This document shows positions 1 through 64,000 of a stretch of 64,000 nucleotides of DNA, piece by piece; within the stretch, counting starts at the first letter, position 1; the number at the start of each line of letters is the position of its first letter. The position numbers and the translations under genes are program-made. A model generated the notes under the pieces. The model saw only the letters and a program-made list of their open reading frames with translations. It was not told the DNA's origin and did not search any database. The stretch comes from Candidatus Latescibacterota bacterium (lineage in GTDB: Bacteria; Latescibacterota; UBA2968; UBA8231): contig OZ241362.1 in NCBI GenBank assembly GCA_965200315.1, positions 3,904,001-3,968,000 on the forward strand, given 5' to 3'.

Positions 1-1115
1 TTCAAGAGAATACGGCGTTCAAACAGCGTCTGTTCCCTTCGATATTTCGGCCGAATTCTTGCCCGATCTCTTACGCAAACCCGACGCCCAACTCCGCTCG
101 GCCAGCGCAGAGAAACCCACAGAATCGGCAAGTTTTGCCAACATACTCTACCGCAGTCCGATCATGGCGCGTTTGGTCAAAAAAGCGCAGCGAGTCGCAG
201 TGCGGAACGTTCCCGTTTTGCTCGAAGGCGAATCCGGCACCGGGAAAGAGCTTTTTGCCCGCGCCATTCACAAAGACAGTCTGCGAAAGAATAAACCGTT
301 TATCGCGGTAAACTGCGGTGCAATTCCGCCAAGTCTCGTAGAATCCGAACTGTTTGGACATGAAAAAGGCGCGTTTACCGGCGCAAATGCGCCGGCGCAA
401 AGGTCATTTTGAAGCGGCCAATAGTGGGACGCTCTTTTTGGATGAAATCGGCGAGTTGCCCAAAGACATGCAGGTCAAATTGTTGCGCGTCCTCCAAGAG
501 GGCGAGGTCGTCCGCCTCGGTGCATCCGAACCTATTTCCGTAAATGTACGCATTGTGGTGGCAACTAACCGGAATCTCGTGGAGGAAGTGCGCGAAGGAC
601 GATTTCGCGAGGACTTGTTTTATCGGATTGCCGTGGCCTATCTCAAAGTGCCGCCCTTGCGGGACCGCGAGGGAGATGTGGGGCGGCTGATTGACCATTT
701 GGTTGAACAGATCAACCAAGAAAACGAAAAACAGTCCGGACAGCCCGGCTATAAACGTAAAGAAATTTCCGCTGGAGCAAGAAATCTTCTTCTAAATCAC
801 TCTTGGCCGGGCAATATACGCGAATTGCAAAACACACTGAGACGCGCCATGGTGTGGGCCGACGGCGAAATGCTCGACAAACAAGATATTGAAGAGGCAC
901 TCTTGCCCCCTTACGACAAGGGCGGCGATATACTGAACCGCCCATTAGGTGGGGGATTTAGTCTAGAAGAGCTCCTTGGCGAAGTGGCCAGACACTATCT
1001 TCAGCGTGCCAACCAAGCGGCTGCGACGAAAAAGAAAGCGGCTGAACTAGTGGGAGCAACGAGTCCGCAGACATTTACCAACTGGCTGGCGAAGTACAAG
1101 GTGGAATGGACGTGA
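1..1115 (+). pseudogene. Sigma54-dependent enhancer-binding protein (AAA+ plus C-terminal HTH), 5'-truncated by the window and split by a +1 frameshift near 392
   Basis: Frame 2 is open from base 2 ([22 protein letters not shown]...) with Walker A GESGTGKE and [12 protein letters not shown]. It continues in the 354..1115 frame with [40 protein letters not shown] and the HTH KKAAELVG...TFTNWLAKY. Removing one base at about 392 gives the canonical [17 protein letters not shown] spacing. A sequencing error is possible. Confidence 0.88.
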
Positions 1116-1156
1116 GGTTTGGGGCAGGCCCTAGTTGTGCCGGCTTTACTCGCAAC

Positions 1157-1188
1157 GGTGAGTATCGAGTGATACTCACCATTTTTTT
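1157..1188 (+). terminator. Rho-independent terminator of the enhancer-binding protein gene
   Basis: GGTGAGTATC-gagt-GATACTCACC perfect 10-bp stem followed by ATTTTTTT. Confidence 0.85.
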
Positions 1189-1206
1189 GTCTGATAAGTA
1201 ACCTCA

Positions 1207-1262
1207 CCTAGGTGCGCGAGCGTTCTGCCCCCTGTGCAAGCCTCTGGCTCGCGCACCCAAGG
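1207..1262. repeat. REP-like inverted repeat
   Basis: GGTGCGCGAGC (1211-1221) and GCTCGCGCACC (1247-1257) are perfect inverted copies. The arm resembles the GGTGCGCGGGCGTC repeats at 60899-60956. Confidence 0.55.
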
Positions 1263-1488
1263 GCAGGAGAAAAGACCGGCATGTAGAGCAGGCGTCGTGT
1301 ACTTAGGTCTGGAAAACTAATTTGATAGACCGAAATCATCTAAAAAATTACGCTGACGCAAAAAAATTTACGTTCAATCACCGCCTCGATCTGAATTAGC
1401 GAAGAGGCCAGCGCGTTTCGGGCGTGAAGATTGGCACAAAACAAGGAAAAGTTGCCAAAGATCGAAAAAAATCAGGTTCAACTCGAAT

Positions 1489-1504
1489 TGGCACGGTATT
1501 TGCG
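1489..1504 (+). promoter_or_regulatory. Sigma54 (RpoN) -24/-12 promoter
   Basis: TGGCACG-GTAT-TTGC, with GG(1490-1491)-N10-GC(1502-1503), matches the TGGCACG-N4-TTGC consensus. It lies about 370 bp downstream of an enhancer-binding protein gene. Confidence 0.85.
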
Positions 1505-1560
1505 AGTAAATAGCGCGTAAACCAACTCCTAACTCTCAAATAGAAAGGAGGTAATCAATT

Positions 1561-1632
1561 ATGTGGCCAGCCATATTCCTCACATTGTTTATATATGCCG
1601 GCGAACGCATCATCGACAAGATCCTTGATTAG
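1561..1632 (+). CDS. Small hydrophobic peptide, 23 aa (MWPAIFLTLFIYAGERIIDKILD)
   Basis: Hand-translated. Strong SD AGAAAGGAGG about 9 nt before the ATG; first ORF after the sigma54 promoter. Confidence 0.65.
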   Translation: MWPAIFLTLFIYAGERIIDKILD

Positions 1633-1660
1633 CGGCTTTATAGCGTAGAGCTCAACATCT

Positions 1661-1690
1661 CGCAGGGCAGCACCAACTCGTTGCCCTGCG
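1661..1690 (+). other. Intercistronic RNA hairpin
   Basis: CGCAGGGCAGC-accaactc-GTTGCCCTGCG (one G-U pair), no U tail. Confidence 0.6.
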
Positions 1691-1730
1691 ATGATTCATC
1701 CCTTTAAGCCTCAATAGAAAGGAGCCGATA

Positions 1731-1889
1731 ATGGCGCGAAGAATTCGCAGCGACGCACGAATAAGAACCGTCGAGAAGAAGCTGGGCATCGGGAACAGCC
1801 TTACGAACCCCAACGGACGAAATGCTCGTTCCGATAAAAAACTTGGGAACCTGCGTAAGAGTTGGGAGAAATCTGGTAGGAAGAAATGA
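1731..1889 (+). CDS. Small basic protein, 52 aa (MARRIRSDARIRTVEKKLGIGNSLTNPNGRNARSDKKLGNLRKSWEKSGRKK)
   Basis: Hand-translated. SD AGAAAGGAG 6 nt before the ATG; internal duplicated RSD...KKLG motif. Confidence 0.75.
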   Translation: MARRIRSDARIRTVEKKLGIGNSLTNPNGRNARSDKKLGNLRKSWEKSGRKK

Positions 1890-1925
1890 GGTATCGCAAA
1901 TACTATAATGAAAGGAGGTGATTCT

Positions 1926-2003
1926 ATGAAAAAATGGCTACCACTTGCTATCCAGATAGCTATTGCCCTGCTAGACAATTGGCCGTCGAAGCGGCACTCG
2001 TAG
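1926..2003 (+). CDS. Small hydrophobic peptide, 25 aa (MKKWLPLAIQIAIALLDNWPSKRHS)
   Basis: Hand-translated. Very strong SD GAAAGGAGGTGA upstream of the ATG. Confidence 0.65.
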   Translation: MKKWLPLAIQIAIALLDNWPSKRHS

Positions 2004-2016
2004 CGTGGGCACTTAT

Positions 2017-2044
2017 CGGGGGCGGGGATTCATGCCCGCCCCCG
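2017..2044 (+). terminator. GC-rich hairpin closing the small-ORF cassette
   Basis: CGGGGGCGGG-gattcatg-CCCGCCCCCG perfect 10-bp stem, with only a weak, displaced U tract. Confidence 0.55.
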
Positions 2045-2055
2045 GGTACAGTTTC

Positions 2056-2084
2056 TTGACAAAGCGGCTAGTTGATTATAGACT
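2056..2084 (+). promoter_or_regulatory. Sigma70-type promoter for the ATPase operon
   Basis: TTGACA (2056-2061)-N17-TAGACT (2079-2084), overlapped by the inverted repeat GCTAGT...ACTAGC. Confidence 0.7.
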
Positions 2085-2116
2085 AGCATTCTTTCCCCTG
2101 AACTTGAGAGAACATC

Positions 2117-3640
2117 ATGGCTCTTACATCTATTACCATAGAAAACTTTAAGTGCATCGGCGACGCCGTGACCATTCCCATCCGCCCGATCACCTTGCTG
2201 TTTGGCAAAAACAGCTCGGGGAAATCGACGGTGTTGCAAGCCCTGTTATATATGCGAGAACGATTTATACCTTTCCATCAAGGCGAGACATTTGGCGTGG
2301 CAATCGCTCCGAGGGATTTGAAACCTATGAAAAACATACCTATTACGCTGGGAGACTTCCCTTCCTTAGTACATCGCCATGATATGAATCGAAAGATCCG
2401 TATCTGTCTTGAATTTGACTTAAAGGGAAAAAAATATGATTCTGTGGAGATAGAATTAGTAGTGGGTTGGGATGAAACAAAACAGATTGATTCTGTTGAG
2501 TCATATACATACACTTTGAATGGTGAAAAATCATTTCATGCTTTGAAAAAATCCCATCCGCTAGCTAAAGATCAGCAACTGAATGAGATAGAGGGTCGTC
2601 ATTATTCTATATCTGACGACAAACACGATGAGGAAGGATATGTATTTTTTTCAAATGGGGATTCTTCAATTATAAAAAAAACAGAAGAGTCCCCCTCAAA
2701 GACGCCTGAATCATACAAGTATAGACCTCGATTGGATTTAAGAGAGTGTCTTAATGACATTATAAAAGAATTAAACGACACTCGGCATATAGGCCCAACC
2801 CGAGAAGTGCCTCCTCGTCATTATATTGCACTCCAAAGGTCTGATGAGTCTCGGTGGGGAACCGGACTGGCAGCTTGGGATGCAATAGCACAAGATGCAG
2901 AATTGGCCAAAAAAGTAAATAGCTATGCTAAAAAGTTAAAACTTGGATACAGTTTCTTGCAGTCAACTAGAGTTTATCTTGATTTGAACGGCGAAATTAT
3001 AGCATATCTAAAGGAAATCTGCTCCTCTGATAAAGATATTAAAGTTAGTAACCTAAAAGAGCACGTTCTCGATCCTCTTGAGTCGCTATCTCGCCAGTAT
3101 CCGGTTCTACTTCAGGATGAAAACAGCAGTATAGAAGTACATCCCTTAGATGTTGGTTCTGGCATTTCTCAAGTCTTTCCGGTTCTCGTAGGTGCGCTAG
3201 ACCATAGTTCTAAAATATTTGCGGTTGAACAGCCGGAGCTTCATATTCATCCTGCTGTTCAAGTGGCATTAGGCGATATGTTTATTGATGGCATACGAAA
3301 TAGCAATCGCCCTATGCTCATCGAAACGCATTCTGAGCACTTGCTGTTGCGACTACTGCGGCGCGTACGTGAGACTAACATTCAAAACGAGAAAAAGTAC
3401 GAATGGAGACAAAGTGAAATGACCCCGCTGGTACGGGAGATGTCAGAGGACGCTATTCGGGACGCAGAAAACCAAAACTCGAAGGCTCACCAATTGACGC
3501 CAGAGGAGTTATCTGTGGTTTATGTTCGACCAACGCCAGAAGGAGTTAAATTCATCCCAATCAGCGTAACGCATGACGGAGACTTCTATGCCCCTTGGCC
3601 AGAAGGCTTCTTCGACGAACGCGTGAAGGAGCTTTTCTAA
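2117..3640 (+). CDS. ABC-type ATPase (AAA_15/AAA_21-like) with DUF3696-like C-terminus
   Basis: Walker A GKNSSGKS, signature VGSGISQ, Walker B/D-loop FAVEQPELHIHP, H-loop IETHSEH, terminal WPEGFFDE. Confidence 0.88.
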   Translation: MALTSITIENFKCIGDAVTIPIRPITLLFGKNSSGKSTVLQALLYMRERFIPFHQGETFGVAIAPRDLKPMKNIPITLGDFPSLVHRHDMNRKIRICLEFDLKGKKYDSVEIELVVGWDETKQIDSVESYTYTLNGEKSFHALKKSHPLAKDQQLNEIEGRHYSISDDKHDEEGYVFFSNGDSSIIKKTEESPSKTPESYKYRPRLDLRECLNDIIKELNDTRHIGPTREVPPRHYIALQRSDESRWGTGLAAWDAIAQDAELAKKVNSYAKKLKLGYSFLQSTRVYLDLNGEIIAYLKEICSSDKDIKVSNLKEHVLDPLESLSRQYPVLLQDENSSIEVHPLDVGSGISQVFPVLVGALDHSSKIFAVEQPELHIHPAVQVALGDMFIDGIRNSNRPMLIETHSEHLLLRLLRRVRETNIQNEKKYEWRQSEMTPLVREMSEDAIRDAENQNSKAHQLTPEELSVVYVRPTPEGVKFIPISVTHDGDFYAPWPEGFFDERVKELF

Positions 3641-3642
3641 TA

Positions 3643-4608
3643 ATGATCTGTGAATACGCCTTGGAGCCAGAACTTGTCGCAACGTGGTACGACGATCTAC
3701 ATTACCACTACTTTATCACACGTTTCGGTTTTGATCCTCAGGATGGTCGCGCAACGGGCCGTGTAGTAACTCAATATCCCAGCAGGAGTTGGAAGAAAAA
3801 AGTCTGGAATGCGTTTAATGCAAACTCTGGACAATCTAACTCCCGAATTGAACGGGGACGGATTACAGAGCTACTGAAACAGTTGGGGACACCAAGTACC
3901 AGTCGTTCCGCCAACACTTGGAAAGATCATCAATCTTGGCTTGAAAATGCTGAACAAGAGAATAAACGTCATCCATTTCATGCGATTTTGGCCCTTGACA
4001 ACCCACGAAACAATCCCCAAGTCGTGCGTGGGAACGATATGATCGAGAAGCCCCCGCCTCCAATTTGGCAGGTGCCTGGTGAAACCCCGATACAGAGTTC
4101 TGCTATTTCAATGGCAACACGCCTCGAGCCAATGCTGCGCTGTGCAACGCGAATACTCTTTATTGATCCATATTTTAGGGCGTCAGAATCGAGATGGCAG
4201 GACCCTTTACAAGAGTTCCTAAAGATCATCTGTGACGGTAGCCGTGAGGTTACACTCGAATACCACGCTTCAGCCAGCTACAAAGGGGCACCGAGTTGGA
4301 AACATTTTTCTAGGGAATGCCGATGTCGTCTTAGCCCTCTCATCCCCCAGGGTTTCACGCTCACTGTCCATCGTTGGGAGAATAGGAATAACGGACAACA
4401 GTTACATAATCGCTATATCCTTACTGACATCGGCGGCGTACTGTTCGGCGCCGGGCTCGCCGAAAGCGCTCCATATGATAAAGATGATATCCACCGCTTA
4501 TCCTATGAAGCCTGGCAGCAACGGTTAAATGATTACGGCAATTCTAATCCTGCATTTGATCCGGATCCGGATGGAGATCCAATAGTTATCAGAGGCACTA
4601 AACCATGA
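3643..4608 (+). CDS. Hypothetical protein with C-terminal PLD-like (MIT_C-type) domain, putative nuclease/effector
   Basis: ATG 2 nt after the ATPase stop. The motifs FIDPYF and LHNRYILTDIGGVLFGAGL resemble the DPY...HDR...GxGL pattern of MIT_C PLD-like domains. Confidence 0.7.
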   Translation: MICEYALEPELVATWYDDLHYHYFITRFGFDPQDGRATGRVVTQYPSRSWKKKVWNAFNANSGQSNSRIERGRITELLKQLGTPSTSRSANTWKDHQSWLENAEQENKRHPFHAILALDNPRNNPQVVRGNDMIEKPPPPIWQVPGETPIQSSAISMATRLEPMLRCATRILFIDPYFRASESRWQDPLQEFLKIICDGSREVTLEYHASASYKGAPSWKHFSRECRCRLSPLIPQGFTLTVHRWENRNNGQQLHNRYILTDIGGVLFGAGLAESAPYDKDDIHRLSYEAWQQRLNDYGNSNPAFDPDPDGDPIVIRGTKP

Positions 4609-4679
4609 GAAAAGAAACAAGAGGCGGGCACATCCATTAAGACTTGTCACGCACAACGGGCTATAAGCGTTAACCCCCC

Positions 4680-5522
4680 TCACCCCCTAAACCCATCCTC
4701 CTCCCCCTCGGCCCGATGCCTGTACAGCAGCTTGACCGCCTCCGGCAGAGCCTCGTAGGCCGCCCGCGGCACAATCGCATTGTTGCGCCCGCCAAATTCC
4801 ACGCTCAACCACCACGGACAATAGCGCGTGATAATAGCCACCCTCGGCTCCGGGCTGGGGTTCGCCGCGGTCGAATGCCAAATTCGGCTGTCCATCACCA
4901 GCGCACTGCCCGCCGGGCCGACGACCTGGATCTCCCCGCGAATCGGCTTGAACTGATCGATCCGCTCTTTTAGCCCTTCGGGCGTCTGGTGCATCCGCGG
5001 ATTGAGCGGGTCGCGGTGGCTGCGCGGCACCACCCACGTCCCGCCCGTCTGCGGGCCAAACGGCGACAACATCCACAACACCGATAGCTGCATGGTCGCG
5101 TCCGGGAAGGGCTGCGCCACCCGGCCGGCAAAGTCCCGGTCGGTCAGGTCGTGTGGCCAATCCGAGTGAAAGCCGCGCCAGTCCAAGTCTTCGCGGTCGG
5201 GCACTTGCGTCTTAAACTCGGTCTGCGCGATCCGCACGTGCCCGCCAAAGACCGCCTGAGCCACCCCCAACAAACGCTCGTCGCCCAAATACGGAGCAAA
5301 CGCCGGCAAATACGCGATCAAGCAAACGCCCGGCTCGCCGTTGGGGCCGGTCTGCCGCCCGATGTGCCCGCCCATAGCCTCGTAGTCCTGCTGCGCCTTT
5401 GCGTGCGCTTCTTGCACGTGCGCCCGCACACGGTCTATGGCGTCCTCTGGAATAATTCGCTCCAAGACGCACCAACCCTCGCGGCGCAATTGATCCACTT
5501 TCTCCTTTATCTCAGCGTCCAT
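4680..5522 (-). CDS. Phytanoyl-CoA dioxygenase (PhyH) family Fe/2OG enzyme
   Basis: FHSDWPH HxD motif, GGTWVVPRSH, DSRIWH distal His; start MDAEIKE with SD GAGAGG. Confidence 0.88.
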   Translation of the reverse strand: MDAEIKEKVDQLRREGWCVLERIIPEDAIDRVRAHVQEAHAKAQQDYEAMGGHIGRQTGPNGEPGVCLIAYLPAFAPYLGDERLLGVAQAVFGGHVRIAQTEFKTQVPDREDLDWRGFHSDWPHDLTDRDFAGRVAQPFPDATMQLSVLWMLSPFGPQTGGTWVVPRSHRDPLNPRMHQTPEGLKERIDQFKPIRGEIQVVGPAGSALVMDSRIWHSTAANPSPEPRVAIITRYCPWWLSVEFGGRNNAIVPRAAYEALPEAVKLLYRHRAEGEEDGFRG

Positions 5523-5613
5523 AAGACCTCTCATTTCCCGGTTGCCGAAGCAGTCACGTACTGCTATACTAGCCACATAGCGAATGTATCCCATCCTTTC
5601 CCCGGCCCTCCTA

Positions 5614-6882
5614 ATGCACATCACCGACATCGAAGTCCACGCCATCTGCCCGCCGTATTGCGACTTCAACGCCCTACAGTTGGCCCGCTACCACGGCGCA
5701 CGCATCCAACGCCGCGCCATCCTCGTCGTCCACACCGACAACGGCCTAGAGGGCCTCGGCGAGACCATCGGCGACGCACCCGACAGCGACGCCTTGCGCG
5801 CCAAATACATCGGAACCTCGCCCTTTGACTGGATCAACGCCGAGCAGGACCTCGCCATGAACATGGCTTGCTACGACCTAATGGGCAAGCACCTCGGCAT
5901 CCCTGTGTGGAAACTGATCGGCCCCAAGGTCCGCTCGTGGATTCCGATCGCCGCTTGGACCGTGGCCCAAGCCCCAGACGCCATGGCCGAAGAAGTGCGC
6001 CAAGCTGCCGCTCGCGGCTATCACTGGATCAAATACCACGTCGATGAAATGCAGGACGTCATCGCCCAAACCGAGGCCATGCAGGAGGCCGCCCCACCCT
6101 ATTTCAAGGTCCACTACGACTTCAACGCCAACAGCAACTACTACACCATGCGCACCATTCTCGCCGAGTTGGTCAAATTCCGCGTCGCCGGGCGCTTTGA
6201 AGACGTAGTCCAAGGCACGGACGAAGATGCCTACCGCATGTTGCGCGAGCAGTGCCCGCTGCCCATCATCGGCCATCACGTCCCGGCCGAAGCCATGACC
6301 AAGCGCTACGTCGATGGAACCATGGCCGGGCACGCTCCCATCGGCAGTGCCGTCAAGCAAGCCGCCATTGCCGAGCGGCTCAACATGCCCCTCATGTACC
6401 AACAGACCGGCGGCACCATCAACCAAGCCTTCTTGGCCCACGAAGTCGCGGTTTTCAAAATGGCCACCATCGACCACGTCAATTGCTGCCACCTGTGGCA
6501 GGAGGACGTGGTCAAAGACCCCATGCCTGTAGTCGACGGCAGCGTCGCCGTGCCCGCCGGACCGGGTTTGGGGGTCGAACTCGATCGCGCACAATTGAAA
6601 AAATTGGCCAGCGCGGCTCCGATCGCTAAAGGCCGCTTCTTGATCCGCATCCACTCCGCAGGCGGTCTCACCGCGTATGTGCGCCACGACCCCGAGCCGA
6701 GCGGCTCTACCGACAATCTGCGCTTCCACGACCGCCTGCACCGCCAAGGTATCCCCGGCCGACCGCCTTCGTACGCCAACCCGCTCACCACTGAATTCTG
6801 GGACGCGGACAAAGACCCCGAGCACTTTGAGGAGCTCTGGCAGGCTACGGCCGACGGCCCTTTATGGAAAGAGGAAGGTTAG
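5614..6882 (+). CDS. Mandelate racemase/muconate lactonizing enzyme (enolase superfamily)
   Basis: TDNGLEGLGE, ACYDLMGKHLGIPVWKLIG, HYDFN, RFED, PAGPGLGVELD. Confidence 0.88.
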   Translation: MHITDIEVHAICPPYCDFNALQLARYHGARIQRRAILVVHTDNGLEGLGETIGDAPDSDALRAKYIGTSPFDWINAEQDLAMNMACYDLMGKHLGIPVWKLIGPKVRSWIPIAAWTVAQAPDAMAEEVRQAAARGYHWIKYHVDEMQDVIAQTEAMQEAAPPYFKVHYDFNANSNYYTMRTILAELVKFRVAGRFEDVVQGTDEDAYRMLREQCPLPIIGHHVPAEAMTKRYVDGTMAGHAPIGSAVKQAAIAERLNMPLMYQQTGGTINQAFLAHEVAVFKMATIDHVNCCHLWQEDVVKDPMPVVDGSVAVPAGPGLGVELDRAQLKKLASAAPIAKGRFLIRIHSAGGLTAYVRHDPEPSGSTDNLRFHDRLHRQGIPGRPPSYANPLTTEFWDADKDPEHFEELWQATADGPLWKEEG

Positions 6883-6884
6883 AG

Positions 6885-7694
6885 ATGAACGAAGACGAAA
6901 AGTATTTCTTCGACCTCAACGGCTACATCGTCGTGCGCAACGTCTTGTCAGCCGAGGACATCGTGCTGGCCAACGAAGCCATTGACCGTCATGCTGATCA
7001 GATCCACGAGCGCACGGGTGAGTTGTCGCTATCGGCCGGTTCCAAGGCGCTCGAAGGCGTCACCGGCCGCGGCGACCTCGGCGGCGCACTCGCATGGCCC
7101 GACCCGCATGGCCGCCCCTTCCGCGACATGCTGGTCAACCCCAAGGTCGTGCCCTATTTGCACGAGATTTTGGGCACCGGCTTCCGCCTCGACCACAACC
7201 TCGGCATCATCACCATGCGCAAAGGGGCCGAGGGCCACCTCCTGCACGGATCGTCTGGCCCCGGCTTTGACCGCCACCAGTATTACATCTTCAAAGACGG
7301 CAAAATGCACAACGGCCTGACCGTAGCCGCCTATCAGCTCGCGGACGTGCGCGAGGGCGACGGGGGCTTGTGCTTGATCCCCGGCAGCCACAAGGGCAAC
7401 TATCCCTGCCCGCTGGCGCTCCGGCGCGGCGAGGCGTACCGCGAGTTCATCAAGCAGATTACCTGCAACGCCGGCGACTGCGTCCTATTCACCGAGGCCA
7501 CCACCCACGGCACCCTGCCTTGGACCGCCGACCACGACCGCCGCACCGCCCTCTTCCGCTTCTCACCGGGCAACCTCGCCTACGTAGCTCATAACTGGCC
7601 CGAAGACATGCTCGCCCTAATGACCGACGAGCAGCGCAAGGTTCTCGAACCACCCTATCACGCACGGCTGGATCGTCCTGTCTTGGGAGTGTAG
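6885..7694 (+). CDS. Phytanoyl-CoA dioxygenase (PhyH) family protein
   Basis: FFDLNGYIVV, GGLCLIPGSHK, AGDCVLFTEATTHGT. Confidence 0.88.
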   Translation: MNEDEKYFFDLNGYIVVRNVLSAEDIVLANEAIDRHADQIHERTGELSLSAGSKALEGVTGRGDLGGALAWPDPHGRPFRDMLVNPKVVPYLHEILGTGFRLDHNLGIITMRKGAEGHLLHGSSGPGFDRHQYYIFKDGKMHNGLTVAAYQLADVREGDGGLCLIPGSHKGNYPCPLALRRGEAYREFIKQITCNAGDCVLFTEATTHGTLPWTADHDRRTALFRFSPGNLAYVAHNWPEDMLALMTDEQRKVLEPPYHARLDRPVLGV

Positions 7695-7772
7695 CTATGT
7701 CCTATTGACGAAGCAATCGTGCCCCTCGCTTAACCCAAACCTTCAACAAAACTCACAGCTAAGGAAGCCTTC

Positions 7773-8606
7773 ATGTCTAAACGCAAAATCGTCATCACCG
7801 GTGCCGCCGGATATGTCGCCGGCCGCATGTTGCCGGCGCTACAGGCATGCTACGAAACCGTTCTCTTAGATGTGAAAACAACCAATCGCCAAGGCGAAGA
7901 GGTCTCAGGAGTCCACATCGCCGATCTGATAGAGAAAGACCGCGATTCCTACCGCGAACACTTCCGAGGTGCCGATGCGGTAGTCCACTGCGGCTTTGTC
8001 CGAACCGGGCAGGGCCAACAGCGCTTCTGGAACGAGGCCGACAATATCACCATGGCCCACAATGTGTACCGGGTCTGCCAAGACGAGGGCGTGCGGCGGG
8101 CCGTGATCGTCAGCTCCAATCACGCAGCCGATTACTACGAAAATTTGATCTGGTCGGGACACATGGACTTCGTCGCGCCCGACATGCTGCCGTTATCGGA
8201 CAATTTCTACGGCTGGGCCAAGGCTACGTATGAGCTGCTGGGATTCATGTTCGCCTGCGGCAAGGAAGGGCCAGCCCTCGAAAATGTGCAATTGCGCATC
8301 GGCGGTCCCCGCGAGACCGACATCGACGGTTGCGGCAACGACTTAGAGAAAATGCACCGAGGCTTGGGGGCCTATCTCAGCGTACGCGACCAAGTGCAAT
8401 TGGTCACCAAGAGCATTGAGACCGAAGACATCTGCGACGCCAACGGCATCCCTTTCCAGATTTTCTACGGCATCAGCGGCAACGCGCACAACTTCTGGAG
8501 CTTGGCCAACGCTCGGCGCACAATCGGCTACGCACCCCAAGACGACAGCCAAGTGCGCTTTGCCGACAAAATCGCGGCGATTACACAGGCCGCGCAAAAA
8601 AGGTAG
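7773..8606 (+). CDS. NAD-dependent epimerase/dehydrogenase (uronate dehydrogenase-like SDR)
   Basis: ITGAAGYVAG, SSNHA, YGWAK (YxxxK), LRIG, YLSVRD, YGISGN. Confidence 0.85.
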   Translation: MSKRKIVITGAAGYVAGRMLPALQACYETVLLDVKTTNRQGEEVSGVHIADLIEKDRDSYREHFRGADAVVHCGFVRTGQGQQRFWNEADNITMAHNVYRVCQDEGVRRAVIVSSNHAADYYENLIWSGHMDFVAPDMLPLSDNFYGWAKATYELLGFMFACGKEGPALENVQLRIGGPRETDIDGCGNDLEKMHRGLGAYLSVRDQVQLVTKSIETEDICDANGIPFQIFYGISGNAHNFWSLANARRTIGYAPQDDSQVRFADKIAAITQAAQKR

Positions 8607-8607
8607 G

Positions 8608-8751
8608 ATGAGCAAGTTGGACGACGAAATTCGCGTTGATTCAGCAGAACTACTGGAACTAGTCGTCGCCGTTTTCGAGCGGTGCGGCATGTCGCAAGCA
8701 GACGCCGCTTGGTTGGCCGATTTGACAGTGATCATTGGAAAAAGTGCCTGA
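8608..8751 (+). pseudogene. Truncated N-terminal fragment of an Ldh_2 (AllD/YiaK-type) oxidoreductase
   Basis: MSKLDDEIRVDSAELLELVVAVFERCGMSQADAAWLADL resembles Ldh_2 N-termini. It is coupled to the upstream stop but ends after 47 aa, before the expected D.RG..SHG motif. Confidence 0.6.
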
Positions 8752-8788
8752 CCTAGCATTTGCATTAATATCTTTCGCGGAGGGCAAT

Positions 8789-10177
8789 ATGGCCAATAAG
8801 GTAACGATCTTTGGCGCGGGTAGCGTGGTGTTTTCGCTCGGCTTGGTCAAGGATTTGTGTCTGACCAAGGCACTCAACGGCAGCCACGTTTGTTTTATGG
8901 ATATCAACGAGGAAGTGCTCGATGTCATTTATGCGCTCGGGCGGCGCTATGCCGAGGACTTGGGCGCGGATATGACGTTTGAGAAAACCACGAATCGGGA
9001 AACTGCGTTAAAAGACGCCAGTTTTGTAATCAATACGGCAACAATAACGCACAATGAGTACTTCATGCAGCGCCGGCGCAACACGACGGCCAAGCTCGGC
9101 TATTTTTACGACAGAACCGGCCTGCCCGAATATCACAATTTGCAACTGATGCTAAATGTGGCAAAGGACATGGAGAAGTTGTGTCCCGATGCGTGGATTT
9201 TGTTGGCGGGCAATCCGGTCTTTGACGGGGCGACATTGATGACGCGGGAGACGGGAATTAAAGTGTGCGGTTTGTGTCACGGGCATTACGGCTATGCGGG
9301 CGTGGCGCACACATTGGGGCTAGACCCCAATAAGGTAACATGGCAGGCACCAGGGTTGAACCACAACATCTGGTTGACGGATTTCATCTATGAAAACGAA
9401 GACATGTATCCTAAGCTAGATCAATGGATTGCCAAAGAAAGCGAGACGTATTGGGAGCAGATGACCCGAGAAGGCCGAGCGATTCCCACGCAAATGTCGT
9501 GCGCGGCGATCCATCAATACAAGATGTATGGCCTGATGCCCATTGGCGATACGCCTCGGCGGGGCGGCTGGTGGTATCACACGGATTTGGCGACGCGGAA
9601 ATACTGGTATGATCCCAATGGCGGCAAAGACACGCCGGCCGGGCGCGATGCGGTGCTGGCCGGCAAGGCAAAAAAATACGAGCAGATGAAGGCCGCGGCC
9701 TACGACGAGAACATTCGGCCCGTTGATCTGTTTGGCGATCAGATGACACACGAGCAGCACATTCCCATTATGAATGGACTAGTCAACAACGTGGAAGGTC
9801 AGTTTCAGGTCAATGTGCCCAACTGCGGCGCGCTGCCGGGCATTCCCGACGACGTGGCGGTGGAAGTCCCCGCGATTGTCAATAAGAAAGGCATTCAGCC
9901 TTTGCGGGTGCCGCCATTGCCAAAGAAAATCATGCTGGAGTGCATCTATCCCGATTGGCTTGAGATGGAACGCACCCTCGAAGCGGTCTTGTCGGGCGAT
10001 AAATCGATGATGCTATTTGGCGTGCTCGAAAGCAAAGAGACGAAATCGTACGAGCACGGGTTGGAGACGCTGGACGCGCTGTTTAATATTGAACCCAATG
10101 AACCGATGAAATACGTGGAAGATATCAACGCGCATTTTTCTTGGCCGAAAAACTGGTCACAAAGCAAGGTTGAATAG
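8789..10177 (+). CDS. Glycoside hydrolase family 4 (alpha-galactosidase/alpha-glucosidase type)
   Basis: IFGAGSVVFS, CPDAW...GNP, GLCHG, GLNHNIW, NVPNCG...VEVP. Confidence 0.92.
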   Translation: MANKVTIFGAGSVVFSLGLVKDLCLTKALNGSHVCFMDINEEVLDVIYALGRRYAEDLGADMTFEKTTNRETALKDASFVINTATITHNEYFMQRRRNTTAKLGYFYDRTGLPEYHNLQLMLNVAKDMEKLCPDAWILLAGNPVFDGATLMTRETGIKVCGLCHGHYGYAGVAHTLGLDPNKVTWQAPGLNHNIWLTDFIYENEDMYPKLDQWIAKESETYWEQMTREGRAIPTQMSCAAIHQYKMYGLMPIGDTPRRGGWWYHTDLATRKYWYDPNGGKDTPAGRDAVLAGKAKKYEQMKAAAYDENIRPVDLFGDQMTHEQHIPIMNGLVNNVEGQFQVNVPNCGALPGIPDDVAVEVPAIVNKKGIQPLRVPPLPKKIMLECIYPDWLEMERTLEAVLSGDKSMMLFGVLESKETKSYEHGLETLDALFNIEPNEPMKYVEDINAHFSWPKNWSQSKVE

Positions 10178-10179
10178 CG

Positions 10180-11190
10180 ATGGGAGACACAGGTGGCACA
10201 GTGGCAGTGACCGGCGCTGCGGGCTTCCTCGGCAGCCATATATGCCGCGCCTTGTTGCACTGCGGATATGTCGTGTGCGCTGTTACGCGCGAGGGCAGCA
10301 ATCGCAAACTTCCCACTGACCTGAGCGAACAGGTAGAATGGCGGCCGGCCGATGTCCGCGATCCTGAGTCGTTAGATCAAGCATTCCAAAATGCGCACAT
10401 CGTCGTCCACAGTGCCGAGATTGTGACAATTGACGCTGATCCCAAAGGGTTGGCCGACGAGATCAACCTGACGGGCACCCGCAATGTGATTCAAGCATGT
10501 ATTGGCAGCGGCGTCCGCCGACTGGTACACATCAGTTCCATACACGCATTCAGCCCACTGCGCGGAACGACGCTAAGTGTCAGTTCAAAACTGGGTCAGA
10601 ACTCCAAGATCCCCTACACGGCCACCAAAGCCGAAGCGCATATAAGCGTACTCGACGCGGCGAGAAGCGGTTGGCTCAATGCATCTATCGTCTGTCCTTC
10701 AAATCTCATAGGTCCCGGCAACAACGAGCCGACCCGCGTAGGCAGCATGTTGCTCGCCATGGCTCGTAGGCAAATCCCGTGTCTCATCAACGGGGAATTT
10801 TGGTGGAGCGACGTGCGCGACACGGCGAATGCCATAGCCAACGCGGTAGAAGCGAGGGGATACGGCGGCGAGGTTTATTTCACTGCGGGGCAATACACAA
10901 AGACCAGACAACTGGCACGTCTATGTTCCCAAGTTCTGGGGCGTAAAGTAACGCGTCCCGTCGTACCCTATTTTATGGCTCGGGCAGCCTTGCCTCTGAT
11001 TAGATCACGTGCTGCGAAGCATAGCCTATCGTCTCTTTACTCCCGCAATTCGCTCAAACTCTTGCGCGACTGTCCGGCGTCCGTTGATGAATCCTTAGCG
11101 ATAAGTCAATTGGGATACGAGTCTCGGCCACTTGAAGAGTCGATTCGCGACGCCCTCAATTGGTTCGCAGAGCAGGGAATGCGTGTGTAA
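10180..11190 (+). CDS. NAD-dependent epimerase/dehydratase (dihydroflavonol reductase-like extended SDR)
   Basis: VTGAAGFLGSH, INLTGTRNV, HISS, YTATK. Confidence 0.85.
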   Translation: MGDTGGTVAVTGAAGFLGSHICRALLHCGYVVCAVTREGSNRKLPTDLSEQVEWRPADVRDPESLDQAFQNAHIVVHSAEIVTIDADPKGLADEINLTGTRNVIQACIGSGVRRLVHISSIHAFSPLRGTTLSVSSKLGQNSKIPYTATKAEAHISVLDAARSGWLNASIVCPSNLIGPGNNEPTRVGSMLLAMARRQIPCLINGEFWWSDVRDTANAIANAVEARGYGGEVYFTAGQYTKTRQLARLCSQVLGRKVTRPVVPYFMARAALPLIRSRAAKHSLSSLYSRNSLKLLRDCPASVDESLAISQLGYESRPLEESIRDALNWFAEQGMRV

Positions 11191-11211
11191 CCTTTGCGTT
11201 TCACGGCTCGT

Positions 11212-13032
11212 TTAGCGCTCAATAATGGGTAAAACCACCTGCGACGGGTGTTCGGGATCGTGATAAATCGCCTGCTCGGCAATCTCAAACCGCCGCTCAA
11301 TGCCCAAATTGCCGCCCGTGTTCGGATTCACGTCAAAGCGCGGCCAGTTGCTACTGGAAATGTCTAAGCGAATCCGATGTCCCTTCTTGAAGACATTAGA
11401 CGTTGGATATAGCTGAAAGACAAACTCGTACACCTTCCCCGGTTCCAACAACTCTGGCGCATCCCAACTGTTCCGGTAGCGGGCGCGGATGATGGAATCT
11501 GTCAGGTTGATCGCAAGCCCATCGGGATAGTCATCGCTCAACGGACAAACGTCGATCAGCTTAGCTGTAAAGTCCGTATCGCGGGCCGATGACGAGGCAT
11601 GCAGTTTAACCACAATGGGCCCCGTGACTTCCACATCCTTCTCTAACGGATCGGTCTGAAAAGTCAGCACATCGCTGCGGGCGTTGAGGGGGAGGGTGTC
11701 TTTGCAGCCAAAGAACTTGGCGTCCCCGCGCTGGTCAAACGCGCCAGCACTCATGATGGGGTCCGCCGCAGAGATGCCGCCACCGATGGTTGGAACGGGA
11801 TCGCGCGGATCAAAGCTAAAGCGGCTTGGTGCATGGCCAGCGGTAGGTAGCGCGGTGGATAGCTCGCCGTCGGCGTGCAGATAGTACGGCGCGAACTGGG
11901 TGTCGGGCAGGGGAAAGTCCTGCTCGTCGCGCCAATAGCCGCCGTGATGGAGGCGTCCCTGATAGTTGGCTGTTCCCTCGCCCGTGCCCATTGCGAAAAT
12001 TTTGACCGGCGACCAGTCGGCAACTTCTGTGTGCAGCCCCTTGAGGAAGTGGTCAAACCACGCCAGCCGCAGGTCGTTGTAATTAATAAAGGAGTGATTG
12101 CCGAAATCGACGTCGCCGGCATTAGATACACTCCAGCCGCCGTGCGTCCACGGCCCCATCAACAGCACCTGCCGCGACTTTTTCATTTTGCTCAATGCGG
12201 TAAAATTTTCGCAGGTCGCCCGCGCATACGAGTCATACCACCCGCCTAGATAGAGCGTCGGCACATCGGCGTGCTCTTCGTAATACTGGGAGATGGCATA
12301 CCCGCGTTGCTTCCAGTAATCGTCGTATTCCCCGTGCGTAAACAGATCGAGCACCCATTGTTCGTAATTAGGTAGCATCCGCAGTGGCGAGGTGCCTTTC
12401 TTGAGCGGAGCGGACAATACCCATTCGCCCACATTGGCAAACGCTTTGTCAACTGCGGCTTTGAGGTTGATGTTGGCAAGCGCTTCCTTGCTGGTGGTCG
12501 CCATGCGTAAGGCATAGATCATGAACCGTTGTTCGAGCGCACCGTTTTGCCGCATCGAACAGTGATAGTAATTCGACGCGCCAACAGCGACGATCATCGT
12601 CGTCAGGTGTGGCGGGTTGAGCGTTGCCAGCGCCGACTGGTCACTGCCACAATACGAGCCGCCCATCGTGCCAACCTTCCCATCACTCCACTCTTGTGCG
12701 CCGAGCCATTCCACCGTGTCGTAGCCATCGGGAGCTTCTTTGGCGAAGGGATACCACTCGCCTTCGCTGGCAAAGCGGCCGCGCACATCCTGAATCGCGC
12801 AGACGTAGCCGCGCCGAGCGAAGTACGCACCGTTCGTCACATTGCCCGCTGCCGCCTTATCGTAGGGGGTACGCTCCAAAATTACCGGGAATTTTCCCGC
12901 CGCCGGTTGACCTCTCAGCGCAGGAAAGTAAATGTCAGTGGCCAAGCAGACGCCATCCCGCGTCGGAATCATCACGTTGGATTGGCAGAGCGCGTCGTAC
13001 TGCTGATGAGAACCTCGATATGATTCGGTCAT
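11212..13032 (-). CDS. CocE/NonD family serine hydrolase
   Basis: RDGVCLATDIY, RTPY, QDVRGRFASEG, GGSY nucleophile elbow, GWYD, GPWTH, SSNWPRFDVN. Confidence 0.92.
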   Translation of the reverse strand: MTESYRGSHQQYDALCQSNVMIPTRDGVCLATDIYFPALRGQPAAGKFPVILERTPYDKAAAGNVTNGAYFARRGYVCAIQDVRGRFASEGEWYPFAKEAPDGYDTVEWLGAQEWSDGKVGTMGGSYCGSDQSALATLNPPHLTTMIVAVGASNYYHCSMRQNGALEQRFMIYALRMATTSKEALANINLKAAVDKAFANVGEWVLSAPLKKGTSPLRMLPNYEQWVLDLFTHGEYDDYWKQRGYAISQYYEEHADVPTLYLGGWYDSYARATCENFTALSKMKKSRQVLLMGPWTHGGWSVSNAGDVDFGNHSFINYNDLRLAWFDHFLKGLHTEVADWSPVKIFAMGTGEGTANYQGRLHHGGYWRDEQDFPLPDTQFAPYYLHADGELSTALPTAGHAPSRFSFDPRDPVPTIGGGISAADPIMSAGAFDQRGDAKFFGCKDTLPLNARSDVLTFQTDPLEKDVEVTGPIVVKLHASSSARDTDFTAKLIDVCPLSDDYPDGLAINLTDSIIRARYRNSWDAPELLEPGKVYEFVFQLYPTSNVFKKGHRIRLDISSSNWPRFDVNPNTGGNLGIERRFEIAEQAIYHDPEHPSQVVLPIIER

Positions 13033-13072
13033 GAATTTTCCTCTTAAAGCACTTTGGGCTTCAGGCAACTGC

Positions 13073-14485
13073 TCAATCCGGTAGCGGCTCTTCCCCCGCG
13101 TAGGGCTGGTCGCCCACTTTTTCCTGTAGGCGGCGCAATTCCCCGCGCAATTGGCGCACTACATCGGCGTAGGCCGGGTCGCGGTACACGTTGACCAACT
13201 CGCACGGGTCTTTTGCCAGATCGAACAACTCCCACTCCGGCTCTTTGGGCTCGTCTATGGCCCCAGGCTGGTCTAAGGAGTCGGCATAGTAGTAGATGAG
13301 CTTGTAGCGCAAAGTGCGGACTCCGTAGTGGGCGTACACGTGGTGGTGCGCCAAGTGCATCCAGTAGCGGTAGTACATCGCCGTCTGCCAGTCGTCCGGG
13401 GTTCGTCCCTCCAGCACGGGGCGCATGGAGCGTCTTTGGAAGGAATCGGGCATATCGACGCCGGCGTAGTCGAGGAACGTGGGGGCAAAGTCGACGTTGA
13501 GAATCATGTCGGCGCTGACGCTGCTGGCGGCAATGGCGCGCGGATAGCGAATGAGGAAGGGCATGCGCAGCGATTCCTCGTACATGAAGCGCTTGTCGTA
13601 CCAGCCGTGATCGCCGAGAAAAAAGCCCTGATCCGAGGTATAGACGACCATGGTGTCGTCGGCAATGCCCTCGGCGTCGAGATAGTCGAGCACACGACCA
13701 ACGTTGTCATCGACTGCGGCGACGCAGCGCAGATAGTCCTTTATGTAGCGCTGGTACTTCCACTTTTTCTCCTCTTCCGGCGTCAGCCCTTCGGGTACGG
13801 GCCGCTTGAGATCGGTGGCATTGAGGTCGCGGTCAACTCGCATTTTGGCGGCTCCGGCGGCTGCCGCTCGATTCTGGTAGTCGTCGTCAAAGGTCTCTGG
13901 CTCGGGGATATCTTCGTCTTCGTACAGATGGGCGTGTTTTTCGTCCGGCTCCCAAGGGCGGTGCGGAGCCTTGTGGTGATACATCAGGCAAAAGGGCCGC
14001 TCCTTGTCGCGCGCCTCGAGCCAGTCGAGCGACAGGTCGGTGATAATATCGGTCGTGTAGCCCTCGTATTGGACCTTGTCGCCGTTGTACACCATTTCCG
14101 GGTCGAAGTAAGGGCCTTGGCCTTGGAGGATGTTGTAGTAGTCAAAGCCGGTAGGCCAGTGAGCTGGCCCTTGGCCTAGATGCCATTTGCCGACGATGGC
14201 GGTCTGGTAGCCAACGCCCTGCAAGAGCTTGGCGAAGTTGAGCTGGCGATTGTCGTGGCGCGAGTCCAAGGTGGTCATGCCGTTGGCGTGATTGTACGTG
14301 CCGGTGAGGATCGTGGCGCGGGAAGGGCCGCAAATGGAATTGGTGCAAAAGCAGTTGTTAAAGCGCATGCCGCCCTCGGCAATGCGGTCGAGGTTGGGCG
14401 TGGTGTTGATGCGGCTGCCGTAGCAACTCATGGCGTGGGCCGCGTGATCGTCGGTCATAATAAAGAGGATATTGGGACGAGACAT
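13073..14485 (-). CDS. Cys-type formylglycine-dependent sulfatase
   Basis: PNILFIMTDDH, CGPSRATILTG (CxPxR), GKWHL, SDQG, DKRFMYEES. Confidence 0.95.
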   Translation of the reverse strand: MSRPNILFIMTDDHAAHAMSCYGSRINTTPNLDRIAEGGMRFNNCFCTNSICGPSRATILTGTYNHANGMTTLDSRHDNRQLNFAKLLQGVGYQTAIVGKWHLGQGPAHWPTGFDYYNILQGQGPYFDPEMVYNGDKVQYEGYTTDIITDLSLDWLEARDKERPFCLMYHHKAPHRPWEPDEKHAHLYEDEDIPEPETFDDDYQNRAAAAGAAKMRVDRDLNATDLKRPVPEGLTPEEEKKWKYQRYIKDYLRCVAAVDDNVGRVLDYLDAEGIADDTMVVYTSDQGFFLGDHGWYDKRFMYEESLRMPFLIRYPRAIAASSVSADMILNVDFAPTFLDYAGVDMPDSFQRRSMRPVLEGRTPDDWQTAMYYRYWMHLAHHHVYAHYGVRTLRYKLIYYYADSLDQPGAIDEPKEPEWELFDLAKDPCELVNVYRDPAYADVVRQLRGELRRLQEKVGDQPYAGEEPLPD

Positions 14486-14504
14486 AGAACTCCTTGCTCA
14501 AGGG

Positions 14505-16841
14505 TTAGTAAATGACAGCGACGGGACGCATAGCCACGCTCTCACCGGCGGCGGCACCGAGATCAATGTGGCAGAGGTACAGCCCCGGAGGCACCAGCGC
14601 CCCTTGGGCATCGCGCCCAGACCACGTATAGGAGCCGATATCCTCGCCGGCGACCAACTCGACCACCAAGCGGCCCGCCAAGTCGAATACCCGCACCCGC
14701 GGCGTCGCTGTCTCTACCTTGAAGACCACGAAGCGGATATGCACTTGATCGTTGACCCCGTCGCCATTGGGCGTAAGGGTGGCCGGAGCCAGTTCTAGAT
14801 CGCCGATGAGTTGGTCGCTGCCGGTCAGAGCCGGCAGAAGCACCACATTGGCGCGCCGAGCAGCGGCCTCCACGGACTGCCACAGGCCCGGCCGGTCTCC
14901 ATGACCAAGCTCCGCACTGAAGACCGTGGCATTACGCCACAGACGCGCAGTGAAATGAACCTCTAGCGAATCGCCGCCAACGCGCTGACCCAAGTCCACG
15001 AATAAGGAATCGCCCCGCTGCGCGACCTCCTCCACGGCGATAGGCTCGCCGGCAAGGATTATTTCCACCGCTCCAGCCCCCAGCCAGCCGCCGGGAGCGA
15101 CGAGCCGCAGCCGGTCAAAGCCGCTGTCGTCTTCGGCAACCGTCGGCCACAGCTTATAAGTAAAGCGCGTGTCCTCGTTGGGCTGAGCCTCGCGCGGCCA
15201 GACCTGTCCCTTGACCTCGGTCACCAAGGCGTCCTCAAACTCGATCGACAGCGAGCGCAACACGGGCGCAACCCGCGGGTCTTCGGTCGAGAGCAGGGCC
15301 TCTAGCTGGATGAAGCGGCGCGGGCTATCCGACTGGAAGGCTTCGCCCGAGTGCTGATAGACATTGCTCCACGCGCCCCAATCTTCGCCTACGACCAGCG
15401 CGGTATCCACCCGGCCGCGCAGCACCTTGGGCGAGCTGAGCCACTTTTCTTCGGTTACTACTTCGCCGATCTTGTTGTGATATGTGTACTCCTCGCTGAG
15501 CCTTACGCCCGAGCGGGAGCGCAATTGCATCCGCGTTCCCACTGGCAAATCCGCATCCCACGACAAGTGCTTGATGGCCTTGGCCCGGCCATCGCCAACG
15601 ATCTCGCCCAAGTCGATAAAGCCCGAGCGCAGCACCACTTGCGCCGGGTAACCGGGCGAAAACAGCATCAGTTCGGCCGCACGTGCGTGCCACTCATGCG
15701 AAGTCAGGAAGCCGTGCCAGAACAGATAGCGCACTTTGCGCGGCTTGAACAGGTAGCGATAGTGCCGCTCAGGACCGGCGAAGGGATTTTGCTCGTTGCC
15801 GTGGCCCACCAAGCGATCGTAGTCGACCTCGCCCGAGGTAGTGCGCCGACCGTCCGAGACCAAGAAGGCGAATCCCGTGCCTCCGTTGCGCACCGAAGAG
15901 CCGGAAGCGCCCTCGCCCTGATTGTTGAAATAGAGGAATATCTCGTCAATCCAGAACTGGGCCCCTAGATCCAGTTCCCACCACAGCCCTTCGTTGCGCC
16001 AGCCAGAGGTGGCTCGATAGGTAGTGAACTTGTTGGCATAGGTATTCATGTCGCCGTCGACCAAACCCACCACGTCGCGGACGACTAGGCCGGTTTTAAA
16101 GGACCCACCGCGCTCTAGGACGCCGAGGCTGAAATTGTCACCGACAGCACTCACCTCAACCTCGGCGAGAGCCGCGTCTGCGCTCTGCTCATCAGCACCA
16201 ATGCGAATGTATTGGATAACCCGGAAACGCGCCGCGTCCTCAAACACCACATCTAGGCCGGGGTCTAGGACCCGCGTGATGTCGTTGCGCCCGCTCAGCC
16301 CGATGCGGATCTCGGTCTCTTCGTTGGGCAAGGTCGTCTGATACACCGATTCAAAGCGGAAGACATCCTTGCGGGGATCAATCGTCGCTCCAGTGGCCAC
16401 ATAAACCGTAAACTGCCGCAAGGGACGCGCGCCCTCTTGGTCGGGAAAGCGCAAGCGCAATTCTTGAGCCAACACCGCTCGGCCGAGATCAATCTCGACT
16501 TCCCATTTGGCCAGCGGATCGGCCGGGTCGGGCTGCCAGAAGGTGTTGTAATCACCGTCGATGATATTGGCGGCGTCGCTTGAGTTGGACCCAGCCCGGA
16601 AGATGCCGCCCGGCACGGCTTTCTGCTCCATTGTATCGTGGAAAAACCGGCTCGCATTGCGCACGGGGTCAATGTCTTTGCGGAACTTGGCCAGATCTAG
16701 ATGCCCGGACGGCCTGAGCTGCACCAGCCCTTGCGGCAGTTGCCAAGTCTGCCACTTCTCGGCGCTGTCAAAGGTAAACACCTCGGCCGCGAGGGGGTGG
16801 GCGAACAGGCTTAGAGCGGCACACCAGAAAAAGATCGCCAT
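14505..16841 (-). CDS. Secreted protein with discoidin-like domains and C-terminal FlgD-Ig/CTD
   Basis: Signal peptide MAIFFWCAALSLFAHPLAA; IDGDYNTFW...IDLG; C-terminal TPNGDGVND...FDLAGRLV...WSGRD...PPGLY. Confidence 0.8.
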   Translation of the reverse strand: MAIFFWCAALSLFAHPLAAEVFTFDSAEKWQTWQLPQGLVQLRPSGHLDLAKFRKDIDPVRNASRFFHDTMEQKAVPGGIFRAGSNSSDAANIIDGDYNTFWQPDPADPLAKWEVEIDLGRAVLAQELRLRFPDQEGARPLRQFTVYVATGATIDPRKDVFRFESVYQTTLPNEETEIRIGLSGRNDITRVLDPGLDVVFEDAARFRVIQYIRIGADEQSADAALAEVEVSAVGDNFSLGVLERGGSFKTGLVVRDVVGLVDGDMNTYANKFTTYRATSGWRNEGLWWELDLGAQFWIDEIFLYFNNQGEGASGSSVRNGGTGFAFLVSDGRRTTSGEVDYDRLVGHGNEQNPFAGPERHYRYLFKPRKVRYLFWHGFLTSHEWHARAAELMLFSPGYPAQVVLRSGFIDLGEIVGDGRAKAIKHLSWDADLPVGTRMQLRSRSGVRLSEEYTYHNKIGEVVTEEKWLSSPKVLRGRVDTALVVGEDWGAWSNVYQHSGEAFQSDSPRRFIQLEALLSTEDPRVAPVLRSLSIEFEDALVTEVKGQVWPREAQPNEDTRFTYKLWPTVAEDDSGFDRLRLVAPGGWLGAGAVEIILAGEPIAVEEVAQRGDSLFVDLGQRVGGDSLEVHFTARLWRNATVFSAELGHGDRPGLWQSVEAAARRANVVLLPALTGSDQLIGDLELAPATLTPNGDGVNDQVHIRFVVFKVETATPRVRVFDLAGRLVVELVAGEDIGSYTWSGRDAQGALVPPGLYLCHIDLGAAAGESVAMRPVAVIY

Positions 16842-16852
16842 GCGTTGCTTCC

Positions 16853-18847
16853 TCAATAAGCCAAGCCAACGGGCAGGAACGCCCGCCCGCGTTGGGCCTC
16901 GGTCACCAGCGCCAGCTCCAATAAGTACAAGCCCGGCGGCAAAAGTGCGCCCTGCTCGTCGCGGCCATCCCAAAAGGCCCGTTGCGGGCCAGTGCCCTGC
17001 ATGCCGACCTTTAGGTGGGCGCGGCGGTTGCCCGCCAAGTCGTACACATCGAGCACCACCGGCACGGGCGCGGGCAGCAGGAAGAGCGCGTACTCTAGAG
17101 CTAAGCGGTCGTTGACCCCGTCGCCGTTGGGCGTGACCACTCCGCTCGACAAGCGCACGCGCTGGACGATCTCCGAGGCGGTGTCTGCAGCCCCGATCAC
17201 CCGCAGGCTATTGGTGGAGACAGCGGCACTGGCATCGCCCGGCTCAATCGGCTGCGGCAGGCGGTTCTCGTCCTCGGTCAACACCTCGCCGGTAAAGGTC
17301 GTCGCACGCGCAAAGACCTCTGAGGCAAAGACCACCCGCAGCGGATCGTTGGACTCGGCAGTCACTTTGCGCGGCAGGAGTACCTCCAAGCTCGCGTCGC
17401 CTTCGACCACGGCCAGCGGCTCAACGGCCGCGAGCGGATCGCCCATTTCCAAGCGCACGAACTCGGGCGCAATGCCCGTCTGGAGCCGCACCCGGTCAAA
17501 GCCCCCCTCGGCGGTGCTGGCAAACGAGGCGCGCACATCGTACACAAACGTCTCCCGCGCCCCCAACTCGACTTGAACAAAACCCGGAGCAGGCTGCATG
17601 TCGCCTGCGTGCGCGACTTCGCCCACGATCTGCGCGGCTAGCGGCGGCGAGGTTTCAATCCACAGCGAATCGAGCTCCACCCAATCGTCAAAAGCCCGGC
17701 TTTGCAGAGTGATTTGGATCTGTAAATGCGAGCCGTTGCGCAAGTCGAGCCAAGTGCCGGATTCTGTGATGGGACTGGACCAAAAAGACCAATTATCGCT
17801 GTCGTAGCCAATGGACGCGCGGATGCCGGGCTGGCGGTCAATTTGCAAAATCCCTTCGGTCTCGGGCAGGCGCAATTCGCCTTCGTAGCGCTCTCGCGTC
17901 ACCACAAACTCCCGGCCAGAGTCCGTGTACTCGTGGTATATGTTGGGGTCGCCGTCGCGGCCGGCCCGCACCTCCACCTCCACCCACGCCTCGGCATCTG
18001 ACACGACCACGGCCTCTTCGCCGACCATCCGCATGGTGTGCGCTGCCCACGCCAACCGGCCAAAGTTCGCTTTGTCCCCCAAGTCGAGGATTTTGCTGCG
18101 GTAGATAGCGCGTTTGGGTACGCCGCGGCCGGTGAGCACAAATTCGGCAATGGTGCCGCGCACCGTATTGCTGTCAGTAGTGCGCTGCTCGTCGAGCACG
18201 GATGCTTTGCGCTGGTAGCGCACAAAGCGCACGTATTGCTGGGGGAAATCGAGCTCGACCTCCGGTTCAAAGTTGACCGGCACGTCGGCGATGAGGGTGT
18301 TCAAGCGGTGATAGCCCCTTTGGGCGAAGATGTCGCCCGCCTCGGCGGCAATGCTCACCTCAAAGGCCGGCACCGGGTCTTGGTTGAGCGGCACACCGTC
18401 GGAGCGGACCCCCTCGGTCGGCGTGACAAACCCAAAGCGCCTAGCCGGCACGGGCACGCCGATGTCGATGGTCCACCAGCCGTCCCGGGCGGTGTTGTAG
18501 GTGCTTCGCAGCCCATCCACGTAGAGCGGGCTGTCGTAGTAGGAAGTTTGGTTGACATTGGTCCCGTCGGTGTACCACAGCCGCGGCTGATGCCCGTCGA
18601 TATACCCTAGCTCGCGCGGGACGATCAGCTCGGACCAACCCGCTACCGACAGGAACATGTTGTCGTCGTCGGCAAAATACACGGGCCGGATGCGCTCGGC
18701 GTTGATGTCCATGATGATCCGCGTGGTGTCGCTTCCATCCCACGCCAGCCCGGCCCCGCCGATTTGCCACAGCGCTATTTGCGCTTCCGCCGAGGAGCAC
18801 AGCGCAAGCGCGAGCAGTGCGATTCTGTACATCGATGCGCGTACCAT
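16853..18847 (-). CDS. Secreted protein with C-terminal FlgD-Ig/CTD
   Basis: Signal peptide; C-terminal TPNGDGVND...YDLAGNR...WDGRD...LPPGLY. Confidence 0.8.
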   Translation of the reverse strand: MVRASMYRIALLALALCSSAEAQIALWQIGGAGLAWDGSDTTRIIMDINAERIRPVYFADDDNMFLSVAGWSELIVPRELGYIDGHQPRLWYTDGTNVNQTSYYDSPLYVDGLRSTYNTARDGWWTIDIGVPVPARRFGFVTPTEGVRSDGVPLNQDPVPAFEVSIAAEAGDIFAQRGYHRLNTLIADVPVNFEPEVELDFPQQYVRFVRYQRKASVLDEQRTTDSNTVRGTIAEFVLTGRGVPKRAIYRSKILDLGDKANFGRLAWAAHTMRMVGEEAVVVSDAEAWVEVEVRAGRDGDPNIYHEYTDSGREFVVTRERYEGELRLPETEGILQIDRQPGIRASIGYDSDNWSFWSSPITESGTWLDLRNGSHLQIQITLQSRAFDDWVELDSLWIETSPPLAAQIVGEVAHAGDMQPAPGFVQVELGARETFVYDVRASFASTAEGGFDRVRLQTGIAPEFVRLEMGDPLAAVEPLAVVEGDASLEVLLPRKVTAESNDPLRVVFASEVFARATTFTGEVLTEDENRLPQPIEPGDASAAVSTNSLRVIGAADTASEIVQRVRLSSGVVTPNGDGVNDRLALEYALFLLPAPVPVVLDVYDLAGNRRAHLKVGMQGTGPQRAFWDGRDEQGALLPPGLYLLELALVTEAQRGRAFLPVGLAY

Positions 18848-18969
18848 CGCGCCCTCCTGTTAAACGGCTTTCAATATAATGCAATGCACAACGGCAAGCT
18901 ATTGACGCGAGCGCGTCCTGCTCCCTTTATATGCCAACCTATCCAACCCCAAACAAGGAGCTTTTCAAC

Positions 18970-19695
18970 ATGGGCAAATCAGGGTACGACGATACCCCTA
19001 TGCTACCCAACTCTCCCTATTGCGTCCACGATCACCGGCGGCCCGCCCCAGCGGTCGTAACGCCCGGCCGCGACAACAGCCCCCCCTCCGACGCGGTCGT
19101 CCTCTTCGACGGCACCAGCCTCGACGGCTGGCAGAGCACCACCGGCGGCGACGCCCCTTGGCAAGTGGCCGACGGCTACATGGAGGTCGCGCCTCGTTCC
19201 GGCGACATCGTCAGCACAGCGCACTTTGGCGACGCCCAGTACCATCTCGAATTTGCCTGCCCCAGCGAGGTCAAAGGCGAGAGCCAAGGGCGCGGCAACA
19301 GCGGCGTTTTTCTCATGAGCCTGTACGAGATTCAAGTCCTCGACGGGTACGACAACCCCACTTATGCCGACGGCACCACGGCCGCGGTCTATGGCGAGTA
19401 CCCGCCGCTGGTCAACGCCTGTCGCCCGCCCGGCGAATGGCAGACCTACGACATCTTCTGGACGGCCCCGCGCTTCGACGCTGCCGAGTTGGTCAGCCCA
19501 GCTTATCTCACCCTCATCCACAACGGCGTCTTGGTCCACCACCACGTCGAGGTCTTAGGCCCCACAGGCCACCGCGGCGTCTATCGCTACGAGGCGCATC
19601 CCCCCACCGGCCCACTCCGCTTGCAAGACCACGGCGACTTAGTGCGCTATCGCAATATCTGGGCGCGGCCCGTAAGGGGATACGACGAAGGCTGA
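18970..19695 (+). CDS. DUF1080 / 3-keto-disaccharide hydrolase family
   Basis: PPSDAVVLFDG, GNSGVF, YEIQVLD, GEWQTYDI, LQDHG..VRYRNIW. Confidence 0.9.
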   Translation: MGKSGYDDTPMLPNSPYCVHDHRRPAPAVVTPGRDNSPPSDAVVLFDGTSLDGWQSTTGGDAPWQVADGYMEVAPRSGDIVSTAHFGDAQYHLEFACPSEVKGESQGRGNSGVFLMSLYEIQVLDGYDNPTYADGTTAAVYGEYPPLVNACRPPGEWQTYDIFWTAPRFDAAELVSPAYLTLIHNGVLVHHHVEVLGPTGHRGVYRYEAHPPTGPLRLQDHGDLVRYRNIWARPVRGYDEG

Positions 19696-19701
19696 GAGAG
19701 T

Positions 19702-21663
19702 CTATACCCAGTAAATGGAATTGCCGGTCATGCCCGTAAAGTAGTCGATAACCAGCCACATTCCGGCCACGGAAAACTGGCCCAGAATCAATCCCAAAAA
19801 GAAAGGACAAGCCAGCCGAAAATAGGCCGGGCCTCCGTACTTGAGAATGATGGCTTTGATGAGCCAAGCCAAAAAGACACTAAAAGAAATGTAGTTGGTC
19901 AGGTAGGTACTGGCGCTGACAACATACCCGAGCGGGTGCAGGGGCCACCAGAACAGGTGGTGACGTGCGATCATCAGCAGAGCCATGACCCCACCGCCGA
20001 CCAAGGTCGAGATCCAGCCCACCAGATCGGGGCCATCGAGCGTATGGAGTTCGCGCGCTACAAATTTGAAGGGCACTTGAGGGCCGCTGATAAAAAACCA
20101 AGGCTCTAGATTAACCCCTCCGTAGGCATAGCTCAGATAGAGTACGACCCAGATCGAAGCCCCCAAGCTAATACAGATGGCCAGTATGATGGCGGCAAAA
20201 AGTCCCCGTTTGCTCCCGCTCAAATACTCTTCGGCCAATTTGAGGCCATTGGCACAAGACGCTAGGACAAAGGTGCGGATGTCAGCAGCCCAAACATACG
20301 TGAAACTCAGCGCGGTGAGGGTCTGGCCGCCGAGCACTGCTGAGCCCAGACCCGAAGTGACAAAATCCGCGGCGATCAGCGGTGCTCGGGTGGCGGCAAT
20401 ACCGCCTTCGGCCACAACCCGAGTAATGCCGACAAACAGCGTGAACATGGCGAATAAATAGATGGGCACCACCCACCACGCCAGCCCCGCCAGTGCCAAC
20501 CAGACCCCGATAAAGAGGCTGGTGGCCATAAGGCCGAACACAGCGGTCCGGTAGGAGAGAACCTCGTCCGAATCATCGACATCCGAGAGCCCCCTAAACG
20601 CCTTGCGGAAAACCCTCACCAGATGCCTACGGGCCATCCACAGACTGAAAAACACCAGCACGATCATGGCACCCATGCCCTGGTGGGCGAAGATGGGAAA
20701 GGTGGCGAAATTGAGCTTTTCTGTGCTCGCCACCCCCAGAATGCCAAGGGTGCCTTCCTGGACGCGGCCGACTAGGTTAAAAAACCAGACGCTAAAAGCG
20801 ATATCGAGATTGACCAGAAAGGCAAAACCCACCATGGGGAAGCTCAGGGCTATCTGCAGGTTGGTGGTATTGCGGAAAAGCGGGATGCTGGTGACCAGAA
20901 CGATATCCGGGACAAAGTCATAGTAGTTGTGCAGGGCGCGGATGGAGCCGATGACGAAGGGAATTGCAAAGCCTGCCCACATAATCGGATTCTTAAAAAA
21001 GGGACTAAGTCTATCCGTTGGCTTGCCCTCGGCAATCATGGCGATGGGCACCTGAATGAGCGGAAAATTCAGGCGTTCGTCTTGGATCCAAGGGCGCCGC
21101 AAGATGACCGCAATGCAAATCATGGCCACGTACACGCACAGAATGAGAGGTATCCAAGCCAACAGGGGCACTAACCAAGCAGACCACGGTATGGGCATCC
21201 CCTGAGGTAGCCCCTCGTAGAAATACCGGGCTGCATCGTAGTCTTGCGGTACGAGCCAAGGGCGAACAAAAGGATGAATCAGCTCGGCCCACTCGTTTTC
21301 TGGAGTGGCATAGTAGAGCACACCGCTAATGATGGGCAGGAGATATTCGGTGAGCCCCATACTGGGGATGGCGCAGCCCACGATGGCCATGATATAGACG
21401 ACCACCAATTCCTCGCGTCGCAGGCTCAAGCCGGGATGCAGGGCCTTGAGCCCGGTTTGAATAAAAAACACAAAGAGAAAAAACAAAAAAATAGCGCCGG
21501 CCGTACTGAAATCGAGGGCAAAGTTCGAGCCGCGCAGGATCATATTGCTGTAGGGCGCTATGGTGCTGATACCCAAGGTCATCAAAGACCCCACCAGCAG
21601 GGAGCGCACCGTAACACCCGCTGCGGAAGCCGCGCCCTGATTTTTCTTTTTTATACCTTGCAT
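19702..21663 (-). CDS. Polytopic membrane protein, DUF6785/DUF6784-like putative transporter
   Basis: Many hydrophobic segments; RREELVVVY, ERLNFPL, WWPLHPLGY, KYGG...PFFLGLILG. Confidence 0.75.
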   Translation of the reverse strand: MQGIKKKNQGAASAAGVTVRSLLVGSLMTLGISTIAPYSNMILRGSNFALDFSTAGAIFLFFLFVFFIQTGLKALHPGLSLRREELVVVYIMAIVGCAIPSMGLTEYLLPIISGVLYYATPENEWAELIHPFVRPWLVPQDYDAARYFYEGLPQGMPIPWSAWLVPLLAWIPLILCVYVAMICIAVILRRPWIQDERLNFPLIQVPIAMIAEGKPTDRLSPFFKNPIMWAGFAIPFVIGSIRALHNYYDFVPDIVLVTSIPLFRNTTNLQIALSFPMVGFAFLVNLDIAFSVWFFNLVGRVQEGTLGILGVASTEKLNFATFPIFAHQGMGAMIVLVFFSLWMARRHLVRVFRKAFRGLSDVDDSDEVLSYRTAVFGLMATSLFIGVWLALAGLAWWVVPIYLFAMFTLFVGITRVVAEGGIAATRAPLIAADFVTSGLGSAVLGGQTLTALSFTYVWAADIRTFVLASCANGLKLAEEYLSGSKRGLFAAIILAICISLGASIWVVLYLSYAYGGVNLEPWFFISGPQVPFKFVARELHTLDGPDLVGWISTLVGGGVMALLMIARHHLFWWPLHPLGYVVSASTYLTNYISFSVFLAWLIKAIILKYGGPAYFRLACPFFLGLILGQFSVAGMWLVIDYFTGMTGNSIYWV

Positions 21664-21806
21664 CCGATAACTCTGATACTTGCGCCAAGGATGGAGCGGA
21701 GGCGCAATCTACGCAAAAGATGAAAACCTCTTGTGCTCTCAGGCCATATATACTATAAAATCGTTTCCTGCTTTTGCCAGTAAGCCCATTGACGGAAGGA
21801 AGTGCA

Positions 21807-23879
21807 ATGACTGTCTCTGCTGACCTCAAAGCTATTTTTACGAAAGCCGAGGAGATCTACGCTAGCGCCGCCAAGACGACGGATCTATGGATGGGTCGGC
21901 AGGACGAGGGCATTCGCCTGTTTCGCGGCCAAGTGGTCGAGAACGACGCGCCCGGCTCGGGCCGTTCAGACCAAGAAGGCATCGAGCCTTTTGTCGAACT
22001 GCACGGCCAGACGGTGTTCCGCAAAAACCTGCATTTGGACAATCCGGCTGTATTGGGAACCCAATTGGCGTTTATCGCCAAGGAATGCCAAGACAACCAG
22101 GCCACCCTCCAGTTTACAATAAACGGGCACCCGGTCCTGCGCTCCCCCTCGCGTCAAGCCGCACCCCGTGCCAACCAGTATTGGGAATTGATGGTCGGGG
22201 GATGGAGTTGGAGCCGCTGGTACTACGTGGATATTCCTCTGGAGACGCTACAGCTAGGCGACAACGCGATTGAAGTGGCCGCCGAAGATGGCTTGGCAGG
22301 CTGGCAGCTAATGGTGGCGGACTATCGCGATTTTTACAAAGGCATGGACGATCCTGTAACGCTTCCCTACGCCAGCCTCTATAGTACCGATGGCGGCCAA
22401 ACTTGGGAAGCAGAACGCGGGGAATACGTGTTGCGCCTAGTCCTCGACCGCTTTCGCAGCAACGGCGAGTTGGTCTCTAAGGTGATCGACGCAGCAGGCG
22501 AGTCGGACGACGCGGTTAAAAACAAGCGCAGCCTACAGCACATAACCCTAGACTGGGAAGCGGATATCCCCGAGGGCACCCGGCTCGATTGGGCTTTGCG
22601 AACCGGCTCTCGTCCCGTCTGGGATGCAGACCATTGGAGCACCTGGCAGGGCTATGACGGACAACCGGCAGCAGTCAGAGGCCGTTATATCCAGTGGAAA
22701 GTCAATTTTTCAACCGCGGACGGGTTGCAATCCCCTGTGCTCAAAAGCGTCCAAGTCAACGCCGACTTCGAGCAAGGAGAGCGGTTTGCAGGCCGCTTAG
22801 TCAGAGCTAAGAACGCCCAAATTCTACGGCCATCTATTCCCATGCCCTATGAAGACTATCGAGCCCAGATACTGCGGGATTTGCGCGAGCAATGCGAACT
22901 GGAAGCGGTGGTGGCTGGGGCACAGACCGAATTCGATACAATCGCACGGCTGCACCGCTGGGCGTATCACATCCCCCTGAGCGACTGCCGCCATTTTCCG
23001 TGGGATCCGCTCGCTTGGGTTCGCCTTGAACGGGACGAGAACGGCACCATTCGGATGAACCAGTACAAACAGCGGCGGCGCGACCACATGTGCCTTTATC
23101 CTAATGTGGTACTGGTAGCGGCCTGTCTGAGCATGGGCATTCCCGCCCGCCACCTCAATTTCCACAGCGAAGGAATGACCGGCCATGAAATCGCCGAGGT
23201 CTGGTCCAATGACTACGGCAAGTGGATGCACCTAGACGCTACCCGCGATTATTACTGGTACAATCCCAAGACTCTGGTGCCGCTAGACACCCAAGAAATC
23301 CACCAAGTGCTGGCCGAGCGGCTAGCGCGTCCCGAACGCTGGGATCGCCCTTATCTTTTTCATCAAGACTTGGAGGCGGTGGTAAAAAACCTGCCCATCT
23401 CCTTCTACGATGGAGACTACGAGCATTCCACCGAGGAGGGTTCACTCTTTTTGTTCCGCTCATTTTGCCACTTCCGCATCGTGCCGCGCTTCGACGTGTT
23501 CAGCCGGTCCCGCCCCCTGCCGGTGAGCCAAGGTACCGAAGTGTGGTCGTGGAACGGCTACCTCAACTGGGCCGACGACCAAGTCCCGCCACTACCCCAC
23601 TTTACCCAGCACACAAACCGGCGGGCGGATTTCTATCCGACGCTCAATCAAACGAAATATGTCGCCGAGGCCGTTGACGAACGCCAGCTACGCATTTATC
23701 TGGAGACGGAAACTCCCAGTTTTGCGACCTTCCAAGTGCGGACCGATGGACAGCCATGGCAGGAGTGTCCGGCCCAGATCAACTGGCCGCTACACGAAGG
23801 ACTGAACGTGCTAGAAATGCGCGCCTTGAATAGCATGGGCGTGCCGGGCGTAGTCAGCGCATTGAACGTCGAAATGTGA
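21807..23879 (+). CDS. Transglutaminase-like (papain-fold) domain protein
   Basis: Putative triad HMC...GIPAR...GHEIAEVWSNDYGKWMHLD; N-terminal beta-sandwich modules. Confidence 0.75.
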   Translation: MTVSADLKAIFTKAEEIYASAAKTTDLWMGRQDEGIRLFRGQVVENDAPGSGRSDQEGIEPFVELHGQTVFRKNLHLDNPAVLGTQLAFIAKECQDNQATLQFTINGHPVLRSPSRQAAPRANQYWELMVGGWSWSRWYYVDIPLETLQLGDNAIEVAAEDGLAGWQLMVADYRDFYKGMDDPVTLPYASLYSTDGGQTWEAERGEYVLRLVLDRFRSNGELVSKVIDAAGESDDAVKNKRSLQHITLDWEADIPEGTRLDWALRTGSRPVWDADHWSTWQGYDGQPAAVRGRYIQWKVNFSTADGLQSPVLKSVQVNADFEQGERFAGRLVRAKNAQILRPSIPMPYEDYRAQILRDLREQCELEAVVAGAQTEFDTIARLHRWAYHIPLSDCRHFPWDPLAWVRLERDENGTIRMNQYKQRRRDHMCLYPNVVLVAACLSMGIPARHLNFHSEGMTGHEIAEVWSNDYGKWMHLDATRDYYWYNPKTLVPLDTQEIHQVLAERLARPERWDRPYLFHQDLEAVVKNLPISFYDGDYEHSTEEGSLFLFRSFCHFRIVPRFDVFSRSRPLPVSQGTEVWSWNGYLNWADDQVPPLPHFTQHTNRRADFYPTLNQTKYVAEAVDERQLRIYLETETPSFATFQVRTDGQPWQECPAQINWPLHEGLNVLEMRALNSMGVPGVVSALNVEM

Positions 23880-24099
23880 AATCCGCGAGCGGTCTCCGAG
23901 TGTTCTTGCTCGAGTTCTTCAGTCCAAGGAGGATAAGCACAAATGACCGCAGAAAATTATTGATAAAGAGAAAAAATCAACTTATCATAAACAACCCAAC
24001 CAACCGAAATCAATCCAGCTTTAGGAAAGGAGGCTTAAGGCATTGAATTTCGCTTTCTTTTTAACAAAAAATCACGCTTGACTAAACAAAGGAGAAGCA

Positions 24100-26004
24100 A
24101 TGCGATTCTTGAAAAGTATTATTGTCGGAGCGGCATCCCTGCTGCTTACGGCAGGAACGGCCAGTGCCCAGTTCGTCCATGCTGGTAACCCCGATGTCAC
24201 TAGCCTCGCCGATATGACCAGTGGCGGCAGTCCTACGGTTCTAGAGATCGAAGGCTTGTCGGATATATCCAGCTACGCTTTTGATGGTTCAGATCTAGAA
24301 ATCCCTTTTACCCTTTCAGGTAGCGGTGCCAAGGTCTGGCTGATCATCTACCATGCCGACGCGCATTCTCCTCTGACCATTACCGGCGAAGGGCCGGCAC
24401 CCTATAACGATCCCGAGCATCCCGATCCGGGCTGGCACGTGTACGAAGGGGTCAATCCCTTGGTGTTCAAGTCCAACGGCGAGCGCTTTGAAGAAGGCGA
24501 CAACGCCATCGTTTGGAACGGCCACGACAATGACGGCAATGTGGTGTCCGCAGGAAGCTACAAGCTATTCCTAGCCGCCTTTGACGACGAAGCCTCTCCT
24601 CATCTGGTGGCCGGTGCCGTCTTCCGCAAACTGGGGACTCCGGGTCGCTTCATCATCGACACGGCCAACAACCGCGTCTTCGACCATACTCGCAACAACA
24701 ATATGAACAACGACTGGATCGAGAACTTCGAGGGATTCGATATGATCGACCAAACCGCCATCATTGATGCGGGAGGTGGCGTACCACTATCCGGTGTGCC
24801 GCTCAACAGCGATATGACTGAGTTCATCGGTATCGGCCAGTCCAACCGCCTCATGCGCTGGACCGTGGACTGGGATTCCAATCGCCTAGCCCCGGAGGAG
24901 GACTGGGGCATTGACAACGGCGCCGAGGACGGCATCATCAACATTGAGGAACTGCCCGGCAGCCCAGGACAACGCACCCTCATCACCAATCCCGACAAGA
25001 CCGTCGCCTATGTCACCGCCGGCGTGACCGGCACGGTGGCTCAGATCGTCTCCTACGACGTCGAGACCGGTGCCAAGCTAGACACTTGGGACGTGACCGA
25101 CCTGTTTATCTACGATAATGCAGGCTCCGACCGCGTCGGTGGGCCGATGGAAACGGCCGCCTTTTACAATGGCGAGCCCCCTCCCGAAGGCATCACCACT
25201 ACCTCCCACCACACTTCGTGCATCGTGCGCCACAGCTACGCTGGCGATCTGATGTGGATGAACCGCAACGGCGACGGCTTTGGCGATACCCGCGCCTTCA
25301 ATTCGGAAGACGGCACGTTTGGCGACCTGCTCTACGGCCATACCGAAGCACCCAACTTCAAGTACTCGATTTTCGCCAATAAATGGGGCTGGGTCTCGGT
25401 TTGTGAAAACGGCTTAGACAACACCAGTTTTGGTGCCATGCTAGGTGAAGATGGTTCCGGCCTGTTTAAGTTCGAGCCCAAGCAGGCACCGCTGACTTGG
25501 TCGCAGCATGTGGCCGTGGTAGACGAGGGCGACGACTGGGACGGCGTGTACATGATTGTCGGCGGTTTCGGCGATGCCTTGGCTTCCAACGAATGGGTGC
25601 CCGAGGATGTCGGCGTAGTGCCGCCCACCCATCCGGTGGCCCAGTTCCCCTATGATCAGAAACAGGTTCTTTTGGGCTCGGCTAGCAGCACTGCGATCGA
25701 AGAGTTAGCCGGGGCCGCTACGCCCAACACGCCTGCTCTGGGCGATGCGTACCCCAATCCCTTCAATCCCGAGACCACGATTCGCTTCGACCTGCCCTGG
25801 CAAGCGCCGATCCAAATCAAGGTCTACAACCAGGCCGGCCAGTTGGTGCGCGTGTTGGCCGATCAGGCTATGGGGCCGGGTCAATTTTCTGTCACGTGGG
25901 ACGGCAGGGATGACAGTGGTGCAGAAGTATCCACTGGAGTGTACCTCTACCGGATTGAAGCACCCAATCTACAGTTGAGTAAAAAGGTCACATTCCTCAA
26001 ATAA
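24100..26004 (+). CDS. Secreted acidic protein with FlgD-Ig / T9SS type A-like C-terminal domain
   Basis: SD AAGGAG; signal peptide ending ASA-Q; C-terminal AYPNPFNPETTIRF...YNQAGQLVR...WDGRD...GVYLYR...KKVTFLK; second internal WNGHD...GSY module. Confidence 0.88.
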   Translation: MRFLKSIIVGAASLLLTAGTASAQFVHAGNPDVTSLADMTSGGSPTVLEIEGLSDISSYAFDGSDLEIPFTLSGSGAKVWLIIYHADAHSPLTITGEGPAPYNDPEHPDPGWHVYEGVNPLVFKSNGERFEEGDNAIVWNGHDNDGNVVSAGSYKLFLAAFDDEASPHLVAGAVFRKLGTPGRFIIDTANNRVFDHTRNNNMNNDWIENFEGFDMIDQTAIIDAGGGVPLSGVPLNSDMTEFIGIGQSNRLMRWTVDWDSNRLAPEEDWGIDNGAEDGIINIEELPGSPGQRTLITNPDKTVAYVTAGVTGTVAQIVSYDVETGAKLDTWDVTDLFIYDNAGSDRVGGPMETAAFYNGEPPPEGITTTSHHTSCIVRHSYAGDLMWMNRNGDGFGDTRAFNSEDGTFGDLLYGHTEAPNFKYSIFANKWGWVSVCENGLDNTSFGAMLGEDGSGLFKFEPKQAPLTWSQHVAVVDEGDDWDGVYMIVGGFGDALASNEWVPEDVGVVPPTHPVAQFPYDQKQVLLGSASSTAIEELAGAATPNTPALGDAYPNPFNPETTIRFDLPWQAPIQIKVYNQAGQLVRVLADQAMGPGQFSVTWDGRDDSGAEVSTGVYLYRIEAPNLQLSKKVTFLK

Positions 26005-26016
26005 AGTGCCTGACTT

Positions 26017-26058
26017 AGTAAGTGCTGCCGGCTGGTAGGCCGGTAGCACTTACTTTAT
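26017..26058 (+). terminator. Stem-loop (terminator or mRNA stabiliser) after the first gene of the envelope cluster
   Basis: AGTAAGTGCTGCCGGC-tggtag-GCCGGTAGCACTTACT, 16-bp stem with one G-U pair, then TTAT. Confidence 0.75.
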
Positions 26059-26072
26059 GCAGGTAAACAACG

Positions 26073-28211
26073 GTGCGAATCGACACATTCTTTCGCCTGC
26101 CAGCGATCCTGATGGTCTTGGCGCTGCTGTGCAGCAGTAGCCTTTCTGCCCAAGGCCTCTCGCGTGCCACTATTTCTAGTTGGCCTACGACTACGTACTA
26201 TCTCGGCTTTTTTGAATTCACAAGCAAAACGGACGGCCAGATCCAGATTGTCGCCGGGGGCCACTATACTCTCTATCTCAATGGCGATATAGTAGGTAGC
26301 GATCAGGGGCCTGACGCGGCACAATCCTACGAAGTTTCCTTTAAACGCCGGGTGAATCACGTAGCCGTAATCGTCCAACACGATGGTAGGCAGAGTCCGT
26401 ACGGACTGTTCTGTGTGCTAGATGGAGGGGAAGAGCATTTTGTCAGTTCGCCCACGGATCGAGCCAATTCCTGGTTCTGGACCGGCACCCCCCTTCCCAA
26501 CGAGGAAGATGCGGATTGGATGACCATCCGCCAGAGGGATTTAGGGGATTACGAAGAAAATGGCGAAGCCGTGCGCTGGCAGCCCGTTCAGGCCGGCAGC
26601 CTCGATCTAGGTATCTATGCCGAATTTGCGGATTTGAATCTGACCAGAAATTGGAGTATGGCAGGGTTTGCCGGTGGTCTAGCCGGCCATCAAGGAGGAT
26701 TGCAACTGCGCGACTTGGCCGGCCAGAATATGGCCTTCAATACGCTGTCGACCGAGCCCAATATGGTGGATGGCAACCTCAGCACTTCGGTAAATTTTCG
26801 CAAGGGAGCCGGTGCGCTTTTACAGAGTGTTGAAACCGATCTGGGCCGCCTCTTCTCCATTGAGCGGGTGCGAGTAATCACCCAGCCCCCTTCGAGTAGA
26901 ACCAGTTACGAAGATCTGTCACTGCGCGGGTATAGCATTCTAGTGAGCAAGGACGGAGTCGGATTTCTAGAAGTCGGATCGCAGAATCAGATTACTACGT
27001 TCCAAGAGAGCGAAGTGGTCTTTCCGCCTATGCCCGCCCGGCACGTGCGCCTGACTATCACCGAGTTTTCCAATCGCAATGCTGCGCCGCGGATGGGCGA
27101 GTTGGAAGTCTACGTTCAAGGGCTGGACCAGCAGGGCACATACCGGTCTCCCCCACTGAATCTGGGCACCAATGACCTGAAGAATTTTGAACGGGTCCAA
27201 TGGTTCGGCCAAGTGCCGTCCAACGCGGAAATGAGTCTGCGCTTTCGCAGCGGCGACGATGGCCAAGTCTGGAGCACCTGGTCGGACTGGTCGCCGCACC
27301 TCGACAGACTGCTGGATGTTCCCGAGCCGCGCCATTTCCTGCAATTTGAATCCCGCCTTGCGACCCAAGCATTGATGGAGGGGCCAGTGCTAGACAGCTT
27401 AGTTGTCTTCTACGATAGCGGTCCCAGCCCAGCCACTCGGGCAGCGGCCTCAATTCTACCGCTGCACACTTCGATTGGTGTGGATACGCTTTTTACCTAT
27501 ACGCTTGAGTTGGACATCGGGGTGGATGATACCGGGATTGGACGTTTGGCGATTGTAACCCCGTGGCCAGCCAGTTTGGACAGAGCCGCTGTCCAAGGCC
27601 TAGGTAGTGCTGGCATTGCCGATGTGGTGGCCAGTAATGATTCCCTATTGTTGGTTTTCGACCCGCCTATTACCTCTGAAACTGGTACTACGGAACTGGT
27701 TGTACCCTTTACTACCCGGCTGCTAGCGGCTAGCCACGCCTTCCAAGGATTGCTCTTTCCGCCGGATGCGACTTCCTCGCTACGGGTCCAAGAGCGCGAG
27801 GGCACTGATCCAAATACTGGCTTGGCGTATTCTATCACCGCCTCGACAATCGATTTCGATATCGCTATCCTCGACGATGTGCAGGCCCATCCTGCAGCCT
27901 TCACGCCTAATGGCGACACCATCAACGACGAAGCCATTTTGGGCTTTGTTTTGGGGCGAGTGAACGATGCCCAGGTCCATTTTGAAATCTACGATCTGGG
28001 GGGCCGCTTGGTCCGCACTCTCCCCGCACGTGAACTCAATGCCGGTAACTATGTGCCTAGAGACGGGCTCGACGCGAATCTGCCCGGTCGCTGGGACGGA
28101 CGCGGAGATGACGGCGAAGTACTGCCGCCCGGCTTGTACGTGTTTCGTGTTGTCGTAGACCTGAAACCCGACAAAAAAGTGGGAACGGGCGTTATCGGAC
28201 TGGCTTACTGA
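26073..28211 (+). CDS. Secreted discoidin-domain protein with C-terminal FlgD-Ig/CTD
   Basis: Signal peptide; VDGNLSTS...DLGR...YSILVSKDG...ARHVRL (F5/8C-like); FTPNGDTIND...YDLGGRLVR...WDGR...LPPGLY. Confidence 0.82.
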   Translation: MRIDTFFRLPAILMVLALLCSSSLSAQGLSRATISSWPTTTYYLGFFEFTSKTDGQIQIVAGGHYTLYLNGDIVGSDQGPDAAQSYEVSFKRRVNHVAVIVQHDGRQSPYGLFCVLDGGEEHFVSSPTDRANSWFWTGTPLPNEEDADWMTIRQRDLGDYEENGEAVRWQPVQAGSLDLGIYAEFADLNLTRNWSMAGFAGGLAGHQGGLQLRDLAGQNMAFNTLSTEPNMVDGNLSTSVNFRKGAGALLQSVETDLGRLFSIERVRVITQPPSSRTSYEDLSLRGYSILVSKDGVGFLEVGSQNQITTFQESEVVFPPMPARHVRLTITEFSNRNAAPRMGELEVYVQGLDQQGTYRSPPLNLGTNDLKNFERVQWFGQVPSNAEMSLRFRSGDDGQVWSTWSDWSPHLDRLLDVPEPRHFLQFESRLATQALMEGPVLDSLVVFYDSGPSPATRAAASILPLHTSIGVDTLFTYTLELDIGVDDTGIGRLAIVTPWPASLDRAAVQGLGSAGIADVVASNDSLLLVFDPPITSETGTTELVVPFTTRLLAASHAFQGLLFPPDATSSLRVQEREGTDPNTGLAYSITASTIDFDIAILDDVQAHPAAFTPNGDTINDEAILGFVLGRVNDAQVHFEIYDLGGRLVRTLPARELNAGNYVPRDGLDANLPGRWDGRGDDGEVLPPGLYVFRVVVDLKPDKKVGTGVIGLAY

Positions 28212-28330
28212 AGCACGTAAGGTCAACGTGTTTGCGGTCGTTTGCTGTTCACCCGAAATATCTCGGGTAATTATTTTTCCGCCTCGTGTCCCGCATAAGA
28301 CTCGAGCCTTGGGCTATTGTAATTCACGTT

Positions 28331-31024
28331 ATGAAACGTGTACTTATGCACCATACTCTCAGCTATGCCCCTATCATTCTTTGCCTGCTGCTAGCGGTTG
28401 GCGTTGATCTAGTCGAGGCCCAATTTCTATCGCGGGACTACCGACGCTTGTGGACCAACGAATTATTTGAAAACTACGGTGCATCGGGCTATCGCGACTA
28501 TGACCTAGAAGATGAGAATCGCCGCTTCGACCTGTTTGGTGACCTGCTGATTGATGGCGTCGATGTGGTTGAGTACAGCGAAATTCGCCGCGACTCGCCC
28601 GGTATTAGGGGCAGTTTTGAATCCCGCAATGCGCGCTACGATCGCTTCTTCCAGAAGCTGATCATCGCCAACGAGGGCTTCGGGTCTTGGTCCACTCGCC
28701 TGATAATTGGAGACCACATCCGCACCTTCTTCACCCCGATGACTTTGAATCTGCCTAGCTATAGCGGCATTCGCTGGGACGGTTCTTCTCGCAAAAGCCG
28801 TTTTAGCATTATTGGCACGCATCTTACCGATCCGGTACTCGCGTCGGGTTTAGGATCCCTCGAACAAAACGCAACCCAACGCCGGATATTTGGTACGAGC
28901 CTGTTCGGTGGACACTGGGAGAGCCAGATTGGCGATATCCTTACGATAGGCTCCACTTATGTCAACGTGCATCGCTTTGACGCCGAAGCCAATGCCAAAA
29001 CCAACAGCTTGAGAGGCACCGTGCCTCAGGTGATGCAGGACGGCTTGCGCAAGGTATTCGTTTTTATTAGCGACGATGCACCGTACAGAGGTTCTGGTGC
29101 CGAAGTGCATCAACTGGATATGTTCGTAAACGACATCCCTATACTGCCTATGCGGGTGGGCCGGATCAACAATCTGCTCAAACACATCCCTGTGACTACA
29201 GATCTGAGTAGCACGATCTTGTTGCAGCCACACGAAATCGGCTATTTACGCCGCAACCGCGACTGGCTGCACTCAGTGGTTGATGCCAGTAATACACCTT
29301 TTTTTCGCTCTTTGTTGGCCGGTATTACCCAAGACATAGCCCCTGCAACTCAAGCTGCTCCTCTTAGCACCCACGACACGGACGTTATCTATTATGAATA
29401 TGTCGTGCCTGATACGGTGAGCCGGATCGATTTCAGTGCCGTCGTGGCCAATGACTACAGCGTAGATGTGGTCGGAGCTGTACAGGTGCCGCTATTGGCA
29501 CCAGGCGCTGACGATTTTTACTACGATTGGCACAATGCGGCACGCGCCACCGGCCAAGCCGACCAGCGCAGCAATTTGCGCCAAATCCGATTCAACTACG
29601 GTTTTCCCACTGGCCTCTCGCTACTAGGTCTTAATTTTGCAGCCACCTTTATGGGCTTTCAACTACAGGGGGAACTCGCCCGTAGCACGACCTTTTTCAA
29701 GGTGCCCGAAGCCAAGGGCAAGCGCTACAAGCGCGAAAGTTCCATGTATTACTTCAATATGCTACGTCCTGTATACGACCGAGCAGAGGTAGGCTTTGAG
29801 TTGTTCGACGTGCCGCACGACTACACTACAGATTTCTCTTTGTTTTTTGCTTCAAAGGTAGGACCCACCGTCGGCGGCCGACTCTACGATTCGTTCTCAT
29901 TAGTCGAGGATAACGACGACCTAGACGACTGGCCCGACCGAGTAGAACGCAACGATCCATTGGCACCGTATTTGAGTGCCAGCGGCCAAGGTCACGGCGT
30001 GTATCCAGGCTTCGATCCCAATGGCGACGGCGTCCTCGATTTCAACCTAGACTTGGATCGCGGATCCGATGCTACGCAGCCCTTTATAAGCTACTACTCT
30101 GAACTGCCCAGCTTGGTTTTCGGCGATGATTTCGACAACAACGGCATCGTCGATTTTCGCGAAAACGACAATCTACCCGATTACCTATATCCAGTGGACC
30201 ACCGCGGCTTTCACGGCTTTGTCTCGCTGCAACCTACTGACCGCACCCAGTTGCGGCTGGGCCTGTACCGGGTGCGGCAACCAGCCCTAGGTACGCGCAA
30301 TTACTCCCGTTATCTAGAAACCCAGTACCAACGCGACTGGCAAGATTGGGGCTATGCGCGCCTTGGTTACCGCATTAAGCGGGCGCAAGACAACATCCAG
30401 AATACGACCTTTTTCCCTACCTCCGATACCACTCTAAACCCAGATCGGCTGGAAAACAGAAACAGCCTCAACAATCAGATCTTTTTTGAGTGGGGCCTAA
30501 CGACCCTGCCGGCGTTGAACATGCGCAATATCATCTCTTTTACTCACATCGATCTGGAGGGACAGATCCTAGCTGATCCCGTAGCAGCCAAACCAGGCAC
30601 GATGACCCGTTTTGCCATGGTGAACAAGGCCGACTATACCATAAACCGGGGACGTTTCAGCATTCTTCCCCAGTTCAAGCATATCTACCAACGGCACAAG
30701 TCCCCCGAACTCCAGATCCCGGATACCCAGAGCCGCTGGCTCATGCCCATTCTGCGCGTGGACTATCGGTTGACGGTCAAGACCGTGCTCAAAACAGGAA
30801 TCCAAGGCTTGCCCTTCTGGCGTGAGCGCTTTCTCGATGCGGCCCGTCCAGAGAGCGAGTTTACGCGTCTGACCTACACGGCTTTTTTGCAGAACAAAAG
30901 CAATTACCGCGGCTACGACCTGACCATACTGTTGGGTACCTATCATACGACGAAGAAATTCACCGGCTCGACCCGGCCTAAAGACGGTTTTCTGGAATAT
31001 TTCTTTAGGGTCTACATTGGCTAA
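28331..31024 (+). CDS. Large exported protein, putative outer-membrane beta-barrel with Asp-rich Ca-binding loops (paralog 1)
   Basis: Signal peptide; VEDNDDLDDWPD, DPNGDG, DFDNNG; amphipathic C-terminal strands ending YFFRVYIG; start uncertain. Confidence 0.7.
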   Translation: MKRVLMHHTLSYAPIILCLLLAVGVDLVEAQFLSRDYRRLWTNELFENYGASGYRDYDLEDENRRFDLFGDLLIDGVDVVEYSEIRRDSPGIRGSFESRNARYDRFFQKLIIANEGFGSWSTRLIIGDHIRTFFTPMTLNLPSYSGIRWDGSSRKSRFSIIGTHLTDPVLASGLGSLEQNATQRRIFGTSLFGGHWESQIGDILTIGSTYVNVHRFDAEANAKTNSLRGTVPQVMQDGLRKVFVFISDDAPYRGSGAEVHQLDMFVNDIPILPMRVGRINNLLKHIPVTTDLSSTILLQPHEIGYLRRNRDWLHSVVDASNTPFFRSLLAGITQDIAPATQAAPLSTHDTDVIYYEYVVPDTVSRIDFSAVVANDYSVDVVGAVQVPLLAPGADDFYYDWHNAARATGQADQRSNLRQIRFNYGFPTGLSLLGLNFAATFMGFQLQGELARSTTFFKVPEAKGKRYKRESSMYYFNMLRPVYDRAEVGFELFDVPHDYTTDFSLFFASKVGPTVGGRLYDSFSLVEDNDDLDDWPDRVERNDPLAPYLSASGQGHGVYPGFDPNGDGVLDFNLDLDRGSDATQPFISYYSELPSLVFGDDFDNNGIVDFRENDNLPDYLYPVDHRGFHGFVSLQPTDRTQLRLGLYRVRQPALGTRNYSRYLETQYQRDWQDWGYARLGYRIKRAQDNIQNTTFFPTSDTTLNPDRLENRNSLNNQIFFEWGLTTLPALNMRNIISFTHIDLEGQILADPVAAKPGTMTRFAMVNKADYTINRGRFSILPQFKHIYQRHKSPELQIPDTQSRWLMPILRVDYRLTVKTVLKTGIQGLPFWRERFLDAARPESEFTRLTYTAFLQNKSNYRGYDLTILLGTYHTTKKFTGSTRPKDGFLEYFFRVYIG

Positions 31025-31039
31025 TATGGGCGGAATTAT

Positions 31040-33829
31040 ATGAGATTGTCTGCTACATTGGTCCTAGTAGGAGTGATATGGTCTGCCGCTGCCGAAGCAC
31101 AGCTACTATTCAGACCCGGCGAGCCCTATATCAACTATGCGTACGAAAGTTACCGCAGCTACGAAAACCTCATCTTCGGCCGGGACCGCACCCCCCAATT
31201 CGACCCCTTGGGACAGTTCGTGCTGAACGGAGCTACCGTGTTTCAGCTACAGGAGTTCCGCACCATCCGCCCGGCCGCCGGCAGCATCATTGCCAAACCT
31301 AGGCTCTACGAAGCCTATCTCAATCGGCTAGTGATCGCCAACGATTCGTATAAAGGTGCCAATTCACAGTTGATTGTTGGCGATCGGATTCGCACCAAGT
31401 ACACCTCGCTGACTCTAGACCTAGCGGCGATGAACGGGATCCGTTTGGACACTCATTTCAAGGGTGGTTCGGTGGTGCTGGCCACCTCCAGAGTGGACAA
31501 ACCTATTTTTGAATCCGTACTCAACGCCGACCACAGGATTCACGGCACGGAAGGCTCTGAATTCCGGCCGCGTTGGAGTACATATCTGATGTCAGGGGAT
31601 GTGCGCACTCAATTGCCTGGCCTAGACATGGGCTTGAGCTGGGTCAACCAATATCGCACGGACAGTTTTAAAAATCTTAGCGAAAACAGCTTCAAAGGGA
31701 CCCTGCCCACAACGGGCAGACCGCCGGAGTGGATTGTGGTGCGCGTATCGGATCAAGTGCCCGAAGACAATGCCGGCGTACGGGTGGTGCCGCCGGTACT
31801 AACGCTCAACGGACGCCAGATTACCCACGTGTTGGGTCCTTACAACAAGCTAGACGCCGAAACGCTGACGCTGACGGTTACAGCGCACGAAGATCGGACC
31901 ATCATTCCGGCCATAACGCGCGACACTAGTAACGATCTTATCATCGCTCACCCCCATGTCGAACCGACACCGCAGGGCTTTTACGAAACCCGGGGCCGAG
32001 GCAGTTTGTTGTTCTGGTTCAAGGTGCCGGCTTTTTTTGCGGACAACGGAGACACGGTCATCGTCACCAATACATACGCCAGCCTAGACGTGGCCGGCGA
32101 CTATGTGATCGAGCTATCCGAGGTTTTTGACGGCCTCTCAAGGAATCCGGCGACCTATTTCTATACTGTAGCCCAGTCGCACGGCCGGCCGGCTAATCTC
32201 AACGACTTCAAACGGGTGCGGGTACATTATGGCCGCCAGACAGGCCGTACTCTTGCCAGTGCCCATCTAAATTGGAACATTCGCGGCTTCTCACTGAATA
32301 CCGAATACGTGCGCAATTTCTCGTACCGGGCCTATCCATCTCTAGTGAGCACCAAGAACCGCCATATGTCAGACCAAAGCCAAGCGTGGTTTGCCGTTTT
32401 ACGCCGGGATTGGGATAGGTTCAGTATCGGCGGCGAGGTATTTAATGTAGATGGTGAATACTCTACTGTCTTGACGGTACAGGACGATGATTTTAGGAGT
32501 TATTCTGGTTTTCTCACTAGCCCCTTTCAGTTCCCCAATAACTATCACGAACCGCGCCTGCCCACATTTATTGGCCCGAACATAGCGGATCAGACCTATA
32601 CACTTGAATTCAATACCGTAGATGATAACGATGATAAGGATCAGTTCCCCGACTCGTATTTTCTCCGTCGGACGACAAATCTAGCAACCGGAGGACGCTT
32701 TATCGAAGATCCCGATGGGGTATTCCCGGGCCTCGATGCCGATTTGAATGGCCGTCCAGACATCAACGAGAACAACAACCAGATCCCCGACTACTTTGAG
32801 CCTTTCTTGCTCTACGATGTCAACCCCGACGCCTTTGAATGGGGGGACGACACTAACAACAACGGCAAGATCGACGAGCGCGAGAATGACGAAAAGCCAG
32901 ACTATCCCTACGATGCGGACCGCCGCGGCTTCCACGGTTTTACAACCCTTCTTCTGACCAGAGCCATGTCTGTGACGCTGGGCCATCACAATACTTGGGC
33001 ACCTTTGGGGGGTGGTCAGGCAACATCTACCTATGGCAAGGTTGAGTATCGTCGTCGCATCCCTTTTCTGGTAGATCTGTACGCAGTGGAACGGATCAAA
33101 CGCGTACAAGACGACATTGCCGACGACGTGTTTGGTCTCAGGCGCAGCCCTATCTATTTCGAGCCCGACGTGATCCCCATAGTAGCACTGACGGACGAGG
33201 AGATTTTCAACCCGCTGGGCAAGGCCGAATTGCTACAGGATCCGTTGCTAATGCAAGATAGCTGGGTGAATACGTTTTTTACGAGGGCCCGTTTGATTCG
33301 CGTCCCCAACCTGAGTGTAGAACTGACACTCAAATACGATAATAACTTTCAGCAAAGCACTTCCCTGCAAGCGGACAACAGGATATCCGATCTAGCCACG
33401 GTCTTCAAAGCCGACTACCAGTGGAATCCGTGGCGCGAACTACGGGTAATCCCGCAGTTCAAATGGCTGCGGCAACGCTTACAAGATGACGAAAACGCGC
33501 TCTTGCCGATCCACGAGGATTTTCTCTATCCCATTTTGCGGTTGGAATATCCGCTTTCCTCTCGCACGACGATAAAATTGGGTGCCCAAGGCTTTTCGTT
33601 TTTCACCAGCAAGTACCGCAATGAATTGACACCGGACGCGGATTTCGATTCCGAGGTGTATCTGCTACTGTTGAGCAACAATTCTACCTACGTCGGTTAT
33701 CAGCTCAACCTCAATCTGGGATACGAGAAACGCACGCGAACATTCCTAGATCAGAAGCGCAGTACCCAGGATATCGATTTCTCGCGCCTGTTCCTGCGCT
33801 TGATTGTCGGGCTGCGGCCTTTGTATTGA
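31040..33829 (+). CDS. Large exported protein, putative beta-barrel (paralog 2)
   Basis: Signal peptide AEA-Q; VDDNDDKDQFPD, DADLNG, DTNNNG; ends FSRLFLRLIVG...Y. Confidence 0.72.
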   Translation: MRLSATLVLVGVIWSAAAEAQLLFRPGEPYINYAYESYRSYENLIFGRDRTPQFDPLGQFVLNGATVFQLQEFRTIRPAAGSIIAKPRLYEAYLNRLVIANDSYKGANSQLIVGDRIRTKYTSLTLDLAAMNGIRLDTHFKGGSVVLATSRVDKPIFESVLNADHRIHGTEGSEFRPRWSTYLMSGDVRTQLPGLDMGLSWVNQYRTDSFKNLSENSFKGTLPTTGRPPEWIVVRVSDQVPEDNAGVRVVPPVLTLNGRQITHVLGPYNKLDAETLTLTVTAHEDRTIIPAITRDTSNDLIIAHPHVEPTPQGFYETRGRGSLLFWFKVPAFFADNGDTVIVTNTYASLDVAGDYVIELSEVFDGLSRNPATYFYTVAQSHGRPANLNDFKRVRVHYGRQTGRTLASAHLNWNIRGFSLNTEYVRNFSYRAYPSLVSTKNRHMSDQSQAWFAVLRRDWDRFSIGGEVFNVDGEYSTVLTVQDDDFRSYSGFLTSPFQFPNNYHEPRLPTFIGPNIADQTYTLEFNTVDDNDDKDQFPDSYFLRRTTNLATGGRFIEDPDGVFPGLDADLNGRPDINENNNQIPDYFEPFLLYDVNPDAFEWGDDTNNNGKIDERENDEKPDYPYDADRRGFHGFTTLLLTRAMSVTLGHHNTWAPLGGGQATSTYGKVEYRRRIPFLVDLYAVERIKRVQDDIADDVFGLRRSPIYFEPDVIPIVALTDEEIFNPLGKAELLQDPLLMQDSWVNTFFTRARLIRVPNLSVELTLKYDNNFQQSTSLQADNRISDLATVFKADYQWNPWRELRVIPQFKWLRQRLQDDENALLPIHEDFLYPILRLEYPLSSRTTIKLGAQGFSFFTSKYRNELTPDADFDSEVYLLLLSNNSTYVGYQLNLNLGYEKRTRTFLDQKRSTQDIDFSRLFLRLIVGLRPLY

Positions 33830-33830
33830 G

Positions 33831-36800
33831 ATGTTCAAAATGGTGTTTAGGGTGCTTAGAAATATCTCAAATGCGACAAAAATACTCCGGCTAGGTGCCT
33901 GCGGACTGGCACTGCTGTTATTCTTGTGTACCGGCACTTTTGCCCAAGAGCTTGAGGACTCGCCCGAACATCCCCGCTTGGGTCCGCCGCGCCTACTTTT
34001 GGACCAGCCCTATATAGGACAATTCGGGCAGGAGTACTATCAGAACTACGGGTTTGAAGATTACTCCAGACAACCTCCTACTACCAGCAATCTGCGCAAC
34101 TTTTACAATTCATTAGGGGATCCTCTCCTGTATGGGACCGAGTCCATCCGCTGGGTGGAACGCCACGGGTTGGGAGTACGGCGCGGCTTCAGTTCCCAAT
34201 CAGAGGGTTTCTCTCATGGACAAGCTCCCGGGTCCAGTTATGGCAGTCTTTTTAATTATGTCATTGTCGGTACCGACGGCACCGACGCTTGGCAGGCGCG
34301 AGCCATCTATGCCAACGAACTGCGCTCAAAGTTCACGCCTCTCACATTTAAAATGGCCAATGTCGATGGCCTGAGAATCGATGTAGGTACGGAGCAGGAC
34401 AAGTTCTCGGCCATAGCCTCCAACTTGGTGCCCAACAACACCTTTATTGTCAATACCATGATGCTGGGCACGCACTACGAACGCAAGTTGGGCTTCCTCA
34501 ATTTTGGCACCACCTTTCTCAACGCACACCAGTTCGAACCCCGTATGGAGAGCGGGCATCGGACACTTAAAGGCGTGGTAGGCGCAGTGCAACGCTCGAC
34601 CGCCCTAGTGGCCATCCGCATTTCGGATGGTTCGCCGCAGGACGGCCGCGGCGGTCCAGTGCTGCATGGGGTCAAGGTATTCGTCAATGGCGTTCACAGG
34701 CCCGAAGCGAAACCCTTCGTCATCCGTTTGCGAAGGCGCGGCGCTGAACGTCAAAGTTATATGGCCGGTCTGCTGCGCAGCGGAGATCGTCGGCCTTTGC
34801 CAGAGTTGGACAACGACTACCAAGCCATCAATCGGGGAGCGGTATGGAACACTTACGATCCGTACATCAACTATGCTTCTTTTGACACCGATGTATTCTA
34901 TCGGGGGTACGAGTTCCCTTTCTGGATTGATCATCTCTTCTACCGGGATTTCAAGCTCTACGGTGCCGATCATGTACTCAACGCCGACGAGGAAATCAGC
35001 GTCAACTCCGAATTCGCCCACGAACTGAGCGAATTCGATCCCACGACCAACCCAGAAGGCCAGTTTTTCGGACTGCATTCTCTGGCGGATCTGCCGCAGA
35101 CGTTCGACGGTGAAGAGTACGGCATCCTCTATGTCGATCTGGAACCGTTCCAAGAACAGATCACTTCGGTAAATATCGAACTGGAACTGGCCAATGACTA
35201 CCATGTCGAGGTGTCTGAGATCGACCTATCAGGAGAAGCTGGAGATACGCCCAATCCCAACTACAGGGACCGCTACAATTATGCGACCTTTTTCCGCACT
35301 GTAGCCACAACACCGGGCAACCCGCAAGACGGCCGGGTCCGAACTGTGCGCGTCAAGGTGGGTGCCCCTACTGGCTTGAGCATCTATAGCACCAATGTAT
35401 ACGGCGTTTTAAAAGGGTTTGAAATAAATGGTGAGTTCAGCCGCAGCAACAGCTTCTACCAATATGCCAGCGGCATGCCCGCCCCGCGCGTACCCTCCGA
35501 AGCACTCAGCGTCAATGCCCTTAATCGCGAACAGTTTCCTGGGACTCGGTCCACCATCGCCGACAATGCCTATTACTTGACGATTAAACGCGATTTCGAC
35601 CGTTTGGGCTTGGGTGCTGAGTTGTTTTCTATGGGGGCTCTCTACAACACGGAGTTGCGTACCTATATAGGCCGCAGTGAAAACAATTTCGGCAGCTTGG
35701 TCGCCTACAATAATGTGTATCTACACCGCCTAGTCGAGGACAACGACGACAACGACCGCTATCCAGACAGTTGGTACACCAATAGGCCGACCATATTCCA
35801 AGGACAATCCGACATCGACGGCATCTTTCCCGGGCTTGATGAGGACCGGGACGGCATACCCGACACCAACAGAAATTTCAATGGCACTCCAGATTACCTC
35901 GAACCGTTCCTCATGTACGATTCCGATCCCCAGATCTACGACTACGGCCTCGATCTCAACCACAATGACTTCATCGACGTACGAGAAAACGACATCCAGC
36001 CTGATCTTCCCTACGATCCTGGGTTGCGAGGCCGCCACCTGTACGGGACTTTCGAGCCCATCCACAGGGCGCGTATAACATTGGGAGTCATGGACGCAGA
36101 GCAAATCGCGGCCAATGACCCCAGCGATTTTTACTACGGCAATCTGGGATACGAGCGGCAGATACCTGCCCTAGGTCAATTCTTTGGCGTGCTGTCGGTA
36201 GAACGGGTGGAAGATGGTGTAGCCGATCCCCTTAGCATTTACAGCGATGAGGTGCTCACCCCGGCCCAGCAACTTGAGCGCGAATTCGCCGGCTTACAGC
36301 GCAATATACAGCTCTCTCCTTTCCTAGAGGAACCGCGAGACGATCCACTGCTGTTCAAGAACAGTACCTACACTCGGATGTTCGTCGACGCCCGCTGGAA
36401 GGCCGTGCCAAACCTGAAGATCCACAACAAAGTCAAGTACGAGATCAATTCGCAACACGAAGGCGAACTCTACGACGGCACCTTCCAAGAAGGCAATCGC
36501 TTGTCGCGTCTGACCATGGTCCACAAGGCGGATTACTTGTGGCAGATAAGGTCTCGGCTCAGTCTGTTTTCCGGTCTTAAGTTTCGCTATCTAAAAGAGT
36601 GGCAAAAAACGAACGATCTAGCCATGGCACAGGAACGCCATATCATCCCGCTGCTGAAACTGCAGTACGAACTGACGCTAAGGACGCGTTTCCAACTCGG
36701 TATTCAAGGACTCGGCATGGCTTTGCCTTATTCGGTGACCAATGAAATACAGCCGATAAACAATTTTGAACAGTACGACGTGATGTTAATGATAACGAAC

Positions 36801-36953
36801 AATTCTCAATACTTCGGTTACATCATTTCTACTAACGCGGGCATCGGTCGCCGTGTCAAGAAATTCGACGACCCAACTCGAGGCGAGATAAAAGACGAAG
36901 ATTTCACCTCCGCTTTTATTAATGTAATCCTAGGATTCGTAGATGAAACCTGA
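33831..36953 (+). CDS. Large exported protein, putative beta-barrel (paralog 3)
   Basis: Signal peptide TFA-Q; VEDNDDNDRYPD, DEDRDG, DLNHND; ends AFINVILGF; start uncertain. Confidence 0.7.
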   Translation: MFKMVFRVLRNISNATKILRLGACGLALLLFLCTGTFAQELEDSPEHPRLGPPRLLLDQPYIGQFGQEYYQNYGFEDYSRQPPTTSNLRNFYNSLGDPLLYGTESIRWVERHGLGVRRGFSSQSEGFSHGQAPGSSYGSLFNYVIVGTDGTDAWQARAIYANELRSKFTPLTFKMANVDGLRIDVGTEQDKFSAIASNLVPNNTFIVNTMMLGTHYERKLGFLNFGTTFLNAHQFEPRMESGHRTLKGVVGAVQRSTALVAIRISDGSPQDGRGGPVLHGVKVFVNGVHRPEAKPFVIRLRRRGAERQSYMAGLLRSGDRRPLPELDNDYQAINRGAVWNTYDPYINYASFDTDVFYRGYEFPFWIDHLFYRDFKLYGADHVLNADEEISVNSEFAHELSEFDPTTNPEGQFFGLHSLADLPQTFDGEEYGILYVDLEPFQEQITSVNIELELANDYHVEVSEIDLSGEAGDTPNPNYRDRYNYATFFRTVATTPGNPQDGRVRTVRVKVGAPTGLSIYSTNVYGVLKGFEINGEFSRSNSFYQYASGMPAPRVPSEALSVNALNREQFPGTRSTIADNAYYLTIKRDFDRLGLGAELFSMGALYNTELRTYIGRSENNFGSLVAYNNVYLHRLVEDNDDNDRYPDSWYTNRPTIFQGQSDIDGIFPGLDEDRDGIPDTNRNFNGTPDYLEPFLMYDSDPQIYDYGLDLNHNDFIDVRENDIQPDLPYDPGLRGRHLYGTFEPIHRARITLGVMDAEQIAANDPSDFYYGNLGYERQIPALGQFFGVLSVERVEDGVADPLSIYSDEVLTPAQQLEREFAGLQRNIQLSPFLEEPRDDPLLFKNSTYTRMFVDARWKAVPNLKIHNKVKYEINSQHEGELYDGTFQEGNRLSRLTMVHKADYLWQIRSRLSLFSGLKFRYLKEWQKTNDLAMAQERHIIPLLKLQYELTLRTRFQLGIQGLGMALPYSVTNEIQPINNFEQYDVMLMITNNSQYFGYIISTNAGIGRRVKKFDDPTRGEIKDEDFTSAFINVILGFVDET

Positions 36954-36978
36954 TCGGCAATTTGGGAGATAACGCGCT

Positions 36979-39900
36979 ATGAATCTGACCCTAATCGTAG
37001 GCCTGCTCACTATAGCCGGAGCATATTTTGCTGCCCGTACGCCGAGCGAAGAAGAACTGGTGGCCTCATTTCAAGAAGCCCAGCGGTTCTATGCCGAAGG
37101 TGCCTATGACCAAGCCATTGCAGAGTACACAGCCGTCACCCGGGTGCAGAGCAAGGTCCTAGCTGTACAGAATATAGAGGTAATAGTAGGTGAGGAGCGT
37201 TTCTCCCTCAGAGATGCTGCGTTCTATCAAATCGGTAACGCCCATTCAAAGCTCTATCAGGACTACACTCGCTTTGCCGAAGAGAGCCCTAATGTCGAAA
37301 AAAGGGCCGAGTACCAAGTCCTGTCAGACAGTACTTTTGCCCGGGCTGTGGCCGAGTTCCGCCACGTGATCGAAACAGCTACCAGTCAGGTGCTCCGGAT
37401 TCGAGCCCACAGCCGACTCATTGATCTTTTCTTTACGGCTAAAGCCTATCCCAAAGTGATCGCTACATCTCAGGAGATGATCGCCAATTATCCCAACAGT
37501 TCTCAAATCGTAAATGCCTACTACAATACGGGATGGGCCTACTACGAGACCAAAAATTATGATCGCGCCGTCCAATCTTTTGAGGCCCTGCTGTTGCGCT
37601 TTTCTACCGGCTACCAGTCCGATCGCAGCCTTTTTCAAATTGGCGAGTGTCATCGGGAGCGGGGAGACTGTCTGCAGGCTATCGACTACTACCGCCGCTT
37701 AGTGGAGCGTCAGCGCATCGAAGCGCTCACTGAAGATGAGCTGTTGCAGATGAAGCGGGAAAAAATGGCCGGTCTGGTGGATGAGACAGCCTTGGAATTG
37801 GCGGCCAAGGCCATGATTCGCGTTGGCACCTGTTACGCCCAGCTAGGCAGTTTCGAGGAAGGGCTCCAAGCCTATCACCGCGTCATTGACTTGTTCAGCA
37901 CCGAGCGCAGTCTGGTAGAAGAAGCCTATTTGCGCATGGCCGACCTGTATCGGGAACAGGGGAATCTAGACGCCGCGCTACAGACCTATCGCGAGGCCAT
38001 CGATCAGTCGCAAGATCGCACTCTAAAAGCGCGCATCCAGTATGCTCTTGCTGAACGCCTGTTTAGTCAGGGGCTTTACGAGCAGGCGATTCAAGAATAC
38101 CGGATTTATCTCCAAGGCTACGGCGATATCGCGCAGGTGGTAGGTTTTAGCCAAGATCGCGTACGCTACCGAATTGGCAGCAGCCATCAACAGTTGGGTC
38201 AACAGTATCTGGAGGCGGGCAATAGACCAGCGGCCACTGGGCAGTTAGGGTACGCTATTGCCCAGTACGACACCTTGTACGACGCTGCTAGTTCTTACGT
38301 CCTAGACTCCCAGTTCAACCGCGCCCTAGCCCATCAAGCATTAGCCACCACTTCATCGGTGGCGCACGCCCGCACCGCGTACGAAACGATTATCCAAGAG
38401 GACGAAGAAGCAAGATATACTCAACGAGCACTAGTGCAACTAGCCGAACTGCTGTTTGAGCAGGGCCAGTACGCCGCCGCCGCCGAACGGGCTGAGCAGT
38501 TATTGCGCACTTATGTAAACAGTGAATTCACCAACGAAGCCCTGATGCGCTTGGCTCTTTCCCGTCAAGCCGAAGGGGATCTGGATCGAGCTGGCGTCGC
38601 CTTCCTGCGAGTCGCTTCGGAGTCGCCTTATTTCGTCCAAGCGCGTATCGGTGGCGGGCATGTCTTTTTGACACAGGGCAAGTACTCTGAGGCCATAGCT
38701 GCCCTCGAACCGGCTTTTGACCAAGTGGAGGATGAGAAACAGCTTGGCAGCTACCACTATTTGCTGGGACAGGCTTATAGCGGACAGGAGGAAGATCGTC
38801 GGGCGATCACTCATTTTACCGAGGCTTTGGGACTATCGCTAGACAGCAAACTGGTAGAGGCCCTCCACTTGAGTCGCAGCAATACCGCCTTTGCCTTGGA
38901 GGACTACCAACAAGGCGAGCAAGATCTGAACTGGATCATTGAGAACGTAGAGGATGAGGAAAAAGTTCGCTTCGCCCGCAATGCGCTAGCGTTTTCTTAT
39001 ATCAAACAGAACCGAGGTGGAGATGCGGTCCAAGTGTTGGATGAAATGGTCGCCCAAGCCGATGGCCCAAAGGAAAAGGCGGACCTGCTCAATCGCATGA
39101 TGGATCTCCACTACGACCAAGACAACTACCCGCAGACAGTGCGCACAGCCCGGCAACTGCTGGCTCTGGACTTTGCCGACGAAAGTGCCTCCGGCCCGAA
39201 CGGCATTAAGGAGAAAGCCTATTTCATTTTAGGGGACGCATTGTTGCGTTTGGGCCAGAACGCAGAGGCTATTGACGTTTTTAATCAAGCACTGAACGCA
39301 TATCCGAATTCTCGCTTTGCCCAGGATATGCAGTTGGCTCTCGGTACGCACTATTTTTCTCAGGGAGAGCTCGACCGAGCCGTAGAGATATTTACCCAGT
39401 TGAAGGGCATAGAACAGACTTCGGAGAAAGCCCTGTTGGTTTCTTTTTATTTAGCCAACGCCCATTATAGCCTACGTGAATTCGCCCAAGCGCAGGTGCT
39501 TTTCCAGCAGCTATTAGCAGATTACCCCAATGTACGCGAACTGCCCGATATTCTTTTCGGCCTAGCAGAGAGTTTGTACCAACAAGGTCAATACGCAGAG
39601 GCCATAGTCTATTACCAGCGCCTCCTCGGCAACTTCCCGGACGAGCCTTCCGCCGACGACGCCCAGTACAATATGGCTTGGTGTCTTATCGAGCTTAAGC
39701 GAGAAGATCAGGCCATGCAGGCATTTCGCACGCTGCTAGCGCGTTATCCCCAGAGCGAGTTCTCCGCTTCAGTCCAGTTCACCTTCGGGGATTACGCGTA
39801 TAATCGCGGCGACTACCAAGAGGCAATGCGGTTATATTTACTCGTCCAAGAACGTTTTCCCACTGCTGAGGTGGCATCTCAGGTGCCCCGCTTGGTAGCC

Positions 39901-40221
39901 GAACTCAGGGAGGCAATCGCGTATGAACGCTACGAACAGGGCATCGCCCTGATGGACTCGGCCGAAGTGACCAAGGAGACTCAGTACTATCAGCAGGCCG
40001 TGGAGATTTTCCAAGATGTGATCGACAACTATCCCAGCACCGAGAGCGAGGTCGGCGCGCTGAGCAATATGGGCGTATGCTTGGAAGGGTTGGGGAAATG
40101 GCAGCAGGCCGTAGAAGTGTACGACCGCGTAATTCAATTATTCGAGGATAAACGCGCCACTAGGGATGCCTTTCTATTTGCCCAATCCCACCGGGATTGG
40201 ATCATCTCCACCCGGCTCTGA
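36979..40221 (+). CDS. Large tetratricopeptide-repeat protein with N-terminal hydrophobic anchor
   Basis: Repeated TPR consensus (AYYNTGWAYY, SLFQIGECH, AYFILGDAL, LFGLAESLY, YP.S) throughout 1080 aa. Confidence 0.9.
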   Translation: MNLTLIVGLLTIAGAYFAARTPSEEELVASFQEAQRFYAEGAYDQAIAEYTAVTRVQSKVLAVQNIEVIVGEERFSLRDAAFYQIGNAHSKLYQDYTRFAEESPNVEKRAEYQVLSDSTFARAVAEFRHVIETATSQVLRIRAHSRLIDLFFTAKAYPKVIATSQEMIANYPNSSQIVNAYYNTGWAYYETKNYDRAVQSFEALLLRFSTGYQSDRSLFQIGECHRERGDCLQAIDYYRRLVERQRIEALTEDELLQMKREKMAGLVDETALELAAKAMIRVGTCYAQLGSFEEGLQAYHRVIDLFSTERSLVEEAYLRMADLYREQGNLDAALQTYREAIDQSQDRTLKARIQYALAERLFSQGLYEQAIQEYRIYLQGYGDIAQVVGFSQDRVRYRIGSSHQQLGQQYLEAGNRPAATGQLGYAIAQYDTLYDAASSYVLDSQFNRALAHQALATTSSVAHARTAYETIIQEDEEARYTQRALVQLAELLFEQGQYAAAAERAEQLLRTYVNSEFTNEALMRLALSRQAEGDLDRAGVAFLRVASESPYFVQARIGGGHVFLTQGKYSEAIAALEPAFDQVEDEKQLGSYHYLLGQAYSGQEEDRRAITHFTEALGLSLDSKLVEALHLSRSNTAFALEDYQQGEQDLNWIIENVEDEEKVRFARNALAFSYIKQNRGGDAVQVLDEMVAQADGPKEKADLLNRMMDLHYDQDNYPQTVRTARQLLALDFADESASGPNGIKEKAYFILGDALLRLGQNAEAIDVFNQALNAYPNSRFAQDMQLALGTHYFSQGELDRAVEIFTQLKGIEQTSEKALLVSFYLANAHYSLREFAQAQVLFQQLLADYPNVRELPDILFGLAESLYQQGQYAEAIVYYQRLLGNFPDEPSADDAQYNMAWCLIELKREDQAMQAFRTLLARYPQSEFSASVQFTFGDYAYNRGDYQEAMRLYLLVQERFPTAEVASQVPRLVAELREAIAYERYEQGIALMDSAEVTKETQYYQQAVEIFQDVIDNYPSTESEVGALSNMGVCLEGLGKWQQAVEVYDRVIQLFEDKRATRDAFLFAQSHRDWIISTRL

Positions 40222-40240
40222 GTAGGAAGGTCGCATAACA

Positions 40241-40807
40241 ATGGAAATGCGTTTCAAACAGCGCTGGCACTTGGTTATTCTAAGTAGCGTCTTGATGCTG
40301 GCCTCCAGCCAGCGTCTCCATGCCCAAGTAGGGACGGATAACCAGCCCAAGGCGGCCTCAAGCGATATATCCCATCCTCGGGTCGTCGCTCTTTCGGTCG
40401 CCTTTCCAGGTTTGGGACAACTGGCTGCAGGGCATCGAGTCAAGGGTACGGCCCTAGTGGCAACCGGTATCGCAACCATAGTGGGGTGGCTCACCTCGCA
40501 CGCCGATTACAATACGCAGGCCAATCAGTTCGCCTTAGAAAAAGAACGCTATCTTTCGCTGCAAAACGGGGGCTCCTTTGACGCGGCGGAAAAAAGCTGG
40601 CGACGACTCGATAATTTAAAATCCGATCTGGACGGTTCCCATATCCAGCGCCGCTTATTCGGCGTCCTAGCCGTGGGTATTTACGGCTACAATTTGCTCG
40701 ATGTCCTACTGTTAGATGGAGCGTCTCCTGCTGCGAAGCGGCGAATGCGCGTCGCGCCGTTGCCACAGACCGGAACATCAGGCGTCTTACTGGTTGCCCA
40801 GTTTTAG
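40241..40807 (+). CDS. DUF5683-like exported/membrane protein
   Basis: SVAFPGLGQL...KG motif and IYGYNLLD; ends in F. Confidence 0.6.
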   Translation: MEMRFKQRWHLVILSSVLMLASSQRLHAQVGTDNQPKAASSDISHPRVVALSVAFPGLGQLAAGHRVKGTALVATGIATIVGWLTSHADYNTQANQFALEKERYLSLQNGGSFDAAEKSWRRLDNLKSDLDGSHIQRRLFGVLAVGIYGYNLLDVLLLDGASPAAKRRMRVAPLPQTGTSGVLLVAQF

Positions 40808-40832
40808 CATCTGGCCTAGGGAGAAACTGGAT

Positions 40833-41204
40833 ATGGAAACCCGATTTTATCTTTTACTCGGTCTGCTGATCTGGGGATGTAGCAACGATACTGAGCTACC
40901 TATACAGTACCACCGAGGACATCTTGCTCAGCCTACCATTGTGGAAGCGGTAGCCGAAGAAGGCAAGATCGTAGTTTCATGGGATTTGGATTCAGCAGCT
41001 AATGTGTCCGGTTTTGTTATTAGCTTCACCGATTCGATTGGAGTCGTGCAAACGCGCTCGTTGGAAGATGCAGAGGCAAGGTCCTATGAGGAGACAGACC
41101 TAGATCTGAGCCCAAGAGTCTGGTATCTGATCCAAGTGTGGGCGGTAGATTCCCGCCTGTTTTTCGGACCGCGTTCGGCAGTAGATACGTTGGCGGTTTT
41201 TTAG
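40833..41204 (+). CDS. Lipoprotein with fibronectin type III-like domain
   Basis: Lipobox IWG-C; VSWD...GFVI...Y.E.DL...YLIQVWAVD. Confidence 0.7.
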   Translation: METRFYLLLGLLIWGCSNDTELPIQYHRGHLAQPTIVEAVAEEGKIVVSWDLDSAANVSGFVISFTDSIGVVQTRSLEDAEARSYEETDLDLSPRVWYLIQVWAVDSRLFFGPRSAVDTLAVF

Positions 41205-41245
41205 GCAGCTTCTTCCGAGCATGAACTTAGCAGGAGTGGCGTAGT

Positions 41246-42481
41246 ATGGTCTCAGCTCTAGGCCGTTTTCAAGCGCCAAGTGATCAGTTAAACTTTAACC
41301 GCTTCCTGCGGGAAACCTTCAAATACACCGTCTGGGGGTTACTCATCGGTGCGGGACTGATCGCCGGGGCCTTCGTCTATTGGGTATTGAGTGTCGAGGA
41401 ACGCGACGCACCGGAACCGGCGTTGACCCGACTCATCATTCGCAAACCTAGGGCGACCAAGACTTTTGCGCTCAAACGTCAACGGCTCAGGCCACGGGCA
41501 CTCACCAAGCAGGTCACGGCACTCAAGCCACGGCTGTCCGCGGCGGCGGCTCCACGCCTCAAAGGCTCCAGTGTTTTCGGCAATGTACAGACGTTTGAAT
41601 ACGCCCTGCAGACAGACGTGCCAATCAACCTGAAGACCAGCTCTATCGAATTGTCCGCCGCCAAAATCACCGGCACCAAAGATCCGGAAAAGCGCATTGC
41701 CATGCGCGAGGAATTGATCGATCTGAACGCGCTGGATACAGGCAAATACAAGGGGCTTATCATCCAAGATCCGACTGACCGCCGCAAAGTCAAGGGGTTC
41801 GTCTATTTGGGTACGGCTTGGGCCAACGACCTGAAGCCAACTTTTGACAGCGCTGCCAAGGCGATCCCCAATCTAGTCGACGCCCTCAACGAACAGACGG
41901 GCATCTCGGCCAGAGTAGACGCGCATTTATTTCTCGATTCCCAAGAACTGTTTCGCACGCCTTTTGTGTACATCACCACCACTGAGGCTTTTGAGCTGAC
42001 GGAACGCGAACTAGAGAATCTGGGAGAATATTTGCGGCGGGGCGGGTTCATCTTCGTCGACAATGCCAACCCCACCACAGAATTCAGTCAGGGGGAGGCG
42101 TCTTTGCGACGCATCTTTCGCGGGGCTTTAGGGGCACAAGGCCAACTGCGGCCCATTTCCAATAACCATCCGATCTACCATACCTTTTACGATTTTGACG
42201 GCCCGCCGGTCGGCTCTGAACTAGAGATTCCCAGCTTCTCCGAACAGCGTAGCCTTGATCACTTAGTCATCGCCGAGCAATCGTATTACCTAGAGGGTGT
42301 CTTCCTAGAAGATCGCCTAGTAGCCATGTACTCCGACAAGGGATACGTCCACACTTGGGCGCGCAATTACGGTAATGAACCACAGCTTCGATTTGGCATC
42401 AACGCCGTTATTTTTGCCCTGACGCAGGAAGGCTCCATCGCCCAGCAGCAGATTGATTTCTTCAGTCAGCGGGGCCAATAA
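41246..42481 (+). CDS. Membrane-anchored DUF4159-domain protein
   Basis: N-terminal TM helix, basic linker, then PFVYIT, ENLGEYLRRGGFIFVD, HPIYHTFYDF, RFGINAVIFALTQ. Confidence 0.8.
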   Translation: MVSALGRFQAPSDQLNFNRFLRETFKYTVWGLLIGAGLIAGAFVYWVLSVEERDAPEPALTRLIIRKPRATKTFALKRQRLRPRALTKQVTALKPRLSAAAAPRLKGSSVFGNVQTFEYALQTDVPINLKTSSIELSAAKITGTKDPEKRIAMREELIDLNALDTGKYKGLIIQDPTDRRKVKGFVYLGTAWANDLKPTFDSAAKAIPNLVDALNEQTGISARVDAHLFLDSQELFRTPFVYITTTEAFELTERELENLGEYLRRGGFIFVDNANPTTEFSQGEASLRRIFRGALGAQGQLRPISNNHPIYHTFYDFDGPPVGSELEIPSFSEQRSLDHLVIAEQSYYLEGVFLEDRLVAMYSDKGYVHTWARNYGNEPQLRFGINAVIFALTQEGSIAQQQIDFFSQRGQ

Positions 42482-42489
42482 GAGAGGTA

Positions 42490-43248
42490 ATGGCCATGCC
42501 TTTGAGAATTATTCTAATGTTATTCGCGTCCGGCTGTAGCTTTTTTATTCCGCCGACCATTCTGTACAAAAACGAGTTGACACCCCGTTCTTCCCAAGGC
42601 GCGGAGAAGCAGTATATCGTGGGTGAAGACGGATCGGTCGCGTATGCCATAGAGGGGCTGCGCGTCAAGGTGGAATCGATGACGGACGACCAATTGAATG
42701 CACTGTTGCCCGAGGATTCAAGCAAAGGGAAATTCTCGACAAATCCCTACACCTACGGCAATTGGATTGCTCCACTATTGGGTTACCGGCCCAAACGTTT
42801 TACGGTTTTTCGCGTTACGGTTATCAACGATATCTATGCCAAAGTTCTGCTCGATCCGATCAAAGCGTTGCTCTATACCGATCAGGGCGAAGTTCTGCAC
42901 TCCTATGGTCTGCCGTCTTTTTCGCCGCACAAAAGTTTTGAGCGCTACTACCGGGCCATTCGCGGTCAGAGCGGTAACGAATTCTATCGCTTTGACTTGC
43001 GCATGGGCAATGCGCGTAGCACGGCCTATATAGAAAACCAAAAGGTGTTCAAAGGAGAAAAATATTCGGGACTCATCGCCTTCGATCCACTGAACGAGGA
43101 AGTCCGCCAGGTGCGCCTAGTGCTCAAAAATTTTGTCCTGAAATTCGACGCCTCTGGACAGCCGCTGGAAACCGTGGATATCGCCCTCGAGTTCGATCAA
43201 AAAATTGCAACCGAGAAAGTCCGGCAAGCTGAGACAACAGGCAGGTAG
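42490..43248 (+). CDS. Putative lipoprotein
   Basis: Lipobox ASG-C; in operon, SD GAGAGG. Confidence 0.7.
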   Translation: MAMPLRIILMLFASGCSFFIPPTILYKNELTPRSSQGAEKQYIVGEDGSVAYAIEGLRVKVESMTDDQLNALLPEDSSKGKFSTNPYTYGNWIAPLLGYRPKRFTVFRVTVINDIYAKVLLDPIKALLYTDQGEVLHSYGLPSFSPHKSFERYYRAIRGQSGNEFYRFDLRMGNARSTAYIENQKVFKGEKYSGLIAFDPLNEEVRQVRLVLKNFVLKFDASGQPLETVDIALEFDQKIATEKVRQAETTGR

Positions 43249-43253
43249 TTCCA

Positions 43254-44177
43254 TTGCGTTCGCTAATCATTTTATTCTTTTGCACTTGGGTAGGTGCGCT
43301 CGATACGGCAGTCGCTGCCGAGAGGCCGCTTTCGGCTCTGCGCCTTGCCCTGCTCGATTTTGAGGACCGAGCCGGTTTTCAGGCGGAATGGCATTTATCT
43401 AAGGATGTGCCCGATTTGCTAGGTCGCTATCTGGATGCAGACGATGCGGTCTTTGTCATTCCACCAAAAGAAGTCGAGGCCGTGCAACAGAACAAACAGT
43501 TTAAAAAATACTACGGCATTGACCGAGCCGTGCGGCTAGGGCAATTCTTAGACGCCGACGTGGTCATTACCGGCGTCGTGGAGAAAATGGGCATGCGCCG
43601 CGTTTCCGTAGGAAACCCCAATCTGGCTGGCTACAAATCCTACAATTCAGTGATCCACCTCAGCCAAATGCAGCTAATCAGAGTAGCGACCGGAGAAATT
43701 GTCGAGACCTTTAAAACACTCAGGGACTCCACGGAAAAATCGTACGGCCTAGATCTGTTCGGCCGACCGCGCAAACAGGATCGGGCATTCCGCGAACTCT
43801 TCACGGTTGACTTCGGTTCCGAGCGTTTTTTTGAATTGGCCTTTGGCAAGCTCGTCGATGTCGCCTTCAGAGACCTCAGCAGCCAGATGATTACGAGTCT
43901 GACGGAGCGCCCCCCCATCGACCTTTCCGGCGCACAGGCCCAAGTCCTAGCGGTTGAGGCCGACGAGGTGTATCTAGGCATCGGCATCTTGGATCGCGTC
44001 GAGTACGGCGATGTCCTACCGCTGTACGACAAAGAGGTCCGAATCGCTCTAGTCAGGGTGCATCAGCTTATCGGGCCGCACTTGTGCAAGGCCGAGGTCT
44101 TGGAGAAATTTGGCGTCATAGATGCCGGTTTGCGCATAGGACAGCGCTTATCTAGAAACGCCAAAGAAGACAACTAG
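43254..44177 (+). CDS. Exported CsgG/FlgT-like protein
   Basis: Signal peptide; LALLDFED, AVRLGQFLDADVVITG, LIRVATGEI; C-terminal VLAVE...VYLGIG...GD beta domain. Confidence 0.6.
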   Translation: MRSLIILFFCTWVGALDTAVAAERPLSALRLALLDFEDRAGFQAEWHLSKDVPDLLGRYLDADDAVFVIPPKEVEAVQQNKQFKKYYGIDRAVRLGQFLDADVVITGVVEKMGMRRVSVGNPNLAGYKSYNSVIHLSQMQLIRVATGEIVETFKTLRDSTEKSYGLDLFGRPRKQDRAFRELFTVDFGSERFFELAFGKLVDVAFRDLSSQMITSLTERPPIDLSGAQAQVLAVEADEVYLGIGILDRVEYGDVLPLYDKEVRIALVRVHQLIGPHLCKAEVLEKFGVIDAGLRIGQRLSRNAKEDN

Positions 44178-44209
44178 AACTCTTCTCTTGCCAACAAGGA
44201 GCAGTAGCA

Positions 44210-44956
44210 ATGTGGGAAATAATTCAAAGTGGCGGTCCGATGATGGTTCCCCTCATCGCCTGTGCTATTCTGGCCATTGCCTATTCGATTGAACGCCTGT
44301 GGATTTTCAGTCAATTGCCCACGCCGGAAGAAGCCCAAAGTGAGCTCGACCGGCTCGAGACCGCGCTGCGCAACGGCGGGGAACAGGCCGTCGTGGAAGA
44401 GTGCAACCAAGGCAAAGGGCTGCTCAATTACGTCTTTGCTTCTCTGCTGAAACGATACGATACGCTGGTGATCGAACAGCGGGAATTCAAAGAGACCAAC
44501 GAGGAGATCATCCGTCTGGCCGACGCCGGCGGCGGTGGGCAGGTGAGCCGGTTTATGGTGATGCAGCGGGAACTGGCCGATCTCAAAGACGAGTTGGTCA
44601 TTCAGACCGAGGCCGCCGCCCGGGCCTATTTGGGTAAAAATCTGGCGATCCTGAATACCATCGGCAATATAAGCCCTTTGCTGGGCTTGCTCGGCACCAT
44701 TATGGGGATGATCATCGCCTTTGAGTCTATCGCCACCGCCGGTGCCGGCGACCCGAAAGTCGTGGCCGGCGGTATTTCCCAAGCCTTGGTCACGACCGCA
44801 TCGGGGCTGATCGTCGCCATCCCAACGATTGTATTGTACCGCTATCTGGCGCGCAAAGCAGACAATTTACTTGAAGATGCCGAGATGTATGGGCATGCCT
44901 TTGCCAATGCTCTGATTACTGCAGGCCAGCGCCAACAATACGAAACGACAGATTAG
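44210..44956 (+). CDS. exbB: MotA/TolQ/ExbB proton channel family protein
   Basis: GGPMMVPL, SPLLGLLGTIMGMI, GGISQALVTTASGLIVAIP. Confidence 0.92.
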   Translation: MWEIIQSGGPMMVPLIACAILAIAYSIERLWIFSQLPTPEEAQSELDRLETALRNGGEQAVVEECNQGKGLLNYVFASLLKRYDTLVIEQREFKETNEEIIRLADAGGGGQVSRFMVMQRELADLKDELVIQTEAAARAYLGKNLAILNTIGNISPLLGLLGTIMGMIIAFESIATAGAGDPKVVAGGISQALVTTASGLIVAIPTIVLYRYLARKADNLLEDAEMYGHAFANALITAGQRQQYETTD

Positions 44957-44979
44957 CTCCTGCGGGAGGAGTGCATCCC

Positions 44980-45396
44980 ATGGCCAGACACCGCAAAGAT
45001 CGGCCCGAGAGCTTTCTGGCCGAAGGCGGGCCGGATATGACGCCGCTGATCGACTGCGTCTTTTTGCTGCTGATCTTCTTTATGGTAACCACAGTGTTTC
45101 TCCACACCAAAGGGTTGGAAGTGGACATGCCGGCCCAAAGCGAGGCCACAGAAGAAAAGAAGAAAGATATCAACGTCTTGCTAGACCGCGACGGCAAAAT
45201 TCAAATCAAGGGCGAGGACGTGCTGCCAGCGACCTTGGCGGCTCGGCTGGTCACGGCCATGGAAGAGGCCAATAACGAGAATATCATCATTCAGGCCGAC
45301 GGCGAGTGCGCTCAGAAACACGTAGTGTTTGTGGTGGATAAAGCCAAAGAGGTCGGGGTTGAGGGCATCGCTTTTGTGCGGGAACGGGAGGAATGA
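44980..45396 (+). CDS. exbD: ExbD/TolR family protein
   Basis: MTPLIDCVFLLLIFFMVT, IIQAD. Confidence 0.92.
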   Translation: MARHRKDRPESFLAEGGPDMTPLIDCVFLLLIFFMVTTVFLHTKGLEVDMPAQSEATEEKKKDINVLLDRDGKIQIKGEDVLPATLAARLVTAMEEANNENIIIQADGECAQKHVVFVVDKAKEVGVEGIAFVREREE

Positions 45397-45506
45397 GTCC
45401 GATGCCTAGGCGCAAAGCCCTATACGAAGAGCAAGAACTTAATATGACGCCGCTGATCGACTGCGTCTTTTTGCTGCTGATCTTCTTTATGGTAACCACA
45501 GTGTTT
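45035..45506 (+). repeat. 65-bp exact direct repeat shared by the two exbD genes (45035-45099 and 45442-45506)
   Basis: ATATGACGCCGCTGATCGACTGCGTCTTTTTGCTGCTGATCTTCTTTATGGTAACCACAGTGTTT is identical in both. Confidence 0.9.
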
Positions 45507-45809
45507 AAGCAACCCTATAGCCTTCAAGTCGTATTGCCCGAAGCGCAACAGGCTCAGATTGTCGAAGAGAAGAAACTAGTGGCGACGATCACCCAAGACG
45601 GCCGCATGGAGATCAACCGCCATCTGGTGACCTTGGACAATTTGGAGCAGATCCTTTTGCGGGAAAAAGAAGGCACCCGGAGTTTGACGCTAGTAGTGAG
45701 GACCGATCAGGAAACCCCACATAAGTACCTATTGGATCTCTTTGAGGTGGCCAAGCGCGTAGGCATTGAAAAAATACCGCTGGCGACAGAAGACTTGCAA
45801 AAAAAATAG
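45393..45809 (+). CDS. exbD: ExbD/TolR family protein (second copy)
   Basis: NMTPLIDCVFLLLIFFMVT, VVRTD; ATGA overlap with the upstream gene. Confidence 0.92.
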   Translation: MSPMPRRKALYEEQELNMTPLIDCVFLLLIFFMVTTVFKQPYSLQVVLPEAQQAQIVEEKKLVATITQDGRMEINRHLVTLDNLEQILLREKEGTRSLTLVVRTDQETPHKYLLDLFEVAKRVGIEKIPLATEDLQKK

Positions 45810-45897
45810 TTTGGCAGCGAACCGCCACGGCGAATAGATCCCCGGCAAACGCCCACAGCAGCCATCCCACCCCATCTGAATAAGTGTAGCCTTTGCC

Positions 45898-48891
45898 CTA
45901 GCGTTGTACTGCTAGCCGCTGACGCGCCCGGCGTATCCCTTGAGCCGCGCCAGCGTGATCGGGTACCAAGCGCAATACGACTTCCCACTGGGCTATTGCT
46001 TGCGACCAATTTTTCTGGGCCGCATAGACTTGTGCCAGCGCATCCCTTGTATCCGGGACCTTAGGGTCAAGCTCAATACTGAGCTTAAACGATGCAGTCG
46101 CTGCGTTTAAATTTCCCTGCATGGCATAGGCCATACCCAGATTGCTGTGGACCAACGCCAGATCCGGTTTAATCTCCAAGGCGCGCCGGTATGCAACTAC
46201 GGCCCGATCATAGCGACCGCTCTGGTGGTAGGCTTGGCCTAGATCATTGAAGGCATCGTAGAGCTGCGGGTCCAGTTGGCAAGCCCGTTCGTAGGCGCGG
46301 ATGGCCGGTGCTATTTGGTTGCGTTGGTACAATACCCGCCCCTTACCATGAAAGGCCGGGGCATAGGAAGGATCTAGTGCAAGGGCGCGTTCAAAAAACT
46401 GCAGTCCCAGCGCAAAGCGGTCCTGTTCGACGTAGGTCAATCCCAACAGGTAATGGGCTCGGGTATTCTCTGGATGGTCAGAGACCTTTTTCTCATAGAG
46501 TTCCACCCGATTCTGCACTAGACTTAAACGCTCAAACAGCACCTGCTCTTTGGCCGCCTGTTCATGCTGTCCCTTGTTCGCGTATAGCTGGGCCAGATGC
46601 AAATGCGGTTTAGGATCCCACGGCGCAAGCCGGACCGCGTTTCTAAAGGCGGTGGCAGCGGCCACTAGGCTATCAGCCCGCAGGTAGGCCAGCCCCAACC
46701 AGTGGGCGTACTCCCAGGCTTGTGGTTTCAGCCGGGTCGCCTGTCCAAGTGCCTTGATTGCCTCGGGTAGTCGCTGCTGCTGCAAATAGACCTTGCCTAG
46801 CAAGTGGTAAGCGTCGGCCCGCGTCGGTTTTATCTGCACGGCCTGTTCCAACACCTTGTGAGCCGCATCCAACTCGCCCAAGCCGGAGAAGAGCACCAAA
46901 CCCAAGTTGATGTAGGCCGGGATGTACTCCGGATCCAGTTCCAAGGCATTTTGCAGCATATCCCGTGCTTCGAGATAGCGGCCCTGTTTGAAGAGAGCCT
47001 CGCTGGAGCGGCGATAATCTGCCGGTCCCCAATCCGGGGCCCCTGTGACCTGCGGTACGAACTCGGATGCGCTGACTGGAGAAGCCGATGCTCTCACGGC
47101 CGGCATCACAGCTATCACTTCATTCCCGGCCACGATCTGGTCGCTACCTTCGCGGACGATCAGATAGCGACGCAGTAGAGGATTGCGGATCACCTGTTTC
47201 AGGCCCGAAGGCCAGTGAATCTCCACCTGATCCACACTCATCGCCCGGCCCAGCCCAAACAGCAGGCGCTCATCGTGCTGACTCTGAAAACCGTACCCGC
47301 GCTGCACTTCCTTGGTTTGCACCAGACCTCCTGCCCGCACGCGTACGCGTGTGCCGATGGCATCCTTGTTGCTTTGCACACCCACCAGTTTCAAGCCCAG
47401 CCAGTTGTGAGCATTCCCTCCGTCGTTGCGCAACAATGCCGGCCGGCCGTTGAGATTGGTCACCAGCAAATCTGGATCGCCATCATTGTCGTAGTCGCCT
47501 ACGGCCCCGCCTCGACTTACCTGTTCGAGTTGCCACCCCGGACCGGCTTGTTCCCCCACTTCGACAAAACGGCCCTGTCTATTTTGATAGAGCAGATTGC
47601 GCTGTGCATAGCGCAGGCCGGTCGCGTATTGACTTAGCTGGGGATAGACGTGCCCGTTGACCACAAATACATCCTGCCAGCCGTCGTTGTCGTAGTCGAA
47701 AAAACCCGCGCTCCAACCTAGATAGGGTAGTACTGCACCGCCTAGCCCCACTTCATAGGTGGCATCTACAAATGCGCCGTTGCCCCGATTCCGGTACAGC
47801 GTATTAACATCGTCCGAAAAATTGGTCACGTACAGATCCAGATCGCCGTCGTTGTCGTAGTCGCCACCGTGGACGCCCATGCCGGCTTGAGCCCGACCGC
47901 CTTCGCTAAAGCCTACCCCCAGCGGAATGGCGGTGTCGACTAGGTTCCAGTTCCCGTCGTTCCGATAGAGAACGTTGACTTCCGAGTCATTGGCCACATA
48001 GATATCGGCGTCACCATCGTTGTCGTAATCCACAAAAACAACACCCAGTCCCGGCAGCGGCCGATCAGGCCCTAAAGCCTGGGTCCTATCCTCAAAGCGA
48101 TCCCCGCCTAGGTTGCGGTACATGCGATCTGATTCCGCTGTCATTCCTTGGGGTCCACAAAAGCTCTCAAGCCCTTTGTAGAGGCACTTTTTCCATCCAA
48201 CTGGTGGATTTTCCAGATCAAACGCCAGATAATTGACCACGTAGAGATCCAGCAGGCCGTCCTCGTCTAGGTCTCCGAACACAGCGCTAGTGCCCCAGCC
48301 CTCGTCGTCCACACCCACTACCTCGGCGATCTGGTTAAAGTGGCCATCCCCTTCGTTGCGGTAGAGTCTGTTGGGCCCCCAGTACGTAGCGTAAAGGTCC
48401 ACGTCGCCATCGTTGTCGTAGTCGCCCACCGCGCAGCCCATACCCCAACCCCTGTAATCGACGCCAGCCTGCTGACTTACCTCCGCGAAGATGCGCTCAC
48501 CCGTTGCCGCCTCGGTGCTGCGATAGAGCCGGCTGTGGTTGCCGACCGTCTCGTCTTCTAGGCGCGTGCCATTGGCAAAAAAAATGTCCAGATAACCGTC
48601 GCCGTCGCTATCGAAAAAAGCCACACCCGCCGATATGGTCTCCAGTATGTAGCCCTGCTCGGGACCACCCGACACATTCTCAAAGTCCAGACCCAAGGTC
48701 TGCCCCACATCCTCGAAATACACGGCCATAGTTTCCACCTTGGCCGCCTGCGAAACGGGTTGAGGTTCCGGCAGTTCAGTGCGATCTGTGGACTCGGGCT
48801 CAGTGGCGCATCCCAAGCCTAGCGATAACAAGAAAACAGTGCCGTATGCACAAATTTTGCGGCACCTGTCAAATGCGATGCAGGGTATCAA
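45898..48891 (-). CDS. Lipoprotein with FG-GAP/CRTAC1 repeats, ASPIC/UnbV domain and C-terminal TPRs
   Basis: Lipobox GLG-C; repeated DYDNDGD.D; SNKDAIGTRV...GFQSQH..RLLFGLG; TPRs. Confidence 0.9.
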   Translation of the reverse strand: MIPCIAFDRCRKICAYGTVFLLSLGLGCATEPESTDRTELPEPQPVSQAAKVETMAVYFEDVGQTLGLDFENVSGGPEQGYILETISAGVAFFDSDGDGYLDIFFANGTRLEDETVGNHSRLYRSTEAATGERIFAEVSQQAGVDYRGWGMGCAVGDYDNDGDVDLYATYWGPNRLYRNEGDGHFNQIAEVVGVDDEGWGTSAVFGDLDEDGLLDLYVVNYLAFDLENPPVGWKKCLYKGLESFCGPQGMTAESDRMYRNLGGDRFEDRTQALGPDRPLPGLGVVFVDYDNDGDADIYVANDSEVNVLYRNDGNWNLVDTAIPLGVGFSEGGRAQAGMGVHGGDYDNDGDLDLYVTNFSDDVNTLYRNRGNGAFVDATYEVGLGGAVLPYLGWSAGFFDYDNDGWQDVFVVNGHVYPQLSQYATGLRYAQRNLLYQNRQGRFVEVGEQAGPGWQLEQVSRGGAVGDYDNDGDPDLLVTNLNGRPALLRNDGGNAHNWLGLKLVGVQSNKDAIGTRVRVRAGGLVQTKEVQRGYGFQSQHDERLLFGLGRAMSVDQVEIHWPSGLKQVIRNPLLRRYLIVREGSDQIVAGNEVIAVMPAVRASASPVSASEFVPQVTGAPDWGPADYRRSSEALFKQGRYLEARDMLQNALELDPEYIPAYINLGLVLFSGLGELDAAHKVLEQAVQIKPTRADAYHLLGKVYLQQQRLPEAIKALGQATRLKPQAWEYAHWLGLAYLRADSLVAAATAFRNAVRLAPWDPKPHLHLAQLYANKGQHEQAAKEQVLFERLSLVQNRVELYEKKVSDHPENTRAHYLLGLTYVEQDRFALGLQFFERALALDPSYAPAFHGKGRVLYQRNQIAPAIRAYERACQLDPQLYDAFNDLGQAYHQSGRYDRAVVAYRRALEIKPDLALVHSNLGMAYAMQGNLNAATASFKLSIELDPKVPDTRDALAQVYAAQKNWSQAIAQWEVVLRLVPDHAGAAQGIRRARQRLAVQR

Positions 48892-48990
48892 GCGTTCTCC
48901 ATTTCACGATGCAGTCCAGTACGGCACACAGACACAATATCTCCTATCATATATCGCCGATGCGGCCCTAGTGCAAAGCGGTGCCTCACA

Positions 48991-51384
48991 TCACAACGGC
49001 CTTATCACTCCGCTTTGGCCATCGACTTCGATCAACTGACCGGTCTTGATCTTCTTGGTCCCGATCAAGGTTCCCACCACCGCTGGCAACCCGTATTCTC
49101 GGGCGACGACCGCCCCATGACACAACGCTCCGCCCCTATCGCTCACTAATCCCGCCCCAACGGCAAAAAGCGGCGTCCAATGGGTATTGGTCGTACTACA
49201 AACCAATATCTCCCCCGGCTGTAGTTCCAATGCTTTATCCAGACTCAAGGCCACGCACGCACGCCCCCTGACAACCCCCGGCGAAGCCCCTACTCCGCGC
49301 ACCGCTCCCGTTGGTGCCTCGAGTGGAGTTGAGGGGCCCCAATACAGGTAATCATCCGCTCCGGCCGGCGGCTCTTCACAAGCACCAAGAAAATCCGGCG
49401 GCGATAGTTGCAATCGCCGATCAAATTCCCGTTGGCGTTCGACGACCCGCGTACGCAACGGCTGCCGCACGCCGAATCCCCAGAGGATGATTTCGTTCAG
49501 TTCTAGGTATTTGATCTCGCTCCGCTTCTTCTTGAGGATACCGCCTTTGATCATTCGGCGGCCCAGTTCGTCGAATAGCGGAAATATGTAATGCGCGGCG
49601 ATCCCATCGACCCAGTAGTTGTGGTCCTCAGTAAGTGGATAATTGGCCAGAGCTACCTGCAAAAGCTCCTCGAAAACCTCGCGTTCCTGTTTTTTCAGCA
49701 GCGAACGCACCTGTGAGGTGAATTGCTCTCGCTCGGCTGCCAACTGGCGCAATTTCACGTGCGGGTCTTCCACGCCCTGCTCGGCGTATTTGAGAACCAA
49801 GGAAGCGAGAAATTCCGGCGAGTCTTTCCAATAGTTTTCTAAATACTGGTCGAAAATCTCTTTGAAGGTCCCCTCAAGCCCGTCCCATCTCCCCTGCTTT
49901 TTGCGCGACCGCAAAGCAGCCCTTAGAAGCTCTTTGTTGGCGGGAGTAAGGTGCTGTTGCAAATGCCATAAAAGATGCCCCTTCTCAACGCTCAAATTTG
50001 ACTGCCCCTGTACCAAGCGGTAGGGTTCGCTTTCTGCGGCATCGGGGAACCGTTTGCGATACCACTCCACCAAGTGCCCAACGGCCTCGACCGCTGTCCC
50101 GCCTAGATGCGCGTGCATCCTCGCGCATTCGCAATACCAAGGCAGTGCTTCGACCAGTACGCTGGCTAACTCGTCGTTGGACAGCACCGACAGATTCAGA
50201 CTGCGGAAATAAGCCCGCTTCTGCTTGAGCCCGGGCAACCATTCACTTTTCCAGAGTTCCGGTATCTCGCGTTCCGTTTTTTTGCGGGCACTTTCTTGCT
50301 CTTTGCGGTTGCCAACCCTGAAGGGTTTTGCCGCTTCGTATGCGTAGCCGTTCACATAGATTCGCATAGGTAACGTGCCGCTGCCCGTTTCTCGCCGCGC
50401 TTTCGCCCAACCTTGCATCCAATACCATTCAAACGACTGATCGAGCGGCGTTTCCAGATTGCCCTTGCGCCAAGTCAGTTCAGCATCTTTGGGATCGTCC
50501 CAGTCCACCGACCAATCTCGTCCATCTTGCGCGAGGGTCGTCACTGGGCGGCACTGCAGCAAATACAGCTTTCCATCCTTAAAAGCGCATTCCAAGTCAA
50601 CGGGCCGCCCCATCCGAGTCTCCAAGTCAACCGCGCTACGGCAGACCTCGCTGACCTGTTCGTCGGTTAGGGTTGACCGCGACTGATTATCCGCAGGCAC
50701 ATCTATTGTGATCGTGCCAGCAGATCCGGCAACGCACATCCGCTCTTTCTTGGCCACGCTCCGCGTCTTGATCCGCAATTCCCGTTTGTCCGCGGTGTAC
50801 GTGTCGGGAACCGAACTGCCATCGACCAGCCCTTCTCCCAACCCCCAATAGGCGTTGATGACGATCTCGCTTGCGTCGTTGGTGACCGGATTGGCGGTAA
50901 ACGCGACCGCCGAAGAATCCGCGGCGACGAACTCCTGCACGAGAATGCCCAGATTGACCTCGTCTGCGCGCGCTCCTGACCGCTTGCGGTAAGCGACTGC
51001 ATGGGGCCGGTAGGCCGCTTCCACACACTCAACTACCGCCGCAGCCACGGCAGCCACGCCCACGACATTCAACAGGGTCTGATATTGGCCGGCAAAGGAA
51101 TTAACCGCACCGTCCTCCGCCACCGCCGAGGATCGAATCGCCACCGCCGGCTTGGGAGTTCCGCAGCGAGTGCCCAGTTCCGCGTACGCGGCTTCAATCT
51201 CCGCACGAAGGTCGGGAGGCAGCGATGCACTCCGCACCAACACCACTCTCGCCGTGGCACTAGCGGTAATGCAAAAACCAAGCGGCACTTGTCCGCCGCT
51301 ATGTAGCTGGTTGAGGTTAGCCGCTTTACCGCCTACCAGTTCCCTTTTGCCGCTTGCAGGGTCGTCTAACCAAATAACATTCAA
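48991..51384 (-). CDS. PEP-utilizing enzyme family, rifamycin phosphotransferase-like architecture
   Basis: GGKAANL, RSSAVAED...SFAGQ, LLQCRPVT ATP-grasp; helical middle; GGALCHGAVVAREYGLPAVVG phospho-His swivel at the C-terminus. Confidence 0.85.
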   Translation of the reverse strand: MNVIWLDDPASGKRELVGGKAANLNQLHSGGQVPLGFCITASATARVVLVRSASLPPDLRAEIEAAYAELGTRCGTPKPAVAIRSSAVAEDGAVNSFAGQYQTLLNVVGVAAVAAAVVECVEAAYRPHAVAYRKRSGARADEVNLGILVQEFVAADSSAVAFTANPVTNDASEIVINAYWGLGEGLVDGSSVPDTYTADKRELRIKTRSVAKKERMCVAGSAGTITIDVPADNQSRSTLTDEQVSEVCRSAVDLETRMGRPVDLECAFKDGKLYLLQCRPVTTLAQDGRDWSVDWDDPKDAELTWRKGNLETPLDQSFEWYWMQGWAKARRETGSGTLPMRIYVNGYAYEAAKPFRVGNRKEQESARKKTEREIPELWKSEWLPGLKQKRAYFRSLNLSVLSNDELASVLVEALPWYCECARMHAHLGGTAVEAVGHLVEWYRKRFPDAAESEPYRLVQGQSNLSVEKGHLLWHLQQHLTPANKELLRAALRSRKKQGRWDGLEGTFKEIFDQYLENYWKDSPEFLASLVLKYAEQGVEDPHVKLRQLAAEREQFTSQVRSLLKKQEREVFEELLQVALANYPLTEDHNYWVDGIAAHYIFPLFDELGRRMIKGGILKKKRSEIKYLELNEIILWGFGVRQPLRTRVVERQREFDRRLQLSPPDFLGACEEPPAGADDYLYWGPSTPLEAPTGAVRGVGASPGVVRGRACVALSLDKALELQPGEILVCSTTNTHWTPLFAVGAGLVSDRGGALCHGAVVAREYGLPAVVGTLIGTKKIKTGQLIEVDGQSGVIRPL

Positions 51385-51477
51385 AGCTACTTTTTCCTTA
51401 CCAAATGAGAGCGTTTCACGTAGCTAATTCCGCAGACTCGGCGTCGATTCCAGCGCAACGCATACCGGGCCGCAGAA

Positions 51478-53379
51478 TCAGCCCACCAAAACCCGGACAT
51501 CGCCCCGCCTTGCCGTCAATCCTTCGGCGTCGAAGTGCCCTAAAAGCGCCATCGCGCATTTGCGGTTGCTGCCAATCAGCGTGCGGAATTCGGCTACTGT
51601 AATCTCGCTGTCGCGCTCGAGAGAATCGCTCAGCAGCGTCCGCGCACGGGCGAGGGCCTCGCCATGGATCAGCAAGCCCCCCTCCAACGCGACCACCTCT
51701 CCCAGAGCTTGTAGCGCCTGGACTATGTCCGTTACCTGCGGCAAGGGAGCGTCGAGGGATTGAGCTAGCTCAGCCATTGTCGGCAAGTCGGCGAAATCCT
51801 CGGTGTTGAGCCGCGCTTCCATAGCTGTCTTTAGCACCTCTTGCTCCGGGGTGAAGTAAATGCCGTGCGACGCAGCTCTTACTACGGCTCCATCGAGCGC
51901 GATCCGCCCCGCTTCCTCCAAGTAGCGCAACACGCAGTCGAACAGTTCGGGCTGGATGTAGCGCGCACTCAAATTGCGCAGCTCCTCGCGCGGCAATCCC
52001 AACTTGAGCGGCTGGGCGCGATGAAAGCTCGCCAGCGCGGCCTCGATCTGCGCGCCCCAGTGCTCGCACACGTCCAAATGCAAAACGTGCGGTTGCCCCT
52101 CCGACACCACGCGCACGGCGCGGCCATCCGCTACCAGCGCATCCGTCAAACCCGCCAACCGCTCCACGCCAATGCCCATCTCGCCGGCTAGCACCTGCTG
52201 GCTCTTGAGCCGGTCATCCGCGTGGCGGAGCCAGCACTCGACGACTTCGGGCAGGTCGGCATGGGCCAACGCCTGCAAATACTCCAGCAGCACTGGCTCA
52301 AAGCGCCGGTGCTTGACCGGGTGCGGGTTGAGCACGCGGCCGCCGCCAATGGTTAGCGCCGGCGAGTATCGGCGCAGCACAAAGCGGTCGTCCCAAGCCG
52401 CAACCACGGGAGCCTCTAGGCGAAGCTGGGCAAAACCCTCCTGCCCAGGCCTCAAAGGTTCGCCACCGGGCAGCACGACCCGCGCCATAATCTCTCGCGT
52501 GCCCAAGTGCAGACGCACTCGGGTGCGCGATGCCATGGTCATGGGGCTTGAAGCGAGGAGCTGCACCTCGGCGTCCAGCATCTGCGTGGGGCGGAAAAAT
52601 CCGCGCGCGACCAGCGAGTGCCCGCGTTCGATTTGGCCCTGCTCCACGCCAGCTAAGTTGATCGCGGCTCGGTCCCCGGCCCGCACCTCTTGTACCGTTG
52701 CGCCGTGCTGTTGCAAGCGGCGCACGCGAGCCGACCGATTCTCAGGCGCGATCTCCACGCGGTCGCCCTCGGCCAAGACCCCGGCCTGCACCGTGCCCGT
52801 ACAGACCAGACCAAATCCCTTGACCCCAAAGGCCCGATCTACGGGCAGGCGGAACGGCGCGTCGGTGCGCTTAGCTGCGGTGTCCTCGACCATAGCCAAC
52901 AGCCGCTGCCTCAGCGGGTCAATGCCCGCGCCGCTGAGCGCAGAGACGCGAAAGACCTCGGCCTGGGCCAAGAAACTCCCCTGCACAAACTCCCGCACCT
53001 CTTCCTCCACCAAGTCCAACCACTCTTCTTCCACCAAGTCGGCCTTGTTGATCACCACCACCCCGCGCTCGACCCCCAACAGCCGCAGCACGTCGAGATG
53101 CTCCCGCGACTGCGGCATCACGCCGTCGTCCGCGGCAATAACCAGCATGGCCACGTCAATGGTGCTGACACCGGCCACCATGGTCTTGACGAAGCGCTCG
53201 TGCCCAGGCACATCGATGATCGTGGCCTGAGCGCCCAAAAAGGCAAAGCCGAGTTCAATGGTAATCCCCCGCGCCCGCTCTTCCGGGGCCAGATCGGTAT
53301 CCATGCCGGTCAGCGCCTTGACCAACAAGGTCTTGCCGTGGTCGATGTGCCCGGCCGTGCCAATAACAGTGTGCGCCAT
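51478..53379 (-). CDS. selB: Selenocysteine-specific translation elongation factor
   Basis: [34 protein letters not shown]-terminal winged helices (SNRK...LLGHFD...RRGDVR). Confidence 0.95.
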
Positions 53380-53445
53380 CTGCTCAATATCCTATAATGT
53401 CCTATATTGACGTGAAATCCCGCGCCCACAACAAGGAACGTCTCC

Positions 53446-53547
53446 ATGTACCTCAAGCACCTGCGTCATCCAAAACAGCTACACGGCCGGGCCATGATCG
53501 CGGCCGTCGTCGAGGCGTGGGTCGCCAAAATCGATCAGGAGCGCTAG
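53446..53547 (+). CDS. Possible 33-aa small ORF or gene remnant (MYLKHLRHPKQLHGRAMIAAVVEAWVAKIDQER)
   Basis: Hand-translated; SD-like AAGGA upstream; stop 1 nt before the next ATG. Confidence 0.35.
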   Translation: MYLKHLRHPKQLHGRAMIAAVVEAWVAKIDQER

Positions 53548-53548
53548 C

Positions 53549-54172
53549 ATGACCCAAGTACTGACCGTGCATCCCGACCGCCTCAAGGGCCGCCACATCC
53601 AGCGCGCCGCCGAAGTGCTGCGCCAAAGCGGCGTCATCGTCTATCCCACCGACACCATCTACGGCCTCGGCTGCGACATTACCAACAAGCAGGCGATTGA
53701 GCGCGTACAGCGCATCAAGGGCCGCGACAAAAAGAAACCCATGTCCTTTGTGTGCGCTGACCTGACCCACATCAGCGACTACGCCCGCGTCTCCAACTTT
53801 GCCTACCGCATCCTCAAGCAGTGCCTGCCGGGGGCGTACACCTTTGTGTTGCCGGCCACCCGCCAGACGCCGCGTATCCTGCAAACCAAACAGAAAACCG
53901 TCGGCCTGCGGATCCCCGATCACCCGGTGCCGCTGGCCTTGGTCCGCGCCCTCGGCCAACCCATCCTGAGCACCAGCGCCAACTACACCGATCAAGAGGT
54001 GATAACCGAGCCGTGGGCCTTGGAAGAAGAATTAGGACCGCAGGTGGATTTGATCTTGGAGTGCGGGCCGCTGCCGGTGGAGGCTTCGAGCGTGGTGTCG
54101 CTGGTGGGGGATCAGGCCGAGGTGTTGCGAGAGGGCAAAGGGGATTTGCGTTTGTTTGCCGAGGAAGCGTAA
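53549..54172 (+). CDS. L-threonylcarbamoyladenylate synthase family (Sua5/TsaC/YciO)
   Basis: YPTDTIYGLGC, IKGR...KP, PGAYTFVL, TVGLRIP, STSAN. Confidence 0.92.
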   Translation: MTQVLTVHPDRLKGRHIQRAAEVLRQSGVIVYPTDTIYGLGCDITNKQAIERVQRIKGRDKKKPMSFVCADLTHISDYARVSNFAYRILKQCLPGAYTFVLPATRQTPRILQTKQKTVGLRIPDHPVPLALVRALGQPILSTSANYTDQEVITEPWALEEELGPQVDLILECGPLPVEASSVVSLVGDQAEVLREGKGDLRLFAEEA

Positions 54173-54228
54173 GAGGCGTTAAAATTAGCAGGAGATCTAC
54201 TAAAATATACTTGTTTAGCGATATAATA

Positions 54229-54280
54229 GAGTATAGATGAGTATAAATAGATAGAAATAGGTATAAATAAATAGAATATC
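54229..54280 (+). repeat. AT-rich 10/20-bp periodic degenerate tandem repeat upstream of the ATPase
   Basis: GAGTATAGAT GAGTATAAAT AGATAGAAAT AGGTATAAAT AAATAGAATA, preceded by TATAAT at 54222-54227. Confidence 0.65.
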
Positions 54281-54284
54281 GTTT

Positions 54285-55475
54285 ATGGACCCCATAAAAA
54301 ACCCTTTTTCACCCGGTGCTGGAGCACCCCCTCCCGAACTCGTTGGCAGGGACGATGTGCTTGATCAGGCTCGCATTCTACTAGGCCGAATCAAGCAACG
54401 CCGGGCTGAAAAGAGCATCCTACTGACGGGATTGCGCGGCGTGGGCAAAACCGTCTTGCTCAACGAAATGGAACGAACCGCCCAAGCGGACGGATATCGC
54501 ACGCTTCTCGTCGAAGCCCACGAACAGAAGCCGTTAGGTGCACTGCTGGCCGCTCCTTTGCGTCAACTGCTCTATAAACTGGACCGGCTGGCAGGCGCGG
54601 GGCACAAGGCGCGTCAAGCCTTGGCAGTTCTCAAAGGCTTTTTCGGGACGATCAGTGTCAAGATGGAAGGGATAGAATTAGGGCTGGACATCGATGCGGA
54701 GAAGGGGACCGCAGACAGCGGTGACCTCGAAATTGACTTGCCTGATCTGTTCACGGCGGTGGCAGAAGCAGCCGCGGAACAGGGGACGTGTATAGCTGTC
54801 ATGATCGACGAGATACAGTATCTCAATAAAAAGGAACTCGGCGCACTCATCATGTCCATGCACAGGATGCAGCAGCGCCAACTGCCATTGGTGTTGCTGG
54901 GTGCTGGCCTCCCCATCCTGCCAGGTTTAGCGGGCGAGTCCAAATCGTATGCTGAGCGGTTATTCAGTTTTCCCGATGTTGGCGCACTTTCCGAGTCCGA
55001 CACCAGCAGAGCCTTGCAAGCCCCCGTCAAACAATACAGAGTCGAGTTCGACGAAGCCGCCGTCCGGGAAATATACCGTCTCACTCAAGGCTATCCCTAC
55101 TTTCTCCAAGAATGGGGTTATCAAGCCTGGAATCGGGCCGAAGTCTCGCCGATCAGCTTGGTGGTCGTGCAAGACGCTTTCGCGACCGTAACCAAGCGCC
55201 TTGACGAGAATTTTTTCCGTGTTCGCTTTAATCGCCTGACTCCGAGGGAGAAGCGGTTTCTCCGCGTCATGGCGGAACTTGGCCCAAGAGCGCAGCGCGG
55301 CAGTGAGGTCGCAGAGTGCTTGTCAGTAAAAATCAACAGCATCGGGCCAACCCGGGCGAAACTCATCAACAAGGGCATGATCTACAGTCCGGCGCACGGC
55401 TACTTGGCGTTTACTGTTCCCTTGTTTGATGATTTTATGCGGCGCACCATGCCTGAATTTGCAGAGAGGGGCTAA
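54285..55475 (+). CDS. P-loop ATPase (AAA_16-like) with probable C-terminal winged helix
   Basis: NPFSPGAG.PP.LVGR, GLRGVGKT, IDEIQ, GYPYFLQ, R.KLINKGMIY. Confidence 0.88.
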   Translation: MDPIKNPFSPGAGAPPPELVGRDDVLDQARILLGRIKQRRAEKSILLTGLRGVGKTVLLNEMERTAQADGYRTLLVEAHEQKPLGALLAAPLRQLLYKLDRLAGAGHKARQALAVLKGFFGTISVKMEGIELGLDIDAEKGTADSGDLEIDLPDLFTAVAEAAAEQGTCIAVMIDEIQYLNKKELGALIMSMHRMQQRQLPLVLLGAGLPILPGLAGESKSYAERLFSFPDVGALSESDTSRALQAPVKQYRVEFDEAAVREIYRLTQGYPYFLQEWGYQAWNRAEVSPISLVVVQDAFATVTKRLDENFFRVRFNRLTPREKRFLRVMAELGPRAQRGSEVAECLSVKINSIGPTRAKLINKGMIYSPAHGYLAFTVPLFDDFMRRTMPEFAERG

Positions 55476-55576
55476 GCATCAAAGACGGATGGATTGGCTC
55501 TAAACTCAATCGTTACCTCGCCAAAGAAATAGCTGACGCAAAGAACCTCAGGAAGAAAGGTAGCACGGTTTCTACA

Positions 55577-57901
55577 TTGCCTACGCGCTTGTTCCAATTC
55601 CTCTGCTGCCTCCTCGCCGCAAACGCCGCAAACGCTCAATCGCCGTCCTACGCCGAGCGCACCGCCTTGGCCCTCGCCCCTTCTGGCGCACTCGACATCG
55701 GCCTCTACGGATACGCCAATCCCGCGCTGCTCAGCTATGTCGAGGGCTTGGAGCAGGGAGTCGCTTGGTCGGACAGCAGCTCCGTCCATGCGTGGGGTCT
55801 TTTTACGGCCATGCCCCGTTTGGGATTTGGAATGATAAACGGCCGCCGCGACCGCGAGTACCGGGCTGGACTCAGCAGCGGCGATCGCAACTTCAGCCTC
55901 GGAGTGAGCATGGGGTGGGGGAGCGTACGGCACGGAGTGCTCGGGGGGATTTGGCGGCCCGGGCCGCGTCTCTCAGTCGGAGGCACCTGGACCGCGACCT
56001 TGGCGGACGCGGGCCGCGAAGGGGCTGTCGATCTGTCCCTGCGTCCCTGGGGCGACGAGCGGCTCACCTTGTACGCGGATTACGCACACACCGACGAGGC
56101 GGAGTTCTGGAGCGCCGGAGCCATTGTCGGGCTGGGACAGGGGCTGGCCCTGACCGGGCGCTTCTTCTCAGACCGCACCCTGAGCGTTGGCTTGCGCCTC
56201 GGGCTGGGGGCCGCCGATTTCCAAGCGCAAGCGCGGGGGCGAACCTTCCAAACGTATGCGGCGCGCTTGGGCGCACAGCGCGGGAACCTATTCCGGCCGC
56301 GATCTCACTACCTATCGCTAGAATTATCCGGTCCGGTGCAACACCGAGGCTTTGCTTTCTTCGACGACTCGCAGAGCCTGCTCGAGCTCATCGCCTTATT
56401 GGAGCGCGTCCGCCGCGACCCAGCCATCAAGGGCCTCGCCATCAATGCTTCGGGTCTGCGAATTAGCCCGGCGCTCGGCTGGGAACTGCGGGAAAAGTTG
56501 CGCCAGCTCCGCACCGGAGGACAACGGGTCGTGGTGTACATCGACCGCGTGGATATCTCCGGCTATCACTGGGTTTCGGCGGCCGATCACTTGGTGCTCG
56601 ATCCGGCCGGCGCAATCGGCTTGCAGGGCTACGTAGCAGGGCACACGTATTTCAAAGATGCGCTGGACAAGCTCGGAATTGGCTTTGACGAGTGGCGGCT
56701 TTTCCCCTACAAGTCCGCGACCGAAGTGTATGTCCGCCGCGACATATCCGCGGGCGAGCGCGAGCAGCTAACAGCCCTGCTCGACGACTGGTACGCCCTC
56801 GCCCGCCGCGACATCAGCGCCGCTCGCGAGCTGGCGCCCGAGCACTTCGACCGCCTCGTAGAAGACACCGCGTTCTTCCTGCCGCAAGAGGCCCTCAACG
56901 CCGGTTTAGTGGACCGCCTCGGCCGCTGGAGCGAAATTGACCGCACGGTCCAAGACCACCCCGTCGTCACAGCCAATTCGTACACCTCGCCGGCCGATCG
57001 GCGTTGGGGACAGCGCAAGCGCATTGCCATCGTCTATGCGCTCGGCGTCTGTGCCATGGACACCGGCATTGGTGCACGGCGGCTCGTCGGCGAGATTGCG
57101 TCGGCTTGTGCAGCGGCGGACGCCCTAGTGCTGCGCGTCGATTCTCCGGGCGGCGACATCCTGCCCTCGGCCCTTGTGGCCGACGCCGTGCTGCAATGCC
57201 GCGAGCGCAAGCCCGTCATCGTCTCGCAGGGCTACCTCGCGGCTTCGGGCGGCTACATGATCTCGCTGCCCGGCGATGCAATAGTCACCGCGCCCAACAC
57301 CGTCACTGGCTCGATTGGGGTCATTGCTGGCTGGGCGTACAACACAGGACTAAAGGAAAAGCTCGGCTTGAGTACGAGCCGCGTACAGGTGGGCCGCCAC
57401 GCGGATTTGCCTTTTGGCATGACCCTGCCCCTGCTCGGCCTGCGCCTGCCAGACCGCACGCTCACTGAAGACGAGAGTGCGCGCATGGAACACACCATCC
57501 GCTCGCTGTACGCGGACTTCGTCGCCAAGGTGGCCAGCAGCCGCCACATCGCGCCGGACTCGGTCGAAGTCGTGGCCCAAGGCCGCGTCTGGAGCGGCCA
57601 GCGCGCCGTACAGCTCGGGCTCGCCGACCAGATCGGCGGTCTCGAAGTGGCCATCGGGCTAGCCAAGGAAAAGATCGGGCTGTCGGCGGACGAGACCGTC
57701 GAGCTGATGGAGCGGCCTAAGCCCAAGTTGTTTTCGCCGGCGCTTTTTCGCCCGCGCCTGTTGGGCCGCGCCGCGCAGCCCACCCCCGAACTCGACTACC
57801 TACAATTTCGCCTCCAGCACAATGGCTTGCCCTTGTTGCTGGTTCCCGCTAACCACGTACCGAGCCCTGTGGGGCTGTCTGGAGAGAAAACCTATGAGTA
57901 A
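55577..57901 (+). CDS. sppA: S49 signal peptide peptidase SppA (protease IV) with extra N-terminal beta-rich domain
   Basis: YKSATE, LRVDSPGG, AASGGY, TGSIGV, QGRVWSG; about 230-aa N-terminal beta-strand-rich extension. Confidence 0.88.
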   Translation: MPTRLFQFLCCLLAANAANAQSPSYAERTALALAPSGALDIGLYGYANPALLSYVEGLEQGVAWSDSSSVHAWGLFTAMPRLGFGMINGRRDREYRAGLSSGDRNFSLGVSMGWGSVRHGVLGGIWRPGPRLSVGGTWTATLADAGREGAVDLSLRPWGDERLTLYADYAHTDEAEFWSAGAIVGLGQGLALTGRFFSDRTLSVGLRLGLGAADFQAQARGRTFQTYAARLGAQRGNLFRPRSHYLSLELSGPVQHRGFAFFDDSQSLLELIALLERVRRDPAIKGLAINASGLRISPALGWELREKLRQLRTGGQRVVVYIDRVDISGYHWVSAADHLVLDPAGAIGLQGYVAGHTYFKDALDKLGIGFDEWRLFPYKSATEVYVRRDISAGEREQLTALLDDWYALARRDISAARELAPEHFDRLVEDTAFFLPQEALNAGLVDRLGRWSEIDRTVQDHPVVTANSYTSPADRRWGQRKRIAIVYALGVCAMDTGIGARRLVGEIASACAAADALVLRVDSPGGDILPSALVADAVLQCRERKPVIVSQGYLAASGGYMISLPGDAIVTAPNTVTGSIGVIAGWAYNTGLKEKLGLSTSRVQVGRHADLPFGMTLPLLGLRLPDRTLTEDESARMEHTIRSLYADFVAKVASSRHIAPDSVEVVAQGRVWSGQRAVQLGLADQIGGLEVAIGLAKEKIGLSADETVELMERPKPKLFSPALFRPRLLGRAAQPTPELDYLQFRLQHNGLPLLLVPANHVPSPVGLSGEKTYE

Positions 57902-59009
57902 GGAAGCCCGCGCCCTGTACGCGGATATGGGGGCGACACCCGTGATTAACGCCCTCGGCCCGCGCACCCTTTTAGGGGGATCGTCCCCCCACCCGGACAT
58001 CATCGCCGCCATGGAACTAGCCGGCCGCTACTATGTTGACATGGACGCCTTCTTGGCGAGCACGGGGCGGATCGTCGCCGACCTGCTCGGGGCCGAGGCC
58101 GCGCTGATCACCCCGGGCTGTGCAGCCGCGTTGGTCCTCGGCACAGCTGCCTGCGTTACCGGCACAGACCCGGAGAAAATGGCCCGTCTGCCCGATTCAA
58201 CCGGCATGCCCAACCAAGTGGTCATTCAAAAGGCCCAGCACTACAAGTACGACCGCGTGGTGCGCCTGCCTGGCGTCACCCTCGTGGAGGCGGGCACCGA
58301 GCAAGGCACCACAGCCGACGAACTCGCCGCAGCCATCGGCCCGCAAACGGCCGCGGTGCTCTATCCGGCCATTGACAACCCAGCCGCTATCGTCCCGCTG
58401 GCCGAGGCCATTGACATCGCCCACGCCCACGACGTCCCGATATTCGTGGACGCGGCCTTCCGCGTCTATCCCCTAGAGGGCTTAACCCAGTACATCGCGG
58501 CCGGGGCCGACTTAGTCGGCTATGGTGCCAAGTACGTGGGTGCGCCCAATTCTTCGGGCATCCTCTGCGGCCGCACCGACTTAATTGCGGCGGCCCACTT
58601 GCACAGCTTTGCCTGCTTTGAAACCCGCGACCTAGACGGGGTGGGCCGCCCACTCAAGATAGACCGCCAAGAGGTCGTCGGCGTGGTGGTGGCCCTGCGC
58701 CGCTGGCTAACCATGGACCACGACGCCCGCAACCAAGGCGACGCCCGCCGCGCCGAGAATGTGCGTCAGCACTTGGGCGAACTGGCCCACGTGCAAAGCT
58801 CGGTCGACGGTCCGTCCTTGACCTTGACCTTGGACGAACAAGCCCTCGGCCGCACCGCTGCCGACATAGAAGAGGCTCTGTGCAACGGCAATCCTTCGGT
58901 CTGGCTCTCAGCGGCCCCGGGCCAGCTTCATTTGGCGATGCCCACAGTGGCCGACGGCGACGAGGAACTCCTAGCAGGGCAATTAAAAAAGGCGTTGAGT
59001 GGTTCTTGA
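57894..59009 (+). CDS. SelA-like PLP-dependent enzyme (DgaE-like, not canonical SelA)
   Basis: PVINALG..T.LGGS, VDAA, GADLVGYGAK; 371 aa, lacks the SelA N-terminal tRNA-binding domain. Confidence 0.8.
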   Translation: MSKEARALYADMGATPVINALGPRTLLGGSSPHPDIIAAMELAGRYYVDMDAFLASTGRIVADLLGAEAALITPGCAAALVLGTAACVTGTDPEKMARLPDSTGMPNQVVIQKAQHYKYDRVVRLPGVTLVEAGTEQGTTADELAAAIGPQTAAVLYPAIDNPAAIVPLAEAIDIAHAHDVPIFVDAAFRVYPLEGLTQYIAAGADLVGYGAKYVGAPNSSGILCGRTDLIAAAHLHSFACFETRDLDGVGRPLKIDRQEVVGVVVALRRWLTMDHDARNQGDARRAENVRQHLGELAHVQSSVDGPSLTLTLDEQALGRTAADIEEALCNGNPSVWLSAAPGQLHLAMPTVADGDEELLAGQLKKALSGS

Positions 59010-59044
59010 ACCCTCCCTCTTGGCAGTGCTAATCCCATCAGAAG

Positions 59045-60811
59045 ATGTCTTTACCCACGAGCACAGCACAGCAACAAGCCGAGGCCCTAGCGGCCGGGCT
59101 ATACGCCCATCAGGTCGAGGGCATCGCCTTTTTGTTGGGTCGTCAGCGGGCGATCCTCGCCGACGACATGGGGCTGGGCAAGACGCGGCAGTCCGTGCTG
59201 GCCATGCGCCAAGCCCAGCCCGAGGGGCCGTATCTAGTCGTCTGCCCGGCTGCGGTCAAGACGAACTGGGCGCGCGAGATTGAGTTGGTGCTGCCGACAG
59301 CAGAAATCGCCGTCGTCGGCCCCGCACCCGCGCCTGAGCCCGGCTATGCCGGCTGGGTCGTCATCAACTACGACATCCTCGCCAAGCACCCGCTGGCAGC
59401 ACACGCCTGGAGTGGCCTAGTCTTTGACGAAGCCCACTATCTCAAAAACTACCGCAGCCAACGGCACCGCCTGTCGCTGGACTTGGTCAAGGCCGTGGGC
59501 GACGAGGCCGTGGTCCACCTTTTGACCGGTACGCCGTTGACGAGCCGGCCGCGCGATCTCTTCCCCTTGTTGCAGTTGGCGCGTCACGCGCTCGGGCGTT
59601 CGTTCGTCTCGTTTGCCAAGCGCTACTGCGACGCCTACAAAGGCGAGTACGGCTGGGTCGCCGACGGGGCCTCCAATATCGAAGAGTTGACCGTGCAATT
59701 GCACGGCATCATGCTGCGTCGCACCAAGGCCGAAGTCCTCGACCTGCCGCCCAAGCTTCGCAGTTGGCTCGACGTGGAGGTCGCCAGCCGAGTGGCGCGT
59801 GCGATGAGCGAAGCGGTGACCGAGCTGTTGCACACCATTTCGCGCCGGGGCCAAGCCGAGCTTGCCGACGAGACCGAGGCCGAGCGCCGCTCGCGTCAGG
59901 GCTGGATCATGGGTCAGCTAACCACCGCGCGTAACCGCTTGGCCATCGCCAAGGTCCGCAGCACGATTCCCTTCGTCGAAAACGCGCTCGAACAGGGCGA
60001 AAAGGTGCTGGTCTTCTCGTGTTTTCTCGCCCCCGTCAACACGCTGCGCAAGCACTTCGGCCAAAAGGCCGTAGCCATCACCGGCGAAGTGCCAGCGAGT
60101 GAGCGGCAGCAACGGGCCGACCGCTTTCAGGAGGACGATTCGGTGCGGGTGCTGGCCGCGCAGATTACTGCCGGGGGCGTCGGGCTCAACCTCACCGCCG
60201 CGCGGCAGGTGGTCTTCAACGATCTCGACTGGGTGCCGGTCAATCACTGGCAGGCCGAGGACCGGGCCTACCGCATCGGGCAACAGCAAGCTGTCAACGT
60301 CACCTATATGGTCGGCCGCGGCACGATCGACGAATTCGTCAAAACCGTCCTCGAGGCCAAGTCGGTGCTGATTGACCAACTCGTCGACGGCAGCGCTTTG
60401 CCCGAAGATTTCCAGCGCGACGTGATGGACGAGTTGCGGCGGGTAATGGAGGTGCTGCCCGCGCCGCCCACCGGTGCGCTGGACGAGCAGCAAGTGGTGG
60501 AATTGTTGCGCGAGGCCGGGGCGGCTTTTGTCGCCGAACAGCCTGCCGTCGAGGCCGAGGCCAAGTCGCGCTTGCCGTCGGCCGAGGCCGTGCGCGTGTT
60601 GGCGCGGGTGTTGGCCGGGCCAAAGCGAGCACTGTACCGGGTGGATAGCTCGTCGAAGCCGGGGGCGTTCTACGAGTTGGAGGTGGAGGGAAACGACATA
60701 AGTTGCAGTTGTAAGGGGTTTTCTTATCGGGGGATTTGCCAACATGCGCGCACGTTGAAGGAGGCGTTGGTCAAGGAAGATGGGCTGCCGGAGGGATTCG
60801 TCGAAGTTTGA
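59045..60811 (+). CDS. SNF2-family (HARP/SMARCAL1-like) helicase with C-terminal SWIM zinc finger
   Basis: LADDMGLGKT, DEAH, LTGTP, GVGLNLT, QAEDRAYRIGQ; CSCKGF....CQH. Confidence 0.9.
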   Translation: MSLPTSTAQQQAEALAAGLYAHQVEGIAFLLGRQRAILADDMGLGKTRQSVLAMRQAQPEGPYLVVCPAAVKTNWAREIELVLPTAEIAVVGPAPAPEPGYAGWVVINYDILAKHPLAAHAWSGLVFDEAHYLKNYRSQRHRLSLDLVKAVGDEAVVHLLTGTPLTSRPRDLFPLLQLARHALGRSFVSFAKRYCDAYKGEYGWVADGASNIEELTVQLHGIMLRRTKAEVLDLPPKLRSWLDVEVASRVARAMSEAVTELLHTISRRGQAELADETEAERRSRQGWIMGQLTTARNRLAIAKVRSTIPFVENALEQGEKVLVFSCFLAPVNTLRKHFGQKAVAITGEVPASERQQRADRFQEDDSVRVLAAQITAGGVGLNLTAARQVVFNDLDWVPVNHWQAEDRAYRIGQQQAVNVTYMVGRGTIDEFVKTVLEAKSVLIDQLVDGSALPEDFQRDVMDELRRVMEVLPAPPTGALDEQQVVELLREAGAAFVAEQPAVEAEAKSRLPSAEAVRVLARVLAGPKRALYRVDSSSKPGAFYELEVEGNDISCSCKGFSYRGICQHARTLKEALVKEDGLPEGFVEV

Positions 60812-60898
60812 CAGGTCGCAGACGAACTGTTCAGAACCGATGAGTAGCTCTCTGTATAGACGTTTTTAGGGACGCAGGACTTGGGTATATTGGAACAT

Positions 60899-60956
60899 GG
60901 CTGGGTGCGCGGGCGTCGGGTGCGCTGACGGCTGGGTGCGCGGGCGTCTCGCCCGC
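60899..60956. repeat. REP-like element cluster
   Basis: GGCTGGGTGCGCGGGCGTC at 60899-60917 and 60930-60948; hairpin GCGGGCG-tct-CGCCCGC. Confidence 0.65.
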
Positions 60957-61076
60957 TCAACACCGCGAAGACGGTGCCGCTGACGTTCCACGCTTGCAAC
61001 TCATGTAGGACTGCTATATGAGGAATCTGAGGCCACGGCGTTGCAAATAGACGTTTGAGTTCGCTACAAAGCTACC

Positions 61077-62202
61077 ATGCCCTACGATATATCACGAGAA
61101 AAAAGAGACTGGTACCGGGAAATCTCTGTGCGCTCTAGGCAGAGAAAAAAAGCGGCGATCCGCGGTGAGTTCCAACGCGATCCAAGCGGAATTAATAAGC
61201 CAGTTTTGGACCCAAGTAAACTAATGCCCCAACAGCGACAACACGGCTTGAGGGCGATGTCCCTGTTTTCAGGGGGTGGCGGTCTAGACCTCGGTTTTGA
61301 GCGTGCCGGTTTTGAGCATATTGCCAGTTTCGACACGTTGGATATTTGCGGTGTTACGCTACGGCGCAACCGATCCCAATGGAAGGTTTTTTCTGGTCAA
61401 TATGGCGATGTAACAAAGGTCCATTGGGCAGCCTATAAAGGCACCGTCGATCTCATTCACGGCGGCCCTCCATGCCAGCCCTTCTCGGTTGCTGGGAGAC
61501 AGAATGGGAGTGAGGATACGAGGGACATGTGGCCGGCGTTTATTGACGCTGTGCTGGCTGTCAAACCCGATGCGTTCGTCGCCGAAAACGTTCCGGGATT
61601 GCTCGATCCTAAATTCAGTGAGTACGTAAACAAGGCGATCTTAGCACCGTTAGAACCAAGCTATCACATCGCCAAGTTCAAAGCAGTTGCCGCCGATTTT
61701 GGTGTCCCCCAAGTGCGGAAGCGGGTCATTTTCGTCGGGTTTAGATCATCTAAAGCGGCTAATAGGTACGAGATTCCGCAGGCAACGCACTTTCCCAACG
61801 ATAATCTATTTTCATCGGGCAAATGTGTGCTGGGCACTAGGACGGCTCTGGGGCTAGGCGACATTGGATTCGACTGCTTTGCACCGACTCTCCGCTCTGG
61901 TTTTACTGGTCCGAGAAAGACGACCAGCGTTCTAAACAGCAAGGCGAGTCAAAAGGTTGGGGAGAGGCTACAGATTTGGCCAAACGGTGTACAAAAGTCG
62001 AGAGAGGAAGCCGTGATGTTCCCCCCCAGAAAACGGACATTTCAGGCTTTCTGTCCAAGGCTGTGCTCTTCTGCAAGGATTTCCAGCAGATTGGCTCTTT
62101 GAAGGTGCTGTGTACCAAATCCTTGGCCAAATCGGCAATTCCGTTTGTCCGCCGGTGAGTTATGCTATCGCAAAATCTGTAGCGAGTGCATTGAGGGCCT
62201 AA
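61077..62202 (+). pseudogene. DNA (cytosine-5)-methyltransferase with +1 frameshift in a C7 tract (62021-62027)
   Basis: LFSGGGGLDLG, GGPPCQPFS, ENV, Q.RKR. With C6 the frame continues FPPENGHFRLSVQGCALLQGFP...QIGNSVCPP to TAA at 62200-62202. Confidence 0.88.
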
Positions 62203-62332
62203 ATGTTTCAATTCAGACTCACGAGCCGCTGCCCACCAAACATTACGCGACATAACGCTTGCTAACGAAACGTTGCAGCTAACTCGATAATTCATTCTCA
62301 CCACCTGTCAATTTCCGCAAAGGAGCCTGTTC

Positions 62333-62977
62333 ATGGCCTTTGAAGTTTTCGACTTTCGCCAAGAGGAACACATCAAAAACCTCCTCGTCACGCCGCACAT
62401 CCGCTCTCGCTTTCTGCGTATGCAGCCGGGCGCAGTGGCTGGCCTGCACAGCCACGACCTCGGCCACGAGATTTTCCTCATCTTGCAAGGCCGCTGCGTC
62501 TTCCACATCGCCGGCAGCGAACAGGAGCTATGCGCGGGCCAGCTCTGCGTTGCCCTCGCCGATGAGATACATCAGGTGCGGGTCGTCGGCGACGAGCCCA
62601 TGGTCATGTACCTGTCAGTAACGCCCCACATCCAGCCGACCCACACCGGCCGCGACCCCGACGGCACCCGCCACCCGACCCGCTTCCAGCCCTCCAGCTC
62701 GTACGACGTGGAGACGGATACCGACACGCCCATCGACGAACTCATCGACAAATTCACGGCCACGGCGGACGACTTGGCCCGCGCCGCCAGCGACCAAGCG
62801 GCTGCCCAAGCAGCACGGAGCAACCAACTCAAGGCGGCTCTCGCGGCCGGCGACGAAGCGCAGGCCACCGAGCTGCGCGAAGCCATGTGGCAAGACGTGT
62901 ATCAGAGCTTAAAGCGAGCCTACGCAATGGCCGATGTGTGGAACGACTTGACGCCCCGCGTCGGAAAGGTGGGTTGA
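62333..62977 (+). CDS. Cupin domain protein
   Basis: HSHD...HEIFLILQG...GQL...DEIH cupin metal motif; SD AAGGAG. Confidence 0.85.
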   Translation: MAFEVFDFRQEEHIKNLLVTPHIRSRFLRMQPGAVAGLHSHDLGHEIFLILQGRCVFHIAGSEQELCAGQLCVALADEIHQVRVVGDEPMVMYLSVTPHIQPTHTGRDPDGTRHPTRFQPSSSYDVETDTDTPIDELIDKFTATADDLARAASDQAAAQAARSNQLKAALAAGDEAQATELREAMWQDVYQSLKRAYAMADVWNDLTPRVGKVG

Positions 62978-62978
62978 C

Positions 62979-64000
62979 ATGGCCCCTATCCGCATCGGCA
63001 TCGTCGGCTGCGGTGCCGTCGCCCAAGTCCAGCACCTGCCCAACCTCACCGCGCTCAAGGACCTGTTTTCCGTAGAGATGGTCTGCGACCTCTCGCCGAG
63101 CTTGGCGCAGACCGTGGCACAGGAGTTTCACGTCCCGCACTACACTAGCGACTGGTGTGCGCTGCTCGCCGCCGACCTCGACGCCGTACTCCTGTGCCAC
63201 ACCGACCCCAAGACCGAGATCGCCGTGGCCGCCTTTGAGGCCGGCAAACACGTCTTCGTCGAAAAGCCGATCTGCTTCTCGCTGCAAGAGGCCGACCGGA
63301 TCATCGCCGCCCGGCAGGCGGCCGGCACCGTTGGCTTGGCTGGTTATATGAAAGTGTACGACCCGGCCTTTGAGGCGGCTGCCCGCGCTGCCGCTGACAT
63401 GACCGCGATCCGCTTCGTCCAGATCCACCACCTGCACACCAACAACTCGCATCATCTGGCGCACTTCCGCTTGCATCGCACCAGCGATATACCCGCTGAT
63501 GCCATCGCGCAGACGAGCGCGGCCCGCGCGGCGGCCGTGCGCGAGGCCATCGGCGAGGTCCCCGCCGCTGTGCAAGCTGCCTTTGGTCACCTCGCCGGCA
63601 GCATGATCCACGACATCTACGGCCTGCGCGCCATCATGGGCGCACCTGAAAGAGTCTCCAGCACCGAAATCTGGTACGACGGCTGGGGCGTCAGCACCAT
63701 GATCGCATACCCAAACGGCGCGCGCTGTGCAGCAACTTGGGTCGAGTTAAAGGACGTGCGCGACTTCAAGGAAACCCTCGAAGTCTGCGGCGACGACCAC
63801 CGCGTGTTGCTTTCTTATCCGACCGGCTTTTCGCGGGGGATCCTCTCCACCTTGGAGATTCAGACTCTCGACGCGGCCGGCGAGGCCATCACCCTCCGCC
63901 CGGCCATCGCGTGGGAAGGCCCTTTCGTCCGCGAGCTGAAGCACTTCCACGCCTGCATTACCGAGGGTGCGAAGCCGCGTACTCCTTTGGAAGAGGCCCG
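62979..64000 (+). CDS. Gfo/Idh/MocA family oxidoreductase (runs off the window end)
   Basis: Hand-translated MAPIRIGIVGCGAVAQVQHLP...AGKHVFVEKP...GYMKVYDP...GSMIHD; no stop before the window end, hence absent from the ORF track. Confidence 0.9.
   Translation, partial: MAPIRIGIVGCGAVAQVQHLPNLTALKDLFSVEMVCDLSPSLAQTVAQEFHVPHYTSDWCALLAADLDAVLLCHTDPKTEIAVAAFEAGKHVFVEKPICFSLQEADRIIAARQAAGTVGLAGYMKVYDPAFEAAARAAADMTAIRFVQIHHLHTNNSHHLAHFRLHRTSDIPADAIAQTSAARAAAVREAIGEVPAAVQAAFGHLAGSMIHDIYGLRAIMGAPERVSSTEIWYDGWGVSTMIAYPNGARCAATWVELKDVRDFKETLEVCGDDHRVLLSYPTGFSRGILSTLEIQTLDAAGEAITLRPAIAWEGPFVRELKHFHACITEGAKPRTPLEEA

Follow-up and report, generated by a model that had tools for sequence, protein, structure and literature searches.

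Organization of the locus

The locus lies at the beginning of the 64-kb stretch of DNA analysed here (the window), and all of its features are on the forward strand:

1..1115, +, gene for an RtcR-like CARF/AAA+/HTH enhancer-binding protein, 3′ two thirds (Pfam; PADLOC RtcR_PspF2)
1157..1190, +, intrinsic terminator of the activator gene, 10-bp stem then T-run (sequence)
1489..1503, +, predicted sigma-54 promoter, -24 TGGCAC / -12 TTGC (exact motif; recurrence in related loci)
1561..1632, +, ORF1, 23-aa hydrophobic peptide MWPAIFLTLFIYAGERIIDKILD, Shine-Dalgarno GAAAGGAGG (pN/pS 0.45)
1660..1691, +, hairpin 3′ of ORF1, 10-bp stem, no U-run (conserved in relatives)
1731..1889, +, ORF2, 52-aa basic protein, member of a wide unnamed family (homologues, pN/pS, fold)
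1926..2003, +, ORF3, 25-aa single-helix hydrophobic peptide MKKWLPLAIQIAIALLDNWPSKRHS (pN/pS 0.48)
2017..2044, +, GC-rich hairpin 3′ of ORF3, imperfect terminator or RNA-stabilizing stem (fold, covariation)
2056..2084, +, sigma-70-like promoter TTGACA-17-TAGACT, before the ATPase gene (sequence)
2117..3640, +, AAA_15 / DUF3696-type ATPase, 507 aa, defence-like (Pfam AAA_15 7.8e-25; PADLOC)
3643..4608, +, partner protein, 321 aa, C-terminal half with a PLD-like fold (AlphaFold2, Foldseek)

An earlier note on this DNA had described an enhancer-binding protein gene, a terminator and an exact -24/-12 promoter, followed by three tiny ORFs (23, 52, and 25 aa) with strong Shine-Dalgarno sequences, hairpins after the first and the last of them, and a defence-like ATPase/PLD pair. 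We find each of these elements where the note had placed it. The stem of the terminator spans 1157-1180 and is followed by ATTTTTTTGT; both hairpins are conserved, and the ATPase and its partner are recognized by PADLOC and by Foldseek, respectively.

The activator gene

The start of the activator gene (L007 9593) lies ∼407 nt before the first base of the window. The N-terminal domain that the earlier note had sought there is the CARF part, which matches the PADLOC RtcR_PspF2 profile from position 1. Three frame pieces of the gene cover profile positions 1-54, 43-252, and 251-481, and the Pfam domains Sigma54_activat and AAA_lid_14 are found in the activator's two frames within the window (2-412 and 354-1115), so that the Pfam and PADLOC profiles give an architecture of CARF, sigma-54 AAA+, and HTH. 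The RtcR type proposed earlier is borne out by an intact orthologue that matches RtcR_PspF2--CARF_AAA_HTH (PDLC01995) over its full length (E = 9.9e-189, positions 1-479 of 481); the sister models score more weakly on this orthologue (PspF1, 1e-68; RtcR, 1.8e-57). The model name presumably stems from the CARF classification of Makarova 2020 (NAR). Against the NCBIfam equivalog for RtcR (NF038308), with its cut-off of 650 bits, the orthologue L018:4235-5734 scores 332. No rtcBA genes were found next to the activator, where the downstream genes differ, and RtcB (PF01139) has no match in this genome (G000, 94.7% complete).

Placed against five orthologues, the gene in this genome proves to be a pseudogene. 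Two +1 frameshifts interrupt the RtcR_PspF2 open frame: one is an additional base ∼265 nt upstream of the window, within the CARF part, and the other an additional G at position 391 of the window. Assembly noise is an unlikely cause, since ORFs of at least 250 aa cover 88% of the window, many of them 600-1080 aa long. With two frameshifts in its activator, the sigma-54 arm is probably off in this genome. A second broken activator is present in G126.

A predicted sigma-54 promoter directly behind the activator gene

Within the window, TGGCAC-N5-TTGC has a single exact match, TGGCACGGTATTTGC at 1489-1503, where 0.21 occurrences are expected; at least one occurs in 20 out of 100 shuffles, and the count within the window is weak evidence for a promoter. 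Across the genome (5.36 Mb), the motif occurs 29 times, compared with ∼12.5 expected from base composition. The genome also encodes RpoN (Sigma54_DBD, 204.5 bits, inside a 490-aa open frame).

Recurrence at the equivalent place in related loci argues strongly for a promoter. We compared 30 loci of the same phylum and 19 loci of another phylum. In the same phylum, the motif lies 0-62 nt past the activator stop in 22 of the 30 loci, and at +343 in a 23rd; as controls, it is found on the opposite strand in two of 30 and inside the gene in one of 30. The second phylum has it 0-21 nt past the activator stop in 13 out of 19 loci, compared with none of 19 in the control. The -24 GG and the -12 GC are conserved at the exact spacing at orthologous sites. 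A predicted promoter directly past the activator stop codon is thus a trait of the family.

Three small ORFs

The Shine-Dalgarno sequence GAAAGGAG precedes each of ORF1, ORF2, and ORF3. Counting both strands, the genome has 37 instances of GAAAGGAG-N4-10-ATG, and nowhere else do three of them fall within 400 nt. None of them has a match in Pfam, NCBIfam, or PADLOC, or a paralogue elsewhere in G000.

The substitution pattern of ORF2 clearly points to a protein-coding gene, with a pN/pS of 0.175 and 12, 15, and 32 variable columns at the three codon positions. It has 19 close homologues and belongs to a family of 225 clusters (50% identity) at E ≤ 0.001; in the protein Atlas only unnamed clusters were found. 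AlphaFold2 models the protein with a pLDDT of 90.9. The family profile has no matches among PDB sequences, and Foldseek searches of PDB and BFVD with the fold gave none at E ≤ 0.001 (best 0.87 and 0.26, respectively); weak ubiquitin-like and Erwinia-phage rows, with E > 0.001, were discarded. The predicted fold of this family is confident and unlike anything solved, and the protein probably binds nucleic acid. A search for related loci with the closer alignment A2 returned seven metagenome loci and no viral loci. A gene of the 52-aa type also occurs, in L022 and L023, as a separate unit under a sigma-70 promoter, paired with one for a related membrane peptide of 40 aa. Complex prediction for the L022 pair (49-aa protein and 40-aa peptide) scored 0.00 and gives no verdict.

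The two hydrophobic ORFs differ in distribution. ORF1 is optional, occurring in five of the 30 same-phylum loci (four of the 17 with a linked ATPase, plus L072). ORF3 is retained most widely of the three, in nine of the 17 ATPase-linked loci, and two families of the phylum share it along with its Shine-Dalgarno sequence, its length, and even a start-codon change. In L067 and L074 a further small hydrophobic ORF stands behind the sigma-70 promoter, and small peptides are therefore tied to the ATPase unit.

The ATPase and its partner

Among PADLOC models, the ATPase matches PDC-M55A (1.1e-47), NsnB (4.3e-40), HEC-03B (4.2e-32), and AriA (1.2e-27). The partner gene starts 2 nt past the ATPase stop. 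It has 474 homologues, in none of which a Pfam domain was found, and its motif LH[ND]RYILTDIGG is conserved. The AlphaFold2 model (pLDDT 91.9) has Foldseek matches to PLD, Nuc, NucT, SauUSI, BfiI, and Zucchini (E from 8e-5 to 2.5e-3), with a probability of 1.00 against 1f0i, 1byr, 6ehi, and 7clg (E from 8e-5 to 1.5e-3, over ∼160-200 columns). The HxK(x)4D catalytic motif is absent; the invariant motif of the partner is H-x-R-x4-[TD], and the protein matches neither Pfam PLD nor any PADLOC model.

Cargo of the promoter in related loci

Among the same-phylum loci, 17 of 30 carry the ATPase gene no more than 1.5 kb downstream, in each case together with the promoter. A second gene stands behind the ATPase in all six 6-kb loci examined; in the window this is the PLD-fold gene. 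In seven of the 17, the interval from promoter to ATPase lacks small ORFs and holds only a decayed hairpin, and the 16-nt promoter is invariant among these seven (16 out of 16 columns); the ATPase operon is therefore the only possible target of the promoter in these loci. Since the seven are close kin within one genus, they count as approximately one event. Other same-phylum loci (L048, L049, L057, and L062) carry HsdR-like restriction genes, and in the second phylum restriction-type genes start ∼28 nt past the activator stop, with comparable small ORFs in none of the 19 loci.

On this comparison, defence genes are the constant cargo. The small ORFs, absent from seven of 17 ATPase-linked loci and from all 19 second-phylum loci, are optional, lineage-specific inserts ahead of it. 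Much of the earlier interpretation stands, namely the RtcR-type activator, the promoter (kept beside homologous activators in 23 of 30 and 13 of 19 loci), the small ORFs (conserved in related loci), and the defence neighbours. Its claim that the output of the module consists wholly of micro-proteins is not supported, in view of the seven promoter-bearing ATPase loci without a small ORF and the restriction cargo of the second phylum.

With the Cmr2-type Cas10 model used, which Csm1-type proteins may escape, six of the 30 genomes that carry an intact activator are positive and 24 are not; type III CRISPR is not required, and it was dropped as the main idea for a signal source. G000 itself has two Cmr2-type matches, far from the window.

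Reach and products of the sigma-54 transcript

The reading that we favour, and hold to be reasonably probable, is an inducible defence-island operon of the predicted RtcR-like CARF kind into which micro-protein genes have been inserted in a lineage-specific manner. In relatives whose activator is intact, its CARF domain would sense a nucleotide or RNA-end signal, and the AAA+ domain would remodel sigma-54 RNA polymerase at the promoter directly behind the activator gene. The first products would be one or two single-helix peptides, predicted to insert into the membrane, together with the 52-aa basic protein. Some transcripts would then read through the hairpin and so boost the AriA-like ATPase and the PLD-fold protein, a pair that would also have basal expression from the sigma-70 promoter. 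With its broken activator, the present genome most likely has the sigma-54 arm locked off, and only the ATPase pair would be expressed, from sigma-70. Rather than forming a system of their own, the tiny genes appear to be an optional extra in a known kind of inducible defence locus; the defence role of the locus is one that we infer.

The hairpin behind ORF3 bears on a different reading, unlikely but to be taken seriously, in which the sigma-54 promoter drives the micro-proteins only: The hairpin at 2017-2044 would terminate the transcript, the peptides would be the effectors (for example, membrane-depolarizing toxins whose modulator or antitoxin is the 52-aa protein), and the ATPase/PLD pair would be a separate sigma-70 unit. 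The 62-nt segment holding the stem folds at -28.7 kcal/mol in the window. Over 11 loci, 95.7% of cells are paired and six of the 13 pairs are changed on both sides; no shuffle out of 500 reaches the observed value on four of five measures, and two of 500 do so for further pair types. Because a conserved sigma-70 promoter stands behind this strong covarying hairpin (TTGAC of the -35 box is invariant over 11 loci), the end of ORF3 looks insulated, and the sigma-54 transcript may end there. The corresponding segments fold at -25 to -31 kcal/mol in ORF-bearing loci and at only -7 to -11 kcal/mol in five loci without small ORFs; decayed exactly where the ORFs are absent, the hairpin is tied to them. 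The unique cluster of very strong Shine-Dalgarno sequences also fits an output of micro-proteins only, as do the sigma-70-driven pairs of L022 and L023 and the four loci (L059, L066, L067, and L074) in which ORF3 stands alone under the promoter, as might a toxin held silent by a promoter that lacks basal activity. However, the stem is no textbook terminator, since no U-run directly follows it in any of the 11 aligned loci; a U-rich stretch starts several nucleotides farther on (in the window, TTTCTT 8 nt later). Toxicity and membrane insertion of the peptides are hypothetical. The ATPase-linked loci that keep the promoter with no small ORF, and the second-phylum promoters that feed restriction-type genes directly, likewise speak against this reading and for the operon with an insert.

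A more speculative version, which we consider rather doubtful, is that in intact relatives the CARF sensor responds to a signal of infection or RNA damage by triggering, through sigma-54, a burst of single-helix membrane micro-toxins (of the ORF3 type, sometimes ORF1) and a nucleic-acid-binding 52-aa mini-protein, leading to dormancy or abortive infection before or alongside the action of the ATPase/PLD nuclease. If true, the locus would be the transcriptional equivalent of membrane effectors fused to CARF, and small membrane peptides would have a partner or antidote in the 52-aa family, which is widespread and as yet unnamed.

It is quite improbable that ORF1 and ORF3 are leader-type elements whose translation, along with the two hairpins, would tune sigma-54 transcription into the ATPase operon, or part of an untranslated structured leader RNA, with the 52-aa protein as the only real product: A conserved hairpin directly behind each hydrophobic ORF (that of ORF1 with one compensatory change in the window relative to relatives), the tandem duplication of ORF1 with its hairpin in G004, a 606-nt leader that folds better than 20 out of 20 shuffles (z = -3.2), and the moderate coding signal of both ORFs (pN/pS 0.45 and 0.48, with one shifted frame scoring similarly) favour it, but the conserved peptide sequences (core IYAGERIIDKI in ORF1, tail DNWPSK in ORF3), a second codon position that is the least variable (four of 19 codons in ORF1), a start codon with strong Shine-Dalgarno in every copy, the absence of a single-amino-acid run as in classical attenuators, and the absence of any Rfam family near threshold in window 1000-2300 (best 19.9 bits, gathering score 75) count against it.

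These loci supply an exact predicted promoter directly past the activator stop codon, conserved in two phyla, and the regulon is therefore testable. RtcR-like CARF activators near defence genes had already been predicted, and the available text of those reports does not pin down promoters or direct targets. The micro-protein insert shows that such a switch may act first on genes that standard annotation overlooks, and the 52-aa protein opens a wide nameless family with a confident fold. The broken activators here and in G126 hint that the sigma-54 arm is costly and easily lost.

Comparison with known systems

TisB and DinQ are stress-induced small membrane toxins (type I), and Cam1 is a cOA-activated, CARF-fused membrane effector. 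The peptides here resemble TisB/DinQ-type toxins in their length of ∼25 aa, single hydrophobic helix, charged ends, and tightly gated promoter. Unlike in type I systems, no antisense RNA was found here, and the peptides fit such toxins in composition. The only minus-strand promoter-like site runs from 1930 to 1902 (nine of 12 matches), and its start would fall downstream of the ORF3 ribosome-binding site. A CARF sensor lies upstream, as in Cam1, but its link to the effector would be transcriptional rather than a fused domain.

The ATPase matches components of PARIS (AriA ATPase with the AriB Toprim nuclease), PDC-M55, Nsn, and HEC-03 (E from 1e-47 to 1e-27) and, as in PARIS, is paired in a two-gene unit with a protein of putative nuclease fold. 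In contrast to PARIS, the partner is PLD-like rather than Toprim/DUF4435 and has no PADLOC match. Membership in PARIS was rejected: The AriA model (1.2e-27) is outscored by others, and the partner is not AriB.

The RtcR/sigma-54/rtcBA RNA-repair operon shares with this locus an activator of CARF, sigma-54 AAA+, and C-terminal HTH domains and a sigma-54 promoter adjoining the activator gene, whereas RtcB is missing here and the cargo consists of small ORFs and a defence-like ATPase pair. Work on the RtcR ligand, in the text available, concerns E. coli and Salmonella (PMC7790460, PMC9650030), and the ligand is not established for the family here.

In the literature searched, with thin coverage of subscription journals and supplements, we found no description of a cassette of micro-protein genes under sigma-54 control next to an RtcR-like activator. 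RtcR-like CARF activators head restriction-modification and CoCoNuT superoperons (Makarova 2014, PMC4012209; Bell 2024, PMC11090510), for which sigma-54 control was predicted from domain architecture; the available text of these two papers gives no mapped promoter and describes no small-ORF cassette, and their supplementary neighbourhood tables may list such loci. The present loci share with those superoperons the protein family (PADLOC), the position of the activator gene 5′ of same-strand defence genes and, for restriction-modification as described in that text, restriction-type cargo (L048, L049, L057, L062, and the second phylum). They differ from the superoperons so described in that an AriA-like ATPase and a PLD-fold protein, with inserted micro-proteins, take the place of the cargo here.

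Organization of the locus

The 3′ part of a gene for an RtcR-like enhancer-binding protein (the activator) is followed by a sigma-54 promoter, three small ORFs and a defence-like gene pair:

1-1115: activator gene, 3′ part (sigma-54 interaction domain, AAA lid and C-terminal HTH), split over two frames
1489-1503: sigma-54 promoter TGGCACGGTATTTGC, the sole exact match in the window
1561-1632: ORF1 (23 aa), preceded by GAAAGGAG
After ORF1: 10-bp hairpin
1731-1889: ORF2 (52 aa), preceded by GAAAGGAG
1926-2003: ORF3 (25 aa), preceded by GAAAGGAG
After ORF3: GC-rich hairpin, in a 62-nt segment of -28.7 kcal/mol
3′ of this hairpin: sigma-70-like promoter, then the ATPase gene
2117-3640, plus strand: AAA_15-type ATPase
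3643-4608, plus strand: 321-aa ATPase partner

A clean terminator follows the activator gene, about 300 nt before the sigma-54 promoter. This terminator, the promoter, the three small ORFs with strong Shine-Dalgarno sites and the hairpins after ORF1 and ORF3 had been described in the earlier note, and all are confirmed in the sequence. The genome carries rpoN and 29 exact matches to the promoter, against approximately 12.5 expected. The sequence GAAAGGAG with an ATG 4-10 nt on occurs 37 times in the genome, and the sites of ORF1-ORF3 form the only triple within 400 nt.

Conservation of the promoter and of its downstream genes

Some sigma-54 activator is found in all 168 genomes of the phylum. 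We searched these genomes with the PADLOC model PDLC01995 and took the 30 loci with a full-length match together with 1.5-kb flanks. A relaxed -24/-12 motif lies within -50 to +900 of the activator stop in 23 of them (opposite strand, 2/30; gene interior, 1/30), so the sigma-54 motif predicted to adjoin homologous activators is indeed present. In 22 of these 23 loci the motif is 0-62 nt past the stop. The ATPase motif is found downstream in 17 of the 30 loci, every one of which has the promoter, and HsdR-like genes stand in place of the ATPase in four others. Among the 17 ATPase-linked loci, ORF3 occurs in nine, ORF2 in six and ORF1 in four; seven have none. These seven, all of one genus, have an invariant promoter followed by a decayed hairpin (62-nt segments of -7 to -11 kcal/mol in the five found by anchor), and beyond it the ATPase with the same sigma-70 box in front. 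In L072, a locus that ends 476 nt past the activator, ORF1 and ORF2 are visible.

From a second phylum we sampled 401 genomes, with 19 full-length activator loci. The motif is 0-21 nt past the activator stop in 13 (opposite strand, 0/19), restriction-type genes begin approximately 28 nt past the stop, and no comparable small ORF was found in the 19 loci. At L090-L099 and L102 the motif begins at the first base past the stop codon. The large ORF that comes next has a restriction-type N-terminus and starts at about +28; the transcript would have almost no leader.

Comparison of the loci in both phyla gives a rule of activator, promoter and then defence genes, in which the small ORFs are an insert seen, among the genomes searched, only in the window's phylum. 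The suggestion that micro-proteins are the whole output of the promoter is not supported, given the seven ATPase-linked loci that lack them and the second phylum, where restriction-type genes are found instead. One locus of the cassette-with-activator form, L017 (G141/G170), is titled Gemmatimonadetes yet is placed in the genus of the window's genome, so this form is seen in one phylum only.

The distance from activator stop to promoter is about 370 nt here (1116-1488), compared with 0-62 nt in relatives. Since about 1420-1488 is similar to the 3′ terminus of the activator gene in relatives, a past rearrangement is suggested. The stretch also contains, besides the terminator, an 11-bp inverted repeat (about 1211-1257). 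In L016 (G007), the activator gene has about 20 nt of its 3′ end tandemly duplicated just before the promoter, which may represent a site of activator binding or the scar of a recombination event.

The small ORFs and the hairpin

ORF2 has 19 close homologues (57%-92% identity) and belongs to a family of 225 clusters at 50% identity (E ≤ 0.001). Its pN/pS is 0.175 (10 distinct DNA copies), both shifted frames give values above 1, and 32 third codon positions vary compared with 12 and 15 at the others; by these measures it is a gene. ORF1 and ORF3 have pN/pS of 0.45 (seven copies) and 0.48 (nine copies of the 24-codon type), the second codon position varying least in both. The ORF3 set excludes L027, the 40-aa forms in L022 and L023, and the copies of L058 (divergent) and L066 (TTG start). 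The pN/pS test is weak by itself for these two, because one shifted frame scores like the true frame. Stronger support comes from the Shine-Dalgarno site, spacing, length and peptide cores, which are kept in every copy; ORF3 is retained in two families of the phylum. In G004 (L025/L058) the ORF1-plus-hairpin unit is tandemly duplicated between promoter and ORF2, the first hairpin copy having a decayed 3′ arm. L067 (G003) and L074 (G023), both of which lack ORF2, have one more hydrophobic ORF, 29-32 aa long and with a strong Shine-Dalgarno site, in the interval from the sigma-70 box to the ATPase.

In the 11 loci having ORF3 (decayed hairpins excluded), 95.7% of cells in the aligned ORF3 hairpin are paired and six of 13 pairs have changed on both sides. 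On four of five measures none of 500 shuffles came up to the observed value, and on the fifth two did. The distance from the stem to the following U-rich stretch is 8 nt in the window and several nucleotides in the other loci. Our interpretation and the earlier one part on this hairpin, which may or may not stop sigma-54 transcripts.

ORF2 occurs in 14 of the 168 genomes, three of these being weak matches. L022 and L023 each carry a 49-aa homologue paired with a related 40-aa membrane peptide. The pair is preceded by a sigma-70-like promoter, no activator lies close by, and upstream on the same strand is a protein of 433-442 aa with an N-terminal HTH of XRE type. In G036 this pair and the activator locus are about 320 kb apart. 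More distant members (L024, L026, L029-L033) stand alone. None was found in viral contigs. The ORF2 model is confident (pLDDT 90.9) and has no match in PDB or BFVD at E ≤ 0.001. Seven members (P0026, P0034, P0057, P0065, P0070, P0076, P0101) have Lys/Ala/Pro-rich tails of 60-90 aa resembling histone H1-like tails, our basis for guessing that this is a nucleic-acid-binding family.

The activator and the downstream pair

Upstream sequence of the same genome places the activator gene start about 407 nt before the window and supplies the CARF-type N-terminus that had been raised as a possibility. An intact orthologue matches PADLOC RtcR_PspF2--CARF_AAA_HTH end to end (E = 9.9e-189), and the three frame pieces of the window's gene match profile positions 1-54, 43-252 and 251-481. 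The activator is RtcR-like rather than RtcR, since that orthologue's NCBIfam RtcR score is 332 bits, below the cut-off of 650, and no RtcB is detectable in the genome. Alignment with five orthologues locates two insertions of a single base: an extra G at 391, and one in a variable loop of the CARF-type domain, where the first frame change falls. As ORFs of at least 250 aa cover 88% of the window, two frameshifts within one 1.5-kb gene probably reflect genuine decay and not assembly noise. A second genome (G126, L020) has a broken activator (393 + 94 aa) and a transposase-like gene between ATPase and partner; this locus looks to be decaying.

The defence-like ATPase/PLD pair noted earlier is recovered. 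The ATPase matches PADLOC PDC-M55A, NsnB, HEC-03B and AriA. Its partner, with 474 homologues, lacks any Pfam domain; in a confident model (pLDDT 91.9) the C-terminal half has a PLD-like fold. The conserved motif carries Arg at the position of the Lys in PLD enzymes. Partner type differs among loci, those of L016 and L018 being unlike the window's. Two Cmr2/Cas10-type genes above the NCBIfam cut-off (G000:C1:582488-584152 and 3009604-3010995), far from the window, indicate that the genome also contains type III CRISPR-like systems.

Comparison with known systems

The earlier interpretation is partly supported: the RtcR-like activator, conserved promoter and defence-like pair stand, and micro-proteins as the whole output are not supported. 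In the part of the literature searched, no micro-protein cassette of this kind was described. Passages of two reports describe RtcR-like CARF/NtrC/HTH proteins unlinked to Rtc and often adjoining restriction-modification genes (PMC4012209), and defence superoperons headed by RtcR homologues (PMC11090510). The locus is a new form of this already predicted CARF/sigma-54-controlled defence operon, with an activator that is dead here.

Follow-up and report, generated by a model that had tools for sequence, protein, structure and literature searches.

The question raised by this locus is why a proton-driven motor of the ExbB/ExbD type should be encoded beside three very large outer-membrane barrels and a pair of surface proteins. 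The locus lies in a window of 64,000 nucleotides, the whole stretch of DNA that was analysed, from an uncultured Latescibacterota bacterium associated with a sponge. A preliminary description had proposed an ExbBD-energised envelope machine with no canonical TonB or TonB-dependent receptor and with some resemblance to the Agl-Glt system of Myxococcus. That interpretation is partly supported by our analysis, and the cluster itself is real, operon-like, and conserved. Taken together, the genes suggest an apparatus in which three very large barrels and sugar-binding surface proteins would be coupled to a proton-driven motor, and no paper describing this system was found in the published literature that we searched.

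Organization and conservation of the locus

Fourteen genes, all on the plus strand, are packed within positions 24100-45809 of the window:

24100-26004, +, g1: surface protein of 634 aa, secreted, ending in a T9SS C-terminal sorting domain
26073-28211, +, g2: surface protein of 712 aa that combines a discoidin domain (F5/8 type C, CBM32-like) with a FlgD-Ig/CHU_C-like tail
28286-31024, +, B1: first of three paralogous giant outer-membrane barrels, ORF of 912 aa
31040-33829, +, B2: second of the paralogous giant barrels, 929 aa
33804-36953, +, B3: third of the paralogous giant barrels, ORF of 1049 aa
36979-40221, +, TPR protein: 1080 aa, hydrophobic at its N-terminus (a signal peptide or an anchor)
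40241-40807, +, DUF5683-like protein (weak match): 188 aa, signal peptide and one more hydrophobic segment
40830-41204, +, small lipoprotein, possibly Fn3-like: about 124 aa, lipobox in the translation
41246-42481, +, DUF4159 protein: inner-membrane, TonB-shaped (DUF4159 E 2e-30)
42490-43248, +, p252: lipoprotein with an Ig-like beta-sandwich, a short form without the TonB-like C-terminal domain
43254-44177, +, p307: secreted, 307 aa, possibly CsgG/LpoB/FlgT_C-like
44210-44956, +, ExbB: ExbB/TolQ-type proton channel subunit (MotA_ExbB E 2.6e-29)
44971-45396, +, ExbD1: ExbD/TolR-type subunit 1 (ExbD E 6.2e-28)
45393-45809, +, ExbD2: ExbD/TolR-type subunit 2 (ExbD E 1.4e-29), overlapping ExbD1 by 4 bp

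The run is as co-oriented and tightly spaced as first described, with intergenic gaps of -26 to 74 bp from g1 through ExbD2 and 220 bp ahead of g1. Contigs from two RNA libraries span 30 of the 30 bins of positions 26000-45900, a coverage to which DNA carry-over may have contributed. The true start of B1 is probably downstream of the annotated ORF start, ahead of the signal peptide, and the real start of the small lipoprotein lies near 40830, since homologues measure 123-136 aa; across 20 related loci their lengths span 119-197 aa. Upstream of the locus, the window also carries genes for a sulfatase, an S15 peptidase, a GH4 enzyme, and a 3-keto-disaccharide hydrolase.

Synteny had been proposed as a check on the earlier reading, and gene order proves to be conserved. 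Among 50 related loci found with B3 as the query, 27 keep the order B1-B2-B3-TPR, and 16 keep the order of the window through ExbD2 (DUF4159-p252-p307-ExbB-ExbD-ExbD). Because this order recurs in relatives at 25-35% protein identity, it is not due to chance. Variation exists as well: one related locus (L051) reads barrel-TPR-ExbB-ExbD-ExbD-p252, and ExbBD was not detected in three others (L038, L041, and L042).

Across 151 sampled genomes of the phylum, the barrel family occurs in 94 and the p252 family in 92. Each is found in 63 of 63 sampled genomes of the organism's own family, and both are missing from the same four other families (0/30, 0/19, 0/5, and 0/2 genomes), so that the two share one family-level phyletic profile. 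Nor is the window locus unique within its own closed genome, where three loci are of the energiser type and expansion has brought the barrels to 41 copies, the lectins to 87, and the p252-type lipoproteins to 15.

The motor and its periplasmic partners

The assignment of ExbB, ExbD, and ExbD in the preliminary description stands, and both ExbD proteins retain the transmembrane Asp. The window ExbB falls below the equivalog cut-offs for both TolQ and ExbB (80 bits and 72.5 bits, respectively). The DUF4159 protein is anchored as claimed, having a short cytoplasmic N-terminus, a single transmembrane segment (residues 27-51), and a DUF4159 head; the Pro/basic linker that follows the transmembrane segment is conserved in an alignment of 18 sequences. 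The TPR protein has its hydrophobic segment at residues 1-19, within a conserved N-terminus, and matches TPR_6 (1.4e-59) and the YbgF-like model TIGR02795 (E 2e-67 in 8 stretches). Of the four loci in the genome with an ExbB/TolQ-type gene, three have this protein next to ExbB, namely the window locus and two others; the fourth is a canonical ExbB-ExbD-ExbD-TonB cluster. The 188-aa protein, present in 20 related loci, does resemble DUF5683 as suggested (E 1.5e-5), but its 25.5 bits stay under the cut-off of 26.7.

These matches raise the idea that the TPR protein, ExbB/ExbD, the DUF4159 protein, and the lipoproteins make up this lineage's envelope-integrity and division system in place of Tol-Pal, anchored in the outer membrane through the barrels. 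Consistent with this are the TIGR02795 (tol-pal YbgF) match, the slightly better score of ExbB against TolQ than against ExbB, the lack anywhere in the genome, about 5% of which is missing, of a TolB match at the family cut-off (117.9 bits at best, against 343), and the fact that only four ExbB/TolQ-type genes exist, one of them with canonical TonB. All Tol equivalog scores, however, are far below their cut-offs (TolQ 80 bits against 221, TolR 64.5 against 127), and nothing in Tol-Pal corresponds to the close linkage with lectins that are T9SS cargo. Three paralogous energiser-type loci in one genome, together with whole families that have neither barrel nor p252 (f2, 0/30; f3, 0/19), are also unlike an essential housekeeping system. 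We regard a Tol-Pal replacement as improbable and as the least favoured of the readings considered here.

The Bat operon shares only DUF4159 and TPR with the locus. The MoxR ATPase, DUF58, and the vWA proteins BatA/BatB are absent from the 15 locus proteins scanned, and the BatC model, with its cut-off of 175 bits, gives only 51.

Three giant barrels

B1 and B2 are 27% identical (E 5e-81), and B3 and B2 are 32% identical across the C-terminal 600 residues (E 1e-78); by sequence, the three are true paralogues, as the preliminary description had it. None of them matches any Pfam or NCBIfam family at E up to 0.01, B2 has no Pfam match even at E up to 1, and no sequence relationship to PDB chains was found. 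AlphaFold2 models B2 as a large beta-barrel (pLDDT 77.7, pTM 0.78), in which we count about 24 strands on the DSSP string. Its barrel strands begin at about residue 60, there is no N-terminal plug, and two big inserts (about 210-390 and 482-627) lie on the extracellular side. The family has a conserved periplasmic N-terminal extension, and its conservation peaks in an extracellular acidic loop region rather than in a periplasmic or lumen element.

The claim that the locus lacks a TonB-dependent receptor therefore holds: the barrels have neither Plug (PF07715) nor TonB_dep_Rec (PF00593), the B2 model opens directly with barrel strands, about 24 in place of 22, and structures of TonB-dependent transporters align to it only at TM 0.18-0.22. 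Structure searches with B2 returned only generic large barrels. The best matches were SlpA (8ae1_A, Foldseek E 5.6e-9), MtrB (6r2q_B), LptD, and the usher FimD (Z 12.5-12.8), but TM scores of only 0.14-0.27 and Z scores tied with those of ordinary porins set these giant barrels apart. One barrel homologue reaches SlpA_C at E 2.4e-4 (20.1 bits, below the cut-off of 35) and the window barrels do not match it; the SLH domain and coiled-coil stalk that define SlpA/OmpM were not found in the barrels.

In a quick tree, each window barrel pairs with its counterpart from a sister locus (support 99), which for B1 is the B1-type barrel of locus 2, and the window trio with its counterparts forms a clade of 8, apart from 31 barrels of small loci. 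The trio belongs to a separate, ancient clade of energiser-locus barrels, and this pattern fits a fixed hetero-trio, as with GltA/B/H.

Surface proteins and type IX secretion

The first gene encodes a CTD protein, as reported. In Pfam, g1 matches FlgD_ig (E 9.3e-18) and CHU_C (E 4.7e-7), both of which recur in 16 of 16 aligned homologues, and its TIGR04183 score of 32.9 bits exceeds the cut-off of 23 that marks a sorting domain of T9SS cargo. Only 2 copies of g1 exist in the genome. The description of g2 as a CTD/discoidin protein is borne out for the discoidin domain (F5_F8_type_C E 1.8e-8), while its FlgD_ig tail, at 25.9 bits, comes in just below the cut-off of 27. A profile of the g2 family finds the discoidin domains of neuropilin, galactose oxidase, and CBM32 proteins in the PDB (E 1.5e-10), and also FlgD. 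The genome encodes 87 g2-like proteins with a lectin domain and such a tail; the tails of many exceed the 27-bit cut-off of CHU_C (27.3-35.7 bits), so that paralogues of g2 pass CHU_C or FlgD_ig where g2 itself falls just short. Because SprA (496.6 bits, positions 3732263-3737719) and PorU (615.1 bits) are encoded elsewhere in the genome, a T9SS is available to deliver g1 and g2.

This arrangement invites the view that the barrels are static anchors for surface display, counterparts of PorP/SprF that hold T9SS cargo with type-B-like tails, while the motor, TPR, and DUF4159 proteins would form a housekeeping unit of their own, Tol- or Ton-like, with no more than the operon in common. T9SS cargo with a type-B CTD is reported to have a co-encoded PorP/SprF partner in a sprB/sprF-type arrangement (PMC9143113), and the gene for a CHU_C-like-tailed cargo immediately upstream of an outer-membrane barrel gene mirrors it here. 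Many g2-like tails pass CHU_C, a type-B T9SS signal; the acidic loops on the extracellular side, which are strongly conserved, could serve for docking; and a SurA-like PPIase gene beside 12 of the 27 loci examined in the genome fits biogenesis of both barrel and cargo. Against these points, barrels of about 900-1050 aa and about 24 strands have no match to PorP/SprF or any other Pfam family, the linkage of motor, TPR, p252, and barrel is kept at 25-35% identity and in three loci of the genome itself, and barrels and p252 are present or absent together from one family to the next. Static anchoring is accordingly an unlikely reading, if somewhat less so than a Tol-Pal replacement.

The locus is also distinct from the T9SS proper, in which a proton-driven motor is proposed to drive outer-membrane proteins along a periplasmic track (PMC9143113, PMC12635249). 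The motor here is of the ExbBD and not the GldLM type, and the GldK/N track genes lie outside the locus. Roles for the barrels as T9SS parts (SprA/Sov, PorV, or PorP/SprF) were rejected for want of a match to the family models, as was that of the TPR protein as PorW/SprE (116 bits against a cut-off of 250).

Lipoproteins and a TonB-like domain

All 33 aligned p252 sequences share the lipobox Cys, in agreement with the first annotation of p252 as a lipoprotein, and its AlphaFold2 model (pLDDT 87.6) most closely matches the folds of YcdA (Z 8.3) and YjhA (Z 7.4). Longer homologues are common, with 94 of the best 120 listed measuring 368-444 aa and source names among those 120 that include 'AgmX/PglI C-terminal domain-containing protein' and 'energy transducer TonB'. 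In four of the four long forms scanned, the C-terminus matches NF033768, which models the C-terminal domain of AgmX/PglI (GltJ/GltG), with scores of 51-61 bits where 40 is the cut-off; the same four C-termini also match NF033760 GltG (E 5.7e-8 to 4.5e-6). The NF033768 domain occurs once in the genome (4850546-4850779, 63 bits), on a lipoprotein of a sister locus.

The window itself has no such domain. Its p252, p307, and DUF4159 protein match no NCBIfam family, no GltG/GltJ-type TonB-like domain was found in it, and a genome-wide profile search placed none of the 4 TonB_C and none of the 15 Plug matches of the genome inside it. The earlier phrase "no canonical TonB" is thus true of the window; it does not extend to the system, because the long p252 forms of sister loci end in a GltG/GltJ-type TonB-like domain, and a TonB-shaped DUF4159 protein is present besides.

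Two further annotations fared less well. The small lipoprotein keeps its lipobox, but its Fn3 assignment rests at E 0.027 and its start has moved. For p307, the proposed likeness to CsgG/FlgT is seen in language-model look-alikes to CsgG/LpoB/FlgT_C clusters (0.95-0.93), with no NCBIfam or PDB sequence match and nothing in Pfam better than E 0.047. The p307 gene occurs in 17 related loci, all 17 of which have a short p252.

Comparison with energised uptake

The main rival to the reading we prefer is an energised uptake system analogous to TonB-dependent import of the SusCD type. The barrels would then be substrate channels, lectins of the g2 family would capture glycans or glycoproteins, and ExbBD, DUF4159, TPR, and p252 would open the channels, with three energiser loci serving the 31 small-locus barrels much as few TonB systems serve many receptors. 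As in the SusCD-type polysaccharide utilization loci (PULs) of Bacteroidota, an ExbB/ExbD motor and a TonB-C-type domain (here on long p252) belong to the system, and many barrels per genome stand beside genes for surface glycan-binding proteins, with few energisers. The genome encodes 41 barrels and 15 Plug-domain matches; a g2-like lectin gene lies within 8 kb of 38 of 39 barrels and directly upstream of 20; and 13 of 14 p252 genes are within 12 kb of a barrel. The recurrent neighbours are of kinds typical of nutrient loci, among them FG-GAP/ASPIC proteins (6 of 27 loci and the window), a DUF6785/DUF6784 polytopic membrane protein (4 of 27 loci and the window), components of ABC transporters, PhyH, amidohydrolase, peptidases, and a sulfatase-maturing enzyme, and the upstream hydrolytic genes of the window, from sulfatase to 3-keto-disaccharide hydrolase, point the same way, as does the conserved periplasmic extension of the barrels.

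Other features fit uptake poorly. The barrels have no plug domain and no TonB box was recognised; their most conserved part is the extracellular acidic loops and not the periplasm or lumen; and the binding proteins are T9SS cargo instead of SusD lipoproteins. Neither a glycoside hydrolase family nor a PUL-type regulator was found among 181 neighbouring ORFs scanned (75 and 106). The window trio also falls in a different clade from the expanded barrels, and the TonB-like domain sits on a lipoprotein. We consider uptake doubtful, though a more serious contender than static anchoring.

A possible force transducer

Agl-Glt moves the CglB adhesin of Myxococcus xanthus, and Agl-Nfs moves the spore-coat glycan. 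Our locus resembles these systems in having one TolQ/ExbB-like and two TolR/ExbD-like subunits, a match at the family level only, and a motor-adjacent TPR protein whose 1080 aa, signal-like N-terminus, and TPR content would make it comparable to GltD. It may likewise possess an outer-membrane platform of several barrels, lipoproteins, and a surface protein. The resemblance to Agl-Glt noted earlier gains a new link in the GltJ/GltG-type domain of the sister-locus p252.

According to published accounts, GltD has 1191 aa and a signal peptide (PMC3169522, PMC11761067), the TonB-like domains of GltG and GltJ are modelled as docking onto a GltD pillar (PMC11761067), and the Glt 'core complex' (gltD, E, G, C and aglRQS) forms one cluster of unknown function that is found also outside myxobacteria, including in one member of the Fibrobacteres (Luciano 2011, PMC3169522).

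The locus is nevertheless not a Glt locus, just as it is not a known T9SS or Bat locus. At E values up to 0.01, none of the window proteins matches a Glt family model, there is no Glt among 21 NCBIfam matches, and no counterparts of GltC, GltE, GltF, or GltI were found, the locus having a single TPR gene. The window barrels are 3-4 times larger than GltA/B/H and belong to an unrelated, unnamed family; the TonB-like domain is carried by a beta-sandwich lipoprotein and not by an FHA/TM protein; the candidate membrane-anchored transducer has a DUF4159 head; and the surface proteins travel by T9SS, whereas those of Agl-Glt are lipoproteins.

From gene content, conservation, barrel fold, and domain links, we infer a complex that spans the envelope and is driven by the proton motive force, of the Ton/Tol/Agl-Glt kind but with mostly new parts. 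Our tentative preference is for a force transducer like Agl-Glt/Nfs that acts on a platform of barrels and lectins at the surface. An ExbB-ExbD-ExbD stator in the inner membrane, one-plus-two like AglRQS, would turn proton flow into movement, which the single-pass DUF4159 protein, shaped like TonB, TolA, or GltG, may pick up and the TPR protein, GltD-like in size and build, may relay across the periplasm. Force would thereby reach the outer-membrane platform that the three barrels, ancient paralogues with about 24 strands each, would make up with the help of p252 and the CsgG/LpoB-like p307. The large extracellular barrel caps, with acidic loops that probably bind Ca, would hold g1 and the discoidin lectin g2 once delivered by the T9SS, and the machine could pull or move surface-bound ligands such as glycans or the matrix of the sponge habitat, in the service of adhesion, gliding, or hand-over of polymers to the cell.

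Several observations count against such a transducer: no Glt model matches, the window p252 is without a GltG/J-type domain, and the TonB-like domain is on a lipoprotein and not on a transmembrane protein able to sit by ExbB. In addition, the 31 further barrels and 87 lectins, often beside catabolic genes or a polytopic membrane protein, resemble a nutrient-uptake repertoire more than motility. In its favour are the operon-like packing, the conserved order, the motor of one ExbB and two ExbD, the TPR gene beside ExbB in three of four loci, NF033768 on long p252, the shared profile of barrel and p252, the presence of a T9SS, and the RNA-library contigs.

Gene content and layout of the cluster

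The cluster comprises 14 genes on the + strand of window positions 24100-45809, where neighbouring genes lie -26 to 74 bp apart and g1, the first, has 220 bp upstream of it.

Table. Genes of the cluster (window positions)
24100-26004, +, g1: T9SS sorting tail (FlgD_ig, E 9.3e-18; TIGR04183, 32.9 bits, cut-off 23)
26073-28211, +, g2: lectin, discoidin domain (E 1.8e-8) plus FlgD-Ig-like tail
28286-31024, 31040-33829 and 33804-36953, +, B1, B2 and B3: giant barrels of 912-1049 aa, zero matches in domain searches
36979-40221, +: TPR protein, 1080 aa
next gene, +: DUF5683-like protein, a weak, sub-threshold likeness
start near 40830, +: small lipoprotein
41246-42481, +: single-pass DUF4159 protein (E 2e-30)
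42490-43248, +, p252: lipoprotein
43254-44177, +, p307: 307 aa
44210-45809, +: ExbB, ExbD and ExbD, a one-plus-two motor

Domain searches bear out the gene-by-gene anatomy given in the preliminary description, which had proposed an ExbBD-energised envelope machine with no canonical TonB or TonB-dependent receptor. Three of its gene labels are weak: "DUF5683" and "Fn3" fall below threshold, and "CsgG/FlgT-like" reflects language-model look-alikes only (score 0.95). The two missing components are indeed missing from the cluster, as there are no TonB_C or Plug matches within the window, compared with 4 TonB_C and 15 Plug matches elsewhere in the genome. The transmembrane Asp is kept in both ExbD copies, and the motor is thus intact. 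Given homologues 123-136 aa long, we place the true start of the small lipoprotein near 40830.

A scan of the sequence found 16 promoter-like and 14 terminator-like sites, against 13.8 and 19.9 in shuffles; because there is no excess over shuffled sequence, the scan gives no evidence on operon limits. Contigs of two metatranscriptome libraries, both from the same study as the likely source sample, fill 30 of 30 bins of 26000-45900 and include 5.9- and 8.3-kb pieces crossing several genes, with contig depths of 82-89 across g2 and of 13-21 between B2 and ExbD. These contigs, which may include DNA carry-over and cannot prove a single transcript, hint that the cluster is transcribed. RNA run X18 contained short pieces only (95-99% identity) and X19 none, and no conclusion was drawn from either.

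Conservation across related loci and genomes

The genome carrying the window is a single contig of about 5.36 Mb, its relatives are Candidatus Latescibacterota MAGs, and the public runs in which the window occurs are labelled sponge metagenomes. With B3 as query we found 50 related loci and mapped all window proteins onto each. The gene order on which the proposed machine depends is conserved: B1-B2-B3-TPR is kept in 27 of the 50, and the whole tail, DUF4159-p252-p307-ExbB-ExbD-ExbD, in 16, while 4 further loci end at contig edges and are consistent up to there. Five divergent loci (L038-L042, 25-50% identity) keep g1-g2-B1-B2-B3; the next genes are TPR-DUF4159-p252 in L038, L041 and L042 and, in L039 and L040, only p252. 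The remaining loci hold lone barrels or different arrangements. A transglutaminase-like gene upstream of the cluster (21774-23879), considered as a possible member of the system, was left out because none of the 50 related loci has one. The genome of one related locus, L019, carries two loci of the barrel-motor system side by side, in which ExbB-ExbD-ExbD genes 93-98% identical to those of the window (L019 21766-23114, - strand) lie tail to tail with a window-like locus of ~57% identity.

Among 151 sampled genomes of the phylum, 94 have the barrel family and 92 have p252, with the same family-level pattern for both. Both are present throughout the organism's own family (63/63 for each), both are lacking in four families (0/30, 0/19, 0/5 and 0/2), and one family has barrels in 13/13 genomes and p252 in 11/13. 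This distribution shows that barrels and p252 are co-inherited among genomes that are related and non-independent; it does not amount to a statistical test.

A nameless family of giant barrels

B1, B2 and B3 are paralogous (pairwise E 5e-81 and 1e-78). In a 79-sequence alignment the invariant residues concentrate in an acidic Asp/Asn-rich stretch (B2 529-617), and AlphaFold2 gave a model of B2 from this alignment with pLDDT 77.7 and pTM 0.78. Topology was traced on the printed secondary structure rather than on coordinates, by reading the DSSP string backward from the C-terminus and taking tight turns as periplasmic. B2 would accordingly have about 24 strands, a ~35-residue periplasmic N-terminal extension, no plug, and two large extracellular inserts: a beta-sandwich at ~210-390 and acidic loops at ~482-627. 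Structure searches with the predicted fold return only big generic barrels at low overlap, with SlpA the best Foldseek match (E 5.6e-9, TM 0.27) ahead of MtrB, LptD and TBDTs, and with porins and ushers level in VIA-align (Z 12-13).

A PDB sequence search with the barrel profile returned nothing under E 0.1, and one barrel homologue has a sub-threshold SlpA_C match. Every one of 57 barrel matches in a collection of 5.8 billion proteins is unnamed or "hypothetical", and the 50%-identity representatives of 1.84 billion proteins contain 1143 barrel clusters at E <=0.001 and 380 at <=1e-30. This is a nameless family with no Pfam model and no relative of solved structure. On these results the large proteins are neither ordinary TonB-dependent receptors nor known parts of T9SS, Bat or Glt, in keeping with the preliminary description. 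Identities as Bat, Tol-Pal, SprA/PorV/PorW or SlpA were set aside when their defining features failed.

Barrel-lectin loci in the genome

By tblastn, the closed genome has 41 barrel, 87 g2-like, 15 p252-like and 8 DUF4159 genes, together with 4 large TPR relatives, 4 ExbB and 7 ExbD. A g2-like gene lies within 8 kb of 38 of 39 well-covered barrels, directly upstream of 20 of them; conversely, a barrel lies within 12 kb of 13 of 14 p252 genes and within 10 kb of 68 of the 87 g2-like genes. Small loci, which are barrel-lectin loci with no energiser (ExbB/ExbD, TPR and DUF4159 parts), typically run (CBM9-like)-p252-g2 x1-4-barrel. Cargo-then-barrel gene order, as described in the accessible portion of PMC9143113, and CHU_C-type tails would both suit barrels that serve as static anchors similar to PorP/SprF, a reading we regard as improbable.

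Table. Energiser loci of the genome (contig positions except the first)
window 24100-45809: the cluster, as listed by gene
4833794-4856186: sister locus, TPR-DUF4159-long p252-g2-B-B-g2-B...g1, without ExbBD
1357264-1364497: barrel-TPR-ExbB-ExbD-ExbD-p252
1497472-1505013: p252-TPR-ExbB-ExbD-DUF4159

The fourth ExbB of the genome is part of a canonical ExbB-ExbD-ExbD-TonB cluster. This cluster (1699000-1705000, L065) reads TPR-ExbB-ExbD-ExbD-TonB; it too has ExbD twice, and the TPR gene at its upstream end encodes 384 aa.

A quick maximum-likelihood tree of 39 barrels separates 8 energiser-locus barrels from 31 small-locus barrels (support 100). Within the former, B1, B2 and B3 of the window each pair with one barrel of the sister locus (support 99), and the trio is thus ancient and fixed. 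Judged from these sequences, the barrel expansion is a branch separate from the trio. Tandem barrel pairs of small loci (for example 3314487-3319821, 5050969-5056244, 2612257-2617016, 1279082-1284510 and 4790511-4797660) split into two sister subclades with one pair member in each, and the consistency of this split suggests that two-barrel units are fixed in small loci.

Periplasmic parts and a link to Agl-Glt

All 33 aligned p252 sequences keep the lipobox Cys, which marks the protein as a lipoprotein. AlphaFold2 predicts an Ig-like sandwich that carries a helical insert (pLDDT 87.6). Its closest matches, YcdA (Z 8.3) and YjhA (Z 7.4), are lipoproteins of B. subtilis; because they reflect the common Ig-like sandwich only, no function can be deduced from them. 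A PDB profile search with the p252 family matched, unexpectedly, TonB C-terminal domains (E 7.6e-4). The signal arises from a C-terminal extension of long p252 homologues, which in four of four long forms scanned matches NF033768 (AgmX/PglI, the GltJ/GltG C-terminal domain; 51-61 bits, cut-off 40) and also matches GltG (E 5.7e-8 to 4.5e-6). The long form is the commoner one, as 94 of the best 120 of 248 homologues are 368-444 aa, and among the public names are "energy transducer TonB", "TonB family protein" and "AgmX/PglI C-terminal domain-containing protein".

This genome holds a single copy of the NF033768 domain, at the sister locus, and the p252 of the window is the short form. p307, whose profile had no matches in a PDB sequence search, occurs in 17 loci, all 17 with short p252, and in none of the five long-form loci (L038-L042). 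Because p307 is found only alongside short p252, it and the TonB-like domain may be interchangeable.

A complex prediction of the TonB-like domain of the sister-locus long p252 with the N-terminal extensions of its three barrels scored 0.00 and gave no verdict. By analogy with a 2025 structural model, which in its accessible portion has the TonB-like domains of GltG and GltJ docking on a GltD pillar (PMC11761067), we think the TPR protein a likelier partner for this domain than the barrels. The same portion likens AglR5QS-GltG to TolQ5R2-TolA (PMC11761067). We give very little weight to a further reading of the system, as a replacement of Tol-Pal.

The DUF4159 protein has a short conserved N-terminus, one transmembrane segment, a strongly conserved Pro/basic linker and then a head domain. 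TonB, TolA and GltG share this build, although the head differs; Pfam places DUF4159 on structural grounds in the class-I glutamine-amidotransferase-like clan, according to the available part of PMC4702930. The N-terminal hydrophobic segment of the TPR protein is conserved but lacks any polar hallmark, His included.

The intact one-plus-two motor, the giant TPR protein that always adjoins it and the TonB-shaped membrane protein, together with the fixed barrel trio, the lipoproteins and the surface proteins, argue for a machine of the Agl-Glt/Nfs kind, to which the Glt-type TonB-like domain provides a specific link. The reading we prefer, tentatively, is a force transducer working on a barrel-lectin platform. 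The accessible text of Luciano 2011 (PMC3169522) defines gltD, E, G and C plus aglRQS as a core complex, which several proteobacteria and a single member of the Fibrobacteres carry as one cluster of unknown function.

Neighbouring genes and the case for import

We surveyed 181 further ORFs from 27 loci of the same genome with Pfam. A SurA-like PPIase recurs beside 12 of the 27 loci, FG-GAP/ASPIC-UnbV proteins recur at 6 and in the window, PMT_2+TPR proteins lie near 5, a DUF6785/DUF6784 polytopic protein near 4 and in the window, and CBM9-like proteins adjoin p252 in 3. The DUF6785/DUF6784 protein could be an inner-membrane transporter tied to barrel-lectin loci. No glycoside hydrolase families or PUL-type regulators were found among the 181 ORFs.

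Energised import, the strongest rival to a force transducer, is possible but doubtful. It would account for the SusCD-like expansion of barrel-lectin loci and for their catabolic and transporter neighbours, but the barrels lack a plug, the loci lack PUL enzymes, and the most conserved barrel region is extracellular. A broader reading, likewise possible but doubtful, is that of a further class of ExbBD/TolQR/AglRQS-type machine, particular to Latescibacterota and some neighbours, polymer-harvesting and built independently of SusCD and TonB-dependent transport. Here the proton motor would drive giant calcium-capped barrels that hold T9SS-delivered lectins, acting by way of a transducer with a DUF4159 head, a lipoprotein with a GltG/J-type TonB-like domain and a giant TPR protein as pillar. 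Each genome would have dozens of barrel-lectin modules powered by its few energiser loci.

Latescibacterota is a widespread phylum with, to our knowledge, no cultured members, and we know of no energy source that an outer membrane has of its own. If the parts cooperate, they would be this phylum's own answer to doing work at the outer membrane, and would give the Agl-Glt/Nfs machinery a simpler relative that evolved independently. The kind of system is known, namely proton-motor-driven envelope-spanning systems; most of the parts are new, and so would be a tie between an ExbBD-type motor and surface proteins delivered by the T9SS. We found no published description of the barrel-motor system in the main texts of the literature on DUF4159 and on the Latescibacterota envelope, secretion and motility; the accessible portion of the 2015 Latescibacteria genome paper describes only ordinary porins and TonB-dependent import. 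What the Agl-Glt core complex does in bacteria other than myxobacteria has been an open question since 2011, to judge from the available part of PMC3169522.

Further features of the window

Several other genes of the window lie around the cluster.

11212-13068, -: S15 X-Pro dipeptidyl peptidase
13073-14485, -: sulfatase
14505-16973, -: discoidin domain and CHU_C tail
16853-18847, -: FlgD_ig tail
19702-21663, -: DUF6785/DUF6784 membrane protein with at least 10 hydrophobic segments
45898-48891, -: FG-GAP/ASPIC-UnbV and TPR protein, convergent to the cluster
51478-53379, -: SelB, selenocysteine elongation factor
57822-59009, +: SelA-like gene

The genes at 14505-18847 form a second, barrel-less surface-protein pair upstream of the cluster, followed on the same strand by the sulfatase and the peptidase. 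Given the closely placed SelB and SelA-like genes, the organism probably makes selenoproteins. Positions 2001-4000 have a GC content of 0.44, compared with 0.51-0.65 in the remaining window.
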